A stretch of 30,047 nt of DNA from contig JBHIDR010000006.1 of the NCBI GenBank assembly GCA_046760225.1, positions 1 to 30,047 on the forward strand, read 5' to 3'. The notes beneath the pieces are model-generated. The model saw only the letters and a program-made list of their open reading frames with translations, searched no databases and was not told where the DNA came from. Made by a program: the position numbers and the translations under genes. This document shows, piece by piece, positions 1 through 30,047 of this stretch (the stretch's first letter is position 1; the number at the start of each line of letters is the position of its first letter). The stretch comes from Candidatus Aenigmatarchaeota archaeon (GTDB lineage: Archaea > Aenigmatarchaeota > Aenigmatarchaeia > Aenigmatarchaeales > JACQIB01).

Positions 1-468
1 TTTCTCAGTACCTTTGATTGCCCTATCACCTACTGCACCAAGCTTTGCAATCCATTTGCGGCTTTTCAGGCCTGCTTTGCTGCAGATGTCGAATGTCACG
101 AGTGATGCAGAGGTGTAAAGCTCTGGGTTCTTGAACCTTGGGTTTATGTGTATAAAGCCCATCTTGTTAAGGTCATTGTGGATTACATGATGGTCTATGA
201 CAAGGACTTTCCTTTTCCTGAAGGGCCCCAGCAGTTCAGGATACTGGTCAACAGCAAGGTCAAGGAATATAACACTGCCTACCTTCTGCTTTGCAAATGC
301 CTCAAAAAATTCCTCGTCAAGCTCGCCTGCCAGCACCTTGGGCCTCAGACCCCTGTTTTTGAGCAGGGCAAGAACAAGGGCAGCTGAGCAGGAGCCATCA
401 CAGTCAGCATGGAAAAATATGCCTGCGCTTCCTTCAATGCTCTTCAGAAACCCAACTGCATCTTTCAT
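1..468 (-). CDS. DHH-family phosphoesterase (RecJ/NrnA-like), 3' end truncated by window edge
   Basis: Not in the ORF track. Manual translation from ATG 468 (ATGA overlap with the HD gene stop) gives MKDAVGFLKSIEGSAGIFFHADCDGSCSAAL...VIFLDLAVD...VLVIDHHV...HINPRF, with HxDxDG, D and DHH motifs. Confidence 0.85.
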   Translation of the reverse strand, partial: MKDAVGFLKSIEGSAGIFFHADCDGSCSAALVLALLKNRGLRPKVLAGELDEEFFEAFAKQKVGSVIFLDLAVDQYPELLGPFRKRKVLVIDHHVIHNDLNKMGFIHINPRFKNPELYTSASLVTFDICSKAGLKSRKWIAKLGAVGDRAIKGTEK

Positions 469-1115
469 TTGACTCCACTTTCAGATGGCGGTGCAAGAAG
501 GAACTGTAGCTGCTGAAGGCTCATGGAAGGATGAACTATGGTGGACTCGAACATTGCGCCAAGGTTGTCAGCCTGCACAACTATCCATGCTTCTATTGTT
601 TTTGGGTTTGCTCCTGCAGAGCCCAGGTCGCCGCCGTGGGATGCAACTATGTGCACGACTTCCTCTGGGAACCCATGCTCAAAGAGAAGATTGGACGAAA
701 ACACTGCATGGTCAAGCATGCTTCCGCTGAACTCCCATTTGACCCCCATTTTCTGCTTTTCCTTTCCAGCCTTTTTTATGAGGAACACCTTGCTTATGTC
801 ATGAAGCAAGGCTCCGGCAATAAGGTAATCATAGTTTATGCCTTTCTTCACTATTTTCTTTATCTCCTTTCCGTAAATCTTCTCTAATGATTTTGCCATG
901 CCTATTGAGAGCTCAGTGACTGCCAGCACATGGTCCAACAACCCGCCCTCATAGTCATGGTGCGCGCCTATCCAGGCAGGTATTTTTGAAAAATCAGAAG
1001 CCCTGTACTTACTGAACTCAGGATTCTTGGTCTGGGGGTTCTTAAGGAGCTTGAGGGTCCTTTCCCTGAGGTCCTTGTCCTTTATTCTGTTGGCAAGTTC
1101 AAACAGCCTTTTCAT
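465..1115 (-). CDS. HD-domain metal-dependent phosphohydrolase (YhaM/MptB-like)
   Basis: HHDYEGGLLDH, GALLHDISK, DHA, IVASHGG and QAD motifs; ATGA-coupled to ileS. Confidence 0.85.
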   Translation of the reverse strand: MKRLFELANRIKDKDLRERTLKLLKNPQTKNPEFSKYRASDFSKIPAWIGAHHDYEGGLLDHVLAVTELSIGMAKSLEKIYGKEIKKIVKKGINYDYLIAGALLHDISKVFLIKKAGKEKQKMGVKWEFSGSMLDHAVFSSNLLFEHGFPEEVVHIVASHGGDLGSAGANPKTIEAWIVVQADNLGAMFESTIVHPSMSLQQLQFLLAPPSESGVK

Positions 1116-4100
1116 TTCCTTACACCAAAAACATACTTTTCCCTTTCAAACTTAAATTCGAATTTCTTGCCTTCAGGTTCTTTGTAGAGTATTCTGCTGC
1201 CTGTTGTCTTCTTAATTATATCTTCCTGCTTTTTAAATGCCTTTTCATCAGGCAGATAAAGCGTTATGCTGTCCTTGATACTGAGTTTCAGTTTCTTCCT
1301 TGCATCCTGCACTGCCCTTATGAGTTCCCTGACCAGCCACTCCTGCTTGAGCTCATCACTAACTCTGGTGTCTATTGAGACCACACCTCCTGGGAAATGC
1401 CTGCCCTCCAGTTTTCCTTTCAGTTCCTTGAAGACGAGATCTTCCTTGGTGAGCTCGAACTTTCCCATCTTTACCTTCTTCTTCTCGATGTCCTTCTTGA
1501 TAATCATGGCATCTTGCTTTTCCAAGAGCTTTGCAAGTTCCTTTACATCCTTTCCAAACTTCTTACCAGCAACAGCATAATTAGGCTTTACTTCATATTT
1601 CAGCACTGCCTTGCCTATCTTTACCATCTTAACATTTGCCATCCTGGCTAGAACTTTTTCAAGTTGCTTTGCAGCTTTGGTTATTTTTTCCTCACCTGAA
1701 ACCGTAATTGATAGCAACGGGTATCTCAGCTTTATTCCTTTTTCCTGGCGAAGCGCGTTTGAGGCCTCAACTACTCTCTTGACCGTTTGCATCTGCTCTT
1801 CAAGCTTAGGCTTTAGTTCCTTTTTGTTTGGTTTTGGCCACTGTTCAAAGTGTACGCTTCCTTCGTTCTCAAGCAGGTCTGTCCAGATGAAATCTGCGAA
1901 ATAAGGCATAAGGGGCGCAATTATTTTGCTCAGGTTCTCAAAGACCTGTGCAAGAGCGTACTGAACAGCAACATCATCTGTTCTTTCTCTTGCTAGCTTT
2001 ATGTACCATCTTGAAAGGTCATACACTACAAAGTCTTCTATTTTTGAAAGAGCAATGTGATAGTCATGGTTCTCCATCGCATTCTCTACTTCTGTTATAA
2101 GAGTGTTGTTTCTTGATATTATCCATTCGTCTTCTGGTTCAAGCTCTCCATGCTTTCCTTTGGAAAGCTCTTTAGAAAACAGGTAAGAGTTCCATAATAT
2201 ATTGAGGAAAGGCATGACTGTTTCCTTTATTGTCTCAGGCCCAAACCTTTTCATGTTGCCTGGTGCTGAAGTGCACATTGCAAGCCTTGAAGCATCAATA
2301 CCGAACCTGTTGAACATTTCCCATGGGTCTATGACATTTCCCCTGCTTTTTGACATCTTCTCTCCCCTGTCATCAAGTATATGCCCTGCGCACACAACGC
2401 TCTTGTAAGCAGGCTTGTTGAAGAGCAGAACACCCAGGACATGCAATGTATAGAACCATCCCCTTGTCTGGTCTATTGCCTCTGCAATAAAGTCATAGGG
2501 GAATGCCTTCTTGAATGTTTCCTTGTTCTCAAAGGGATAATGGAACTGCGCAAAGGTTGCTGAGCCTGAATCAAACCATGTGTCTATTACCTCAGGCAGC
2601 CTCTGCATGGTTTTTCCGCACTCGCATTTTATCATTAGTTCGTCAATCTCTGGCTTGTGGAGGTCAAGCTCCTTTGGAAAGTTCACTGCCTTTTTCTTCA
2701 GTTCTTCAATGCTCCCAATGCATTCATCCTTTCCACAAGAATTACAGCGCCATATTGGCAAAGGTGTTCCCCAGAACTTGCTCCTGCTCAGTGCCCAGTC
2801 TCTTGCCTCAATTATCCAGTTTCCGAACCTGCCCTCCTTTATGTAATCAGGGAACCAGTTTATCTTCTGATTTATCTCAGCAAGCTGTTCCCTGAACTTG
2901 CTTACTGCTATGAACCAGGATTTCATTGCGTAATAGAGAAGGGGCGACTTGCACCTCCAGCAATAGGGATAGTCATGCGTATAGCTTTCTGCAGAGAATA
3001 TCTTGCCATAAGTGTTAAGCTTTTCTGTTATTCCCGGGTCTGCATCTATTACAAACCTGCCTTCCCAGTCCTTGACATCCTTTGTAAATGTACCGTCCTT
3101 TTCAACAGGCTGGACAAATGGCAGATTATTTTCCTTGCTCGACTCATAATCTGTTTCTCCAAAAGCAGGTGCTATGTGCACTATGCCAGTGCCATCAGTT
3201 TCAGTTACAAAGCCAGCGAGTATTATCCTCCATGCAGGCTTGTCAAGCTTATCAACAAAATAATCGAAAAGAGGGACATATTCTATTCCCTCAAGTTCCT
3301 TTCCTTTGACTTCCTTGACTATTTCCGGGTTTTCAGGGAAGTAGTGCTCCAGCCTTCCTTTGGACACTACAAAGGTGTTGTTTCCTTTTTTCACAAAGAC
3401 ATATGTTATGTCAGGATGCACAGCAAGAGCAAGATTAGAAGGAAGTGTCCATGGTGTTGTTGTCCATGCAAGGAAATAGAGATTAGGGTCTTTCTTGGAC
3501 TGGAACTTGAGGGTTATTGACTCCATTGTGATTTTCTTGTACCCTTGGGCAACCTCGTGGAGACTCAGAGGTGTCTCGCATCTTGGGCAGTATGGAACCA
3601 CCTTATGGGCTTCGTAGAGCAGCCCCTTATTGAAAAGCTCGCTCAAGGCCCACCAAACACTCTCAATATAATCATTTGTAAGCGTGACATAGGGGTTCTC
3701 AAGGTCTATCCAGAAGGCTGATTTTTCAGTGAACCTTGTCCAGTCATCTATCCTGGAGAACACGTTCTCCCTGCATTTCTTGTTGAACTTTGCTATCCCG
3801 TACTTGACAACATCCTTCTTGGACTCAAGTCCAAGGTTTTTTTCCACCTGTACCTCTATAGGCAGGCCGTGGCAGTCCCATCCGCCTTTTCTTGGCACGC
3901 GGAATCCTTTCATGTACTTGTAGCGGCACACAAGGTCCTTGAAGACCCTGACCTCAAGATGGTGCAGCCCAGGTGGTGCATTTGCAGTAGGAGGACCTTC
4001 GAGAAAGGAAAACAAGGGCCTTTTCTTATGGTTCATTATGCTCTTCTTTATATTTTCCTTCTCCTTTTTCCATAGCTTTTCCACTATGGTCTCTATGTGC

Positions 4101-4117
4101 TTGTGGTCGTAGTTCAT
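1112..4117 (-). CDS. ileS: Isoleucyl-tRNA synthetase (type 2)
   Basis: EGPPTAN, GWDCHGLP, WTTTPWTLPSN, GTGIVHIAPAFG, DQTRGWF and KMSKS motifs; the HIGH position reads GLHH. Confidence 0.97.
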   Translation of the reverse strand: MNYDHKHIETIVEKLWKKEKENIKKSIMNHKKRPLFSFLEGPPTANAPPGLHHLEVRVFKDLVCRYKYMKGFRVPRKGGWDCHGLPIEVQVEKNLGLESKKDVVKYGIAKFNKKCRENVFSRIDDWTRFTEKSAFWIDLENPYVTLTNDYIESVWWALSELFNKGLLYEAHKVVPYCPRCETPLSLHEVAQGYKKITMESITLKFQSKKDPNLYFLAWTTTPWTLPSNLALAVHPDITYVFVKKGNNTFVVSKGRLEHYFPENPEIVKEVKGKELEGIEYVPLFDYFVDKLDKPAWRIILAGFVTETDGTGIVHIAPAFGETDYESSKENNLPFVQPVEKDGTFTKDVKDWEGRFVIDADPGITEKLNTYGKIFSAESYTHDYPYCWRCKSPLLYYAMKSWFIAVSKFREQLAEINQKINWFPDYIKEGRFGNWIIEARDWALSRSKFWGTPLPIWRCNSCGKDECIGSIEELKKKAVNFPKELDLHKPEIDELMIKCECGKTMQRLPEVIDTWFDSGSATFAQFHYPFENKETFKKAFPYDFIAEAIDQTRGWFYTLHVLGVLLFNKPAYKSVVCAGHILDDRGEKMSKSRGNVIDPWEMFNRFGIDASRLAMCTSAPGNMKRFGPETIKETVMPFLNILWNSYLFSKELSKGKHGELEPEDEWIISRNNTLITEVENAMENHDYHIALSKIEDFVVYDLSRWYIKLARERTDDVAVQYALAQVFENLSKIIAPLMPYFADFIWTDLLENEGSVHFEQWPKPNKKELKPKLEEQMQTVKRVVEASNALRQEKGIKLRYPLLSITVSGEEKITKAAKQLEKVLARMANVKMVKIGKAVLKYEVKPNYAVAGKKFGKDVKELAKLLEKQDAMIIKKDIEKKKVKMGKFELTKEDLVFKELKGKLEGRHFPGGVVSIDTRVSDELKQEWLVRELIRAVQDARKKLKLSIKDSITLYLPDEKAFKKQEDIIKKTTGSRILYKEPEGKKFEFKFEREKYVFGVRK

Positions 4118-4155
4118 GAGAAGTAATTAATATTCATGTTTAAATAAATTGGTGT
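4118..4155. promoter_or_regulatory. Compact divergent promoter region between ileS and mbf1
   Basis: 38-bp AT-rich gap (TTAATATT, TTTAAATAAA) between two divergent ATGs, consistent with leaderless archaeal promoters. Confidence 0.5.
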
Positions 4156-4581
4156 ATGGCTGAATGCGAGCTCTGTGGCAGCAAGGCAGTTACAAGGACA
4201 AGAGTGGAAGGCGTGGTCATAAGCGTGTGCAGGGAATGTGCAGGGGGCAAGGAGATAAAGGAGCAGAGGAATGTTTTCAGGAAGAAAGTCCCCAAGCTGC
4301 CTGAGGAGCTGGACCAGGCAGTAATAAACAATTTTTTCAGAATAATAAAAAAGAAAAGGGAAGAGAGAGGGCTTACGCAAAAAGAGCTTGCTAAGAGGAT
4401 TCTTGAGAAGGAGTCTGTGATAAGGAGAATAGAGGAAGGATGGGAACCACCTTTTTCTGTGGTGAAAAAGCTGGAAAGGTTCTTTGATGCGAGCTTTATT
4501 GAAAAGGTGACTAGTAAAAAAACAGAAAGGAAGAGCACAGAGAAGCTCACAATAGGGGACATTGCAGAGGTAAGTGAATGA
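4156..4581 (+). CDS. mbf1: Archaeal multiprotein bridging factor 1 (Zn ribbon plus HTH)
   Basis: CELCG...VCREC zinc ribbon, REERGLTQKELA HTH, C-terminal LTIGD. Confidence 0.92.
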   Translation: MAECELCGSKAVTRTRVEGVVISVCRECAGGKEIKEQRNVFRKKVPKLPEELDQAVINNFFRIIKKKREERGLTQKELAKRILEKESVIRRIEEGWEPPFSVVKKLERFFDASFIEKVTSKKTERKSTEKLTIGDIAEVSE

Positions 4582-4853
4582 AAAAGAGGGTCCGTGTGCT
4601 GATAATGGGAAGGGTGCAGGGTGTTTTTTTCAGGCAAAACACAGTTGAAGAGGCAAGGAAGAGAGGAGTAACAGGATGGGTAAGGAACAATGCAGACGGT
4701 ACAGTGGAGGCTGTGCTTGAAGGGGAGGAAGATAAAGTCAATGAGATGATTGAGTGGTGCAGAAGAGGGCCAGAGCATGCAGAAGTTGAAGACATTCAGG
4801 TAGTAGAAGAGGAATATAGGGGAGAATTCAAAACTTTTAAAAGTCTTGTTTAA
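4578..4853 (+). CDS. acyP: Acylphosphatase
   Basis: GRVQGVFFR and GWVRNNADGTVEAV motifs. Confidence 0.95.
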   Translation: MKKRVRVLIMGRVQGVFFRQNTVEEARKRGVTGWVRNNADGTVEAVLEGEEDKVNEMIEWCRRGPEHAEVEDIQVVEEEYRGEFKTFKSLV

Positions 4854-4871
4854 CAATTAAAACTGGTCATT

Positions 4872-6008
4872 ATGGTTGACAGAGAAAGGATAGTAGAACT
4901 GACAAGAAAGCTGGTTCAGGTAAACAGCAGCAACCCGCCTGGAAATGAAAAGGTTGTTGTTGATATTCTTGCAGAAGAGCTCAAGAAACTAGGGCTGGAA
5001 GTAAGGCTGCTTGAGGTAGCCCATGAAAGACCCAACCTCCTTGCAACATGGCGCGGTGGTGAAGGAAAGAAGCTGATAATCCATAGCCATACAGACACGA
5101 TTCCTGCTGGTGACGGATGGGAGCACAATCCTTTTGGGGGAGAAGTAGAGAACGGCAAGATATATGGAAGGGGGGCTGCTGACATGAAGGGCTCCTTGGC
5201 TGCAATGGTCTGCGCTATTGAGCAGCTGAAAAAAGAAGGATGGGAGCCGAACGGCGAGCTGATGATTCTTGCATGCTGCAATGAGGAGATGGGAGACAGG
5301 GAAGAAATAGGAATGAAGCATGTTGCTGACAAGATCACAGGTGACCTTATAGTGATGGCTGATACCAGCGACTTCAACATAATTGTTGCTGAAAAGGGCA
5401 TGCTCTGGATGGAGTTCATAGCAAAGGGAAAGCAGGCGCATGGCTCAATGCCATGGCTCGGGGTGAATGCAATAGAGATGCTGGGGAGGTTCTTGATGGA
5501 GCTGAAGAAGCTGGAATTTGATGTTGAGCATCCGCTTCTTGGCAAGTCAACACTTTCCATAAATATGCTGTCAGGCGGGGTCAAGACAAATGCTGTGCCA
5601 GGAAAAGCAAGGTCAACTGTTGACATAAGGCTTGTGCCTGGTGAGGACAAGGACAAGGTAAAGGAAAGGATAGCTGAGATAATAAGGAGGATGAAGGAGA
5701 AGGACAAGGAAGTTGATATAGAGATGAAGGAGATAGTATACTATGACCCTGTTGAGACATCACCTGACCAGGCATTTGTTGCGCAGCTCAAGGAAACAGT
5801 GGAGAGAGTGCTTGGCAAGGAAGTAAAGGTCATGGGCGAGCATGGTGCAACAGGCGCAGGCATATTCATCAGCCACGGTATTCCTGCTGTTGTGTGCGGG
5901 CCAGGAAAGCCAGAGGTTGCGCATGCAAGGGACGAGTACATAGAAATAGACGACCTTGTGAAGGCATGCGAGATATACGTAGACTTTGCAAAGAAGTTCC
6001 TTGGATGA
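4872..6008 (+). CDS. M20-family metallopeptidase/deacylase (ArgE/DapE-like)
   Basis: HSHTDT, YGRGAADMKG, NEE, AHGSMPWLGVNAI and AHARDEY motifs. Confidence 0.9.
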   Translation: MVDRERIVELTRKLVQVNSSNPPGNEKVVVDILAEELKKLGLEVRLLEVAHERPNLLATWRGGEGKKLIIHSHTDTIPAGDGWEHNPFGGEVENGKIYGRGAADMKGSLAAMVCAIEQLKKEGWEPNGELMILACCNEEMGDREEIGMKHVADKITGDLIVMADTSDFNIIVAEKGMLWMEFIAKGKQAHGSMPWLGVNAIEMLGRFLMELKKLEFDVEHPLLGKSTLSINMLSGGVKTNAVPGKARSTVDIRLVPGEDKDKVKERIAEIIRRMKEKDKEVDIEMKEIVYYDPVETSPDQAFVAQLKETVERVLGKEVKVMGEHGATGAGIFISHGIPAVVCGPGKPEVAHARDEYIEIDDLVKACEIYVDFAKKFLG

Positions 6009-6012
6009 TATA

Positions 6013-6429
6013 ATGGAAATTGATTATGAAAAACTTGTCAAAGAAGCTATCAAGGCACTGGACAGTTTCTATGGCGGGGACCCGAAATCCAAATACATAT
6101 ATGCTTCAGCTGTGCTGACAGACAAAGGTAATATTTACACTGCAAGCAACTATGTTTCTGATACAACTACATTAACGTTGCATGCAGAGCAGGTAGCGCT
6201 TGCACATGCTGCAGCACATAAGGATGCGAGAATAGTGGCAATAGTTTCTGTAGGAAAGGAGGACCCAGAAGGCGAGAAATTATGCCATCCGTGCGGACTG
6301 TGCAAGCAGTTGATATGGGAGAACTCCCTGAAGTCAGGGATTCAGATAAAGGTCATAATGGCCAACCTGAAGGGCAAGTACGTTGCAAAGGACATAAAGG
6401 AACTCGTGCCTTACCCCTGGCCAGAATAA
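6013..6429 (+). CDS. cdd: Cytidine deaminase
   Basis: HAEQVA and PCGLCKQ zinc motifs; ATG 6013 is preferred over the track start at 5986. Confidence 0.8.
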   Translation: MEIDYEKLVKEAIKALDSFYGGDPKSKYIYASAVLTDKGNIYTASNYVSDTTTLTLHAEQVALAHAAAHKDARIVAIVSVGKEDPEGEKLCHPCGLCKQLIWENSLKSGIQIKVIMANLKGKYVAKDIKELVPYPWPE

Positions 6430-6484
6430 GGTTTTATATTCCCACATAGCTTTATATACCACCCTTTAGTAATATATATTAGGG

Positions 6485-6634
6485 ATGAATATGGGTTGTT
6501 CATGTGGCGAGAGCCCTTACAATATGACAAAGAACGCGTCCGTGTATGGACCTGGTGTTAGAGAGAAAAGGCTCTTGGGATATGGAGAAGAGCCCCTGAG
6601 AACACCCAAATATTCAGGAGTTACTTACAGGTGA
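6485..6634 (+). CDS. 49-aa hypothetical micro-protein, probable first cistron of the tRNA-His/hisS unit
   Basis: MNMGCSCGESPYNMTKNASVYGPGVREKRLLGYGEEPLRTPKYSGVTYR*; TATA-like TTTATATA at 6451-6458, about 27 nt upstream. Confidence 0.5.
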   Translation: MNMGCSCGESPYNMTKNASVYGPGVREKRLLGYGEEPLRTPKYSGVTYR

Positions 6635-6646
6635 ATGAGATGAAAG

Positions 6647-6979
6647 GTGAACGAGTTCACAAAGAGAGTGCAGGATTCTGCTAGGTTCACCTCTAAATTA
6701 GACAAAAGAGGAAGAGCACTTGTTTCTGCTGATATAAGGAAATTATTGAGGCTTAGATTTGGCTCTGTGGTTCTTGTTGAGATTGGTAGTTCTAGCTTTA
6801 GTACTAAGATAGATGATAGAGGAAGGTTTTCTGTTCCTACTAGGATAAGGAATGGCCGGGATAGTGTAGTAGTCAACATACGAGCCTGTGGAGCTTGTGA
6901 CGCGGGTGCAAATCCCGCTCCCGGCCCCATTGAAACTTTTAGAAAAAGTTTCATCAAAAACAGGAGGTGTAAAAAATGA
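6647..6979 (+). CDS. Tandem AbrB/SpoVT (MraZ-like) DNA-binding protein whose 3' part contains tRNA-His
   Basis: Two repeats, FTSKLDKRGRALVSADIRKLL and FSTKIDDRGRFSVPTRIR, resembling the D-x-x-G-R-x-x-x-P-x-x-x-R AbrB/MraZ pattern. GTG start at 6647 or 6668. Confidence 0.65.
   Translation: MNEFTKRVQDSARFTSKLDKRGRALVSADIRKLLRLRFGSVVLVEIGSSSFSTKIDDRGRFSVPTRIRNGRDSVVVNIRACGACDAGANPAPGPIETFRKSFIKNRRCKK
6854..6929 (+). tRNA. tRNA-His(GTG), intronless, with encoded G-1 and CCA
   Basis: G-1, acceptor GCCGGGA/TCCCGGC, C73, CCA; anticodon arm CGAGC-CTGTGGA-GCTTG; T arm GCGGG-TGCAAAT-CCCGC. Confidence 0.95.
6931..6960. repeat. Perfect 10-bp hairpin plus TCAAAAA tail directly after tRNA-His
   Basis: TGAAACTTTT-AGA-AAAAGTTTCA-TCAAAAA; resembles tRNA-Arg intron 4. 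Confidence 0.6.
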
Positions 6980-7123
6980 GTGGTGAAGAAGTTCACATAT
7001 GAGGAGGACTGGGAACTGAAGGAAATGCAAAAGGACCTGAGAAACGGAGAAATAACAAAAGAGCAATATGAAGTGTTTCTCATTTTAACAGGGAGATATA
7101 AAATATATGAAGGCAAAATATAA
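6980..7123 (+). CDS. 47-aa micro-protein, SHOCT-like
   Basis: AGGAGGTG RBS at 6962-6969, GTG start; MVKKFTYEEDWELKEMQKDLRNGEITKEQYEVFLILTGRYKIYEGKI* (LxxGEITxEQY pattern). Confidence 0.55.
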   Translation: MVKKFTYEEDWELKEMQKDLRNGEITKEQYEVFLILTGRYKIYEGKI

Positions 7124-7132
7124 GGTGATAAC

Positions 7133-8416
7133 ATGAAGTTCCAGAAGCCGAAAGGCACAAGAGACCTGATGCCAGAGGACATGGCAAAGAGGAGGAAGTA
7201 CTTTGAGGCAGTCAGGAAGGTATTGATAAGGTACGGCTATGGAGAGATAATGACACCTGCGTTCGAGACCCTTGCGCTCTTGGAGGCAAAGGGGAGCATA
7301 GGACAGGAATGCGTAAAGGATGTTTTCAGGATATGGGACAAGGGAAAAGAGAAGCTCGGTTATGGGCTGATATTCGATCCCACGACACCAATAGCAAGGA
7401 TTGTTGCAAATGACACAAGCTTGCAGAAGCCAATGAGATGGTACTATATCAGGCCAATGTGGAGGTATGAGGAAACAAGGCCAGGCAGGTACAGGGAATT
7501 CTGGCAGGCAGGTGTTGAACTAATAGGAAGTGACAGTCCTCTGGCTGATGCAGAGATACTTGCAATAACCTATGACTGCATGAAGGCAATGGGGATAACT
7601 GACTTTACTCTTCGGGTGAATTCAAGAAAAATAATGGAATCACTTGCAAAGATAGCAGGCATACCTGAAGAAAAAAGAACAGATGCTTTCAGAATAATTG
7701 ACAAGCTTGACAAGATTGGTGAGAAGGAAGTCAGGGGCGAACTGGAAAGGTTTGAAATACCCAAGGAGGCAATAGACAGTTTTATACGTTATGTGAAAAT
7801 GGGAAAGGAAGACATCAAAAAGGAACTGAAGGACTACAAGGAAGCACTGGAGGACCTTGAAGAAATAGAGCAGGTCCTTGAATATGCAAAGAAGATGGGT
7901 GTTGACAATGCCCGGCTTGACCTGAGCATAATAAGAGGTATAGATTATTATACTGGTTTTATTTTCGAGACATTTGTCAAGGGTTATGAAAAGCTCGGGA
8001 GTGTTGCTTCTGGAGGAAGGTATGACTCACTAATAGAAATATATGGCGGAAAGCCAACTCCTGCAACAGGAGTTGGCATTGGTATTGACAGGATGATGGA
8101 GATATTCAAGGAGAAAGTTCCTTATTCACCATTAGTCTATGTTGCAAATGCAAAGGAAGAGACAAAGGACGATGCAATAAGGATTGCACAGATGCTGAGG
8201 AAGGAGATATCAGCTGAATTTGATGTTCTGGGAAAGAAATTGAAAAAACAGTTCGAGTATGTCAATACAAAGGAAATTCCATATTGCGTGATTGTGGGTC
8301 CTGATGAAATAAAAGAAAATTCTGTTGTTGTAAGGGACATGAAGAGCGGGAAGGAAGAAAAAATTGAAGTAAAAAAGCTAAAAGATTTCTTTTTACAACT
8401 AAAGAAGAGAAAGTAA
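7133..8416 (+). CDS. hisS: Histidyl-tRNA synthetase
   Basis: PKGTRD, WRYEETRPGRYREFWQAGVE, RGIDYYTG, SGGRYDSL and anticodon-binding domain. Confidence 0.97.
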   Translation: MKFQKPKGTRDLMPEDMAKRRKYFEAVRKVLIRYGYGEIMTPAFETLALLEAKGSIGQECVKDVFRIWDKGKEKLGYGLIFDPTTPIARIVANDTSLQKPMRWYYIRPMWRYEETRPGRYREFWQAGVELIGSDSPLADAEILAITYDCMKAMGITDFTLRVNSRKIMESLAKIAGIPEEKRTDAFRIIDKLDKIGEKEVRGELERFEIPKEAIDSFIRYVKMGKEDIKKELKDYKEALEDLEEIEQVLEYAKKMGVDNARLDLSIIRGIDYYTGFIFETFVKGYEKLGSVASGGRYDSLIEIYGGKPTPATGVGIGIDRMMEIFKEKVPYSPLVYVANAKEETKDDAIRIAQMLRKEISAEFDVLGKKLKKQFEYVNTKEIPYCVIVGPDEIKENSVVVRDMKSGKEEKIEVKKLKDFFLQLKKRK

Positions 8417-8473
8417 ATGAAAAAGCTGGATGGCACTTACCCCTAAATGGAACTAGAAAGAGTGAAATTCCTG

Positions 8474-8587
8474 CTAACTAACGGCGAATATCGTGTCTTC
8501 TAGTACGAACCCGCATTTCTTGCAAACTATTTCCAATGAGCCATTCTTTATTTTATGCGAACCGCATTCGGGACAGGCTATCCTCAT
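8474..8587 (-). CDS. 37-aa stand-alone TFIIB-type zinc ribbon
   Basis: MRIACPECGSHKIKNGSLEIVCKKCGFVLEDTIFAVS*; TTAAATA box about 24 nt upstream on the minus strand. Confidence 0.7.
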   Translation of the reverse strand: MRIACPECGSHKIKNGSLEIVCKKCGFVLEDTIFAVS

Positions 8588-8746
8588 AATAAAGTCTTTG
8601 TAAAGAAAGCTATTTAAGCATTATTGCGGTTCAATATCTATTCGACAAAAAGTAATTACACAGGGAAACGAGTAAAATTTTCACATGTTCGACAAAACGT
8701 TGAAATTTATAGAAAAGCTTTTTATTCATGAATAGTATCAAAAGTT

Positions 8747-10195
8747 ATGATAAACCTCGTGATTTTTGATTTGGGGGAAACCTTGGTCAGCCTGGACTCA
8801 TGCGAAAGGAATGCCATCCAGAGCGTTGCCAGAAGGCTCAGATCCATGGGCTACAGCACTGATTTTGAACAAATTAGGAACTCCAAATCAAAGAACAAAA
8901 ACAAAATCAAAAGACTGAAAGAAAGGCATGTTGAGAGATGGTTGCTTTTTGATGTGATATTAAGGGACATGGGACTGAAACTCAAAAACAGCGAAACAAG
9001 GGAAATTTCCAACCTTTACGATGAGAGCTATATTAAATCAAGCAAACTGAAGCCCTACGCGGTTTATGCCCTTAAAAGGGCAAGAAAGGAAGGGAAAAAG
9101 GTGGCACTGCTTTCTGACGGCTGGAACAAGGTATCGCGCGGGATACTGGAGCATCACGGCCTGAAAAATTATTTTGATTTTATTTTCACTTCCGAGGATT
9201 TGGAAAAAACAAAGCTCAATGGGGCATTCGGGGATTTTTGTGACCTGACAGGCTTTCTGCCGAAGGAATGCTTAGTCATAGGCAATGACGAGGAAAAGGA
9301 CGGAATTTCCACTAAATTAGGGATGTATTTCTGCTGTTTTGGTGGTCGGGGAGAATTTTCCATAAACAGCCTGAAAGAAGTTGACGGGATTTTCAAATTT
9401 TTCAGGAAAGACATAACCAAGAAGTGTTTCTTCTGTGATTCGGTTGTCTTGAATTCCATGTTCTGCAAAAAATGCAGCCCAGATGCGGAAAAAATAATAA
9501 GGGAAAGCGACAGAAAGGGGGGTTTGCTCACGGATTTGGATGATTATCTAGGGAGGGACACCATTGAAGAAGTGTTGAATGGACCTCTCCTGCTAAGAGA
9601 AGAATGGTTCAAAGCCAATCCAAGGAAAGAAAGGGAAGTCATTAATTTTTACAGAAAATCGGAAGCACAGATATTTGACTTGACGCTCTTTCACAGCGCC
9701 CCCCACGTAATGAAGCAGGACAAAGAAATCAAAACGATAATAAAGGATAAGGGAGGGAAGTTCATTGATTTCGGGGCAGGCATAGGGCACCTTACTGTGT
9801 CAGTTTCCCTGTTGGGATTAAGAACATTCCATTCTGACCTGAAAGGAAAGACCATGGATTATGCCTTATGGAGGTCAAAAAGGCACGGTACCAAAATAAA
9901 TTTTGTTGATGTTAAGTTCAATACGAAGTTCGATTCTATTGTTTGCACTGATGTGCTCGAGCATCATACAAACCCAATAGGGCTGTTAAGGTTCCTGGAA
10001 AAAAGATTGAACAAGAAAGGCTTGCTTATCGTCAACGGCAAATTTCAGGGAGAGAAGGGAATAGACTATTTGCGCCCAATGCATCTGTTGTCCAATTACG
10101 GCATGACAGTCCCTTTGATAGTGAAAGAAGTATCCAAAAATTTAAAGATTGTATCCACATTAAATGATGGACTCTATGTCTTACAAAAACGTTGA
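8747..10195 (+). CDS. HAD-like hydrolase fused to a CxxC-CxxC linker and a class I SAM methyltransferase
   Basis: FDLGETL, LLSD and IGND HAD motifs; CFFC...CKKC; IDFGAGIGH and CTDVLEH methyltransferase motifs. Confidence 0.8.
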   Translation: MINLVIFDLGETLVSLDSCERNAIQSVARRLRSMGYSTDFEQIRNSKSKNKNKIKRLKERHVERWLLFDVILRDMGLKLKNSETREISNLYDESYIKSSKLKPYAVYALKRARKEGKKVALLSDGWNKVSRGILEHHGLKNYFDFIFTSEDLEKTKLNGAFGDFCDLTGFLPKECLVIGNDEEKDGISTKLGMYFCCFGGRGEFSINSLKEVDGIFKFFRKDITKKCFFCDSVVLNSMFCKKCSPDAEKIIRESDRKGGLLTDLDDYLGRDTIEEVLNGPLLLREEWFKANPRKEREVINFYRKSEAQIFDLTLFHSAPHVMKQDKEIKTIIKDKGGKFIDFGAGIGHLTVSVSLLGLRTFHSDLKGKTMDYALWRSKRHGTKINFVDVKFNTKFDSIVCTDVLEHHTNPIGLLRFLEKRLNKKGLLIVNGKFQGEKGIDYLRPMHLLSNYGMTVPLIVKEVSKNLKIVSTLNDGLYVLQKR

Positions 10196-11141
10196 TATGG
10201 TATTCGTGTGCAGGGGCAGACCGGGGCTAGGTCATATAACCCCCTCGGTTGCAATTGCCCAGCATCTCAGCAGCACGATTGATTACTGTTTCATTACATA
10301 TGATACAGGGCCTGTCATCCTAAAGGAAAGGGGAATGCCATTCATCAGAATAGAAGGTCCGCCCCTCGGACAGAGATTAAGTCCTTTTTTTGATTTCATG
10401 GAATGCAAAAAAAATATCTGGCCATTCATCAAGAAATTGAACCCAACCGTGGTTGTCACGGACGGGGAATATTATCTACCCCATATTTGCAGGGAGAACA
10501 AAGTAAAAAATACAATAATTACAACAAGGCATTACCTGGAAGGGAACATAGGCCAGTATAAAAAATATTTTGATGTCATCAAAATATTGTTCAGGGCTGC
10601 GGACAGAATATTTTATCATGGATTAAAGGAGTCTGACGAAACAAGGATCAGTGCTGAATTTGCCGGACAGTTTGTGGGCAAATTTCAAAAGGTGAAGGAA
10701 GAGGATGTAATTACAGTTTCAACAGGTGGAGGCAACCTTGATCATATGAAGAAGAATGATGATGCAGTATTTGAAAAAATTCTTGAAATAAAGGGATTCA
10801 AATTCAACCTGTTTACTGGGGCTACTGGCAGGTTCAGCAGAAACATAATAGAAGAATTCTGCAGGGGCAGGGCAGTCATTGCAAGGGCAGGACTCGTGAC
10901 ACTTGAGGAATTGCTGTACTTGGGAAAACCCTCTGTTTTGCTTGTGCCAAAAGATGATGAAGAAAAGTTTTCCAATGCCTGCTTGGCTGAAAAAATAGGG
11001 CTTGGAATTAAAATCATGGAAGACGAATATGAAGAAGGAAATTTCAAGGACATACTCAAGAAGGTAATGGAAAAGAGGCCTATTGCTTCCAAATCAAATG
11101 GTGCGGCACATGTTGCAAAAATCCTTGAGGATATTATATGA
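10164..11141 (+). CDS. GT-B glycosyltransferase (GT28/MurG-like)
   Basis: GLGHIT, VVTDGE, STGGG, IARAGLVTLEE..LGKPSVLLV, NA motifs; start may be 10176. Confidence 0.82.
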   Translation: MMDSMSYKNVDMVFVCRGRPGLGHITPSVAIAQHLSSTIDYCFITYDTGPVILKERGMPFIRIEGPPLGQRLSPFFDFMECKKNIWPFIKKLNPTVVVTDGEYYLPHICRENKVKNTIITTRHYLEGNIGQYKKYFDVIKILFRAADRIFYHGLKESDETRISAEFAGQFVGKFQKVKEEDVITVSTGGGNLDHMKKNDDAVFEKILEIKGFKFNLFTGATGRFSRNIIEEFCRGRAVIARAGLVTLEELLYLGKPSVLLVPKDDEEKFSNACLAEKIGLGIKIMEDEYEEGNFKDILKKVMEKRPIASKSNGAAHVAKILEDII

Positions 11142-11884
11142 AAATATGGGAGATTCGTTTTGAAGGCCTGACTGGGGAGGAAGAAAGATTTTTGGAGGAA
11201 TTTTATGAAAAACTTAATTTCCTAGAGGTGAAGGAAACCGGCAGGGAAATCAAAGTAAACATCGTGAGGGACGTTCATGAAGGAGAAAGGAAATTTTGTT
11301 ATGGTACTGAAAGCGATACAAAAATTCCAGGTTGGGAAAGAAAGGAGCTGAAAGACGGTGTGATCTTTAAAACCAAGACACCATTATTTGCAGAGGTACG
11401 GCCGTACAGCGTTACAGTGTACGGAAGACCTGACAAGAATCACCTAAGAATGTCTGTTATAGACATACTGCACAACCTTGCCTACAGTCATGTGTTTGTG
11501 CATGCTTCTTCAGTTTCCAACGGGAAGACAAGTACCTTAATTCTGGGGAGGTCAGGTTCAGGAAAAACCAGAACTATGCTGGAAATGTTAAAAAAGGGGT
11601 ACATCCTGCTTTCCGAGGATTTTTCCGTTCTTGACAGGGAGATGAAAATAGCATATCCATTTAATACATATTCTGCAGTTTCATTGAACGATATAGAGAA
11701 ATTTGGTATGGAATATGACTTCATAACAACCTGTAACAAGGGTATGGTACACCTTGAAAAGTATTTCAAGACAGACAAGTTCCCAAGAGAAATAGGCGAT
11801 GTGGTGAGTTTGGATGGAACAAATTTAGAGGACTCGATAATAGAATACAGGAACTGGGCAGGGGAAATTTTTTATGAGGAATAG
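11138..11884 (+). CDS. HPr-kinase/PEPCK-like P-loop protein
   Basis: VHASSV...LILGRSGSGKT...LLSED pattern. Confidence 0.72.
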   Translation: MKIWEIRFEGLTGEEERFLEEFYEKLNFLEVKETGREIKVNIVRDVHEGERKFCYGTESDTKIPGWERKELKDGVIFKTKTPLFAEVRPYSVTVYGRPDKNHLRMSVIDILHNLAYSHVFVHASSVSNGKTSTLILGRSGSGKTRTMLEMLKKGYILLSEDFSVLDREMKIAYPFNTYSAVSLNDIEKFGMEYDFITTCNKGMVHLEKYFKTDKFPREIGDVVSLDGTNLEDSIIEYRNWAGEIFYEE

Positions 11885-11937
11885 ATTTAAATACTTTCCT
11901 AATTATAGGATTAATTGGTGCAGCTTCTGAGAAGTGG

Positions 11938-13758
11938 ATGGAAATGGTTAGAAAAGAAATACCAAAAAAGATAGTCCCAGACACGTCTGTTCTAGTCAGC
12001 GGTAGGCTCAGCAGGCTCATAGAGGACGAGAAGATAAAGGGAGCAGAAATAATCATACCAAAGATAGTTATAGAGGAGCTGCAGGCCCAGGCATCGAGGG
12101 GCAGAGAGACAGGTTTTGAGGGGCTGGAGGAAATAAAGAAGATCAAGGAGATGTCAAAAAAGTGGAAAATAAAAATTACTTTCTTCGGCGAGAGGCCGAG
12201 CTTTGATGACATTGCGCTTGCAAAGAGCGGAAGGCTGGATGCGCTCATACAGGATGTTGCAAAGAGCCAGAAGGCAGTTCTTGTTACTTCTGACCTGCCA
12301 CAGGCAATGGTTGCTGAGGCAGAAGGAATAAAGGTAAAGTATTATGAGGCCTATGAGAAGGCAGAGAGGATGAAAATAGAGGACTTTCTGGACAAGAAAA
12401 CAATGTCCGTGCACCTCAAGGAAGGCGCGCTGCCCTATGCAAAAAGGGGCAGGCCCGGCAAAATCAAGCTCATTATTATCGGCAAGGAGAAGCTGGGCAA
12501 GAAGGAGATGGAGGTAATGATAAGGGAGATAATGGAGGCTGCAAGGTATGAAGAAGGAGGATTTGTGGAATTTGACAGGAGAGGAGCATCTGTTATACAG
12601 CTGAAGAACATGAGAATAGCTATTACAAGGCCTCCTTTTTCTGATGCCCTGGAAATCACGGTTGTAAGGCCGATAGTAAAGCTCAGACTTGATGACTACA
12701 GGCTGTCTGCAAAGCTGAAGGAAAGGCTGGAGAAGAAGGCAGAGGGAATACTTCTTGCTGGCCCGCCGGGCTCTGGAAAAAGCACAATGGCTGCATCACT
12801 TGCAGAGTTCTACATGCAGAAGGGCAAGGTTGTGAAGACAATGGAATCGCCAAGGGACCTGCAGGTGCCAAAGGAAGTGACGCAGTACTCTCCCCTGGAA
12901 GGCAGCTTTGCCAAGACATCTGATATCCTGCTCCTGGTAAGGCCTGATTACACAATATTCGATGAGATAAGGAGGACAAGGGACTTCGGGATATTTGCTG
13001 ACATGAGGCTTGCAGGGGTAGGCATGATAGGTGTTGTGCATGCAAGTGATACAGTGGACGCGGTGCAGAGGTTCATAGGAAGGGTTGAACTGGGAATAAT
13101 ACCTCATGTTGTTGACACTGTGCTGTTCATCAAGGACGGGGCTGTTGAAAGGGTTTATAGTCTTAGCATGACTGTGAGGGTCCCTCAGGGAATGACAGAG
13201 GCTGACCTGGCGAGACCCATAGTTGAGGTAAGGGACTTTGAGACAGGGAAGCTGGAATATGAGATATATACATATGGCGAGCAGACAGTCGTGATACCTG
13301 CAAAGGAGGAGAAAGCAAGGGGAGTGGAAAAGCTGGCTGCCCAGAGGATAAAGGAAGAGATATACAGGTATGACAGGCATGCCCAGGTAAGTTTTGTCTC
13401 ACCTGAGAAAGCGGTTGTAAGGGTAAGGAACGAGGTCGTGCCAAAGATCATAGGAAAGGAAGGAACGATGGTGAAGGCGCTGGAAGAAAGATTAGGAATA
13501 TCAATAGACATAGAGCCCATGGTTGAGAGCCTGGGCAAGGAAATAAGGTTTAAGATGGGAGAGAAAGGAGCATCCCTGGTGCTCTCATTCAAGAAAAAGT
13601 TCGCAGGAGAAAGCGCGAACATTTATGTTGATGACGAATACCTGTTTTCTGCAACAATCGGAAGGAAAGGCATGGTAAAGGTAACAAGGGGCTCTGACCT
13701 GGGCAAGAAGATAATCAGGGCACTTTCTTCTGGAAGAAGAATAAGGGTCTTTATTTAA
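11938..13758 (+). CDS. PIN domain + ATPase + KH protein (PINA / MJ1533 family)
   Basis: VPDTS PIN motif, GPPGSGKST Walker [35 protein letters not shown]. Confidence 0.92.
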
Positions 13759-13784
13759 AAACTTCTGTGCGAAGATTTAATTAT

Positions 13785-13956
13785 GCTCCAGTAGCTCAGC
13801 TTGGATTGCTGTTTAGGCCCAAAAAGAGCACCTGAAGGCATGTGCCTGGTGAACCTCCTATCCTAGCCGGAAGAAAGCAGGGGGTCGAGGGTTCGAAGGA
13901 CCTTTTTGGAAAAAAGCTCCACCAAAAACGGTCTGAAACTCCCTCCTGGAGCACCA
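13785..13956 (+). tRNA. tRNA-Arg(CCT) with four introns: 13807-13824, 13835-13853, 13861-13875, 13898-13939
   Basis: Removing the four BHB-like segments gives a 78-nt cloverleaf with A20 and CCA: GCTCCAGTAGCTCAGCTTGGATAGAGCACCTGCCTCCTAAGCAGGGGGTCGAGGGTTCGAATCCCTCCTGGAGCACCA. TATA-like TTATTTAAAA at 13751-13760. Confidence 0.88.
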
Positions 13957-13984
13957 TTTTATATCAGGAAAACAAGTGATTGAT

Positions 13985-14482
13985 ATGGCAAAAAGGAAGA
14001 AGAAATGGGTAAGGGGCTATCACCTTTTCCTTATAGGCATTCTGGTATTGCTGGTGCTTGTGTATGCTTCGTTATCTGTGAAACCGCTTTTTGATACTTC
14101 ACAGTATGTTGAGGCGGATGTCCTTGATATCGTGGACAGCACAATAATACTGGGCCATGGGTGCACTGCAATAATTGCTGAGACATCACCTGAAAGGGCA
14201 TATTCAATAGCACTCGGGCTTGAAGGAAGGATAGACATGAGGCCGAACACGCATGACATATTTGCGCAGACACTCAAGACCTTCAACATCTCACTGGATT
14301 CTGTCACATTAGATGCCTTTAATGGGGACTTCTATACAGCAAGCATGATAATGTGGACTCCTGAAAAGATGCTGAAGCTGGATTCAAAGCCCTCTGATGC
14401 AATTGCTGTTGCATTGAGAACATTGACACCGATTTACATAAACAAGACGCTTCTATCAGAAAGAGGAGAGGATATCTGCTAA
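13985..14482 (+). CDS. Bifunctional nuclease (BFN/DUF151) family protein with N-terminal membrane anchor
   Basis: AYSIALGLEG..RPNTHD...FYTA...LDSKPSDAIAVALR; hydrophobic N-terminal helix; alternative GTG start 13976. Confidence 0.8.
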   Translation: MAKRKKKWVRGYHLFLIGILVLLVLVYASLSVKPLFDTSQYVEADVLDIVDSTIILGHGCTAIIAETSPERAYSIALGLEGRIDMRPNTHDIFAQTLKTFNISLDSVTLDAFNGDFYTASMIMWTPEKMLKLDSKPSDAIAVALRTLTPIYINKTLLSERGEDIC

Positions 14483-14510
14483 TTTAAAATATAGACAGTA
14501 AACTATTCTT

Positions 14511-17500
14511 ATGGCTCACAGGGTTGTTATTGTACTATTGGTTGGAGTAGTAATACTGTCACTCTTCTTTAACCAGGGGTATGCAGAGGAAAAATGGAGG
14601 GAAAAGCTTGACAAGAACCTGCTATCCATGGTAGAAAAACAACCCATGGTTATGCAGGCTTCTTCAGAGGAGAAGATAAAGGTCATGGTTTGGACAGAGG
14701 ACAAGGACCTTGAGAGTTATGGGGATGTGAACAAGAAGTTCAAGGTAATACCTGCTGTTGCAATGGACGTAAGTGCTTCCCAGCTTAAAGGGTTGGCTGA
14801 GAACCAAAAAGTAAGCAAGATAACAATAGACCATCCTGTGACTGCGTTCAGGGTAAACAGCACGCCCATGATAAGGGCAGATACAGCTGCAAGCACATAC
14901 GGGGTCAATGGAACAGGAATAAAGATTGCTGTTATAGATACTGGTGTATTTAACCATACTGAGTTCGGCACAAGGATAATAGATGAGAAGTGCTTCTGTT
15001 ATGAGTCAGGGCCAGCAGGATGCTGCCCGAACAATGATGATACTGACAGCAATGCAACAGATGACAATGGTCATGGAACACATGTTGCTGGAATTGCAGC
15101 TGGAGAGGGAGGCTCTTATGGCCAGGGTGTTGCAACAAATGCATCCATAATAGCAATAAAGGTTCTGGATTCAAGCGGTCTTGGATATACAAGCGACATT
15201 GTTTCTGGAATTGAATGGGCAATTGACAATGGTGCTGACATAATATCAATGAGCCTTGGTACCAAATACAACCAGTTCAGCGAATGCTATGAGGTTGCGA
15301 GCTCGAATGCAACTGACAATGCAACAGCTCAAGGGATTGTTATAGTAGTTGCTGCAGGTAATGAGGGCGCTGGAAGCAATACAATAAGTGCTCCTGCATG
15401 CGCAAAAACAGCAATAACAGTCGGTTCAGTAAGCAAGAGCGATTCAATAACATCCTATAGCTCAAGGGGGGCTACAAATGACAACAGGACAAAGCCTGAC
15501 CTTACTGCACCTGGAGGCGTAAATGTTGTTGGGTGCACGTCAGGGAATTCTGAAATAATCTCAACATCCCTGAACAACAATTATGCATGCTCATATGGCA
15601 CATCGCAGGCAACACCGCATGTTTCTGGTGCAGCAGCACTGCTGATGGAAAAGTATAATTCGCTTTATGGAAATATGCCGGATCCAGGGCTTGTAAAGGC
15701 AGTTTTGATAACAGCCGTGAATACAACAGGTATGGGAGGGGGGCAGAGGAACAACAATTATGGCTCAGGCAGGATAGATGTCATGGAAATGTTAAGGATA
15801 ATGAATTATACTTACAATGATACTGTTTCCAGTTCAGGTGAGAATGTGCATGGCTTCAATGTCACCAACACAAGCTTCAAGGTAAGCCTTGTGTGGATGG
15901 AGAACATGACTTACCACAACAATCTTGACATGGTTGTCCAGGCACCGAACGGGACAAACTATTCCAATCCAAGTGATGTGAATGATACAGTTGAACAGCT
16001 GTTTGCAGGTAATGATACAGGAATATGGAAGGTTTATGTGAAGGGAACTTCTGTGACAGGCTCCCAGGAATATTATCTTGGAGCAGATGCGGAGAAGTAC
16101 GATGTTAATTCAGCCATTGCTCTTCTGCAAGGTACGAACGTGAGCCTAGTGCATTATGGTGATGTATGGAAGGCATATGTGAAATGGGACGAGACAATAA
16201 TCTTTTCATATGCAGAACACAACCAGGCTGGGACATTCCTGAACTATACAGCTGCTGTAGCTTCTAACTGGACAAATTATACTAATGTAACTCCAACAGG
16301 TGAGCAGCTCGGTCCTGTTAATGTTTCTTTCTATGCCAATGATTCGAATGACAACTGGGCAAAATCAGACGCAGTTACCCTTTACCTCTATGGCTGGGCT
16401 GAAGTAAATGAGAGCAATAACCCATTGTCTGTTGACGAGGACACAGCAGCAAAATTAAATTGCAGGGTGAGGGACTCAAACACAACCGCCCCAATAGGGA
16501 ATTATACTGTTCATTTCTGGGACAATACCACGTATCTTGGCAATAATTCTACAAACAGTACGGGATGGTCTGAGTTCAGCCAGGTTTTCAATACGCCTGG
16601 TGGCTATGAAATAAAATGTAATATAACTGACAATGCTTCACTTTACTATAATGCAAGTTTGAGTTCTAATACAACAACATTGACTGTAAATGATGTGACA
16701 TCACCACAATATGAAAACGAAACCCATGACGTGAACATTACATATGGCCAGGACTTTGAAGCATCAATAAACTGGACAGACAATGTTGCGCTTTCTGGTG
16801 TTTTCTTTGAGAGCAATTATTCTGGAACAATGGAGAACTACAGTGCTTCAGGAAGCTATGACTTTGTGATAGGCTGGGAAAACCATACAGTGGGGAAGCT
16901 CATCCTTTGGAGATGGGTTGCGAACGATACATCTGGGAATGACAACAGCACATCTTTGGAAAACTATATAGTGCAAATGGCAAATACAATTTCATACCTG
17001 TATTTGAATGGTACGCAGGGTAACACAACCTATTCAGCAAACCAGATAATGAACATAACAGCCAGCATAAATGTGCCAGGACTGAATATTTCCATAAATA
17101 CCAATTTCACAGGAAATGACCAATTGATAGCAAATGGAACAGGAAGTGCGGAAAACTTCACCAATACATCAAACCTCAATACTTCTACTGTCTATAACAT
17201 AACAGCATACTTTGATGGTGATGAGAACTATACAGGGAGTTCTGTAACATACTTCACAGGAGTATGTTCCTCCTGCCCATCGCCTTCTGGGTGGAGCGCT
17301 TGCTCTGGTGGAAGCAAGAGCAGGACAAGTTACCAGTGCGGTCTGTCAACAGGGTATGCATGTAGTGCTTATACAGAGAGCCAGTCATGCTCGACAGGAG
17401 GAACCACAGGCATCTCGTACACGCCCCCACCAAAGAACGTTAAGGTGTCGATTTCAGAAAGCACTGCAGAGATAAATATTTCTTCCATATCTGAAGGCGA

Positions 17501-18155
17501 GGCTGAAAATATTACATTAGAGGATGAGTTTGTTATAGACAGCGTCTCCATCAAGGTAAGCAATGATGTGAGCAAGGTAAAGATATTGATAGAAGAGAAG
17601 GAGGAAAACCCTGCAGATGAAGATGTTGGCGGAAAGGTCTATGCCTATTTCAGCATAGAAAAGGAGAACATAACCAATGATGACATAGAAAGCTCGTATA
17701 TAAATTTCACAGTGAACAGGTCATGGATCGAGGGCAACAGCATAAGGCCGGACAGCATTTCCCTTAACAAGTATAACAATGGCTGGACAAAGCTTACAAC
17801 AACAAAGACAGGTGAGGATGGCTATGCAATGTACTTCCAGGCAGAATCTGCTGGATTCTCGTTCTTTGCCATAAACGGCGAGGAATACAGTTGCCCTGCA
17901 TGCCCCGGAGAGAGGGAGACAAGGTGCATAGATGGTGAAAAGACAAGAACAATCTGGTGGTGTAACTCAACATCAGGCTGGGAATGTGCAAGCATAAACA
18001 CAACTTTGGCCTGTAGAGCTGAAGAGGTGGTGAGCCAGGTCATTGAGGAGGGTCCTGCCCTCTTATATGTGGCTGTTGCAGTGGTTTTGGTGGCCGCTAT
18101 CGGGGTATGGGCTATTTTAAGGGGTAAGAGGGTGTTTAAAAAACTTAAAAGATAG
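14511..18155 (+). CDS. Secreted, membrane-anchored S8 subtilase with PGF-pre-PGF-like domain
   Basis: Signal peptide; AVIDTG, HGTHVAGI and GTSQATPHVSG catalytic triad; many N-x-S/T sequons; AGFSFFAI; C-terminal TM helix plus basic tail. Confidence 0.92.
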   Translation: MAHRVVIVLLVGVVILSLFFNQGYAEEKWREKLDKNLLSMVEKQPMVMQASSEEKIKVMVWTEDKDLESYGDVNKKFKVIPAVAMDVSASQLKGLAENQKVSKITIDHPVTAFRVNSTPMIRADTAASTYGVNGTGIKIAVIDTGVFNHTEFGTRIIDEKCFCYESGPAGCCPNNDDTDSNATDDNGHGTHVAGIAAGEGGSYGQGVATNASIIAIKVLDSSGLGYTSDIVSGIEWAIDNGADIISMSLGTKYNQFSECYEVASSNATDNATAQGIVIVVAAGNEGAGSNTISAPACAKTAITVGSVSKSDSITSYSSRGATNDNRTKPDLTAPGGVNVVGCTSGNSEIISTSLNNNYACSYGTSQATPHVSGAAALLMEKYNSLYGNMPDPGLVKAVLITAVNTTGMGGGQRNNNYGSGRIDVMEMLRIMNYTYNDTVSSSGENVHGFNVTNTSFKVSLVWMENMTYHNNLDMVVQAPNGTNYSNPSDVNDTVEQLFAGNDTGIWKVYVKGTSVTGSQEYYLGADAEKYDVNSAIALLQGTNVSLVHYGDVWKAYVKWDETIIFSYAEHNQAGTFLNYTAAVASNWTNYTNVTPTGEQLGPVNVSFYANDSNDNWAKSDAVTLYLYGWAEVNESNNPLSVDEDTAAKLNCRVRDSNTTAPIGNYTVHFWDNTTYLGNNSTNSTGWSEFSQVFNTPGGYEIKCNITDNASLYYNASLSSNTTTLTVNDVTSPQYENETHDVNITYGQDFEASINWTDNVALSGVFFESNYSGTMENYSASGSYDFVIGWENHTVGKLILWRWVANDTSGNDNSTSLENYIVQMANTISYLYLNGTQGNTTYSANQIMNITASINVPGLNISINTNFTGNDQLIANGTGSAENFTNTSNLNTSTVYNITAYFDGDENYTGSSVTYFTGVCSSCPSPSGWSACSGGSKSRTSYQCGLSTGYACSAYTESQSCSTGGTTGISYTPPPKNVKVSISESTAEINISSISEGEAENITLEDEFVIDSVSIKVSNDVSKVKILIEEKEENPADEDVGGKVYAYFSIEKENITNDDIESSYINFTVNRSWIEGNSIRPDSISLNKYNNGWTKLTTTKTGEDGYAMYFQAESAGFSFFAINGEEYSCPACPGERETRCIDGEKTRTIWWCNSTSGWECASINTTLACRAEEVVSQVIEEGPALLYVAVAVVLVAAIGVWAILRGKRVFKKLKR

Positions 18156-18202
18156 ATATATAAACAAAAATAACATAGAAAAAGTAGTAAGGAGGTAGTG
18201 TA

Positions 18203-20992
18203 ATGGCTGGGGGACGTTATATTTCAACAATAGTTATTATTGCTCTTTTTGTAGGCATGGGCATAGCTATTGCTGATTCTTCATCCCCTATTCCAGAATT
18301 CTCAATAAATGCAACAAGCCTTGGTTTTGGCTGGAACTACCAGGGAGTCCTGAACCTGAGCCTGAATACAAGCTATTACAGCTATACAAACATCACAATA
18401 CCCAATGATACTGTTGTCTATGACAACCTCCAGAATGGCATAAACACCTATACTGACAACCTTAATGCAACCCTGAATATTTCTGTTGCCAATTCCAGCA
18501 CATTCATGCTCACAGGCGATGTCAATTCAAGCCATGGGGCAGGAAGATATACTGGCAGCATGACTGTTTACAACGAGACCACTCCCTCGGGTGCGAATGC
18601 CACCATATCTTTGACACTTGATGTTCCTGTAACATTCAATGCAAGCAACATAGGGACATTTGAGGCAAATGTAACCAACAGCACCAGCCAGACATTCTAT
18701 TTCGATGTTACCAATGTAACTGGCTATACTGGTGGCATTGAGGTAAACCTATCTGATATAAGCTCTTCGGCTACTGTCACACTTTATGACAATGACAGCA
18801 CCCAGCTTGCAACAGGCACAGTGAATTCAAGCAACAGCCTAGAATACAAGCTGCCAGGGGCTGAAACAACATCAGAATACTGGTACATAGTCATCCAGAA
18901 CAGTACAACCCAGTCTGACCTGACTTTCAATGGAACAATCGAGGCAAAAATGGCAAGCTTTGTTGAGGGCGGTGGGCCGTCTGGTGGCGGCATATATCTA
19001 GGCCCGGGCACGCAAACCTATGATGATAACGTAGGTTTCAACAAGACCATTCAGACAGGCTTCTACATAAACAACACGGCTGGCTATACTCTGAGTTTCA
19101 ACAGTGTGACAAACTCCACAAACCTGACAGACGGTTCAGGAAACTTCAGACTGATGGATTCGAACGTGACCGGTACCAACTTAGGGAGCGGAACATCAAG
19201 ATATTTTGAAGTCAATTATACGCTAAATACAAGCCTTACTGGCAACACAGCCGGTATATACAGGGGATGGTTTTTCTTCAACACAAGCAATGGATATCCG
19301 TACGATACTTTCAACCTCACAATCGAGTTCAATCTGACTAACCTCCTTGATACAACCGTGAGTGATGTAACTAACAATACTGTTGACTCGAACTGGACGT
19401 ATTCGAACTCCACAATAAACATTACTCTGACACCGGGGTATGCCAACGGAACAGTTGTTTCAGGGCTTGGTGACAACAACTTCAGTGTAAGTATTTCACA
19501 TGTAAATGGGGGCGCATTCACCTGTGTGGTTGACCTAACCAATGAAACTGTTGTAGACAGCGGTTCCAACTATAACATTACTGCAAAGGTGCCTGCAACA
19601 AGCAGCTGCGGATACAGCAGTGCTGTGCTGGGTGGTAACTATACTGTTAATGTTTCTGTTACTGATGACAATACAGGGGGGACCAATACAGGAAGCGGGA
19701 CCTGGAACGGCACACTCTATGTTAATGAGACAGCACTTAACGTGACAGGTTTGCAGAGCGGTTCTGTTTTGACAAGCATATCAAAGACAGTTGGGGGGAC
19801 ATTTGATATTGATCCAAAAGCCTTCAATTATGGCTCGCGTGCAGCACAGGGAGTGAATGTCACGCAGAGCACAGGAAGCTGCGTCAACAAAACAGCTGGC
19901 CCTGACACAATATACATAGGGGATATGAGTGCATGGGATTATGATGGCCAGCTTAATGGGAGTGCAACAAGCTGGACATTCAATGCAACCTCGAATGGCA
20001 CATGTACAATAACACTGACAGGAGAGGCACTTGGAACATCATGGCAGGCAAAAACACACAGCATAAGTGTTACTGTAACCACATCTGGCAACGGAGGCAA
20101 CGGCGGCGATGGTGACGGCACTACTGATGACACTACAACACAGCCAACATTAGAACATGAGCTCACGATAACAGAGTATACAAATCAAATAGAGGTTGAG
20201 CAGGGCAAGTCGGGAAGCGCCTCTATTACTGTAAAGAACACAGGGGACTATACCGAAACAGTGAGCCTGTCCATTGATGGGATTGACAGCGGCTGGTGGA
20301 CGTCACCGAACAGCAAGGAACTAAGCAAAGATTCAACGCACACGTTCAACATAAACTTCAACATACCTGAATCAGCAGAGGTCAAGAGCTATGGCATCAC
20401 GTTCACTGCAAGCTCACCAGACACTTCAACATCAGCCAGCTCAACATTGAAGGTCACCCCCAGCAATGCCACGCAGGAAGAGATAATGCAGAACCTGACG
20501 AATCTCACCTCATTGATAGAGGACATTGGGAAGGAGCTGAACTCTACCAGGGCGGCCGGCTACAATGTCAGCACAGCAGAGGATTTCCTCAAGGACGCCA
20601 AGGACAAGCTCAAGGAAGCAAAGGCATATGCTGATGTTGAGGACTGGTTCAATGCATACCAGCTGCTTGATGACATAAAGAGCGCAATTGAGAGCGCCCA
20701 GAACGCGCTTGGGGAATCCAAGGAAGAAACCGGGAAAGGGCTAGAGATACCTTCTGGTGCAATGGTAATTGCTGCAATTGCGATATTGGGTGCAATAGCT
20801 TATCTTGCGCTTCCTGCAGGCAAGGGCTACAGCAGGGGTGGTTACAGCTTTGGGGGGCACCACTGGGGTGACAAGAAAGGAAGGGTATTAAAGAGCAAGC
20901 TCAAGGAGAAATTAAGGAAGCTCAAGGAGAAGCTGAAAAGCAAGAGAAAGAAAGGTGGAAGCCAAAGCTACCATTACAGCTTTGATTTTTAG
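18203..20992 (+). CDS. Large secreted N/T/S-rich cell-surface glycoprotein with Ig-like (NEW3/CARDB-like) domain, coiled coil and C-terminal TM helix
   Basis: AGGAGGT RBS, signal peptide, dense sequons, ITVKNTGDYTE motif, helical segment, TM helix and Lys-rich tail. Confidence 0.75.
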   Translation: MAGGRYISTIVIIALFVGMGIAIADSSSPIPEFSINATSLGFGWNYQGVLNLSLNTSYYSYTNITIPNDTVVYDNLQNGINTYTDNLNATLNISVANSSTFMLTGDVNSSHGAGRYTGSMTVYNETTPSGANATISLTLDVPVTFNASNIGTFEANVTNSTSQTFYFDVTNVTGYTGGIEVNLSDISSSATVTLYDNDSTQLATGTVNSSNSLEYKLPGAETTSEYWYIVIQNSTTQSDLTFNGTIEAKMASFVEGGGPSGGGIYLGPGTQTYDDNVGFNKTIQTGFYINNTAGYTLSFNSVTNSTNLTDGSGNFRLMDSNVTGTNLGSGTSRYFEVNYTLNTSLTGNTAGIYRGWFFFNTSNGYPYDTFNLTIEFNLTNLLDTTVSDVTNNTVDSNWTYSNSTINITLTPGYANGTVVSGLGDNNFSVSISHVNGGAFTCVVDLTNETVVDSGSNYNITAKVPATSSCGYSSAVLGGNYTVNVSVTDDNTGGTNTGSGTWNGTLYVNETALNVTGLQSGSVLTSISKTVGGTFDIDPKAFNYGSRAAQGVNVTQSTGSCVNKTAGPDTIYIGDMSAWDYDGQLNGSATSWTFNATSNGTCTITLTGEALGTSWQAKTHSISVTVTTSGNGGNGGDGDGTTDDTTTQPTLEHELTITEYTNQIEVEQGKSGSASITVKNTGDYTETVSLSIDGIDSGWWTSPNSKELSKDSTHTFNINFNIPESAEVKSYGITFTASSPDTSTSASSTLKVTPSNATQEEIMQNLTNLTSLIEDIGKELNSTRAAGYNVSTAEDFLKDAKDKLKEAKAYADVEDWFNAYQLLDDIKSAIESAQNALGESKEETGKGLEIPSGAMVIAAIAILGAIAYLALPAGKGYSRGGYSFGGHHWGDKKGRVLKSKLKEKLRKLKEKLKSKRKKGGSQSYHYSFDF

Positions 20993-21375
20993 CAGGGAGA
21001 TTTCTCCATGCATACTGTGCATTTCTCAAGCGAGGGGGAGGAATCCCTGTGGACAGCACATATGATCTTCCTTTTCCTTATTATCCTGCATATCAGGCAT
21101 AACTCATTCATTGCAACTATGGCATTCATCTCACCATGGGCAATTGCCTTGGCAAGCTTATCGATCTCTTTCATCACAGCGCTGTCCTTTACAAGTGCCT
21201 TTACCTTGTATCCACGAAGATGCCGAATGTACTGAGAAACAGCTGCCTGTGTCACGCCGAGCCTTTCAGCAACATCTGTCTGTGTCATTGTGTACTTTTC
21301 CATGAGTTCCTTTGCAACCAGGGCCCTTACAGCAGGCAGAACATCCTGGACAACTATTTCGCAAAACGGCTTCAC
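20989..21375 (-). CDS. HTH transcriptional regulator (COG2522-like) with C-terminal Cys/His cluster
   Basis: PFCE...LPAVRALVAKEL...MTQTDVAERLGVTQAAVSQY; C..C...C..H...C..C. Confidence 0.85.
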   Translation of the reverse strand: MKPFCEIVVQDVLPAVRALVAKELMEKYTMTQTDVAERLGVTQAAVSQYIRHLRGYKVKALVKDSAVMKEIDKLAKAIAHGEMNAIVAMNELCLICRIIRKRKIICAVHRDSSPSLEKCTVCMEKSPC

Positions 21376-21467
21376 TTCATCCCCCTAATAAACTATAACA
21401 CCGTTATATATAAATAGCTTATGCACACTATAATCCTTTTTAAATTATACAGCCAATCATTTCTTAT

Positions 21468-21595
21468 GCCGGGGTGGCAGATACCGCAAGGCTGTAACGG
21501 CTATGCACCTGATTCCTGAGCTGTTGCTCATGAAGGTGAACCTGCAGTCGTTAGGCAGCAAGCAGGAGAGTTGGGTTCGACTCCCAACCCCGGCT
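21468..21595 (+). tRNA. tRNA-Cys(GCA) with three introns: 21483-21497, 21512-21540, 21548-21560
   Basis: Acceptor GCCGGGG/CCCCGGC, U73; spliced anticodon arm CCTGC-CTGCAGA-GCAGG; T arm TTGGG-TTCGACT-CCCAA; TTTTTAAAT promoter upstream. Confidence 0.88.
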
Positions 21596-21614
21596 TCCAT
21601 TTCATGGTGATTAC

Positions 21615-22997
21615 ATGCTGAAGGTCCATAACACGCTTACGAAAAAAGATGAGGAATTCAGGCCAATGAAGGGCAAAGAAGTAAAAATGTTTGTCTGTGG
21701 TCCTACTGTCTATGACTACACTCACATAGGGCATGCAAAGAGCTATGTTGCATTCGACGTTATAGCAAAGTACCTGAGGTACAGGGGCTTCAAGGTATTC
21801 TATCTCCAGAACATCACTGATGTAGAGGACAGGCTAATAATCAGGTCAAAGGAGAGCGGAAGGAGTGTTGCTGACCTTGTAAAGGAGTTTACCAAGAAGT
21901 ACTATGAGGACATGGAGGCCCTTGGTGTTGACAGCATTGACAAGTATGCTCCTGCAACAGAATATATGAAACAGATAATAGAACAGGTAAAAGGACTGAT
22001 TGAAAAGGGGTTTGCATATGAGATATCTGATGGAGTTTATTATGATGTTTCCAAGTTTCCTGAATACGGAAAGCTTTCTCACCTTAAAAAGGAAGCCATT
22101 AAAAAGCACAGGATAGAGCCGAACCCAGAGAAAAGGAATCCTGAAGATTTTGTATTGTGGAAGAAACACAAGCCTGGGGAGCCTGCATGGGACTCTCCTT
22201 GGGGCAAGGGAAGGCCTGGCTGGCATATTGAGGACACTGCCATAACAATACACCACTTCGGAAGCCAGTATGACCTGCATGGCGGGGGAGAGGATCTGAT
22301 ATTTCCCCATCATGACTGCGAGATAGCGCAGGCAGAGGCCTTTACAGGAGTAAAGCCGTTTGTCAGGTACTGGCTGCACAATGCATTCATACTTGTCGAG
22401 GGCCAGAAGATGTCAAAGAGCCTTGGAAATTTCTACACTGTGAGGGATATATTTGCAAAGGGCTATGAGCCAATTGTTGTAAGATTCTCATTATTGAACA
22501 CGAATTATAACAAGCCTGCAAACTTTACTTTCTCTGCGCTTGAATCGGGGAAGGATGGCATTGATAGATTAAGGGAGTTCATGAGAAAGGTCAAGGAAGC
22601 AAAAGGAGAAGAAGCTGGGATTGAAAAGCTGATAGAAGAAACAAGAGAGAAGTTCGAGAATGCAATGGATGACAACTTCAACACACCGAATGCAATTGCT
22701 GCTATTTTTAATTTTGTAAGGGATGTGAACAAGCTCGTGGATGAAGGAAAAGTGAGCCAGGAGGAAGGGAAAAAGATAATAGGACTTATGGAGAAATTTG
22801 ATTCTGTTCTTGGCATACTGAAAGGATGGGAAAAGGAGGAGAAGATACCGGAAGATATAAGCAAACTTCTTGAAGAAAGGGAAGAAGCAAGAAAGAAAAA
22901 GGACTTCAAGCTTGCAGATGACATAAGAAATAAAATAAAGGACAAAGGATGGATTGTGGAAGATACGCCTTCTGGACCAAGAGTGAGGAAGGCATGA
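21615..22997 (+). CDS. cysS: Cysteinyl-tRNA synthetase
   Basis: CGPTVYDYTHIGH, DFVLWK, GRPGWHIE, DLIFPHH and KMSKS motifs. Confidence 0.97.
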   Translation: MLKVHNTLTKKDEEFRPMKGKEVKMFVCGPTVYDYTHIGHAKSYVAFDVIAKYLRYRGFKVFYLQNITDVEDRLIIRSKESGRSVADLVKEFTKKYYEDMEALGVDSIDKYAPATEYMKQIIEQVKGLIEKGFAYEISDGVYYDVSKFPEYGKLSHLKKEAIKKHRIEPNPEKRNPEDFVLWKKHKPGEPAWDSPWGKGRPGWHIEDTAITIHHFGSQYDLHGGGEDLIFPHHDCEIAQAEAFTGVKPFVRYWLHNAFILVEGQKMSKSLGNFYTVRDIFAKGYEPIVVRFSLLNTNYNKPANFTFSALESGKDGIDRLREFMRKVKEAKGEEAGIEKLIEETREKFENAMDDNFNTPNAIAAIFNFVRDVNKLVDEGKVSQEEGKKIIGLMEKFDSVLGILKGWEKEEKIPEDISKLLEEREEARKKKDFKLADDIRNKIKDKGWIVEDTPSGPRVRKA

Positions 22998-23479
22998 TGA
23001 TGAAAATCTATTTTAGCGTGGTACCAGAAGTAGCTGGAGGGGAATCTATTGAAAACCTCAAAAAATTAATGCATTTTTTACAAGACCAAGGTCATGTAGT
23101 CTACAGAGCTCCTTATATACTCTCAGAAGATCCAAACCAGTTTTTACAAAAAGAACTTGGATTTGATAGAGAACCCAATTATACAGAGCAAAGAGAAGCA
23201 CACATGAAATGGATAGATAATGCAGACATTTTGTTAGCTGATTTATCTGTTATTAGTGAAGGGCGTTCAATGATTATACAAAGGGCGATAGACAAACCGG
23301 AGATGGGTTTGCCTAACACACCTATAATACTAATCAAAGGAAAGAAATTCAATAGAAGAATTGGTAAGCTTACCAGTGGTCTTATAGAGAGCAGTAAAGT
23401 AATCTATTACGAGTATAATAACATTGACGAGGTTATAAACAACTGGCAGGGATTGCTGCAAAAAAGCCATGAGAGCTAG
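22994..23479 (+). CDS. Nucleoside 2-deoxyribosyltransferase-like fold protein
   Basis: MKIYFS...LQDQGHVV...WIDNADILLADLSVISEG pattern; ATGA-coupled to cysS; visibly AT-rich. Confidence 0.55.
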   Translation: MMMKIYFSVVPEVAGGESIENLKKLMHFLQDQGHVVYRAPYILSEDPNQFLQKELGFDREPNYTEQREAHMKWIDNADILLADLSVISEGRSMIIQRAIDKPEMGLPNTPIILIKGKKFNRRIGKLTSGLIESSKVIYYEYNNIDEVINNWQGLLQKSHES

Positions 23480-23529
23480 CGGATTAAGCGTGAGAAAGGC
23501 TTAAATCGTTTATTTTCTAGAATTTCAAT

Positions 23530-23856
23530 ATGATGAAAAGAAGTTTCCAAACAGCATGTGATATGGTTGGTGGAGAATGTTATAAAGACTGTAAGATTTT
23601 AGGACTTTTAGAGGACAGGGAGCTGGGGAGATCCATTTTTGATAACCTGAAAACAGCAAAGAACCCTGTTCAGGTCCGGTATAAGCAATCAGAAATGGGA
23701 AATACTGTGACTGTTCTTGAGAGCGCAGATGATTTGGATAAATATCCTGGAATATGCAGGTTTCGGGCAGTGGTAGAGGGTGATGAAGAAAGGAGCACAA
23801 TAGAGTACATCGAATCGATTGTGAAAGAGGAACGGGAAAGAAGAAAAAGAACTTAA
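23530..23856 (+). CDS. Hypothetical protein
   Basis: 108-aa ORF filling the gap, with TTAAA box upstream; no motif recognised. Confidence 0.55.
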   Translation: MMKRSFQTACDMVGGECYKDCKILGLLEDRELGRSIFDNLKTAKNPVQVRYKQSEMGNTVTVLESADDLDKYPGICRFRAVVEGDEERSTIEYIESIVKEERERRKRT

Positions 23857-23880
23857 AAGCTACGGTACTAATTCTTTCTT

Positions 23881-24729
23881 ATGCGAAAGCATGACTGTCT
23901 GTTGCTGAGAGTGGGTGAGGCAGCGCTGAAGAGCGAGCAGGTGCAGAGGAAATGGAACAGGATTCTGCTTGAGAACATACGCGCTGCACTGAAAGGAATA
24001 GATTATGATATCCAGATTAATCCCAGCAGGTTCTTTGTCTATACGAAGAGCATAAAGAGGGTTCAGAACAGGCTGAAGAGGGTCTTTGGTATAACTTCTG
24101 TTTCTCCTTGCTGGGTATGCAGATCAGAGCTTGATGAGATTAGTAGACTGGCTGTGGATGTTGCCAGGAAAATTAGGGTAAAGAAAGGAACGAGCTTTGC
24201 AATAAGGACAAGAAGAGCAGGAAGGCACAAGTTCACATCAAGGGCAATTGCTGAGAACGCTGGTGCTGCTGTGCTGAGGGCAACAAAGGCCAGGGTAAAC
24301 CTCACAAAACCGAAAAAAGAAATATTCATTGAGTGCAGGTCAAGCAAGACCTATATTTTTACTGAGAAGATACCTGCTGTAGGTGGCCTGCCATTGGGAA
24401 CAGCGGGCAAGATGCTTGCTATTGTAAGGGACAAGAGGGACATGGTTGCTGCATGGCTCATGATGAGAAGGGGCGCAGAGCTTGTTGTTATCGGGAATGC
24501 AGGGAAACTGAGGAAATGGCACATCGGGAAAGAGCTAAAGGCCTACAGGAGCAGGAAGAAAATAAAAGAAATAATAAAAAAGGAAAAAATTATTGCTGTT
24601 GTTTCCGGAAAGATGCCGGAAAAGGAAGTGGAAGAGCTGATAAAAAAAGAGAACGTGCTGCTCCTTCTGCCCCTGGTGGGCTGGGAAAGCAAGAAAATTA
24701 ACTCGTTTAAGAGGGTACTCCTTCATTAA
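23881..24729 (+). CDS. ThiI-like THUMP protein with degenerate PP-loop domain
   Basis: GEAALKS, LKRVFGITSVS, THUMP (FAIRTRR, VNLTKPKKEIFIE), GGLPLGTAGK...VAAWLMMRRG; no SGGxDS. Confidence 0.82.
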   Translation: MRKHDCLLLRVGEAALKSEQVQRKWNRILLENIRAALKGIDYDIQINPSRFFVYTKSIKRVQNRLKRVFGITSVSPCWVCRSELDEISRLAVDVARKIRVKKGTSFAIRTRRAGRHKFTSRAIAENAGAAVLRATKARVNLTKPKKEIFIECRSSKTYIFTEKIPAVGGLPLGTAGKMLAIVRDKRDMVAAWLMMRRGAELVVIGNAGKLRKWHIGKELKAYRSRKKIKEIIKKEKIIAVVSGKMPEKEVEELIKKENVLLLLPLVGWESKKINSFKRVLLH

Positions 24730-24873
24730 ATTACTTACAACTTAGTGGTGAAAGCTTTAAATACCTTTTGTTATATATTTACTATTAGGAAGTTAGGTTC
24801 ACAAGCAAGTAATAAACTATAAATACCCGCTTGGGCTATTAGAATGCAACAATAAGTATGGGGTGGTGATGAG

Positions 24874-25677
24874 ATGGTAGCAACACAAAATGTTTTGGAT
24901 GCACTAAAACAAATAGGATTAAATCTTTATGAAAGAAAACTGTGGGTAGCTTTGCTATCCAGAGGAACAGCAACTGCTGGTACCCTATCTAGTTTGGCCA
25001 AAGTTCCGCACAGCAGAACATATGATGTGCTGGAATCACTGGCTGACAAAGGGTTTGTAATGATTCAGAACACAAAACCTTTGAAATATGTTGCCATACC
25101 ACCCAAAGAAGCCCTTGAAAGAGCAAAGAAAAAGCTAAGAGAAAAGACAGATGTTGCCGTCTCACGAATAAACAAGATTGAAAAATCATCCACCATCAAG
25201 GAGCTTGAAAAGATGCACAAGAAGGGTGTTGCCCTGATTGAACCAGGAGAAATGACAGGCTCTCTGAAGGGAAGGGGTGCAATACATGGACAGATGGAAA
25301 CTCTTTTCAAAGGCGCAAGGAAAAAGATTTCAATTGTCACCACGGCTGAAGGTGCAAAGGAGCTTCATGACAAGCACGGCGACATTCTCAAAAAGGCTGC
25401 AGGCAAGGGAGTGAAGGTAAGGATCGCAGCACATCCAAAGGCCGGCGATGCAACATACAAGGGAATGAAGAAGTACGCTGATGTGAGGAAGCTCACTGAC
25501 AAGATGGCCGGAAGGTTCTGCGTTGTGGACGACAAGCATATTGTGATGGCACTGACAGATGACAAGGATGTTCATCCGTCACAGGATCTGGCTCTCTGGA
25601 CACAGGGTGCCCATATAGGCGGAAAGGTAATGGGACCAATGTTCGATGTCATGTGGAAGAACCTGCCATCTGCCTGA
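24874..25677 (+). CDS. TrmB-family transcriptional regulator/chromatin protein
   Basis: LKQIGLNLYE...VPHSRTYDVLESLADKGFV...PLKYVAIPP, followed by a PLD-like C-terminal domain. Confidence 0.9.
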   Translation: MVATQNVLDALKQIGLNLYERKLWVALLSRGTATAGTLSSLAKVPHSRTYDVLESLADKGFVMIQNTKPLKYVAIPPKEALERAKKKLREKTDVAVSRINKIEKSSTIKELEKMHKKGVALIEPGEMTGSLKGRGAIHGQMETLFKGARKKISIVTTAEGAKELHDKHGDILKKAAGKGVKVRIAAHPKAGDATYKGMKKYADVRKLTDKMAGRFCVVDDKHIVMALTDDKDVHPSQDLALWTQGAHIGGKVMGPMFDVMWKNLPSA

Positions 25678-25686
25678 AACCGCAGC

Positions 25687-25705
25687 TTTTTATTTTCTGC
25701 TTTTT
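25687..25705 (+). terminator. Oligo-T tract after the TrmB-family gene
   Basis: TTTTTATTTTCTGCTTTTT shortly after the stop. Confidence 0.4.
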
Positions 25706-25716
25706 AATGTGTTAGC

Positions 25717-26319
25717 ATGAGCCTTATTGAGAGCATGCTGGAATGGAGCAGGCTGGCGCTGCTGCCGCTTGGAGAAGCAGGCCTGTTTGTGGTTGCGTTC
25801 ACTGAATCATCCTTCTCACCAATACCTGTGGAGCTGCTTCTGATACCAATGGCACTGGCAAAGCCAGAGCTTGCGCTTTGGTTCGCCTTTATCGCGACCT
25901 TTGCATCTGTTGCAGGGGCTGTTCTTGGGCATTGGATAGGCCTGAAAGGAGGCAGACCACTTCTAAGGAAACTGGTTTCTGACCACAAGGTAAACAGGGC
26001 AGAGCATTACTTCAATAAGTATGGCTCAATGGCTGTTTTCATAGGCGCTTTCACACCAATACCCTACAAGATATTCACAATAACAGCAGGCATGCTCAAA
26101 TTCAGGCTGTACAAGACAATAATAGCTTCAATAGCAGGCAGGACACCAAGGTTCTTTGCAGAGGCAATAGTTATAATGCTCTGGGGAGAGGCAATAGTGG
26201 CCTTCCTTTCAGAATATTTCGAGATAGTCACGCTCGGGCTTGGTGCAGCTGTCATAGGAGCCTATATTATATACAAGAAATTAAAGAAAAGCAGGCCTCT
26301 TGCTCATAAGAGGCGGTAG
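25717..26319 (+). CDS. DedA/YqaA (VTT) membrane protein
   Basis: AFTESSFSPIPVELLLIPM, FTPIPYKIFTITAG, GRTPRF. Confidence 0.9.
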   Translation: MSLIESMLEWSRLALLPLGEAGLFVVAFTESSFSPIPVELLLIPMALAKPELALWFAFIATFASVAGAVLGHWIGLKGGRPLLRKLVSDHKVNRAEHYFNKYGSMAVFIGAFTPIPYKIFTITAGMLKFRLYKTIIASIAGRTPRFFAEAIVIMLWGEAIVAFLSEYFEIVTLGLGAAVIGAYIIYKKLKKSRPLAHKRR

Positions 26320-28149
26320 CGGGAGCGGCTTGAACGGCTTTCCTTTGCTCCTTTCTTTAACATAGTTGACTACTTCTTTCGATAACATATTCTTTACTTC
26401 TCCGTTCTCCCTAAACCTGACAGCCAGTTTACCTGAGTCCTTTTCCTTCTTTCCCACAACAATTATCAAAGGAACCCATTCCTTTTCTGCGTCCCTCACT
26501 TTCTTCTGCACGCTCTCTGCTCTGTCATCTATGTCAATCCGTATGTCCTGTGCTGATATCTCCTTTGCGATGTCTTTACAATAGTCAATGAAGTCATCGT
26601 TCAAGGGGCAGAGGCGCACCTGTATCGGGCTCAGCCATAGCGGCAGCATAGGGTTCTTCATCATTGCAGCCTTCTCCAGTATAGCATACATGCACCTCTC
26701 TATTGCACCTGATGGGGAGCAATGCAGTATCAACGGGTATTTCCTCTTATTGTTCTCTGCAGTATACATTACCTTGTACCTCTCTGCATTCTCATGGTCT
26801 ATTTGCACTGTTGACAGGGCACTTGCCTTGTTCAGGCTGTCAACAAAATTGAACTCGAACTTTGGGTCAAAGTACGCGAAGCGCTTGCTCCATATCTCTA
26901 TAAGTAAAGGAGAATTGACCTTTTGCGCCAGTCTTTGGGCCATCTTCTGGTTGTCCTTCTGCTTCCAGAGGTCCTTTGAGAACCTTACAGCTGTCTCATA
27001 TTCTCCTGGCTTGAAACCCAGATCTTCCATAAGACCCATGCAAAATTCGAACTGGTTTTCGAACTCTTCATTTGCCTGCTTCAAATCCTTACATAGTGTA
27101 TGCATATCTGGCATTGTGAAGGCCCGAAGCCTTCTGAGTCCTGAAAGCTCACCGGGCTTTTCCAACCTAAAGGAATACCTTGTCAGTTCGTACATCTTCA
27201 GAGGAAGGTTCCTGTATGATATAGTCATTCCGTGCTTCATCAGGAACTGACCAAAGCATGCAGAGAAGCGCAAAAAGAACCTCTTCTTGAAGGACTCCAC
27301 AACATACTGGCGTGCTGGAAAGCGGTGCAGATAGCTCTTTAGTGCAGGATGCTCGTAGTCATACATTATCGGGGTCTCAACCTCCATTGCGCCGTATTTG
27401 ACTGTCTTCTGAGTGACCCATTCCTCAAGCAGCGACTTTATCAGCCTTCCCTTGGGAAAGAAGCGAAGGTTCCCTGGATCGCTGCCGCTCTCGTGGTCAA
27501 CAAGCTCGAGCGCCCGCATATATTTCACATGGGGAGGCATCTTTTCAGCTGCTCTCTTTTTTTCTGACTCATATGAATAGAACTTCTTGAGATTATCAAA
27601 GCCCTTGAAGTCAAACTCCTTTGCAGGGACAATCTTTCCGTCAGGCGCCATTATGAACCATTCAGACTTTATCTTTTCCTCGTCCTTCAGGGCACCGGAT
27701 ATCTCTTCTTCTGCCTTTGCAACACCTGGAATGCTTACGATTTCCCTGCTGAGCTCTGACAGAGGATGACCCTTGACAGATATGCTAAATGCCTTGTACC
27801 ATCCAAAGGGAGCATGTTCTACTTTGTAATTATCTTTCTTCAGAGCCTTCTCTATTCCAAAGAGAACCTTCATCGCTGCATCTGATGAAGAAGGCTCGTT
27901 TGTTAGATGGACATATGGATAGAGCACTATGTTCTTTGTCTTTACTTCTTCAGCTATCTTCTTTACTTCTTCAGCAGTGTTCTGTATTGTCAGAACAACA
28001 GCTGATTCGTCTCGCTTCTCAACTGCTGAGAAGACCACCAGGCACTCCTTGAAGGACAGCTTCTTCTTCTCTACCTTCTCTGCATCCTTTATGGCCTTCT
28101 TTTTTGGCTCTATCTCGAGCGAGTTGCTGTGCATGGTTATTATTTTCAT
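26281..28149 (-). CDS. thrS: Threonyl-tRNA synthetase, archaeal type with N-terminal editing domain
   Basis: LYPYVHL, APFGWYKAFSISVKGHPLSELSR, LRFSACFGQF, RLRAFTMPDMH, ILHCSPSGAIER. Confidence 0.97.
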   Translation of the reverse strand: MKIITMHSNSLEIEPKKKAIKDAEKVEKKKLSFKECLVVFSAVEKRDESAVVLTIQNTAEEVKKIAEEVKTKNIVLYPYVHLTNEPSSSDAAMKVLFGIEKALKKDNYKVEHAPFGWYKAFSISVKGHPLSELSREIVSIPGVAKAEEEISGALKDEEKIKSEWFIMAPDGKIVPAKEFDFKGFDNLKKFYSYESEKKRAAEKMPPHVKYMRALELVDHESGSDPGNLRFFPKGRLIKSLLEEWVTQKTVKYGAMEVETPIMYDYEHPALKSYLHRFPARQYVVESFKKRFFLRFSACFGQFLMKHGMTISYRNLPLKMYELTRYSFRLEKPGELSGLRRLRAFTMPDMHTLCKDLKQANEEFENQFEFCMGLMEDLGFKPGEYETAVRFSKDLWKQKDNQKMAQRLAQKVNSPLLIEIWSKRFAYFDPKFEFNFVDSLNKASALSTVQIDHENAERYKVMYTAENNKRKYPLILHCSPSGAIERCMYAILEKAAMMKNPMLPLWLSPIQVRLCPLNDDFIDYCKDIAKEISAQDIRIDIDDRAESVQKKVRDAEKEWVPLIIVVGKKEKDSGKLAVRFRENGEVKNMLSKEVVNYVKERSKGKPFKPLPLPPLMSKRPAFL

Positions 28150-28196
28150 ATAAACACCTTGTTCACAGTGGAATATAAGTTTTATTCATATATTTT

Positions 28197-28322
28197 TCAA
28201 ATCAGTACTCTATTCTCCAGATATTCCACTGCCTGTTCTGGGTCACCATCTCCGTATTTCTTCACAAAGTCTTCTGGTACATACCATATCTGCTCTGCCC
28301 CAATCTCTGCAAATCCTTTCAT
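28197..28322 (-). CDS. 41-aa hypothetical micro-protein
   Basis: AGGAGGTG RBS; ATGA overlap with the upstream ORF stop; MKGFAEIGAEQIWYVPEDFVKKYGDGDPEQAVEYLENRVLI*. Confidence 0.6.
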   Translation of the reverse strand: MKGFAEIGAEQIWYVPEDFVKKYGDGDPEQAVEYLENRVLI

Positions 28323-28663
28323 CTTTTACACCTCCTTGATTTTTTGGAGCCCTGAGAGGGACTTGAACCCCCAGCCTGCTGCTTACAAGGCAGCTGCTCT
28401 GCCATTGAGCTATCAGGGCACAATAATTCGATAGCGCTAGGTCTTCCTCTACCATTTGAAATCTTGATAGGGACACCACACGAATTGCCTTTCAACCGCG
28501 CATATGCATATCGAGAGAATGACAGCTTCCTCAAATTTGGGCATCTTTCTAAAACAAGTTTTAAAAGCCTCTTGCTTACAAACTTCCTGAAGTGCACGCA
28601 AGAAACATCAGGTGAAAGTTTTGATATATCAGCATAGCTAGAAACAATTAGTCCGCTTATCAC
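28319..28663 (-). CDS. DUF1699-like protein whose 3' part contains tRNA-Thr
   Basis: IVSSYADISKLSPDVSCVHFRKFVSKRLLKLVLERCPNLRKLSFS resembles DUF1699 (VVSS..I..L....VH.....CP....I), recalled rather than searched; GGTGA RBS before the GTG. Confidence 0.55.
   Translation of the reverse strand: MISGLIVSSYADISKLSPDVSCVHFRKFVSKRLLKLVLERCPNLRKLSFSRYAYARLKGNSCGVPIKISNGRGRPSAIELLCPDSSMAEQLPCKQQAGGSSPSQGSKKSRRCKR
28345..28419 (-). tRNA. tRNA-Thr(TGT), intronless, with encoded CCA
   Basis: GCCCTGATAGCTCAATGGCAGAGCAGCTGCCTTGTAAGCAGCAGGCTGGGGGTTCAAGTCCCTCTCAGGGCTCCA folds into a 75-nt cloverleaf. Confidence 0.96.
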
Positions 28664-28787
28664 TCTGTCCGTAATTCACCTTTCACCTTCAACACCTATC
28701 TAACTATTTATTTGCAACCTTTTTAAAAGGGGCAGAAATGTCACAAAAATTAACCTTAAAAAAGTCTGTTGAACAAACTATACTCAT

Positions 28788-28948
28788 AGCCCCGTGGTCT
28801 AGTGGCCAAGAATCCTTTGGAGGATTGGTAAGATGACAGGCTTTGGTGCGCTAAAGCTCTGAGCGAAAGCTGTGAGGATACCTGTTGACGGAGGAGGGCG
28901 TATAGTTAATCTATTGCCCGCCGATTTCGAATCCTCCCGGGGCTACCA
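28788..28948 (+). tRNA. tRNA-Gln(TTG) with three introns: 28811-28831, 28847-28879, 28895-28925
   Basis: A1-U72 acceptor AGCCCCG/CGGGGCT, A73, CCA; spliced anticodon arm ACAGG-CTTTGGA-CCTGT; T arm GGAGG-TTCGAAT-CCTCC. Confidence 0.88.
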
Positions 28949-28950
28949 TT

Positions 28951-29463
28951 ATGATTATGCCAGACTGGAACGTGATTGTGACAACGCAGAGAAGGGACAT
29001 AAGGGAGGCCTTCAAGCAGCTCAGGCCGCATGGAGAGTTCAAGCGCTCAGCATTCAGGGGGATACTAACAGGCAAGGTAGAGAACAAGGAGGAGTTCATG
29101 GACAGGATGAAGGAGGTCAAGTTCCCTGCTTTCTTCAGGATAATACCTATTGATGCTGTTTTTCTGTTCGAGCCGGACAAGCTTACTGATAGACTAAAGG
29201 AAATGATGCCAAAGTATGCAGAGAAGATACCAGAAGGGGAGAGCTGGGACATAGCTTTTGAGAGAAGAGGGCTGAAAGGAGCAATAAACAGCATGGAGAT
29301 AACAAATATCCTGAGGGAGCAGGTGAAAAACCTTACAAAGGGAAGGCTTGATTTTGAGAAGCCTGAGAACATAATAGTGATCGAGACACTGGGAAAGGAA
29401 TGCGGTGTTGGCTTCCTTTCAAAAGAGATGAAGGAGAAATATCATTTCGTGAGAGCAGACTGA
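28951..29463 (+). CDS. Stand-alone THUMP-domain protein (Tan1-like)
   Basis: RIIPID, SWDIAFERRG, LDFEKPENIIVIETLG..CGVG. Confidence 0.82.
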   Translation: MIMPDWNVIVTTQRRDIREAFKQLRPHGEFKRSAFRGILTGKVENKEEFMDRMKEVKFPAFFRIIPIDAVFLFEPDKLTDRLKEMMPKYAEKIPEGESWDIAFERRGLKGAINSMEITNILREQVKNLTKGRLDFEKPENIIVIETLGKECGVGFLSKEMKEKYHFVRAD

Positions 29464-29503
29464 TAAAATTCATTATGGTTTTGGTAGTGGAGACAAGAGC
29501 AGC

Positions 29504-30047
29504 ATGTCAATAGCAGGCAGCCTGATAGCGAGCATCCTGAAAAGCAGATTTATTTCACATTCGCCCATCATGCTTACGCATCTTGTTACTTCCTTATGCA
29601 ATGCCAGGTGCAAGACATGTGATTTATGGAAAAAATCATCTGGACATAAAAATGACATGTCCAAGGAAGATATCTTCAAAATGCTTGAAAAGGCAAGGAA
29701 AGCCGGGATGGGAGGCTATACAGCATGGGGAGGAGAACCTCTTTTGCGCAAGGACCTGCCTGAAATACTGCGGTTTGCAAAGAAAAACAAGCTGATCACA
29801 ACTGTAATCACGAACGGATTTTCATTAAAGGAGAGATGTGATGAGATTGCGCCTTTTACAGACTATCTGATTGTCTCCATTGACTCCAATGATGAGCTTC
29901 ATGACAAGATGCGCGGTGTCAAGGGAATCAGGAAAAGAGCAATTGACGGAATCATAGCGTGCAAGAAGACGAGAATGAAGACAGTAATCAACAGCGTGAT
30001 AAGCAACCTGAACATGGACAGGATAGATGGCCTGTTCGAGCTTTCCA
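29504..30047 (+). CDS. Radical SAM protein, 3' end truncated by window edge
   Basis: Not in the ORF track. Manual translation gives MSIAGSL...VTSLCNARCKTCDLW (CxxxCxxC), WGGEPL, ITNG, VSIDS...HDKMRG. Confidence 0.9.
   Translation, partial: MSIAGSLIASILKSRFISHSPIMLTHLVTSLCNARCKTCDLWKKSSGHKNDMSKEDIFKMLEKARKAGMGGYTAWGGEPLLRKDLPEILRFAKKNKLITTVITNGFSLKERCDEIAPFTDYLIVSIDSNDELHDKMRGVKGIRKRAIDGIIACKKTRMKTVINSVISNLNMDRIDGLFELS

Follow-up and report, generated by a model that had tools for sequence, protein, structure and literature searches.

A tRNA gene inside the reading frame of a small regulator, ahead of its own synthetase: a repeated cassette in tiny archaea

In the bacterial prfB gene, which encodes RF2, a short zero-frame ORF is followed by the main ORF in the +1 frame. 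An internal Shine-Dalgarno (SD)-like stimulator lies a few nucleotides before a CUU-type slip codon (3 nt in RF2), and a slow codon in the A site, which in prfB is a stop codon recognized by RF2 itself, acts as the sensor. Passages of PMC5009743 describe internal SD stimulators for +1 frameshifting (RF2) and for -1 frameshifting (dnaX, 10 nt upstream), and give the RF2 site as CUU_U(GA). For archaea, fucA1 is the sole -1 case in the relevant portion of a 2021 review (PMC8211752).

The T-box riboswitch of Gram-positive bacteria lets uncharged cognate tRNA switch on synthetase genes. In bacterial leader-peptide attenuation, of which pheST/pheM, hisL and trpL of E. coli are examples, a short leader with codons for the operon's own amino acid is translated before synthetase or biosynthetic genes, and the ribosome is the gauge. 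A cognate tRNA gene lies directly before the synthetase in pylT-pylS. The same order has been described for TrpRS-A, with a small unknown ORF between the two genes; its operon in bacteria is sometimes headed by the trp repressor, and the associated proteins are Trp-free (PMC5370408, in the sections on this operon). PMC5009743 also states, in passages on leaders, that ribosomes shifted by an antibiotic in the ermC leader continue in the new frame and turn downstream expression on, and that frameshifting at pheL is incidental.

Here, we analyzed a window, that is, the whole stretch of 30,047 nt, whose sequence was matched in DNA runs only. Three same-strand cognate pairs with the tRNA directly upstream are present in it: tRNA-His/hisS, tRNA-Thr/thrS, and a three-intron tRNA-Cys before cysS. 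On other contigs of the same assembly (G000), tRNA-Trp precedes trpS and tRNA-Asn precedes asnS. Because five of the 21 ARAGORN tRNAs in this 851-kb assembly (His, Thr, Cys, Trp, Asn) directly precede their own synthetase, the pairing goes beyond chance. A tRNA inside the ORF of a small regulator, ahead of its own synthetase, is a repeated cassette in these tiny archaea. The best explanation is that the window holds three members (His, Thr, Cys) of an amino-acid-specific operon family found across a DPANN-like class of small-genome archaea.

The full form is seen for His and Thr in the window and for Trp, Tyr, Phe and Asn elsewhere. It begins with a promoter and an SD, followed by a leader ORF and by a second ORF (ORF1) that overlaps the leader in another frame and stays open through the tRNA. 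The stop of ORF1 falls at the start of the next translation unit, which is often opened by a second leader of the same kind. The minimal form is that of tRNA-Cys/cysS, in which a single promoter is followed by the tRNA, a 19-nt gap containing an SD, and cysS. The original prediction of an operon design joining tRNA, synthetase and a small regulator agrees with the recurrence of the design throughout the class (His, Cys, Trp, Asn, Tyr and Phe), but it missed the leader ORF. The operon, whose small protein is DNA-binding-like, is a deliberate and conserved design and no accident of an ORF lying over a tRNA. The original prediction had also named no described system of this form, and our literature searches likewise found no published account of tRNA-in-regulator-ORF operons with a sensor leader.

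The features of the His locus (6440-8416, + strand) are as follows.
6440..6458, + strand: putative His promoter read from the sequence, with a TCCCAC box (6440-6445) and a TATA box TTTATATA (6451-6458)
6485..6634, + strand: 49-codon ORF between promoter and leader, in this genome only (ORF list and sequence)
6630..6684, + strand: His leader module 1, with SD GGTGA (6630-6634) and leader ORF (6640-6684; MKGERVHKESAGFC)
6646-6650, 6655-6657 and 6658-6660, + strand: SD-like GGTGA, slip codon GTT and sensor CAC inside module 1
6647..6979, + strand: His ORF1, AbrB/SpoVT/MraZ-like, GTG, 110 aa, in the +1 frame of leader 1
6854..6929 (6855-6929 as called), + strand: tRNA-His(GTG), ARAGORN, Rfam 62.4 bits
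6962..7002, + strand: His module 2, with SD AGGAGGTG (6962-6969), leader 2 (6976-7002; MSGEEVHI) and sensor CAC (6994-6996)
6980..7123, + strand: 47-codon His micro-ORF, +1 relative to leader 2
7133..8416, + strand: hisS, Pfam tRNA-synt_His, 1.9e-58

In the whole assembly, TCCCAC has a TATA box 3-22 nt behind it at just two sites, the AbrB-headed operons for His and Asn, and TCCCAC is also found at the AbrB heads of relatives. The stop of the 49-codon ORF sits within the SD of leader 1. This ORF, perhaps a degenerate copy of the head, is missing from same-genus genome G001, which has the leader directly after the TATA box. The profile of ORF1 matched the PDB entry 2glw_A (E 1e-4) and SpoVT (E 0.0097); the family assignments of ORF1 proteins, both AbrB-like and winged-helix-like, are weak matches. 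ORF1 contains no His codon and crosses tRNA-His in the only stop-free frame of this tRNA, and its stop TGA (6977-6979) overlaps the ATG of leader 2. The tRNA is intronless, and G-1 and CCA are both encoded. In module 2, an SD-like GGTGA again lies 4 nt ahead of a slip codon GTT. The micro-ORF ends 9 nt before the hisS ATG and has homologues only in G001 and G010; in G001 its frame lacks a start codon before the conserved part, yet it is in +1 of a His-sensor leader. The hisS product is 66% identical to that of G001. No terminator-like sites were found in 6380-7200, and shuffled sequences fold as well as the leaders do. A TATA-like AT-rich stretch lies inside the micro-ORF, about 30 nt before hisS, which counts against the regulatory reading.

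The features of the Thr locus and its neighbor tRNA-Gln (26281-28948) are as follows.
28638..28700, - strand: Thr two-step head, with leader 28686-28660 ((V)KGELRTE) and sensor 1 ACA (28668-28666)
28679-28638, - strand: second step of the head, +1 frame, with sensor 2 ACT (28652-28650)
28319..28663, - strand: Thr ORF1, GTG, 114 aa, degenerate winged-helix-like, in the +2 frame of the leader
28345..28419, - strand: tRNA-Thr(TGT), intronless, CCA encoded, ARAGORN, Rfam 72.4 bits
28197..28322, - strand: 41-codon ORF behind tRNA-Thr, with SD AGGAGGTG ahead
28149-26281, - strand: thrS (Pfam), with TATA-like box CTTATATT (28179-28172) 23 nt before the ATG
28788..28948, + strand: tRNA-Gln(UUG) with three introns, divergently oriented to the Thr cassette; neither ARAGORN nor Rfam detected it

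Both Thr sensors are preceded by CGG and have an SD-like element 4 nt upstream, and Thr ORF1 is probably reached only via two successive +1 steps. There are no Thr codons among its 114; it is open through tRNA-Thr, and its stop overlaps the next ATG (ATGA). The 41-codon ORF has no Thr codon and no homologue among the loci compared.

At both loci, the original prediction of an ORF with a tRNA, a micro-ORF and the cognate synthetase was borne out, with all elements at the claimed positions: full-length, intronless tRNA-His(GTG) and tRNA-Thr(TGT) were confirmed by ARAGORN and Rfam, the ORFs of 47 aa (His) and 41 aa (Thr) precede hisS and thrS as identified by Pfam, the regulator ORFs end ..RRCKK (His) and ..RRCKR (Thr) through a shared AGGAGGTGTAAAA, and the TATA-like box proposed upstream of thrS is present. 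Other parts needed correction. ORFs of 110 aa and 114 aa exist as described, but their GTG is probably part of the SD-like stimulator and not a start. The TGAAAGGTGAA placed at or just before the ORF starts was located (6641-6651 for His, 28685-28675 for Thr), but it is actually the first codons of the leader ORF (ATG AAA GGT GAA). AGGAGGTGTAAAA is a ribosome-binding site as proposed, and it belongs to the second module behind the tRNA. The micro-ORFs, proposed as a shared part of the cassette, form no common family: the His one occurs in two other genomes, and those of Thr and Trp are orphans. When relatives were compared, the arrangement was present for His, Cys and others, but the Thr cassette was unique to G000.

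The Thr cassette looks as if it had been inserted between divergent tRNA-Gln and thrS, which are direct neighbors in 17/30 relatives, and it brings a second tRNA-Thr(UGU) copy, the other copy (contig C16) being intron-bearing. Its assembly is tiled by contigs from 4 DNA runs of one study. The insertion-like position, the second tRNA copy and the restriction to G000 would suit mobile or selfish modules, each a tRNA plus a small regulator, that insert beside synthetase genes; the conserved ends would then be the ends of the element, and the Thr cassette would be a recent insertion. The patchy similarity of the synthetases and the homing-endonuclease ORFs that adjoin other tRNAs of G000 point the same way. 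However, no integrase, transposase, target duplication or terminal repeats were seen in the cassettes, the shared 11-mer and 13-mer are explained as leader start and SD, and the His and Asn heads show vertical conservation from family to family. We consider this origin quite improbable as the explanation of the cassettes, and it may complement the regulatory reading without displacing it. Two further observations on the Thr locus run against a regulated coupling there: the module behind tRNA-Thr lacks a Thr codon, and thrS has its own TATA box.

The Cys locus (21468-22997, + strand) contains two features.
21468..21595, + strand: tRNA-Cys(GCA), introns 21482-21496, 21512-21540 and 21548-21560
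21615..22997, + strand: cysS (Pfam), starting 19 nt after tRNA-Cys

The mature tRNA-Cys has 71 nt and U73, and its own TATA-like promoter lies upstream. Its identity is based on 16 intronless relatives and on G033, which has introns at the same sites; a co-occurring strain variant carries a compensatory change in the anticodon stem. ARAGORN called it Asp(atc) with the intron option and missed it without, and this call was overruled by the comparison with relatives. The gap to cysS contains an SD (GGTGAT) only. As predicted, tRNA-Cys directly precedes cysS, and it lies upstream on the same strand in 20/30 related loci (gap <=30 nt in 12 of these). The pair has no regulator ORF and no convincing sensor. 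The Asn tRNA-synthetase junction likewise has no convincing sensor.

To see how the heads behave in relatives, we compared loci across the class. The leader ORF has 5-25 codons with the consensus ATG-NNN-GGT-GAN-NNN-(C/G)TT-[codon of the operon's own amino acid]. At codon 6-8, the cognate amino acid is encoded in nearly every head (His 26/26, Asn 14/14, Trp 16/16, Tyr 2/2, Phe 7, Ser 1, Thr 1), related genomes in these counts not being independent samples; in His-type heads, a His codon stands at leader position 6-12 in 26/26. Within the order, 30 loci with the AbrB profile were examined and 29 had intact heads (His 17/17, Asn 10/10, Tyr 2/2). The 14 loci from other families of the class gave His 9/9, Asn 4/4 and one unrelated match without a leader. 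Among 30 loci with the winged-helix profile, the sensor was 'NTT TGG' in 16/16 Trp heads, Phe in 7 and Ser in 1; one more had a longer Trp-containing leader, and 5/30 had no readable sensor. Synonymous changes (AAT/AAC, CAC/CAT) keep the sensor while the residue in the ORF1 frame changes. In G000, the leader pattern is found at the synthetase cassettes only, plus three unrelated weak matches.

The genes downstream are HisRS, HisG and HisI or AsnRS and AsnA-like for the His and Asn types, TrpRS (10), TrpB-like (2) and TrpE (1) for the Trp type, and TyrRS, PheRS alpha and SerRS for the others. tRNA-His lies upstream of hisS in 6/30 loci, and many others end at a contig edge. One His leader precedes a histidine-ammonia-lyase-like (catabolic) gene, a poor fit with induction on starvation.

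AbrB-like ORF1 is open through tRNA-His in 14 genomes, and additionally one racemase ORF runs through tRNA-His. ORF1 also passes through tRNA-Trp (three genomes, with two frames used), through the 153-nt intron-containing tRNA-Tyr and through tRNA-Phe, tRNA-Asn and tRNA-Thr, and its stop adjoins or overlaps the next start. The joint chance of an open entering frame in six cases is about 0.011, for few and related cases. Because 11/21 tRNAs of G000 are entered by ORFs, eight of which end inside the tRNA, many using its own TAG, the open frames may be partly a by-product of frame.

Such frequent entry is also what plain genome compaction would produce. The tRNAs would share transcripts with adjacent genes and be released by RNase P and tRNase Z, in the manner of mitochondrial tRNA punctuation, the cognate adjacency would reflect hitch-hiking or co-transfer, and sensors and ORFs over tRNAs would have no regulatory meaning. 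The Cys and Asn junctions without a sensor fit this, as do the Thr, Cys and Trp synthetases of G000, which resemble those of other families more than those of same-genus G001; this latter finding suggests that cassettes may move. However, the leader codon matches the downstream function for seven amino acids in about 70 heads, geometry and frame are conserved across families, and the stretch from the AbrB domain to tRNA-His varies by in-frame indels of 0-22 codons with the single open frame kept every time. Compaction is thus a very improbable account of the cassettes.

The relation between leader and ORF1 follows a common grammar. In 31/36 modules, the distance from the SD-like element to the slip codon is exactly 4 nt, and ORF1 is in the +1 frame in 27/36. 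The site is CUU_UGG at Trp heads and CUU_UAU at Tyr heads, compared with CUU_U at the RF2 shift site. The slip codons vary in slipperiness, and CGG, CAA, GAA and CCC are among them. In the eight Phe/Ser heads ORF1 is at -1, the spacing is 8 nt in 7/8, ATG/GTG/TTG are absent from the ORF1 frame in 8/8, and 6/8 have an in-frame stop 10 nt upstream of the sensor. ORF1 also lacks a start codon at 4/16 Trp heads, both Tyr heads and 2/3 His heads of family f4; at least 15 heads have no start codon in the ORF1 frame. In ten two-step heads, the intermediate frame contains another cognate codon, right where conservation of the ORF1 frame begins, and in the f4-His and Tyr two-step heads a stop follows this codon directly. 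The second sensors hold the [GGNGA]-N4-codon-sensor geometry even without GTG.

In the 27 one-step modules, a GTG (within GGTG) stands in the ORF1 frame 11 nt before the sensor, except in two Trp heads, and it could be an ordinary start codon. No slip would then be needed for the leader to gauge charged tRNA: ORF1 would start inside the leader, a ribosome stalled at the sensor 11 nt downstream would occlude or compete with this start, and the dose of ORF1 would control the promoter. The GTG at -11 in 12/16 Trp heads agrees with this, and one SD would serve both starts; the ORF1 proteins are DNA-binding-like and AbrB heads share the TCCCAC box. However, a second start fails for the start-less ORF1 frames with a stop just upstream (8/8 Phe/Ser, 4/16 Trp, two Tyr, two f4-His). 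It also leaves unexplained the second cognate codon of two-step heads and the fixed [GGNGA]-N4 geometry where the element has no GTG (GGCGA), and it does not predict that the frame offset (+1/-1) tracks the spacing (4/8 nt). We therefore regard it as unlikely, though worth more weight than compaction or mobility.

Instead, we lean towards a programmed frameshift of the prfB kind, set off at a 'hungry' sensor codon, which would gate translation through the tRNA to the second module and the synthetase. The leader would be a gauge of charged cognate tRNA. When this is plentiful, the sensor codon would be read and translation would terminate a few codons on. When it is scarce, the ribosome would pause with the sensor codon in the A site, and the SD-like GGTGA 4 nt upstream would pull it into a +1 slip into ORF1; the 8-nt spacing of the Phe/Ser type would give a -1 slip, and some heads, including Thr here, would require two successive slips at two cognate codons. 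Shifted ribosomes would make the regulator and then translate through the tRNA to the next module. Because the transcript would thereby stay covered and coupled, the tRNA, the synthetase and, elsewhere, his/trp biosynthetic genes would be expressed on demand. In AbrB heads, ORF1 probably also feeds back on the promoter via the TCCCAC box. Judged from the sequences, a mini-gene with one cognate codon probably senses amino-acid supply by making starved ribosomes slip frame.

Frameshifting of this kind shares with prfB the short zero-frame ORF, the +1 main ORF and the internal stimulator before a CUU-type slip codon, but the sensor here is a sense codon for the cognate aminoacyl-tRNA. Moreover, one grammar serves at least seven amino acids with two-step and -1 variants, the shifted ORF is a small regulator containing a tRNA gene, and the hosts are archaea. 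Attenuation uses a run of codons, in place of which the heads here have one sensor codon, or two in successive frames; no terminator/antiterminator hairpins are present, with 6380-7200 as the stretch scanned for terminators, and the proposed output is a frame change. The T-box follows the same logic of regulation, but no T-box was found by Rfam, at gathering score or E up to 5, and the cassettes contain a real tRNA gene with all tRNA features, not a tRNA-binding leader. The ermC leader is bacterial, is triggered by a drug and not by aminoacyl-tRNA supply, and has no tRNA gene or regulator ORF. PMC5370408 covers just the accessory TrpRS-A clade, whose ORF1 encodes a helical, class-I-synthetase-like protein, and its sections on the operon report no leader, sensor codon or tRNA-crossing ORF; in contrast, the housekeeping synthetases of many amino acids are involved here.

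The assembly from which the window comes (G000; 851 kb in 83 contigs, archaeal, 44% GC, 83% complete) has four synthetase genes in these 30 kb. The original prediction was of a cassette, at a His locus on the plus strand and a Thr locus on the minus strand, in which an ORF containing a tRNA is followed by a micro-ORF and the cognate synthetase. Its ORFs, 11-mer, 13-mer and small ORFs were all found where it had placed them, and the cassettes as a whole were confirmed. Its interpretation is partly supported, and the cassettes lead to a widespread and apparently undescribed candidate device for sensing amino acids. The features concerned are as follows.

Features of the window
4117-1112, minus: IleRS (Pfam)
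6640-6684: His leader, MKGERVH..
6855-6929: tRNA-His(GTG) (ARAGORN and Rfam)
6976-7002: second His module, 3' of the tRNA, MSGEEVHI, overlapping the micro-ORF in +1
7133-8416, plus: HisRS (Pfam)
21468-21595: tRNA-Cys(GCA) with three introns, 19 nt before cysS, the gap consisting of the Shine-Dalgarno sequence (SD) only
21615-22997, plus: CysRS (Pfam)
28149-26281, minus: ThrRS (Pfam)
28419-28345: tRNA-Thr(TGT) (ARAGORN and Rfam)
28686-28660: Thr leader, (V)KGELRT..
28788-28948, plus: tRNA-Gln(UUG) with three introns, not called by ARAGORN or Rfam

Both tRNA-His and tRNA-Thr have an encoded CCA, tRNA-His has G-1, and ileS is without a preceding tRNA in the window. All genomes compared are metagenome bins, and the relatives are non-independent samples. 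Assembly contigs from DNA runs break inside tRNAs, as expected for shared k-mers, and tRNA calls in this intron-rich group were corrected by hand.

Each cassette opens with a head, in which an SD (GGTGA) is followed after 5-6 nt by a short leader ORF. This leader overlaps, in another frame, the start of ORF1, the small regulator-like ORF in which, at the His and Thr loci of the window, the cognate tRNA gene is embedded. The leader's codon for the amino acid of the operon, here called the sensor codon, is codon 6-8; three leaders deviate and have it at positions 5, 10 and 12. The AbrB-like heads of the order (30 loci, 29 intact) showed the matching codon at 17/17 His, 10/10 Asn and 2/2 Tyr heads, and those of other families (14 loci) at 9/9 His and 4/4 Asn heads, the last locus being an unrelated match without a leader. 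The winged-helix-like heads (30 loci) comprised Trp (16/16, plus one longer Trp leader), Phe (7) and Ser (1), and five had no clear sensor. Paralogous His-type and Asn-type heads differ in the sensor codon alone, and synonymous variants (AAT/AAC, CAC/CAT) preserve the sensor while the ORF1-frame residue changes. The leader pattern in G000 is found only at synthetase cassettes, apart from three weak unrelated matches. The shared TGAAAGGTGAA, predicted at or just before the start of both ORFs, is present at both loci, but it is the beginning of both leader ORFs. Second modules after the tRNA were also found for Trp in G000, for Tyr in G002, and for His in the same-genus relative G001 and three genomes of family f3; the Thr module 3' of tRNA-Thr is without a Thr codon.

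Three further observations concern the heads. At one locus (L173, genome G277) a His-sensor leader and a MraZ/AbrB-like ORF precede a catabolic gene, an aromatic-amino-acid-lyase resembling histidine ammonia-lyase. Between the His promoter and the leader of the window lies a 49-codon ORF (6485-6634, plus), absent from G001, whose first codons (ATG GGT TGT TCA ..) resemble a mutated leader and whose stop lies inside the leader's SD. The palindrome GTGAAC-NN-GTTCAC was dropped as an operator; it occurs in His heads only and is a consequence of their codons, GGT GAA C / GTT CAC.

We investigated ORF1 in the relatives and found two families. A profile of the pre-tRNA part of the His ORF1 matched 31 places in 19 of the 42 genomes of the order, 30 of which were examined as AbrB loci. 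When 301 genomes sampled across the phylum were searched, it also matched 14 that belong to seven other families. There was no homologue of the His ORF1 among 5.8 billion predicted proteins. The protein is kept in G001 and in families f5 and f7, with DNA changes mostly synonymous or conservative. The His, Asn and Tyr ORF1s appear AbrB/SpoVT/MraZ-like, with modest support: neither Pfam MraZ (0.0067) nor NCBIfam AbrB (5e-4) reaches the cut-off, and a four-sequence profile searched against PDB gave 2glw_A at E 1e-4 over both half-repeats, SpoVT at E 0.0097 and AbrB at 0.15. One relative's ORF of this type passes Pfam MraZ (1.2e-7), and the hairpin motif D-x-x-G-R-h-x-h-P is invariant across the alignment. 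Nearly all copies head hisS (in some cases with hisG or hisI), asnS (in some cases with an asnA-like gene) or tyrS. The Trp ORF1 represents the second family, weakly winged-helix-like, with 95 places in 69/301 genomes and members heading trpS, trpB-like, trpE, pheS, serS and leuS loci. Its matches are weak only: TrmB, HTH_20 and, in the case of G023, Penicillinase_R at 1.3e-4, which is at the cut-off. The Thr ORF1, which gives only DUF1699 at 0.0026, aligns poorly and has no recognition-helix segment, is a putative degenerate relative of the Trp family. The AbrB heads have in common a TCCCAC box directly 5' of the TATA box. In G000 this combination is confined to the His and Asn heads. These observations suggest that ORF1 may autoregulate the promoters of the AbrB heads.

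The ORFs over the tRNAs are, at the level of sequence, real genes. The cases in which ORF1 crosses a tRNA without a stop are as follows.

Passage of ORF1 through the tRNA
tRNA-His: 14 genomes, each using the only frame that lacks stops, although in-frame indels of 0-22 codons occur
tRNA-Trp: 3 genomes, two frames being used
tRNA-Tyr: G002, with the intron present (153 nt)
tRNA-Phe: G030
tRNA-Asn: one case
tRNA-Thr: the window

The chance of the entering frame being open in six cases is about 0.011 if the cases are taken as independent. However, 8 other ORFs of G000 enter tRNAs and stop inside. The micro-ORFs were compared by phmmer with all loci and the genome, and the His one was found in 2 other genomes only, whereas those of Thr and Trp had no match. 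Standard gene callers are expected to overlook these regulator genes or give them a wrong start, and to mask tRNA-crossing ORFs.

Beside these cases, gene-tRNA overlap seems common in G000, since 11 of its 21 tRNAs are entered by a same-strand stop-free frame of at least 135 nt. Frames 0 and 2 usually meet a stop codon early in the tRNA, near position 10 or 15; in tRNA-His, for example, it is TAG. The cognate amino acid is absent from the ORF1s (0 His, 0 Thr). An Asp/Glu-racemase-like gene is inserted in the His cassette of G025 (L109/L014), where its ORF runs through tRNA-His, and another lies between tRNA-Trp and trpS in G023 (L136, 766-1494). At L179 (G083, 1489-3072) the AbrB-like ORF, tRNA-His and HisRS form one 527-codon open frame, with a two-step His leader ahead.

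The frame relation between leader and ORF1 follows a regular grammar. The module can be written as ATG-NNN-GGT-GAN-NNN-(slip codon)-(sensor), and in 31/36 modules exactly 4 nt separate an SD-like GGTG(A/G) from the slip codon downstream. ORF1 is in the +1 frame in 27/36 modules and in the +2 frame in 7/36, an offset that may correspond either to two +1 steps or to a -1 step. The sequence NTT_TGG is common to all 16 Trp heads, whose ORF1 is in +1 and whose slip codon is CTT (10), GTT (5) or TTT (1). The slip codon is CTT or GTT in 14/17 His heads of the order, CAA or GAA at Asn heads, and CGG or CCC at some heads. In the Phe/Ser heads (n = 8) ORF1 lies at -1 and an SD-like element 8 nt upstream (7/8). 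In the frameshifting literature, short SD spacing favours a +1 frameshift, and long spacing a -1 frameshift.

We favour frameshifting at the sensor codon as the reading of these modules. In the alternative, ORF1 would begin in the ordinary way at a GTG within the leader, a start that a stalled ribosome would occlude, and this fits the one-step heads. It does not fit the ten two-step heads (f4-His, G010, G004, two His heads from other families, Tyr and the window Thr), where a second cognate codon stands in the intermediate frame with the same geometry, at the place where ORF1-frame conservation begins; in f4-His and Tyr a stop directly follows this codon. Nor does it fit the Phe/Ser heads, which have an ORF1-frame start codon in 0/8 cases and a stop 10 nt before the sensor in 6/8, or the further heads whose ORF1 frame is without a start codon (4 Trp, 2 Tyr and 2 f4-His). 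The micro-ORF frame of G001 likewise has no start codon ahead of its conserved part. The idea that the Thr cassette head has decayed was dropped, as its intermediate frame has a second Thr codon in the same geometry.

If frameshifting takes place, scarcity of charged cognate tRNA would make the ribosome pause at the sensor codon and shift into ORF1. The shifted ribosome would make the regulator and cross the tRNA until it reached the following module, which begins directly at the ORF1 stop, and the downstream ORF and the synthetase would then be translated. With charged tRNA plentiful, the leader would terminate early, and the uncovered transcript may be terminated, or merely processed into tRNA.

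Several features recall known systems. As in the prfB type, a short zero-frame ORF ends soon after the proposed shift site, ORF1 mostly lies in +1, and a short and constant spacing separates an internal SD-like element from the slip codon downstream. The Trp and Tyr heads resemble the RF2 site, which is CUU_U with an internal SD (PMC5009743); the same source states that internal SD stimulators act in bacterial +1 (RF2) and -1 (dnaX, 10 nt upstream) frameshifting. The closest arrangement in print is that of Mukai et al. 2017 (PMC5370408), who describe tRNATrp-ORF1-TrpRS-A operons with Trp-free proteins in CPR bacteria and DPANN archaea; however, the sections of that article consulted describe no leader, and the ORF1 is different. 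According to a 2021 review, the only demonstrated archaeal frameshift is a single -1 case, fucA1 (PMC8211752). A literature search at the level of titles and abstracts found no cognate-codon leaders, frameshift sensors or tRNA-crossing ORFs in archaeal synthetase operons.

The heads could also be compared with the hisL/trpL/pheM attenuators, in which a short upstream ORF contains codons of the regulated amino acid; here such an ORF exists, but with one cognate codon per leader frame and not a run. No terminator-like site was found in 6380-7200. The leaders fold no better than shuffles (z-scores -0.94, -0.29 and +0.37), with no SD-sequestering structure. Because of the lack of terminator-like hairpins and the folding results, bacterial-style attenuation is not supported by the sequence. 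A T-box or other known RNA element was also rejected, as the only Rfam matches at gathering score were tRNA-His and tRNA-Thr, and no relevant match appeared up to E 5. To our knowledge, archaea have no T-boxes, and we know of no attenuators described for them.

More generally, the family could be a modular 'hungry-codon' switch for at least seven amino acids, opening the ORF through the tRNA, with shift efficiency setting the fate of the transcript; we regard this generalization as tentative and rather unlikely to hold in full. Under it, a change of sensor codon alone would re-tune the grammar of SD-like element, fixed spacer, slip codon and cognate codon. Spacer length would set the direction (+1 or -1), and two stacked steps would give a steeper response. 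A transcript translated through to the synthetase would have its tRNA unfolded and be protected from termination, and from a bare transcript the tRNA would be excised or transcription would terminate. If correct, it would have no precedent in three respects: as a regulon based on sense-codon frameshifting, as regulatory +1 frameshifting of cellular genes in archaea, and as a case in which a tRNA gene is also translated as coding sequence.

The family offers a concrete, sequence-defined candidate mechanism, testable with reporters, by which archaea may match synthetases, tRNAs and amino-acid biosynthesis to demand. Frameshifting predicts that swapping the sensor codon would swap the specificity, and that lengthening the spacer from 4 to 8 nt would change the slip direction. 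If this is true, a natural sense-codon frameshift sensor would join the few regulatory recoding devices (RF2, antizyme), and a tRNA gene would be shown to double as coding sequence.

The linkage of tRNA and synthetase extends beyond the window. Five of the 21 ARAGORN tRNAs of G000 stand at the head of their own synthetase gene. Outside the window, tRNA-Trp is followed by trpS and pheS-alpha, and tRNA-Asn stands between an AsnA-like gene and asnS; other synthetase genes, assigned by Pfam at class level only, have their own promoters without a tRNA. For each enzyme we surveyed 30 loci, taken from 40 related genomes with sizes of 0.3-2 Mb.

Cognate tRNA upstream of the synthetase gene in relatives
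CysRS: same-strand tRNA-Cys in 20/30 loci (16 by ARAGORN, 4 intron-bearing ones read manually)
HisRS: tRNA-His in 6/30 loci, many loci ending at a contig edge
TrpRS: tRNA-Trp in 2/30 loci
ThrRS: tRNA-Thr only in G000 among 30 loci

At the CysRS loci the tRNA-Cys gap is 30 nt or less in 12/30; five more tRNA-Cys were found by a loose pattern only, and one locus is cut. In the window, tRNA-Cys directly precedes cysS, as had been predicted, and the Cys pair is a putative tRNA-cognate synthetase operon, as both genes have one orientation and the gap between them leaves no space for a separate promoter. The His and Thr gaps between tRNA and synthetase are about 200 nt, where a separate promoter is possible. 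The first intron of tRNA-Cys interrupts the D-loop, the second the 5' side of the anticodon stem, and the third is at 37/38. In two sequencing runs (X2, X3) a strain variant is without the third intron and has the stem TCCGC/GCGGA in place of CCTGC/GCAGG. The exon map is confirmed, because this variant changes both anticodon-stem strands with pairing preserved. ARAGORN's 'Asp(atc)' call before cysS is this tRNA-Cys, and its 'Leu/Ser/Pyl' calls beside the relatives' cysS are intron-bearing tRNA-Cys. A Cys-codon mini-ORF between tRNA-Cys and cysS, present at 8/20 junctions only, was regarded as incidental, because the cysS start (ATG-TTA-A / ATG-CTG-A) explains it, a separate SD is lacking and its frame is wrong. 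A small HTH gene (20989-21375, minus; ArsR/MarR-like by weak matches) is oriented away from the tRNA-Cys promoter and could regulate the Cys pair.

In 17 relatives, thrS adjoins a divergent intron-bearing tRNA-Gln instead of tRNA-Thr. Because this tRNA-Gln is also present in the window, the Thr cassette of about 500 nt looks inserted between it and thrS. The TATA-like box predicted ahead of thrS is retained 23 nt 5' of the ATG. ARAGORN's 'Stop(tta)/Gln/Lys/Thr' calls beside the relatives' thrS are tRNA-Gln(UUG) with an intron. In the 17 relatives (loci L032-L060) its anticodon-loop intron (33-42 nt) has box C/D-like motifs (GATGA ... CTGA), which recall the guide-RNA introns of archaeal tRNA-Trp.

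The ThrRS, CysRS and TrpRS of G000 (window; contigs C2 and C17) share 57-71% identity with their counterparts in other families or genera, but only 39-41% with those of G001, whereas its HisRS shows the expected kinship (66% to G001). Because the three enzymes are nearer to other families than to G001, this suggests that synthetase types may have been exchanged within the order, perhaps along with tRNA cassettes.

Homing-endonuclease and intein sequences were also seen elsewhere in G000 (C16:1986-2924, minus; C72:162-908, minus; C3:24967-25736, plus). ORFs of the LAGLIDADG homing-endonuclease type extend into tRNA-Gly and tRNA-Pro, and the 693-nt 'intron' of an ARAGORN tRNA-Tyr call contains another. 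An intein lies in the eIF2-gamma gene on contig C3. On contig C2, an intron-rich tRNA-like gene of 192 nt (34292-34483, minus) stands divergently beside a 921-codon class I (I/L/M/V-type) synthetase gene.

Follow-up and report, generated by a model that had tools for sequence, protein, structure and literature searches.

In bacteria, the supply of charged tRNA is read ahead of amino-acid and synthetase genes by cis-acting leaders, namely the leader-peptide attenuators (hisL, trpL and pheM) and the T-box leaders. Programmed +1 frameshifting is known from the autoregulatory site of bacterial prfB (RF2) and from the 'hungry codon' site CUU-AGG-C of yeast Ty1. The thrS operator of Escherichia coli is a tRNA-like element of the mRNA that is bound by the cell's own threonyl-tRNA synthetase; tRNAs punctuate transcripts in mitochondria, and tRNA-like structures direct 3'-end processing, as in MALAT1/mascRNA. 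To our knowledge, how archaea sense the supply of amino acids or charged tRNA at their synthetase genes is largely unknown; archaea are not known to possess T-boxes, and no attenuator is established for them. Aenigmatarchaeia is a class of tiny symbiotic archaea (DPANN), and we describe here a locus of this class in which a complete tRNA-His lies within a protein-coding frame upstream of the gene for histidyl-tRNA synthetase (HisRS). Full-text literature searches and passages of preprint 10.64898/2026.05.13.725050 yielded no account of an ORF with a tRNA nested in it, and none of archaeal leaders with a frameshift at a cognate codon.

The locus carries the elements of a +1 site of the prfB/Ty1 type: a short zero-frame ORF, an internal Shine-Dalgarno (SD)-like element lying a few nucleotides ahead of the shift site, a slippery P-site codon with UU at its end, an A-site codon that is decoded slowly, and a product in the +1 frame. 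It differs from both in being archaeal, in that the slow codon specifies the amino acid of the synthetase encoded in the same operon (His, Thr, Trp or Asn), and in that the +1 frame then crosses a tRNA gene; the shift itself is here predicted from sequence. Like attenuators and T-boxes, it would be a cis element that reads the supply of charged cognate tRNA ahead of a synthetase gene. Unlike attenuators, it has one cognate codon and not a run, and no terminator, or terminator/antiterminator pair, was identified in the window locus, the only alternative-pairing element seen being an SD/anti-SD-like inverted repeat (6625-6635 / 6686-6696); unlike T-boxes, it has no T-box fold (Rfam finds the tRNA only), and its tRNA is encoded in cis, not bound in trans. 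As in mitochondrial punctuation and MALAT1, the ORF abuts the tRNA without a spacer, and the ends of the mRNA would be set where RNase P and RNase Z cut. Unlike mitochondrial punctuation, there is no partial stop codon to complete, as the last codon before G-1 is whole (AAT here; AAT, TAT or ATT among the loci) and leaves no T or TA remnant; moreover, the frame stays open across the tRNA until it meets a stop at the next gene, and the tRNA comes in addition to a stand-alone gene. The likeness to the thrS operator is that of a tRNA-shaped element in the mRNA of a cognate synthetase operon; the difference is that a whole cloverleaf with acceptor end and CCA is present, hundreds of nucleotides upstream and inside an ORF, and that binding of the synthetase is putative.

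Layout and genomic context of the proposed histidine operon

The window (the whole stretch of DNA analysed, 30,047 nucleotides) comes from a genome of 0.85 Mb that is 83% complete, and DNA of the locus occurs in hydrothermal-vent metagenomes; a search for RNA runs over 6200-7600 found none. Positions 6400-6961 were covered by contigs from four DNA runs: those of X1 and X2 were identical to the window sequence over this range, that of X4 had two differences (6523 and 6557), both upstream of the AbrB ORF, and X3 gave one short contig (6612-6857) with two differences whose positions were not listed. The assembly contigs of all four runs break at the hairpin just 3' of the nested tRNA. Stop-codon use in the genome is standard (TGA 147, TAA 140 and TAG 79 in 366 long ORFs), and an RNase P RNA is present (113 bits).

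For comparison, 42 genomes of the same order were sampled, of which 11 had an AbrB ORF abutting a tRNA-His; in one more (G025), the abutting ORF encodes a racemase (PF01177). From the other orders of the class, 371 genomes were searched and 15 loci were fetched: seven had the same arrangement, one was an unrelated stand-alone tRNA-His, and seven had no tRNA-His, two of these last adjoining tRNA-Asn. The set of abutting loci used below therefore comprises 19 (11 AbrB loci and G025 from the order, and seven from other orders). A search for relatives of the locus with a four-row alignment gave five loci, one of them an unrelated match in Planctomycetaceae.

The best explanation of the layout is that the ORF and the tRNA are parts of one histidine-specific operon conserved across the class Aenigmatarchaeia. 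The operon begins with the promoter and a leader mini-ORF that contains one His codon; the AbrB ORF follows in the +1 frame, and after it come tRNA-His, a second mini-ORF with a His codon, the 47-codon ORF and HisRS (Table 1). A 33-nt direct repeat (6629-6661 / 6965-6997, 76% identity) marks two cassettes, each consisting of an SD-like site, an ATG, GGTGA and GTT-CAC. The motif TCCCAC...TTTA(T/A)ATA is also found some 30 nt ahead of the leader in relatives, both within this order and outside it; in G001, a genome of the same genus, the distance from TATA to the SD-like site is about 22 nt, without the stretch that holds the 49-codon ORF. G000, G001, G010, G012 and G036 have HisRS downstream at a distance of no more than about 1.5 kb; behind the tRNA of G002 and G030 come other genes, and no HisRS was seen in the fetched stretch. 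The overlap of the AbrB-ORF stop with the next start codon (ATGA) is also present in G021, which is without the tRNA. The earlier note, which had covered the ORF and its tRNA, missed the downstream HisRS, the status of the tRNA as an extra copy, the position of the ORF in the +1 frame of a His-codon mini-ORF, and a threonine twin of the locus in the same window.

Table 1. Features of the histidine operon and of the threonine sister locus in the window
Feature	Position	Strand	Basis or remark
Conserved element: TCCCAC, short spacer, TATA box (6451-6458)	6440..6459	+	Putative promoter
49-codon ORF within the ~150-nt stretch between promoter and leader	6485..6634	+	No Pfam/NCBIfam match
SD-like AGGTGA, 5 nt before ATG 6640	6629..6634	+	Part of the 33-nt direct repeat
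Leader mini-ORF 1: 14 codons and TAG, single His codon CAC (6658-6660)	6640..6684	+	Internal GGTGA and GTT codon precede CAC
AbrB/PhS018-like ORF, 110 codons, GTG start, +1 frame of mini-ORF 1	6647..6979	+	Crosses the tRNA; TGA at 6977-6979
Two-repeat swapped-hairpin core, residues 14-69; repeat 2 shortened in the window genome	6686..6853	+	Profile, AlphaFold2, Foldseek, alignment
Nested tRNA-His(GUG) with encoded G-1, C73 and CCA; intronless	6854..6929	+	ARAGORN, Rfam
Perfect 10-bp hairpin directly 3' of the tRNA	6931..6953	+	Repeat analysis
Second SD-like site AGGAGGTG	6962..6969	+	Sequence reading
Mini-ORF 2, 8 codons, His codon 6994-6996	6976..7002	+	ATG overlaps the AbrB-ORF stop (ATGA)
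47-codon ORF, +1 frame of mini-ORF 2, small conserved protein	6980..7123	+	Homologous small ORFs before HisRS in G001 and G010
Histidyl-tRNA synthetase	7133..8416	+	Pfam tRNA-synt_His 1.9e-58; TIGR00442 392.9 bits vs cut-off 286.75
Thr leader mini-ORF, Thr codon ACA (28668-28666)	28660..28686	-	Second site CGG-ACT at 28652-28650, +1 frame
114-codon ORF in frame through tRNA-Thr	28319..28663	-	Stop overlaps the next ATG (ATGA)
Nested tRNA-Thr(UGU), no intron, no TATA box	28345..28419	-	Sister locus in the window
Threonyl-tRNA synthetase	26281..28149	-	tRNA-Thr_ED 4.2e-45, class II core, anticodon-binding domain

The AbrB-like protein and its nested tRNA-His

The AbrB/MraZ-like identity that the earlier note had proposed is borne out at the profile level. 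As a single sequence, the protein matched NCBIfam TIGR01439 (E 5e-4; 19.7 bits vs a cut-off of 28.3) and Pfam MraZ (16.8 bits vs a cut-off of 23) below the cut-offs, and the single-sequence protein search returned nothing at E <= 1; the profile search gave 155 matches, and a profile of 18 homologues matched, among PDB entries, 2glw (E 1.6e-6), SpoVT (0.001) and AbrB (0.004). The AlphaFold2 model contains the strand-strand-helix-strand repeat fold with pLDDT 85-94 over residues 11-80, residues 81-110 being predicted disordered, and Foldseek of the model placed 2glw on top (probability 1.00, E 1.6e-4) and MraZ structures in the second rank. Public homologues are named AbrB, MazE or SpoVT by NCBI and JGI, and about 37 database clusters of 82-100 aa extend over the tRNA-coded tail. 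The first 69 residues are thus assigned, clearly for the profile, to an AbrB/PhS018-type two-repeat domain of the AbrB/MraZ superfamily. The protein resembles PhS018 of Pyrococcus horikoshii (2glw), AbrB/SpoVT and MraZ in profile and in predicted fold, with two tandem repeats and a GR loop; it differs from them in its truncated repeat 2 and in an N-terminus that would be dictated by the frameshift cassette, and its gene differs in being fused in frame to a tRNA. MraZ proper, a protein of about 150 aa with two full repeats encoded at the head of the dcw cluster, was rejected: the core here has 69 aa, TIGR00242 gives 20.6 bits vs 98.35, and the context is tRNA/HisRS and not the dcw cluster. The protein is probably an autoregulator of the conserved promoter, and the TCCCAC motif hints at an operator for this predicted DNA-binding protein.

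Homologues without the tRNA (G034, G016, G021 and G024) end with ordinary stop codons after the third strand, and so, with an ordinary stop, does G025's own AbrB gene. In the 141-aa ORF of G004, no tRNA was found by Rfam.

As had been read from the letters, the ORF runs without a stop through a complete tRNA on the same strand, and the repeat strings quoted at that time match the ORF translation exactly. The tRNA was recognized by ARAGORN as tRNA-His(GTG) at 6855-6929 and by Rfam with 62.4 bits (gathering score 29). G-1, at 6854, opens codon 70; C73 lies at 6926, and CCA ends at 6929. Among the 19 nested copies, 99.0% of the 418 stem cells are paired, 16 of the 22 stem pairs show compensatory double changes, and the G-1:C73 pair and the GUG anticodon are kept in all. 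The universal elbow nucleotides of tRNA (D-loop G18G19 and T-loop U54-U55-C56) are not found in the window copy, which has the D-loop AGTAGTCA without GG and the T-loop TGCAAAT; the D-loop GG is missing in 9/19 nested copies and the T-loop is not TTC in 7/19 (0/26 stand-alone copies for either), and 10 of the 19 are fully canonical. In the tRNA tree, which lacks resolution, five of the seven longest end branches are nested copies, and no nested copy pairs with the stand-alone copy of its own genome. A T precedes G-1 in the nested as well as the stand-alone copies.

The nested tRNA-His is a second, extra copy without a promoter or an intron of its own. A second canonical tRNA-His, often intron-bearing, is present in 11 of the 12 genomes of the order that have a nested copy; in the remaining one (G006, 160 contigs), none was found. 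Several BLAST candidates for the second copy proved to be tRNA-Asp or tRNA-Gly and were discarded. A TTTATATT/TTTAAA box stands some 25-30 nt ahead of each of the 15 stand-alone tRNA-His genes of the order, and no such box was found upstream of the nested copies, in line with the absence of a TATA box noticed earlier for the window copy. A stretch at 6818-6840 that is 78% like 6423-6445 was considered as a promoter remnant and rejected, as G001 encodes the same residues with GC-rich synonyms and without a TATA-like stretch. The product of the nested copy would be a tRNA-His or tRNA-His-like RNA, whose charging by HisRS and use by the ribosome are putative.

In each of the 19 abutting loci, the ORF enters the tRNA in the frame whose first base is G-1, with no stop codon ahead of the tRNA in any of them, so that these homologues neither end early nor enter the tRNA in random frames. 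The other two frames have stops inside the tRNA in 18/19 and 17/19 loci. The distance from the GR motif to the tRNA takes 11 lengths, all of whole codons (9, 19, 21, 23, 25, 27, 28, 31, 34, 36 and 48 codons; counted over the 17 AbrB loci with tails printed). The same frame is open in 12 of the 15 stand-alone tRNA-His genes, a difference from the nested 19/19 that is not significant; because this frame of tRNA-His is open by nature, openness itself shows no selection, and one such ORF alone is not beyond chance. What goes beyond chance is the conservation of the entry frame in 19/19 loci, where the independent junction events are few (about 4) and the chance probability is about 0.05. In the stretch after the tRNA, frame 0 showed no excess openness over the control frames (median to the first stop, 31 nt vs 59 and 3 nt).

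Cognate codons in the leaders and the sister loci

The candidate shift site of the window consists of GGTGA, 4 nt and GTT-CAC (6646-6660), and the same pattern was present in 17/17 loci, with His at the junction between the AbrB frame and the -1-frame mini-ORF in each of them. The sister loci for Thr, Trp and Asn are built on the same plan, each with its own cognate codon: Asn stands at the junction in all five Asn loci (AbrB paralogues before AsnRS), Thr in all three Thr loci, and Trp in both cassettes of the TrpRS locus, the adjacent synthetases being HisRS, AsnRS, ThrRS and TrpRS. The Thr locus of the window is given in Table 1; Thr-codon leaders are also present in G030 and G031, where the Thr ORF is found but no tRNA. 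On contig C2, a tRNA-Trp is likewise crossed in frame. In the Asn locus, 9 nt separate the stop of the upstream gene from the tRNA-Asn, so that ribosome transit would not be universal.

The start codons available to the AbrB frame differ between orders. Among the seven loci of the other orders, none has an ATG or GTG before the core in the AbrB frame, four have one TTG, and five have TAG directly before the shift site; the ORF of the Trp locus has no start codon for 28 codons, and in G015 a TAG precedes the shift site in the post-tRNA +1 frame. In G010 and in the Thr locus, two successive +1 steps would be needed, each at a cognate codon. In those other orders, translation of the ORF probably begins by way of a frameshift that escapes gene callers. 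In the order of the window, a GTG is present at codons 1-4 of the AbrB frame in the window and in 10/10 loci checked, and therefore ordinary initiation could replace frameshifting in the window.

Proposed translation-gated cleavage and rival readings

The mechanism that we favour, at a probability that we put slightly under an even chance, is that a hungry-codon +1 frameshift admits ribosomes to the frame that crosses the tRNA, and that translation and RNase P/Z excision compete on one transcript, in keeping with the single transcript, translated or cut, of the earlier note. Its support comes from the shared entry frame, the missing promoter, extra-copy status and retained cloverleaf of the nested tRNA, the cognate codons of the leaders, the loci in which a frameshift would be needed, the end of the ORF at the next cassette and the RNase P RNA of the genome. 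A single transcript would start at the upstream promoter and ribosomes would initiate at the leader ATG; under a shortage of charged tRNA-His, they would pause at GUU-CAC, 4 nt after the internal GGTGA, and slip by +1 into the AbrB frame, for which the GTG at 6647 may also serve as a start in this order. With no stop in the AbrB frame before the tRNA, ribosomes would run into and across it. A tRNA covered by ribosomes could not fold, so that the transcript would stay whole and ribosomes would reach the second cassette and HisRS; on a transcript free of ribosomes, the tRNA would fold and RNase P and RNase Z would excise a tRNA-His or tRNA-His-like RNA, severing the operon. The nested tRNA would thus be a translation-gated cleavage module that balances tRNA-His against HisRS. 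The points that weigh against this scheme are the single cognate codon of the leader, which is not a run, the homologues that lack the tRNA and work with an ordinary stop, the natural openness of the tRNA-His frame, the spacer without excess openness, the GTG available in the order of the window, the stop ahead of the tRNA-Asn and the small number of independent junction events.

It is rather unlikely, in our judgement, that the tRNA instead acts as passive punctuation. RNase P would then cut quickly, the AbrB message would end at 6853 without a stop codon, the protein would end at Asn-69 by archaeal no-stop rescue, and the 41 codons beyond Asn-69 would never be made, their frame being open only by the nature of the tRNA. 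The openness of the same frame in most stand-alone genes, the ordinary spacer behind the tRNA, the homologues without tRNA that end shortly after the domain, the RNase P RNA in the genome and the T shared by nested and stand-alone copies before G-1 would all agree with such a cut. Passive punctuation does not predict that none of the 19 lineages gained a stop before the tRNA despite the 11 tail lengths, that none drifted into either of the two frames that end the ORF inside the D-arm, or that the ORF stop stays at the next start codon with or without a tRNA; nor does it give a reason for keeping an extra copy of the tRNA.

By analogy with thrS, the nested tRNA might be a mimic that serves as an operator, with HisRS in excess over free tRNA-His binding the nested copy and blocking the passage of ribosomes or translational coupling. 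We regard this as unlikely, and it is compatible with translation-gated cleavage rather than exclusive of it. The presence of an extra copy in 11/12 genomes, the G-1:C73 pair and the GUG anticodon invariant throughout, HisRS close downstream in five genomes, and the long end branches of nested copies are what such an operator would show, as is the loss, in a subset of the copies, of the elbow used by the ribosome and the processing enzymes; the ten fully canonical copies, and the two genomes in which no HisRS follows the tRNA in the fetched stretch, argue the other way.

The earlier note had further proposed a dual-coded fold, in which the acceptor strand and D-arm of the tRNA encode the last strand of AbrB repeat 2 and the read-through protein is the functional form. 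Part of this held for the window genome: with 18 homologues, AlphaFold2 makes the tRNA-coded residues 73-80 a strand (pLDDT of the block about 85), the model matches the two-repeat protein 2glw, and the window genome is without the stretch of about 12 residues that gives this strand in the other five two-repeat homologues of the order. The proposal did not hold beyond it. Those five (G001, G002, G006, G010 and G012) encode the strand before the tRNA, the seven loci of other orders finish a single domain before it, and homologues without the tRNA stop without that strand. The model of the short form leaves the tRNA-coded part at pLDDT 45-56 (the AlphaFold2 monomer of this form, with a mean pLDDT of 60, is uninformative, as expected for half of a dimer), the disorder predicted from residue 81 onward takes up the rest of the tail, and tRNA-coded columns are conserved for RNA reasons and can mislead a structure predictor. 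The dual-coded fold as a functional form is, on this evidence, improbable. Finally, an artefact (misassembly, a pseudogene, recoding of TGA in the organism, or a mobile element that integrated and carried the tRNA in), to which the contig breaks right after the tRNA and the foreign-looking genes that follow it in both G002 and G030 might point, is effectively refuted by the same sequence in four runs, by housekeeping flanks that are syntenic across families (M20 peptidase, GNAT and HisRS), by the standard use of all three stop codons and by the conservation of the arrangement across the class.

Returning to translation-gated cleavage, it may extend to a general control system of Aenigmatarchaeia for at least His, Thr, Trp and Asn, a tentative generalization that we consider possible but doubtful. 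In it, a +1 frameshift at one cognate codon would report the supply of charged tRNA to the ribosome, the frame so entered would cross an extra cognate tRNA, and cover by ribosomes would decide between synthetase (transcript intact and coupled) and tRNA (released by RNase P/Z).

That an entire class retains a complete and structurally conserved tRNA within a protein-coding frame is relevant to the competition between translation and RNA processing for the same molecule, and the design is repeated for four amino acids, with one cognate codon at a putative frameshift site each time. It also poses an annotation problem, since dozens of public 'AbrB family' proteins carry a translated tRNA as their last 25-40 residues. 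If the proposed mechanism is true, a structural RNA gene would serve both as translated sequence and as a translation-gated self-cleavage module, and Aenigmatarchaeia would possess a previously undescribed kind of control, an archaeal equivalent of T-boxes and attenuation.

The His locus and related loci on the contigs of G000

A Thr counterpart of the His arrangement was observed on the minus strand of the same window. In this Thr locus, the 114-codon ORF crosses tRNA-Thr(UGU) in frame and is joined to the 41-codon ORF by an ATGA overlap; a second tRNA-Thr(UGU) of the genome, located on contig C16, has an intron and a TATA box. As for the Trp locus, the ORF crossing tRNA-Trp was startless and HTH-like. 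The gene order of these loci and that of the Asn locus, together with the local features of the His locus, are listed in the table below. The stand-alone tRNA-His of the genome has a good TATA box, and its T-loop is interrupted, at a non-canonical position, by an intron of about 36 nt; no call for this gene was obtained with ARAGORN, the intron option included.

Table. Features of the His locus and related loci in the genome of the window (G000)
Feature	Position	Strand	Description
Stretch of about 150 nt	window 6485-6634		Contains a 49-codon ORF; separates the leader cassette from the conserved promoter
11-nt inverted repeat	window 6625-6635 / 6686-6696		SD-like site of the leader pairs with codons of the first AbrB strand
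Perfect 10-bp hairpin	window 6931-6953		Directly 3' of the nested tRNA-His
Thr locus	window 26281-28686	minus	Thr-codon leader mini-ORF, 114-codon ORF, 41-codon ORF, ThrRS
Trp locus (L124)	contig C2		Trp-codon leader, ORF crossing tRNA-Trp, second Trp cassette, TrpRS, possible PheRS-alpha gene
Asn locus (L125)	contig C17		Asn-codon leader, AbrB paralogue, asparagine-synthetase-A-like gene, tRNA-Asn, AsnRS
Stand-alone tRNA-His (L126)	contig C1, about 51777-51889	minus

Variation among relatives and public annotation

The stretch of about 150 nt upstream of the leader cassette was absent from a same-genus relative, and metagenome contigs were found to end at the 10-bp hairpin. In the related genome G010 (locus L029), two His cassettes are arranged in tandem, and therefore the AbrB frame is +2; the leader of G025 (L033) has both CTT-TGG and CTT-CAC sites. 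An Asp/Glu-type racemase accompanies the latter locus and that of G295 (L114). In G295, a single open frame of 336 codons comprises the AbrB ORF, tRNA-His and the racemase, and in G025 the racemase lies upstream of the tRNA and reads through it. The AbrB homologue of G004 (L032, contig C6) is an open frame of 141 codons. Rfam gave no tRNA in its tail, which seems to be what is left, in degraded form, of the tRNA-coded stretch. Proteins named AbrB/MazE/SpoVT in public gene calls (clusters P0001-P0037, matched by the profile of the AbrB homologues) contain the tRNA-coded tail, and the start assigned to them is a GTG within the cassette.

Promoter elements

Just upstream of the TATA box, a conserved element was found that is distinct for each locus type: TCCCAC in the AbrB-type His and Asn loci, whereas the Thr loci have TGTGACATTT. 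Both elements are candidate operators for locus-specific small proteins.

What the first reader, a model, noticed from the sequence alone, without database searches (positions are those of the whole stretch)
13785..13956. tRNA-Arg(CCT) interrupted by four introns
Seen: introns at 20a/21 (18 nt, TTGG-AT|T...CCAA-AA|A), 30/31 (19 nt, CACC-TG|A...GGTG-AA|C), 37/38 (15 nt, relaxed, CTCC/GAAG) and 59/60 (42 nt, TTCG-AA|G...TGAA-AC|T). Introns make up 94 of 172 nt, and the exon holding the anticodon is only 7 nt. Established: BHB cleavage falls after the second bulge base, and applying that rule gives a canonical tRNA. To my knowledge three introns per tRNA (Thermoproteales) is the usual reported maximum. 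Overlapping motifs imply ordered splicing, with 30/31 probably before 37/38.
Basis: partly seen in the sequence, partly recalled or inferred. Interest (0 to 1): 0.85.

Follow-up and report, generated by a model that had tools for sequence, protein, structure and literature searches.

The report
Four-intron arginine tRNA gene, DPANN archaeon
This is a real arginine tRNA gene of a tiny hydrothermal-vent archaeon, cut into five pieces by four short enzyme-spliced introns; it is an extreme case of a known archaeal habit, in a genome where most tRNA genes are interrupted in this way.

Summary
Confirmed. Window 13785-13956 (+) is a tRNA-Arg(CCT) gene with four inserts (18, 19, 15 and 42 nt; 94 of 172 nt) at 20a/21, 30/31, 37/38 and 59/60. 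ARAGORN and Rfam miss the locus, but ARAGORN calls the in-silico spliced 78-nt product tRNA-Arg(cct).

A finder I wrote recovers the same four introns as its only zero-penalty solution. Alignments to ten uninterrupted or less interrupted orthologs, three of them syntenic, show four insert blocks at exactly these sites.

Introns 1, 2 and 4 have full bulge-helix-bulge motifs. Intron 3 is relaxed: its one mismatch lies at C34, the base that separates CCT from TCT. Intron 4 is one of six 93-100 % identical copies in five tRNA genes.

The MAG is Aenigmatarchaeota-like by EndA homologs. I solved 39 tRNA genes with 74 introns; seven have four or more, up to six in tRNA-Phe. A same-genus relative has 0-1 per gene. 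AGG is 56 % of arginine codons, so the gene must work. A two-gene, Nanoarchaeum-like EndA and RtcB are present.

No RNA data exist, so splicing and its order are inferred. Four is above the peer-reviewed "up to three", but a 2026 preprint reports five in Asgard archaea.

The parts
13750..13761 (+). A/T-rich box about 30 nt upstream of the tRNA 5' end; putative archaeal TATA/BRE promoter. It overlaps the stop codon of the upstream ORF.
   Evidence: Read directly from the sequence. A similar A/T box lies at a similar distance before the syntenic G001 gene (L036). Inferred, not tested.
13785..13806 (+). Exon 1: acceptor 5' strand, U8, A9, D-stem 5' strand and D-loop up to 20a.
   Evidence: Conserved in orthologs (A2; A4). 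Pairs 7/7 with 13946-13952.
13807..13824 (+). Intron 1 (18 nt) at 20a/21 in the D-loop. Central helix is TTGG/CCAA, inner helix 3 bp. The D-stem is the outer helix, across a 3x3 loop.
   Evidence: central 4/4. The helix appears in the MFE of the precursor, with mean pair probability 0.69. An intron sits at the same site in G002 and G005 and in L064 and L065, there ending in CCAAAA.
13825..13834 (+). Exon 2 (10 nt): A21, D-stem 3' strand, 26, and 27-30.
13835..13853 (+). Intron 2 (19 nt) at 30/31. Central helix is CACC/GGTG, inner hairpin 4 bp, outer helix 3 bp.
   Evidence: Pair probability is 0.70-0.99. A similar 18-nt intron with a compensatory stem change sits at 30/31 of this genome's tRNA-Arg(TCT). 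Single 30/31 introns with the same TG|A...AA|C junctions occur in metagenome loci L069-L074.
13854..13860 (+). Exon 3 (7 nt): positions 31-37, including anticodon CCT.
13861..13875 (+). Intron 3 (15 nt) at the canonical 37/38 site, with a relaxed motif. CTCC/GAAG makes 3 of 4 pairs, and the mismatch is C34 opposite A. The junction can slide by one A.
   Evidence: GAAG would pair perfectly with the CTTC of a TCT anticodon loop. The 37/38 introns of TCT genes in relatives end in the same way (L024).
13876..13897 (+). Exon 4 (22 nt): 38, anticodon-stem 3' strand, variable loop, T-stem 5' strand, T-loop up to 59.
13898..13939 (+). Intron 4 (42 nt) at 59/60 in the T-loop, a strict hBHBh' motif. Central helix is TTCG/TGAA, inner helix 4 bp, and the 5-bp T-stem is the outer helix. 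It is one of a six-copy intron family.
   Evidence: Copies lie at 59/60 of the Glu(TTC), Leu(CAA), Gly(GCC) and Pro(CGG) genes and at 37/38 of Pro(CGG). Contigs of four DNA runs break here, where depth is high.
13940..13956 (+). Exon 5 (17 nt): T60, T-stem 3' strand, acceptor 3' strand, A73, and an encoded CCA.
13957..13960 (+). T-run directly after CCA; likely transcription stop.
   Evidence: Read from the sequence. The same TTTTAT follows the G001 ortholog. Inferred.

Best explanation
Window 13785-13956 is the functional gene for tRNA-Arg(CCU) of a small DPANN archaeon, Aenigmatarchaeota-like by its EndA homologs.

The likely pathway is as follows. The gene is transcribed as a precursor of about 172 nt. 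The archaeal splicing endonuclease cuts it at four bulge-helix-bulge sites; here that enzyme is a two-gene, Nanoarchaeum-like alpha/beta EndA. RtcB then joins the five exons into a 78-nt tRNA that already carries CCA.

Introns 1, 2 and 4 present canonical motifs in the primary transcript. Intron 3 sits at the canonical 37/38 site with a relaxed motif. It probably needs intron 2 removed first, so that the anticodon stem can form.

The four introns have different histories. The D-loop intron is shared with other genera of the family. The 30/31 and 37/38 introns resemble those of the Arg(UCU) paralog. The T-loop intron is a recently copied element, present nearly unchanged in five tRNA genes.

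Shown here: sequence anatomy, homology, the motifs, and the presence of the enzymes. Inferred: transcription, cleavage, ligation and their order.
For: (1) ARAGORN calls the spliced 78-nt product tRNA-Arg(cct) with a perfect cloverleaf. It finds nothing in the unspliced locus, and ARAGORN and Rfam miss the locus in the window scan.

(2) My SPLITS-like finder returns these four introns as the single zero-penalty solution. On the reversed genome it gives 0 solutions at penalty 0 or 1, and 8 at penalty 2.

(3) Motif-free evidence from alignment A2. Seven tRNA-Arg(CCT) genes of the same order align with four gap blocks at exactly these sites. Five of them are intron-free and two carry only a 59/60 intron. 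The G019 gene is identical to the spliced product from position 8 to 50.

(4) Alignment A4. The orthologs carry 0 introns (G001, same genus), 1 (G002) and 2 (G005). Their flanking genes match the window's.

(5) Motifs. Central helices are 4/4 for I1, I2 and I4, each with flanking helices. The I1 and I2 helices appear in the precursor MFE with pair probability about 0.7.

(6) I4 is one of six copies at 93-100 % identity. The identity starts exactly at the predicted 5' splice site.

(7) 33 of 69 predicted introns in this genome end in AA, against a genome AA frequency of 0.09. The finder does not use this feature.

(8) The gene is needed. AGG makes up 6817 of 12083 arginine codons in long open frames, and I found no other CCT anticodon arm.

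(9) The machinery is present: two adjacent EndA genes and RtcB.

(10) The DNA is reproducible. Contigs from four DNA runs of one study cover 13600-13925 and 13909-14150 with no differences.
Against: There is no RNA evidence. No RNA run holds the locus, so transcription, cleavage sites, ligation and order are untested.

Intron 3 lacks a canonical motif. It has 3 of 4 central pairs and a 1-bp inner helix. Its central helix has predicted probability 0.00-0.01 in every intermediate, and intron 4's has 0.03-0.09.

The precursor as a whole folds only modestly better than shuffles: z = -1.82, and 11 of 200 shuffles fold at least as well.

The EndA alpha subunit has Ala where M. jannaschii has its catalytic Lys. 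This holds for the window's alpha and all nine alpha homologs I aligned, and for the window's beta-like paralog.

The MAG is 83 % complete, so an intact second copy cannot be excluded.

A three-intron reading as tRNA-Thr(GGT) with one stem mismatch exists.
Confidence: 0.88

Rival explanations
1. The locus is a decaying pseudogene. The four inserts are junk that is never removed, and AGG is read by another tRNA.
For: There is no RNA evidence. Intron 3's motif is imperfect. The MAG is only 83 % complete.
Against: All five exons are intact and colinear with orthologs. All 21 cloverleaf stem pairs of the spliced product form. Three inserts sit in canonical BHB motifs. AGG is 56 % of arginine codons, and the only other candidate AGR decoder, tRNA-Arg(TCT), also carries four introns. 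No other CCT anticodon arm was found. The locus is syntenic with the single G001 gene.
Confidence: 0.05
2. The gene has three introns and encodes tRNA-Thr(GGT). In this parse, the first reader's intron 2 is really the anticodon arm.
For: My finder lists this parse, with introns of 27, 24 and 42 nt, at penalty 1 because of a G-G mismatch in the anticodon stem.
Against: Its exons are not colinear with any ortholog. All ten orthologs aligned read CCT and align across E2, E3 and E4. Discriminator A73 and the D-arm match the Arg genes of the relatives, whereas the window's own tRNA-Thr(TGT) has T73. The four-intron parse has no penalty.
Confidence: 0.01
3. The contig is an assembly chimera. It would have been joined inside the six-copy intron 4, so that the 5' and 3' parts belong to different tRNA genes.
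For: Logan contigs of all four DNA runs break inside 13886-13946, where depth rises 10- to 25-fold. Their loose ends lead into other tRNA 3' ends.
Against: The sequence downstream of I4 pairs 5/5 with the T-stem strand upstream of it and 7/7 with the acceptor strand. The downstream gene is the same as the one behind the G001 ortholog. A chimera would in any case leave introns 1-3 untouched. Those lie on single contigs with 0 differences in four runs.
Confidence: 0.03
4. The gene is real, but intron 3 is not an ordinary EndA substrate. Either it is removed at other junctions or by a relaxed recognition mode, or the order of splicing differs from 30/31 before 37/38.
For: Intron 3 has 3 of 4 central pairs and a 1-bp inner helix, with central-helix probability 0.00-0.01 in all states. 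In the MFE of the last intermediate, the 3' site lies in a 3-nt loop strand next to the anticodon stem, but the 5' site lies at a single bulged A37. The junction can slide by one A.
Against: The site is the canonical 37/38. The single mismatch is explained by the T34-to-C34 difference between the TCT and CCT genes. Per PMC5829648 (passages read), EndAs with specific loop inserts cut relaxed motifs.
Confidence: 0.15

Closest known systems
Multiple-intron tRNA genes of Thermoproteales, for example the three-intron pre-tRNA-Glu(UUC) of Pyrobaculum calidifontis (passages of PMC4390854, and PMC8450103)
   Same: Short BHB introns lie at canonical and non-canonical sites, including the D-arm, 30/31-type sites and the T-loop 59/60. 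Closely spaced introns imply stepwise removal. The introns fall into families.
   Different: This gene has four introns, where those texts give a maximum of three. The host is a DPANN archaeon with a genome under 1 Mb, not a crenarchaeon. By my census the genome averages 1.9 introns per gene, against the 1.54 quoted for P. calidifontis.
[quoted passage not shown]
   Same: Most tRNA genes are interrupted, at about 2 introns per gene. Many D-arm introns are missed by standard tools. The preprint reports up to five introns in one gene. The inserts sit at BHB motifs.
   Different: The superphylum is different; the preprint's main text never mentions DPANN (0 occurrences). The preprint found no general route of copying between tRNA genes, whereas here six near-identical copies of one intron sit in five genes. 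My census gives six introns in tRNA-Phe.
Nanoarchaeum equitans heterotetrameric (alpha-beta)2 splicing endonuclease (PDB 3IEY)
   Same: The best solved match of the window genome's catalytic EndA is 3IEY chain A, at E = 4e-35. It shares an insert before the catalytic His. A second, adjacent paralog lacks that loop and the His.
   Different: The position of the catalytic Lys is Ala in this clade. Assembly of the two subunits was not tested. N. equitans uses the enzyme on split tRNAs, whereas here it would act on cis-introns.
Nuclear tRNA genes of the red alga Cyanidioschyzon merolae (PMC3728597, passages)
   Same: They carry ectopic and multiple BHB-type introns in the D-arm, at 37/38 and in the T-loop. 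RT-PCR showed ordered removal.
   Different: They are eukaryotic and have at most three introns per gene. Some of those genes are permuted; none is permuted here.
tRNA intron transposition in Thermoproteales
   Same: Near-identical introns lie at the same position in non-homologous tRNA genes of one genome.
   Different: I did not check that paper. Here one copy has also moved to a different site: 37/38 of Pro(CGG).

Membership tests
Archaeal BHB (EndA-spliced) pre-tRNA introns | [quoted passage not shown] | tested here: met
   I1 TTGG/CCAA, I2 CACC/GGTG and I4 TTCG/TGAA (one G-U) all make 4 of 4 pairs.
Archaeal BHB (EndA-spliced) pre-tRNA introns | The same central helix, for intron 3 | tested here: inconclusive
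   CTCC/GAAG makes 3 of 4 pairs, with C34 opposite A. Predicted pair probability is 0.00-0.01. This falls in the relaxed class only.
Archaeal BHB (EndA-spliced) pre-tRNA introns | There are two 3-nt bulges, and cutting after the second bulge base yields a canonical tRNA | tested here: met
   Applying the rule at all four sites gives a 78-nt product that ARAGORN calls tRNA-Arg(cct). The junctions equal the gap edges in A2 and A4.
Archaeal BHB (EndA-spliced) pre-tRNA introns | At least one flanking helix (h or h') of 2 bp or more | tested here: met
   Inner/outer helices are 3/1 bp for I1, 4/3 for I2 and 4/5 for I4. I3 has a 1-bp inner helix, and its outer helix is the anticodon stem, which can form only after I2 is removed.
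Archaeal BHB (EndA-spliced) pre-tRNA introns | The genome encodes a splicing endonuclease and an RNA ligase | tested here: met
   There are two PF01974/PF02778 genes on contig C2. RtcB (PF01139) lies on C35 with E = 1.4e-149.
Archaeal BHB (EndA-spliced) pre-tRNA introns | The introns are actually excised from RNA | not testable with these tools
   No RNA run holds the locus. Read laying had DNA contigs only.
tRNA-Arg(CCU) | Cloverleaf with a CCU anticodon, and orthology to uninterrupted tRNA-Arg(CCT) genes | tested here: met
   The locus is syntenic with the G001, G002 and G005 genes.
tRNA-Arg(CCU) | Arginine identity elements A20 and C35, and a purine at position 73 (this list is recalled, not taken from a call) | tested here: met
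   The spliced product has A20, C35, U36 and A73. The definition itself rests on memory.
(alpha-beta)2 EndA of the N. equitans type | Two separate genes, each with the N- and C-terminal EndA domains. One has the catalytic His and the other lacks it | tested here: met
   The 176-aa protein has Tyr and His. The 163-aa paralog (46 % identical) lacks the loop and the His.
(alpha-beta)2 EndA of the N. equitans type | A complete Tyr-His-Lys catalytic triad in alpha | tested here: not met
   The column aligned with Lys of M. jannaschii (1A79) and N. equitans (3IEY) is Ala in the window's alpha, in its nine aligned alpha homologs and in the window's beta-like paralog, the eleventh row. The meaning is unknown.
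(alpha-beta)2 EndA of the N. equitans type | Heterotetramer assembly | not tested
   No complex prediction or assay was run.
Copied ('transposed') tRNA intron families | Near-identical introns in non-homologous tRNA genes of one genome | tested here: met
   I4 has six copies at 93-100 % identity. I2 resembles the 30/31 intron of Arg(TCT). I1 and I3 have no copy in the genome.

The most novel reading that the evidence does not exclude
This genome records a very recent, species-level burst of tRNA intron gain by copy-and-paste of BHB introns between tRNA genes. It has pushed single genes to four, five and, in tRNA-Phe, six introns. Six would be above any per-gene count I found in print.

A same-genus relative keeps the same, syntenic genes with 0-1 introns. 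The pair of genomes would therefore make the unsolved question of how archaeal tRNA introns arrive directly testable.
Probability: 0.55. Interest if true: 0.7.

Novelty: new member of a known kind. Interest (0 to 1): 0.5.

Why it matters
Standard tRNA finders miss this gene and about half of this genome's tRNA set. Rfam finds 17 over its cut-off and ARAGORN makes 21 calls, against the 39 genes solved here. Such MAGs therefore look tRNA-poor when they are not.

The gene decodes AGG, the commonest arginine codon of the organism, yet it needs eight precise cuts and four ligations to work. That shows how far a reduced-genome archaeon can load its splicing system.

The contrast with a same-genus relative that has 0-1 introns per gene, together with six near-identical copies of one intron, gives a clean natural experiment on intron gain. 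The 2026 Asgard preprint calls that question open.

Tried and rejected
RNA evidence. The look-up of sequencing runs listed no RNA holder. Read laying could use only DNA contigs of four runs from one study. It showed no joints, that is, no intron-less allele.

Three-intron Thr(GGT) parse. Rejected on ortholog alignments.

Looser finder settings. With penalty 3 and up to six introns of up to 160 nt, the finder produced many spurious parses around real 3' ends, for example 1307 at the His gene. I therefore used penalty budgets, iterative deepening and a reversed-genome control.

Template-guided alignment. A motif-free dynamic-programming alignment with cheap introns has a noise floor near score 80-85. 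It also mis-aligned the focal gene against the diverged G001 template, giving 7 false gaps. It worked for Phe, Arg(TCT), Ile(TAT), Ser(TGA) and Gln(TTG).

MAFFT pairwise alignments. Those for the Phe and Ile genes merge small exons and do not resolve all the inserts.

This used wrong minus-strand coordinates and is void; one search replaces it.

Calls that produced nothing. Searches timed out, and one search failed on a file-type slip.

Supplementary Data 4 of PMC11291895. It could not be reached because the stored archive is cut. That table may list Asgard genes with four or more introns.

Tools not available. tRNAscan-SE and SPLITS were not on hand.

Complex prediction for the two EndA subunits. 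Not run: a textbook pair, so little would be learned.

Unsolved genes. The tRNA-Glu(CTC) gene on C32 and a Tyr gene were not solved at zero penalty. Ser(TGA) is ambiguous, with 5 introns and 31 alternatives by the finder against 4 by template alignment. Pro(GGG) on C72 is probably under-spliced.

Full report
THE OBSERVATION. It has five exons of 22, 10, 7, 22 and 17 nt, separated by inserts of 18, 19, 15 and 42 nt, so inserts make up 94 of 172 nt. ARAGORN and the Rfam tRNA model each find two other tRNA genes in the window (His 6855-6929 and Thr 28345-28419) and nothing at this locus. When the exons are joined by coordinates inside a script, ARAGORN calls a 78-nt tRNA-Arg(cct). It has 7-, 4-, 5- and 5-bp stems, a TTCGAAT T-loop, A73 and an encoded CCA. 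With its intron option, ARAGORN still finds nothing in the unspliced locus.

IS IT MORE THAN CHANCE? With four free cuts one can force many sequences into a cloverleaf, so I tested this directly. I wrote a SPLITS-like finder that walks leftwards from every CCA. It may jump over any stretch of 10-130 nt that has a 4/4 central helix and at least three flanking pairs, or over any stretch at 37/38. It counts departures from the cloverleaf as penalties. With loose settings it invents many parses, for example 1307 at the His gene. A rival parse with three introns and a GGT anticodon costs one stem mismatch. On the reversed, non-complemented genome the same finder gives 8 solutions, all at penalty 2 with four or five long introns, and none at penalty 0 or 1. 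On the real genome it gives 29 zero-penalty solutions.

MOTIF-FREE CONFIRMATION. Searching the 42 genomes of the same order with the first exon (up to 2 mismatches) hit 10 genomes, G000 included. Seven of the matched genes are tRNA-Arg(CCT). Five of those are uninterrupted and two carry only a T-loop intron. The G019 gene is identical to the spliced product from position 8 to 50, which spans three of the four junctions.

In the window's own family the gene is syntenic; the upstream and downstream coding sequence matches. It carries no intron in G001 (same genus), one D-loop intron at 20a/21 in G002, and two introns (20a/21 and 59/60) in G005 (A4). This rules out the Thr(GGT) parse. It also fixes the boundaries without using any splice motif. 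Only the I3 junction can slide, by one A.

Each site is also attested singly elsewhere:
- 20a/21 introns ending in CCAAAA, in two genomes of other lineages (L064, L065).
- A lone 30/31 intron with the same TG|A...AA|C junctions, in six metagenome contigs (L069-L074).
- A lone T-loop intron in two more contigs (L066, L067).

None of these carries all four introns.

THE SPLICE MOTIFS.
- I1: TTGG/CCAA, with a 3-bp inner helix. The D-stem lies beyond a 3x3 loop.
- I2: CACC/GGTG, with a 4-bp inner hairpin and a 3-bp outer helix.
- I4: TTCG/TGAA, with a 4-bp inner helix and the 5-bp T-stem as outer helix, a strict hBHBh' motif.
- I3: at the canonical 37/38 site, only CTCC/GAAG, with C34 opposite A and a 1-bp inner helix.

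GAAG would pair perfectly with the CTTC of a TCT anticodon loop, and the 37/38 introns of TCT genes in relatives end in the same way. The one mismatch is therefore exactly the base that distinguishes CCT from TCT. This suggests that the intron came from, or is shared with, the Arg(TCT) lineage. The genome's own Arg(TCT) gene has an 18-nt intron at 30/31 that resembles I2. It has the same ends, and its stem changes from AGGC/GCCT to AGGT/ACCT, a compensatory change.

In the fold of the whole precursor the I1 and I2 helices are part of the MFE, with mean pair probability about 0.7. The I4 helix has 0.03-0.09 and the I3 helix 0.00-0.01 in every intermediate. Once I1, I2 and I4 are removed, the MFE is a clean cloverleaf with an extended anticodon arm. 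In it the 3' site lies in a 3-nt strand next to the anticodon stem.

It remains an inference.

INTRON 4 IS A COPIED ELEMENT. The first DNA search already showed five more places in the same genome matching the T-arm plus I4. BLAST and a flank display show six copies of 42-43 nt. Five lie at 59/60 of the Arg(CCT), Glu(TTC), Leu(CAA), Gly(GCC) and Pro(CGG) genes, at 95-100 % identity. One lies at 37/38 of Pro(CGG), at 93-97 % over 30 nt and with changed stem bases. The identity starts exactly at the predicted 5' splice site. Only the last base before the 3' site varies.

Three further intron families exist:
- 54-56 nt, in Leu(TAG), Thr(CGT) and Lys(TTT).
- 35 nt, in Leu(CAG), Gln(CTG) and the C20 gene.
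- 23 nt at 8/9, in both Ile genes.

Logan contigs of four DNA runs (one study, hydrothermal vent) break inside I4 at 10- to 25-fold depth, as expected for a repeat. They cover 13600-13925 and 13909-14150 without any difference and show no intron-less allele. The join across I4 is vouched for by 12 base pairs between its two sides and by synteny.

THE GENOME AROUND IT. The MAG has 851 kb in 83 contigs, is 83 % complete and has 44 % G+C. Its EndA's nearest named homologs are labelled Candidatus Aenigmatarchaeota. Rfam finds 17 tRNAs over its cut-off and ARAGORN, several with wrong anticodons.

Combining the strict finder with a relaxed one (3/4 central pairs allowed), I solved 39 tRNA genes. Thirty-seven are at zero penalty; the two His(GTG) genes carry penalties of 1 and 2. 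ARAGORN calls every spliced product with the expected anticodon. Together they hold 74 introns, or 1.9 per gene:

| Introns per gene | Genes |
|---|---|
| 0 | 8 |
| 1 | 11 |
| 2 | 8 |
| 3 | 5 |
| 4 | 4 (Arg CCT, Arg TCT, Met CAT, Lys CTT) |
| 5 | 2 (Ile TAT; Ser TGA, which is uncertain) |
| 6 | 1 (Phe GAA, C2:21139-21358) |

Of the first 69 predicted introns, 33 end in AA, against a genome AA frequency of 0.09. The finder does not use this feature.

The same-genus genome G001 is a natural control. Rfam finds 42 tRNAs there. Of the 39 I solved, 23 have no intron and 16 have one. A template-guided alignment that uses no motif, with the G001 mature sequences as templates, gave these results:
- Phe: six inserts, 74 of 77 bases identical.
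- Ile(TAT): five inserts.
- Arg(TCT): four inserts.
- Ser(TGA): four inserts.
- Gln(TTG): three inserts.

The other genera of the family give only 7-16 Rfam hits, family f2 gives 19-20, and two genomes of family f3 give 42-43. This suggests that heavy interruption is widespread but patchy in the order.

MACHINERY AND NEED. Two EndA genes lie about 0.5 kb apart on C2, roughly 1.4 kb downstream of the Phe gene. Both have the N- and C-terminal EndA domains. The 176-aa protein matches the catalytic subunit of the N. equitans heterotetramer best (3IEY_A, E = 4e-35). It shares an insert before the catalytic His. The 163-aa paralog is 46 % identical, lacks that loop and the His, and looks like a structural beta subunit.

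One oddity stands out. The column of the catalytic Lys of M. jannaschii and N. equitans is Ala in the window's alpha and in all nine alpha homologs I aligned, and also in the window's beta-like paralog.

The two-gene arrangement is found in families f1, f2 and f4-f8. Most f3 genomes have one gene. Among the eleven genomes where I have both figures, the single-gene f3 genomes G015 and G028 give 42-43 Rfam hits. The exceptions are G006, with one gene found and only 7 Rfam hits at 80 % completeness, and G001, with two genes and few introns. A two-gene EndA is therefore permissive at most.

RtcB is present. AGG is 6817 of 12083 arginine codons in long open frames. No other CCT anticodon arm exists in the assembly: 25 chance stem-loops were found, none with tRNA flanks. 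The only other AGR decoder, Arg(TCT), also has four introns. So the gene must be expressed and spliced.

WHAT IS KNOWN. Kanai's 2015 review (PMC4390854, passages) and the tRNAscan-SE 2.0 paper (PMC8450103, passages) both say up to three introns per archaeal tRNA gene. The second names P. calidifontis (71 introns in 46 genes) as the richest genome assessed. C. merolae nuclear genes reach three (PMC3728597, passages). Kaneta et al. 2018 (PMC5829648, passages) link loop-bearing EndAs in DPANN to more disrupted tRNA genes. They also note that incomplete tRNA sets in DPANN point to undetected disrupted genes.

Valentin-Alvarado et al. 2024 (PMC11291895, passages) report 228 introns in three Asgard genomes. 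I could not open their Supplementary Data 4. A bioRxiv preprint of October 2026 (abstract and passages) reports 2.2 inserts per gene and 'up to five in a single gene' in Asgard families. It does not mention DPANN, and it found no general route of copying between tRNA genes.

My searches for 'four introns' or 'five introns' together with tRNA and bulge-helix-bulge or archaea, and for DPANN or Aenigmarchaeota tRNA introns, found no report of a tRNA gene with four or more introns outside that preprint. Earlier AI notes of this scan (unchecked by me) list a four-intron Asn gene in another DPANN genome and a five-intron Trp gene in a Bathyarchaeia genome. The scan has therefore met this before, on other DNA.

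VERDICT. This is a genuine member of a known kind, BHB-intron-bearing archaeal tRNA genes, at the extreme end of that kind. Four introns exceeds the peer-reviewed maximum I could read, but not the 2026 preprint's five. In this genome it is not even the record. The more interesting points are at genome level: about 1.9 introns per gene in a DPANN archaeon, up to six in one gene, near-identical intron copies, and a same-genus relative almost free of them. All splicing claims remain in silico.

Noticed in passing
window 28788-28948 (+): A second hidden tRNA gene lies in the window: tRNA-Gln(TTG) with three introns (28811-28831, 28847-28879, 28895-28925). ARAGORN and Rfam both miss it. The spliced product is called by ARAGORN and matches the G001 ortholog at 69 of 76 bases.
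   Followed up: yes
G000 contig C2:21139-21358 (outside the window; L076): tRNA-Phe(GAA) appears to carry six introns (20, 17, 16, 29, 31 and 30 nt) with exons as short as 6 nt. The motif-free alignment to the uninterrupted G001 gene is 74 of 77 identical. It lies about 1.4 kb upstream of the two EndA genes.
   Followed up: partly
G000 contig C4:24635-24830 (-) (outside the window; L077): There is a tRNA-Ile with anticodon TAT carrying five introns, and G001 has a TAT gene too. A UAU isoleucine tRNA, rather than the usual modified CAU one, is unusual in archaea. As I recall, it is known from Nanoarchaeum and Korarchaeum.
   Followed up: partly
G000 contig C35:1646-1677 (outside the window; L075): The RtcB ligase reading frame is broken. 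A 32-nt stretch with a full BHB motif (TAGG-AT|T...CCTA-AA|A, 5-bp inner helix) sits at the break. Removing it shifts the frame so that the conserved GIGYDINCGV stretch is read through.
   Followed up: partly
G000 contig C2:22790-24355 (L013 1297-1788 and 2332-2862): In the EndA alpha subunit, and in all nine homologs aligned, the residue aligned with the catalytic Lys of the M. jannaschii and N. equitans enzymes is Ala, within a conserved NIRANMLWA motif. It is not clear what replaces the Lys.
   Followed up: partly
window 6855-6929 (+): The tRNA-His(GTG) here is atypical, with a TGCAAAT T-loop and no GG in the D-loop (penalty 2 in my finder). A second His(GTG) gene with one 37-nt T-loop intron lies on C1:51776-51888. 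One of the two may be a specialised or decaying copy.
   Followed up: no
window 5627-5644 (+): An 18-nt stretch is 94 % identical to intron 2 (blastn-short E = 0.02). It is probably chance.
   Followed up: no
whole genome G000: About half of the predicted tRNA introns (33 of 69) end in AA just before the 3' splice site, and 36 of 69 begin with A. This may be a lineage-specific preference of the endonuclease.
   Followed up: partly

Follow-up and report, generated by a model that had tools for sequence, protein, structure and literature searches.

We found a complete tRNA-Thr(UGU) gene nested in frame, and on the same strand, inside a 114-amino-acid open reading frame (ORF) that lies ahead of the ThrRS gene in a Candidatus Aenigmatarchaeota archaeon (GenBank assembly GCA_046760225.1), a tiny vent archaeon with a compact genome of 0.85 Mb. 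The sequence analyzed, referred to here as the window, comprises positions 1 to 30,047 of contig JBHIDR010000006.1. Conservation and gene order identify the ORF as the conserved first gene of a predicted ThrRS operon, one that encodes a small, threonine-free, DUF1699_N-like protein from a GTG start codon; in this lineage, the 3′ end of the small gene has received a second tRNA-Thr(UGU) gene that apparently has no promoter of its own. No stop codon remained at the junction, and the frame therefore continues across the tRNA until it meets the TGA of an ATGA. We consider it probable that the small ORF, the tRNA, and the synthetase gene form a cotranscribed operon in which excision of the tRNA and translation of the full ORF are mutually exclusive.

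The initial annotation of this locus described a frame that stays open through the entire tRNA-Thr and closes only at the ATGA of a following micro-ORF. This was confirmed by the ORF listing, which gave an identical translation, and by ARAGORN. The conserved part of the ORF ends in GRGRPSAIELL and is followed by CPDSSMAEQLPCKQQAGGSSPSQGSK. The stop codon lies in ATGA 28322-28319, where it overlaps the ATG (28322-28320) of a 41-amino-acid micro-ORF. This micro-ORF has no Pfam match and no homologue among the 41 other genomes of the order; thus, the ATGA overlap may be fortuitous. The tRNA has a regular cloverleaf (stems of 7, 4, 5, and 5 bp; anticodon tgt in the ARAGORN call) and scores 72.4 bits against Rfam RF00005, for which the gathering score is 29. 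Contigs from two further sequencing runs span the ORF/tRNA junction with 0 differences (X2, 28356-28800; X3, 28356-28766), and another contig (X4, 28121-28441) spans the tRNA, the micro-ORF, and the start of ThrRS, all runs being from one study. The junction is not an assembly artifact. A separate tRNA-like element at 28788-28948 on the forward strand was recognized by neither Rfam nor ARAGORN, and the sole match inside it was C/D-box-like and nonsignificant (E = 0.65).

Table 1. Features of the nested tRNA-Thr locus and of the parallel tRNA-His locus in the window
Feature	Position	Strand	Evidence or detail
Full ORF, 114 aa, including the tRNA-encoded tail	28319..28663	-	Stop codon TGA at 28321-28319
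81-codon conserved part, DUF1699_N-like, ending GRGRPSAIELL	28421..28663	-	Homologues, codon-position differences, AF2 model
tRNA-Thr(UGU), intronless, CCA encoded, no upstream TATA-like run	28345..28419	-	ARAGORN, Rfam
Putative micro-ORF, 41 aa; its ATG and the stop codon of the 114-aa ORF share bases	28197..28322	-	ORF listing
ThrRS: archaeal editing domain, class II core, anticodon-binding domain	26281..28149	-	Pfam PF08915 (153.6 bits), PF00587, PF03129
GGTGA, Shine-Dalgarno-like, 12 nt 5′ of the GTG start	28676..28680	-	Sequence; GGTGA directly precedes the frame at homologous loci, too
AGGAGGTG, Shine-Dalgarno, 8 nt 3′ of the tRNA and 6 nt 5′ of the micro-ORF ATG	28329..28336	-	Sequence
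TATA-like box TTTTAAAA, putative promoter of the small ORF and, we infer, of the tRNA	28721..28728	-	Sequence
Promoter-proximal conserved motif GTGACATTTC, 6 nt 5′ of the TATA-like box	28735..28744	-	Sequence
ORF, 110 aa, weakly AbrB/MraZ-like, reading through tRNA-His 6855-6929 and ending at an ATGA	6647..6979	+	Parallel case

The small ORF had been taken for a DUF1699-like protein gene; the gene is genuine, and DUF1699-like is a fair label for it. An alignment-based genome search recovered homologues in 46 of the 371 genomes of the class, and a profile of the family found 88 matches among 1.84 billion representatives. The family consists of threonine-poor, DUF1699_N-like proteins of ~90 amino acids. 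Differences within it are most frequent at the third codon position and least frequent at the second (15,000, 10,434, and 20,552 at positions 1, 2, and 3, respectively), indicating that the family evolves as coding sequence and that the ORF is a real gene. Residues 6 to 51 match positions 5 to 50 of the 130-position PF08004 (DUF1699) profile below threshold (16.8 bits, E = 0.0057; gathering score, 33.4), and the closest homologue, P0002 (65% identity), scores 19.5 bits against the same profile. P0002 carries PF28505, named DUF1699_N in the Atlas, as a precomputed domain, and the nearest Atlas clusters contain 82 to 100% PF28505 members (score, 0.87), which we treat as a lead only. The Pfam scan returned PF28505 neither for the ORF nor even for P0002, and this model was presumably missing from the Pfam copy used. 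The AF2 model of the small protein contains four β-α units (pLDDT, 75). A fold search of this model against the PDB gave no match at an E value of ≤0.001, and the best weak matches include LRR proteins; an LRR-like reading, to which two long multi-stretch profile matches also point, is a guess.

It is very improbable, in our judgment, that the small ORF is a dying gene that was disabled by insertion of the tRNA, such that only the tRNA and ThrRS matter. Decay would fit a GTG start with a 12-nt spacer and the failure to find the protein family in 5 of the 6 remaining genomes (83 to 92% complete) of this archaeon's taxonomic family, its own genus included. However, the 81-codon part is intact and keeps every invariant residue of the family (D12, H24, R26, K27, F28, G73, and R74). 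As a rule, members of the protein family start with GTG or TTG (18 GTG, 6 TTG, 0 ATG, and 6 undetermined at 30 loci). In addition, the frames of the window and of another genome with a nested tRNA, G006, have both remained intact (81 to 84 codons, 52% identity) across 21 synonymous and 34 nonsynonymous codon changes.

Threonine makes up 18 of 2,792 residues of the family (0.64%), compared to 5.08% in the long ORFs of the genome. The 114-amino-acid and 41-amino-acid ORFs contain no threonine, and the 81-codon part contains no threonine codon. This pattern is the opposite of that of a leader-peptide attenuator, and codon content also rules out the micro-ORFs as cognate-codon leader peptides.

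The family gene is linked to ThrRS: in 29 of the 30 loci examined, ThrRS follows it in the same orientation at a distance of -3 to 718 nt. The linkage holds for archaeal-type and TGS-type ThrRS alike, and in about 15 of the 30 loci the stop codon of the family gene overlaps the next start codon. In the five closest genomes, a ThrRS editing-domain query gave no usable match, and these genomes seem to carry another ThrRS type. Relatives of the small gene stop 4 to 33 residues past a GRP motif, and in the window the motif is followed by 6 residues and then the tRNA; thus, the protein domain is complete before the tRNA begins.

Homologues likewise lack a stop codon before a tRNA in a few lineages, whereas at 28 of 30 genome loci and 11 of 13 metagenome loci the gene closes with a stop codon of its own and contains no tRNA. 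We conclude that nesting is a derived and labile state of few lineages rather than a trait of the family. Nested tRNA-Thr genes or their remnants occur in the window, in G006, on two metagenome contigs, and probably in P0002, where the remnant was recognized from the protein sequence. The tRNA-Thr of G006 carries a 15-nt insertion in its T loop and scores just 33 bits in Rfam. On metagenome contig L122, the frame reads through a tRNA-Thr(GGU) and a tRNA-Tyr ahead of ThrRS, and L124 retains the 5′ remnant of a tRNA.

This distribution bears on an alternative in which the nesting arose neutrally, by accident, as the genome became compact. A copy of tRNA-Thr would have inserted at the 3′ end of the gene, with loss of the stop codon there; the 33 extra residues and an occasional nonstop transcript would be tolerated, with neither regulation nor coupling, and nothing would be selected, although the structure of the transcript may be the same as in the operon that we favor. 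Such an accident would account for the rarity and lability of nesting, for the decayed or remnant tRNAs of G006, L124, and probably P0002, and for the difference in nesting between the close pair L120 and L122. It accounts less readily for a tree on which nesting at this gene end must have arisen independently two or more times, and for the open frames (25 to 48 amino acids) found at 11 of the 13 places in relatives that match the tRNA-encoded tail alone.

Neutral placement would also fit the existence of another tRNA-Thr(UGU) in the genome. The nested gene is the second copy; the first, located on contig C16, contains an intron and is preceded by its own TATA-like run. The G+C content of the nested tRNAs (60 to 62%) falls within the genome's range of 54 to 66%, which rules out a foreign origin argued from odd G+C; the outlier is the other tRNA-Thr, at 70%.

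Two statements about promoters, that none is recognizable just 5′ of the tRNA and that TTTTAAAA precedes the ORF, proved correct. In a test that detects canonical TATA boxes only, an A/T run of at least 7 was present at -45 to -19 in 17 of the genome's 22 tRNAs (genome background, 0.15), whereas the longest run in this interval was 4 for the nested tRNA-Thr and 4 and 2 for the nested tRNA-His and tRNA-Trp described below. TTTAAA-type boxes serve other tRNAs and operons of this genome. At 23 of the 30 family loci, the motif [GAC][TC]GACATTT stands roughly 6 to 10 bases before a TATA-like box, and the full 11-mer of the GTGACATTTC motif has a single occurrence in the genome. TATA-like runs (AAAAATATAT and CTTATATT) are also found 20 to 48 nt 5′ of the ThrRS ATG, so ThrRS may have transcription of its own.

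A noncanonical internal promoter could instead serve the tRNA, in which case the ORF mRNA and the tRNA would be separate products that overlap simply through dense coding. Departures from TTTAAA do occur among archaeal promoters, a weak TTTCAAAT is located about 34 to 41 nt 5′ of the tRNA, and GTYCCTAYYARG is found 5′ of all three nested tRNAs and nowhere else in the genome (3 matches). The distance from GTYCCTAYYARG to the tRNA varies, however, from 43 nt (Thr) to ~22 nt (His and Trp), and these stretches can be read as protein (GVPIK/SVPTR). The clear TATA-like run of most tRNAs in the genome is absent from the nested ones, and transcripts from the upstream promoter would contain the tRNA, and thus an RNase P substrate, in any case. 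We therefore regard an internal promoter as quite unlikely.

The arrangement recurs at two other synthetase genes in this genome and in its order. The initial annotation had counted the tRNA-Thr as a second case of a stop codon beyond a tRNA, and the window indeed contains a tRNA-His (6855-6929) with the same layout; a third case, a tRNA-Trp, lies on another contig. On the 3′ side of the tRNA-His ORF are a 47-amino-acid ORF (6980-7123) and then HisRS (7133-8416), and three other genomes (G001, G012, and G036) carry the same ORF-tRNA-His fusion. Among 30 loci each, tRNA-His upstream of HisRS was read through in 5 of 5 cases, one of them by an unrelated racemase ORF, and tRNA-Trp upstream of TrpRS in 3 of 3. 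AGGAGGTG also lies 3′ of the tRNA-His and the tRNA-Trp. Counted by eye in the ORFs upstream of these tRNAs, histidine is absent from the ~271 residues of the four AbrB-like ORFs, and tryptophan is absent from two of the three wHTH-like ORFs and occurs twice near the uncertain start of the third. A tRNA-Asn before an AsnRS-like gene lies outside the frame of the preceding gene, which terminates 8 nt short of the tRNA. The idea of one constant read-through frame relative to the tRNA was ruled out by two tRNA-Trp cases in frame 2.

An open frame over 25 tRNA codons is by itself unremarkable. Two of the three frames of the nested tRNA-Thr are open anyway, which suits a neutral origin, as do two LAGLIDADG-like ORFs elsewhere in this small genome that likewise end inside tRNA genes and show that such overlaps arise without a link to a synthetase. 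What is not expected by chance is a conserved coding gene that lacks a stop codon before the tRNA, and the recurrence of this state. For Thr, His, and Trp, all tRNAs found upstream of their cognate synthetase are read through (Thr in the window, G006, and L122, besides the His and Trp cases above). For about six independent junctions, each with one or two of three frames open, the joint chance is roughly 0.01, where the count of independent junctions is a judgment. On balance, a purely neutral accident seems possible but doubtful.

Under the operon model that we favor, the tRNA would be transcribed from the promoter of the small gene (the GTGACATTTC motif and TTTTAAAA), in a single transcript that also carries the small ORF, the micro-ORF, and probably ThrRS. 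Two exclusive fates would then be open to every such transcript. In the first, the tRNA would fold and be excised by the joint action of RNase P and a 3′ nuclease, leaving a 5′ mRNA that lacks a stop codon, whose ribosomes would need Pelota-type rescue, and a 3′ mRNA that begins just 5′ of a strong Shine-Dalgarno sequence. RNase P RNA (113 bits versus 84) and Pelota (256 bits versus 178) are both encoded in the genome. In the second, ribosomes would translate through the unfolded tRNA to yield the 114-amino-acid protein and terminate at the ATGA, which would preserve stop/start coupling to the downstream gene as in roughly half of the tRNA-free relatives. The initial annotation, too, proposed a nonstop mRNA arising from tRNA processing; its observation is confirmed and its interpretation as a whole partly supported, with the nonstop mRNA itself a prediction.

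A more far-reaching and, on present evidence, unlikely extension is that the cognate tRNA in the leader of a synthetase operon acts as a sensor in these DPANN archaea, with Thr, His, and Trp as the minimum set of amino acids concerned. The small ORF, poor in or free of the cognate amino acid (Thr-free DUF1699_N, His-free AbrB-like, or wHTH-like), would read through the tRNA, and the balance between unfolding by ribosomes and excision by RNase P, perhaps with binding by the synthetase, would set the levels of tRNA, small regulator, and synthetase. Such a sensor would correspond, in archaea and with a real tRNA, to the thrS operator and the T-box logic of bacteria.

To our knowledge, the regulation of synthetases in archaea is little known, and DPANN archaea cannot yet be manipulated. 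The recurrent module (promoter motif, small ORF free of the cognate amino acid, in-frame cognate tRNA, strong Shine-Dalgarno sequence, and synthetase) is a concrete and testable candidate for such control. It would also give natural substrates with which to study how archaeal ribosomes handle nonstop mRNAs that RNase P generates. Annotation is affected as well: gene callers will predict proteins of 110 to 160 amino acids with tails of translated tRNA, and the tRNA itself will be either overlooked or reported as a spurious overlap. In the literature searched, which lay outside subscription journals, we found no relevant description of DUF1699 and no archaeal tRNA nested in an ORF.

In Escherichia coli, the thrS operator in the leader of the ThrRS message mimics the anticodon arm of tRNA-Thr and is bound by ThrRS, and arfA is a natural case in which a nonstop mRNA cut by an RNase still gives an active truncated protein. 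The present locus would resemble thrS in having a tRNA-Thr-shaped element in the predicted leader of a ThrRS message, and arfA in its proposed nonstop mRNA from endonuclease cleavage. Unlike that of thrS, the element here is a complete and probably functional tRNA, located 195 nt before the ThrRS start. As far as we know, archaea lack tmRNA, so the fate of a nonstop product would differ from that of arfA.

In animal mitochondria, excision of tRNAs releases the mRNAs between them, and coding regions abut or contain tRNAs without having a complete stop codon. The locus shares with this tRNA punctuation a coding region that contains a tRNA and lacks a complete stop before it, and its mRNAs would likewise be freed by tRNA excision. 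The base at -1 of the nested tRNA-Thr is T in all three cases (the window, G006 with its T-loop insertion, and L122), and addition of A residues could in principle complete a UAA there. At the His and Trp junctions, the junction bases are G, A, GA, or CT (G at -1 for His; A or another base for Trp); thus, stop completion is not general here, and A-tailing fits the Thr junctions only. We know of no stop codons made by polyadenylation in archaea.

A gene order close to this one appears in passages of a 2017 report on small-genome episymbionts that are related to DPANN archaea by gene transfer (PMC5370408). There, as here, the next feature upstream of a synthetase gene, apart from a small intervening ORF, is its cognate tRNA, and a regulator gene can head the operon. 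Those passages mention no tRNA inside an ORF, and ORF1 there is a synthetase-like protein rather than a micro-ORF of 40 to 60 amino acids.

The closest parallel is selC, the tRNA-Sec gene nested in the selB ORF of Alphaproteobacteria, for which excision of the tRNA has been proposed to leave a nonstop mRNA, so that protein and tRNA are alternatives (Mukai 2021, PMC8124441). The same paper cites a tRNA-Lys inside cox1 of Armadillidium vulgare mitochondria (Doublet 2015). In both selB/selC and the present case, for each of which the evidence is bioinformatic only, an ORF contains, on the same strand and at its 3′ end, an entire tRNA whose translation makes up the C-terminal extension, and the stop codon of the ORF overlaps the start of the next (a putative one here). 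Both have relatives with a remnant tRNA or with a stop codon before the tRNA (here L124, the insertion-bearing tRNA of G006, and the 28 of 30 loci with their own stop), and in both a single pathway involves protein and tRNA alike. In the literature searched, the nested layout has so far been described only for this one bacterial tRNA, a specialized one whose host gene encodes a large elongation factor. Here, the tRNAs are ordinary archaeal elongator tRNAs for several amino acids (Thr, His, and Trp), nesting arose at least twice independently, and the host genes are small, regulator-like ORFs that head the predicted operons of the cognate synthetases. These loci would widen nested tRNA genes from a single bacterial curiosity to the elongator tRNAs of archaea.

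The initial annotation placed a complete tRNA-Thr inside a small gene on the same strand, with the stop codon of that gene lying beyond the tRNA, and the ORF listing, ARAGORN, the Rfam tRNA model, and junction-spanning contigs all bear this out. The tRNA forms a regular cloverleaf and scores 72.4 bits (gathering score, 29). In the frame of the small ORF, 81 codons (…GRGRPSAIELL) precede entry into the tRNA, translation across which reads CPDSSMAEQLPCKQQAGGSSPSQGS…, and the terminator is a TGA overlapping the ATG of a 41-amino-acid (41-aa) ORF (ATGA, positions 28322 to 28319). AGGAGGTG sits between the tRNA and this ATG, and threonyl-tRNA synthetase (ThrRS) is the next gene. Contigs from three other sequencing runs, all of one study, reproduced the junctions with 0 differences (X2, 28356 to 28800; X3, 28356 to 28766; X4, 28121 to 28441); thus, the missing stop is not an assembly error. 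Four runs of this one study, each with the label hydrothermal vent metagenome, contain the stretch, which is contig C6 of a genome (G000) of 851 kb in 83 contigs that is 83% complete.

Positions of the nested tRNA-Thr locus and of the loci compared with it (window coordinates unless a contig is named)
Feature	Position	Strand	Content or basis
Small ORF	28319..28663	-	114 aa, GTG start; ORF listing
tRNA-Thr(tgt)	28345..28419	- (shared with small ORF)	ARAGORN
ThrRS, next gene	26281..28149		PF08915 (153.6 bits), PF00587, PF03129
TTTTAAAA	28721-28728		Reported in the initial annotation; position confirmed in sequence
Conserved motif of small-ORF/ThrRS operon	28735-28744	-	Motif comparison, 30 family loci
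L122 open frame	1489-1962 (metagenome contig)		157 codons, through Thr-GGU and Tyr, before ThrRS start
His module	6647-8416	+	Weakly AbrB/MraZ-like 110-aa ORF through tRNA-His (6855-6929) to ATGA; 47-aa ORF; HisRS
Trp module (L087)	27855-29531 (G000 contig C2)		wHTH-like ORF (weak HTH_20, E 0.004) through tRNA-Trp; AGGAGGTG; 60-aa ORF; class Ic synthetase
Asn region (L088)	5511-8011 (G000 contig C17)	One strand	53-aa AbrB/MazE-like ORF; 319-aa class II core; tRNA-Asn; 422-aa AsnRS/AspRS-type gene
tRNA, ARAGORN "Asp(atc)"	21468-21595	+	40-nt intron; 19 nt upstream of CysRS (PF01406, 378.7 bits); own TATA-like run
tRNA and CysRS pair	21468-22997	+	

The small ORF proved to be a real protein gene with homologues. 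A nine-member profile of the family (A1) detected it, almost always as a single copy, in 46 of 371 genomes and 25 of 170 genera of the class, and retrieved 88 proteins at an E value of ≤0.001 among 1.84 billion representatives. Differences at codon positions 1, 2, and 3 numbered 15000, 10434, and 20552 across 30 loci and 11, 5, and 32 in a close pair, a pattern that we read as the signature of purifying selection on the protein. The label "DUF1699-like" is a fair one. The match to PF08004 (DUF1699) covers the N-terminal 46 residues only and falls below the cutoff (16.8 versus 33.4 bits); the closest database protein (P0002; 99 aa, 65% identity) has PF28505 as a precomputed domain; the nearest Atlas clusters also carry PF28505, there named DUF1699_N, at a score of 0.87 that makes the assignment a lead only. 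An AlphaFold model of the small protein (pLDDT 75.4) has four beta-alpha units, and its comparison with the PDB gave no significant match, the weak matches including LRR proteins. Among 30 family genes, the start codon is GTG in 18, TTG in 6, and ATG in 0; none was found for 6.

By its gene neighborhood, the small gene stands first in a ThrRS operon. In 29 of 30 loci, it is followed on the same strand, at a distance of −3 to 718 nt, by ThrRS or a ThrRS editing-domain protein, regardless of whether ThrRS is of the archaeal editing-domain type, which G000 encodes, or the TGS type; no ThrRS was found downstream of the small gene in the 30th, shorter locus. The stop of the small gene and the start of what follows, either another gene or ThrRS, overlap in about 15 of 30 loci. 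Roughly 6 to 10 bases before the upstream TATA-like box, 23 of the 30 loci, across the class, have a [GAC][TC]GACATTT motif, i.e., GTGACATTT(C/G/A), which is a candidate operator for a putative regulator. Threonine accounts for 18 of 2792 residues (0.64%) in the family, versus 5.08% in 565 long ORFs of G000, an approximately 8-fold depletion that is given without a formal test, family members being kin. Eighteen of the 30 members have no threonine, as is true of the window ORF and the 41-aa ORF combined (0 in 155 residues). A leader-peptide attenuator would show the reverse pattern. At 28788 to 28948 on the plus strand, in divergent orientation to the small ORF, is a tRNA-like element whose acceptor 5′ end (AGCCCCG…) matches its 3′ end, with the T-arm/acceptor 3′ end and CCA about 160 nt from the 5′ end; a TTAAAAAA box precedes it by 25 nt. 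To be a tRNA, the element would need at least two introns; ARAGORN and Rfam did not call it, and one non-significant C/D-box-like match (E 0.65) lies inside it. Many relatives have intron-containing tRNAs at the equivalent divergent position.

The stop-less end flagged in the initial annotation is shared by few homologues. It recurs in a genome of the same taxonomic family (G006) and in a metagenome contig (L122), whereas 28 of 30 genome loci have their own stop, 4 to 33 residues past an invariant GR(P/Q), and no tRNA; the two exceptions are the window and G006, whose tails of 39 and 44 residues take in a tRNA-Thr. The G006 tRNA has a 15-nt T-loop insertion, was missed by ARAGORN, and scored 33 bits with Rfam; it may contain a non-canonical intron or be in decay. 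Of 13 metagenome relatives compared, 11 lack any tRNA there. The L122 frame crosses two tRNAs, one for Thr(GGU) that scores 67.9 bits and one for Tyr that contains an intron and scores 56.3 bits, with a ThrRS N terminus next (by eye); the near-identical contig L120 of that metagenome is tRNA-free, and contig L124 keeps in frame only the 5′ half of a tRNA-Thr, which had no Rfam match. The tail of P0002 (…EILWPSQGFKK…) has PSQG-KK in common with the window's translation past the T arm, which suggests, from the protein and with the DNA not seen, a 3′ tRNA remnant. In a tree of 44 family members, whose deeper forks are unresolved because it rests on 81 alignment columns only, three changes are required to account for the tRNA-bearing rows, and well-supported branches force at least two of these; L122 groups with tRNA-free L120 at 99/92 support. 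Nesting is thus a derived state that has originated at this gene end on more than one occasion and has been lost repeatedly.

The initial annotation had also seen no clear TATA box before the tRNA-Thr, and the other tRNAs of G000 agree with that view. For 22 tRNAs (21 from ARAGORN and 1 added by hand), the region from −45 to −19 was scored. A/T runs of 7 or longer precede 17 of them, and these runs typically resemble TTTAAA and reach to about −25; in random 27-nt segments of G000, such runs occur at a frequency of 0.15. The longest run is 4 before the nested tRNA-Thr, and the remaining tRNAs without a run of 7 are the nested tRNA-His (4) and tRNA-Trp (2), tRNA-Asn (3), and a tRNA directly behind another tRNA (2). 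Contig C16 carries a second tRNA-Thr(UGU), which contains a 21-nt intron and is preceded by a TATA-like run; therefore, the nested copy is not the sole source of this tRNA.

Three intronless tRNAs of G000 (Thr, His, and Trp) lie within read-through open frames of at least 70 codons, which substantiates the earlier mention of a second stop beyond a tRNA and adds a third. Downstream of each come AGGAGGTG, a small ORF, and the synthetase for the same amino acid; for tRNA-His this is HisRS (PF13393, 198.6 bits), and for tRNA-Trp it belongs to class Ic (PF00579, 141.7 bits). Within the order, 5 of 30 loci examined have tRNA-His ahead of HisRS, and an upstream frame crosses it in all five; four of these frames are AbrB/MraZ-like by weak Pfam matches and by eye (G000, G001, G012, and G036), and the fifth, in G025, is the C terminus of a gene for an Asp/Glu racemase (PF01177, 37.4 bits). 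The four AbrB-like ORFs contain 0 histidines in about 271 residues before the tRNA (by eye), a TTCCCACATAG(C/A)TTTATATA motif lies ahead of the His module in G000, G001, and G012, and the 47-aa ORF is apparently conserved in same-genus G001 (by eye). Three of 30 loci have tRNA-Trp ahead of TrpRS, and in each of the three it is read through by a wHTH-like ORF, these ORFs being homologous; relative to the tRNA, the frame used in G000 is not that of the other two. The conserved N-terminal part of this ORF in G000 and G023 has no in-frame ATG, GTG, or TTG, and an out-of-frame ATG occurs a few codons upstream, which could reflect a non-canonical start, a frameshift, or a sequencing error. The TrpRS-type gene of G000 (C2, 28404 to 29531) has relatives at 60 to 70% identity over the first 200 residues in only G002, G006, G023, and G032 within the order and is only 35% identical to that of G001; gene transfer may explain this patchy pattern. 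At places where relatives matched the tRNA tail only, open frames of 25 to 48 aa were present at 11 of 13.

Other cognate pairs differ in layout. tRNA-Asn, which has no TATA-like run, lies between an AsnRS-core paralogue lacking the anticodon-binding domain and an AsnRS-like gene, and the upstream stop falls 8 nt ahead of the tRNA, which is not read through; a 41-codon frame beginning 12 nt before this tRNA also crosses it. The "Asp(atc)" call is probably a mis-called tRNA-Cys and thus another cognate tRNA-synthetase pair. Two LAGLIDADG-like ORFs (by eye; C16, 1986 to 2924, and C72, 162 to 908, both minus strand) have their ends within tRNA genes, about 29 codons into tRNA-Gly(tcc) and about 3 into tRNA-Pro(ggg). 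Overlap of ORFs and tRNAs in this compact genome also occurs without a synthetase link.

The anatomy, the conserved small gene, its ThrRS link, and the lack of a recognisable tRNA promoter, together with the archaeal RNase P RNA (113.1 bits versus 84) and Pelota (256.2 bits versus 177.65) present in G000, are the observations from which we propose a model. A single transcript would start at the TTTTAAAA promoter, and folding and excision of the tRNA would leave the upstream mRNA without a stop. The conserved domain would be fully encoded before the cut, as in relatives with tails of 4 to 13 residues, and the downstream RNA would begin a few bases ahead of a strong ribosome-binding site. Ribosomes that cross the tRNA first would make the 114-aa form and terminate on ATGA, which would keep the coupling present in tRNA-free relatives. 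We consider such co-transcription with processing somewhat favored; selection on the arrangement, for coupling or sensing, as opposed to mere tolerance of it, is much less certain. By our own count, the chance of all read-through is near 0.01 jointly for about six independent junctions (a number that is our judgement) with 1 to 2 of 3 frames open at each, which hints at selection.

In the openly accessible literature searched, we found no description of an archaeal nested tRNA or of cognate tRNA-aaRS modules headed by a small ORF, and two related papers. One of these reports tRNA-Trp/ORF1/TrpRS-A operons in CPR bacteria (PMC5370408). In the other, nesting itself is already known from bacterial selB/selC, and that paper describes its case as the first in bacteria and cites a mitochondrial one; the same model as ours was proposed there (Mukai, PMC8124441).
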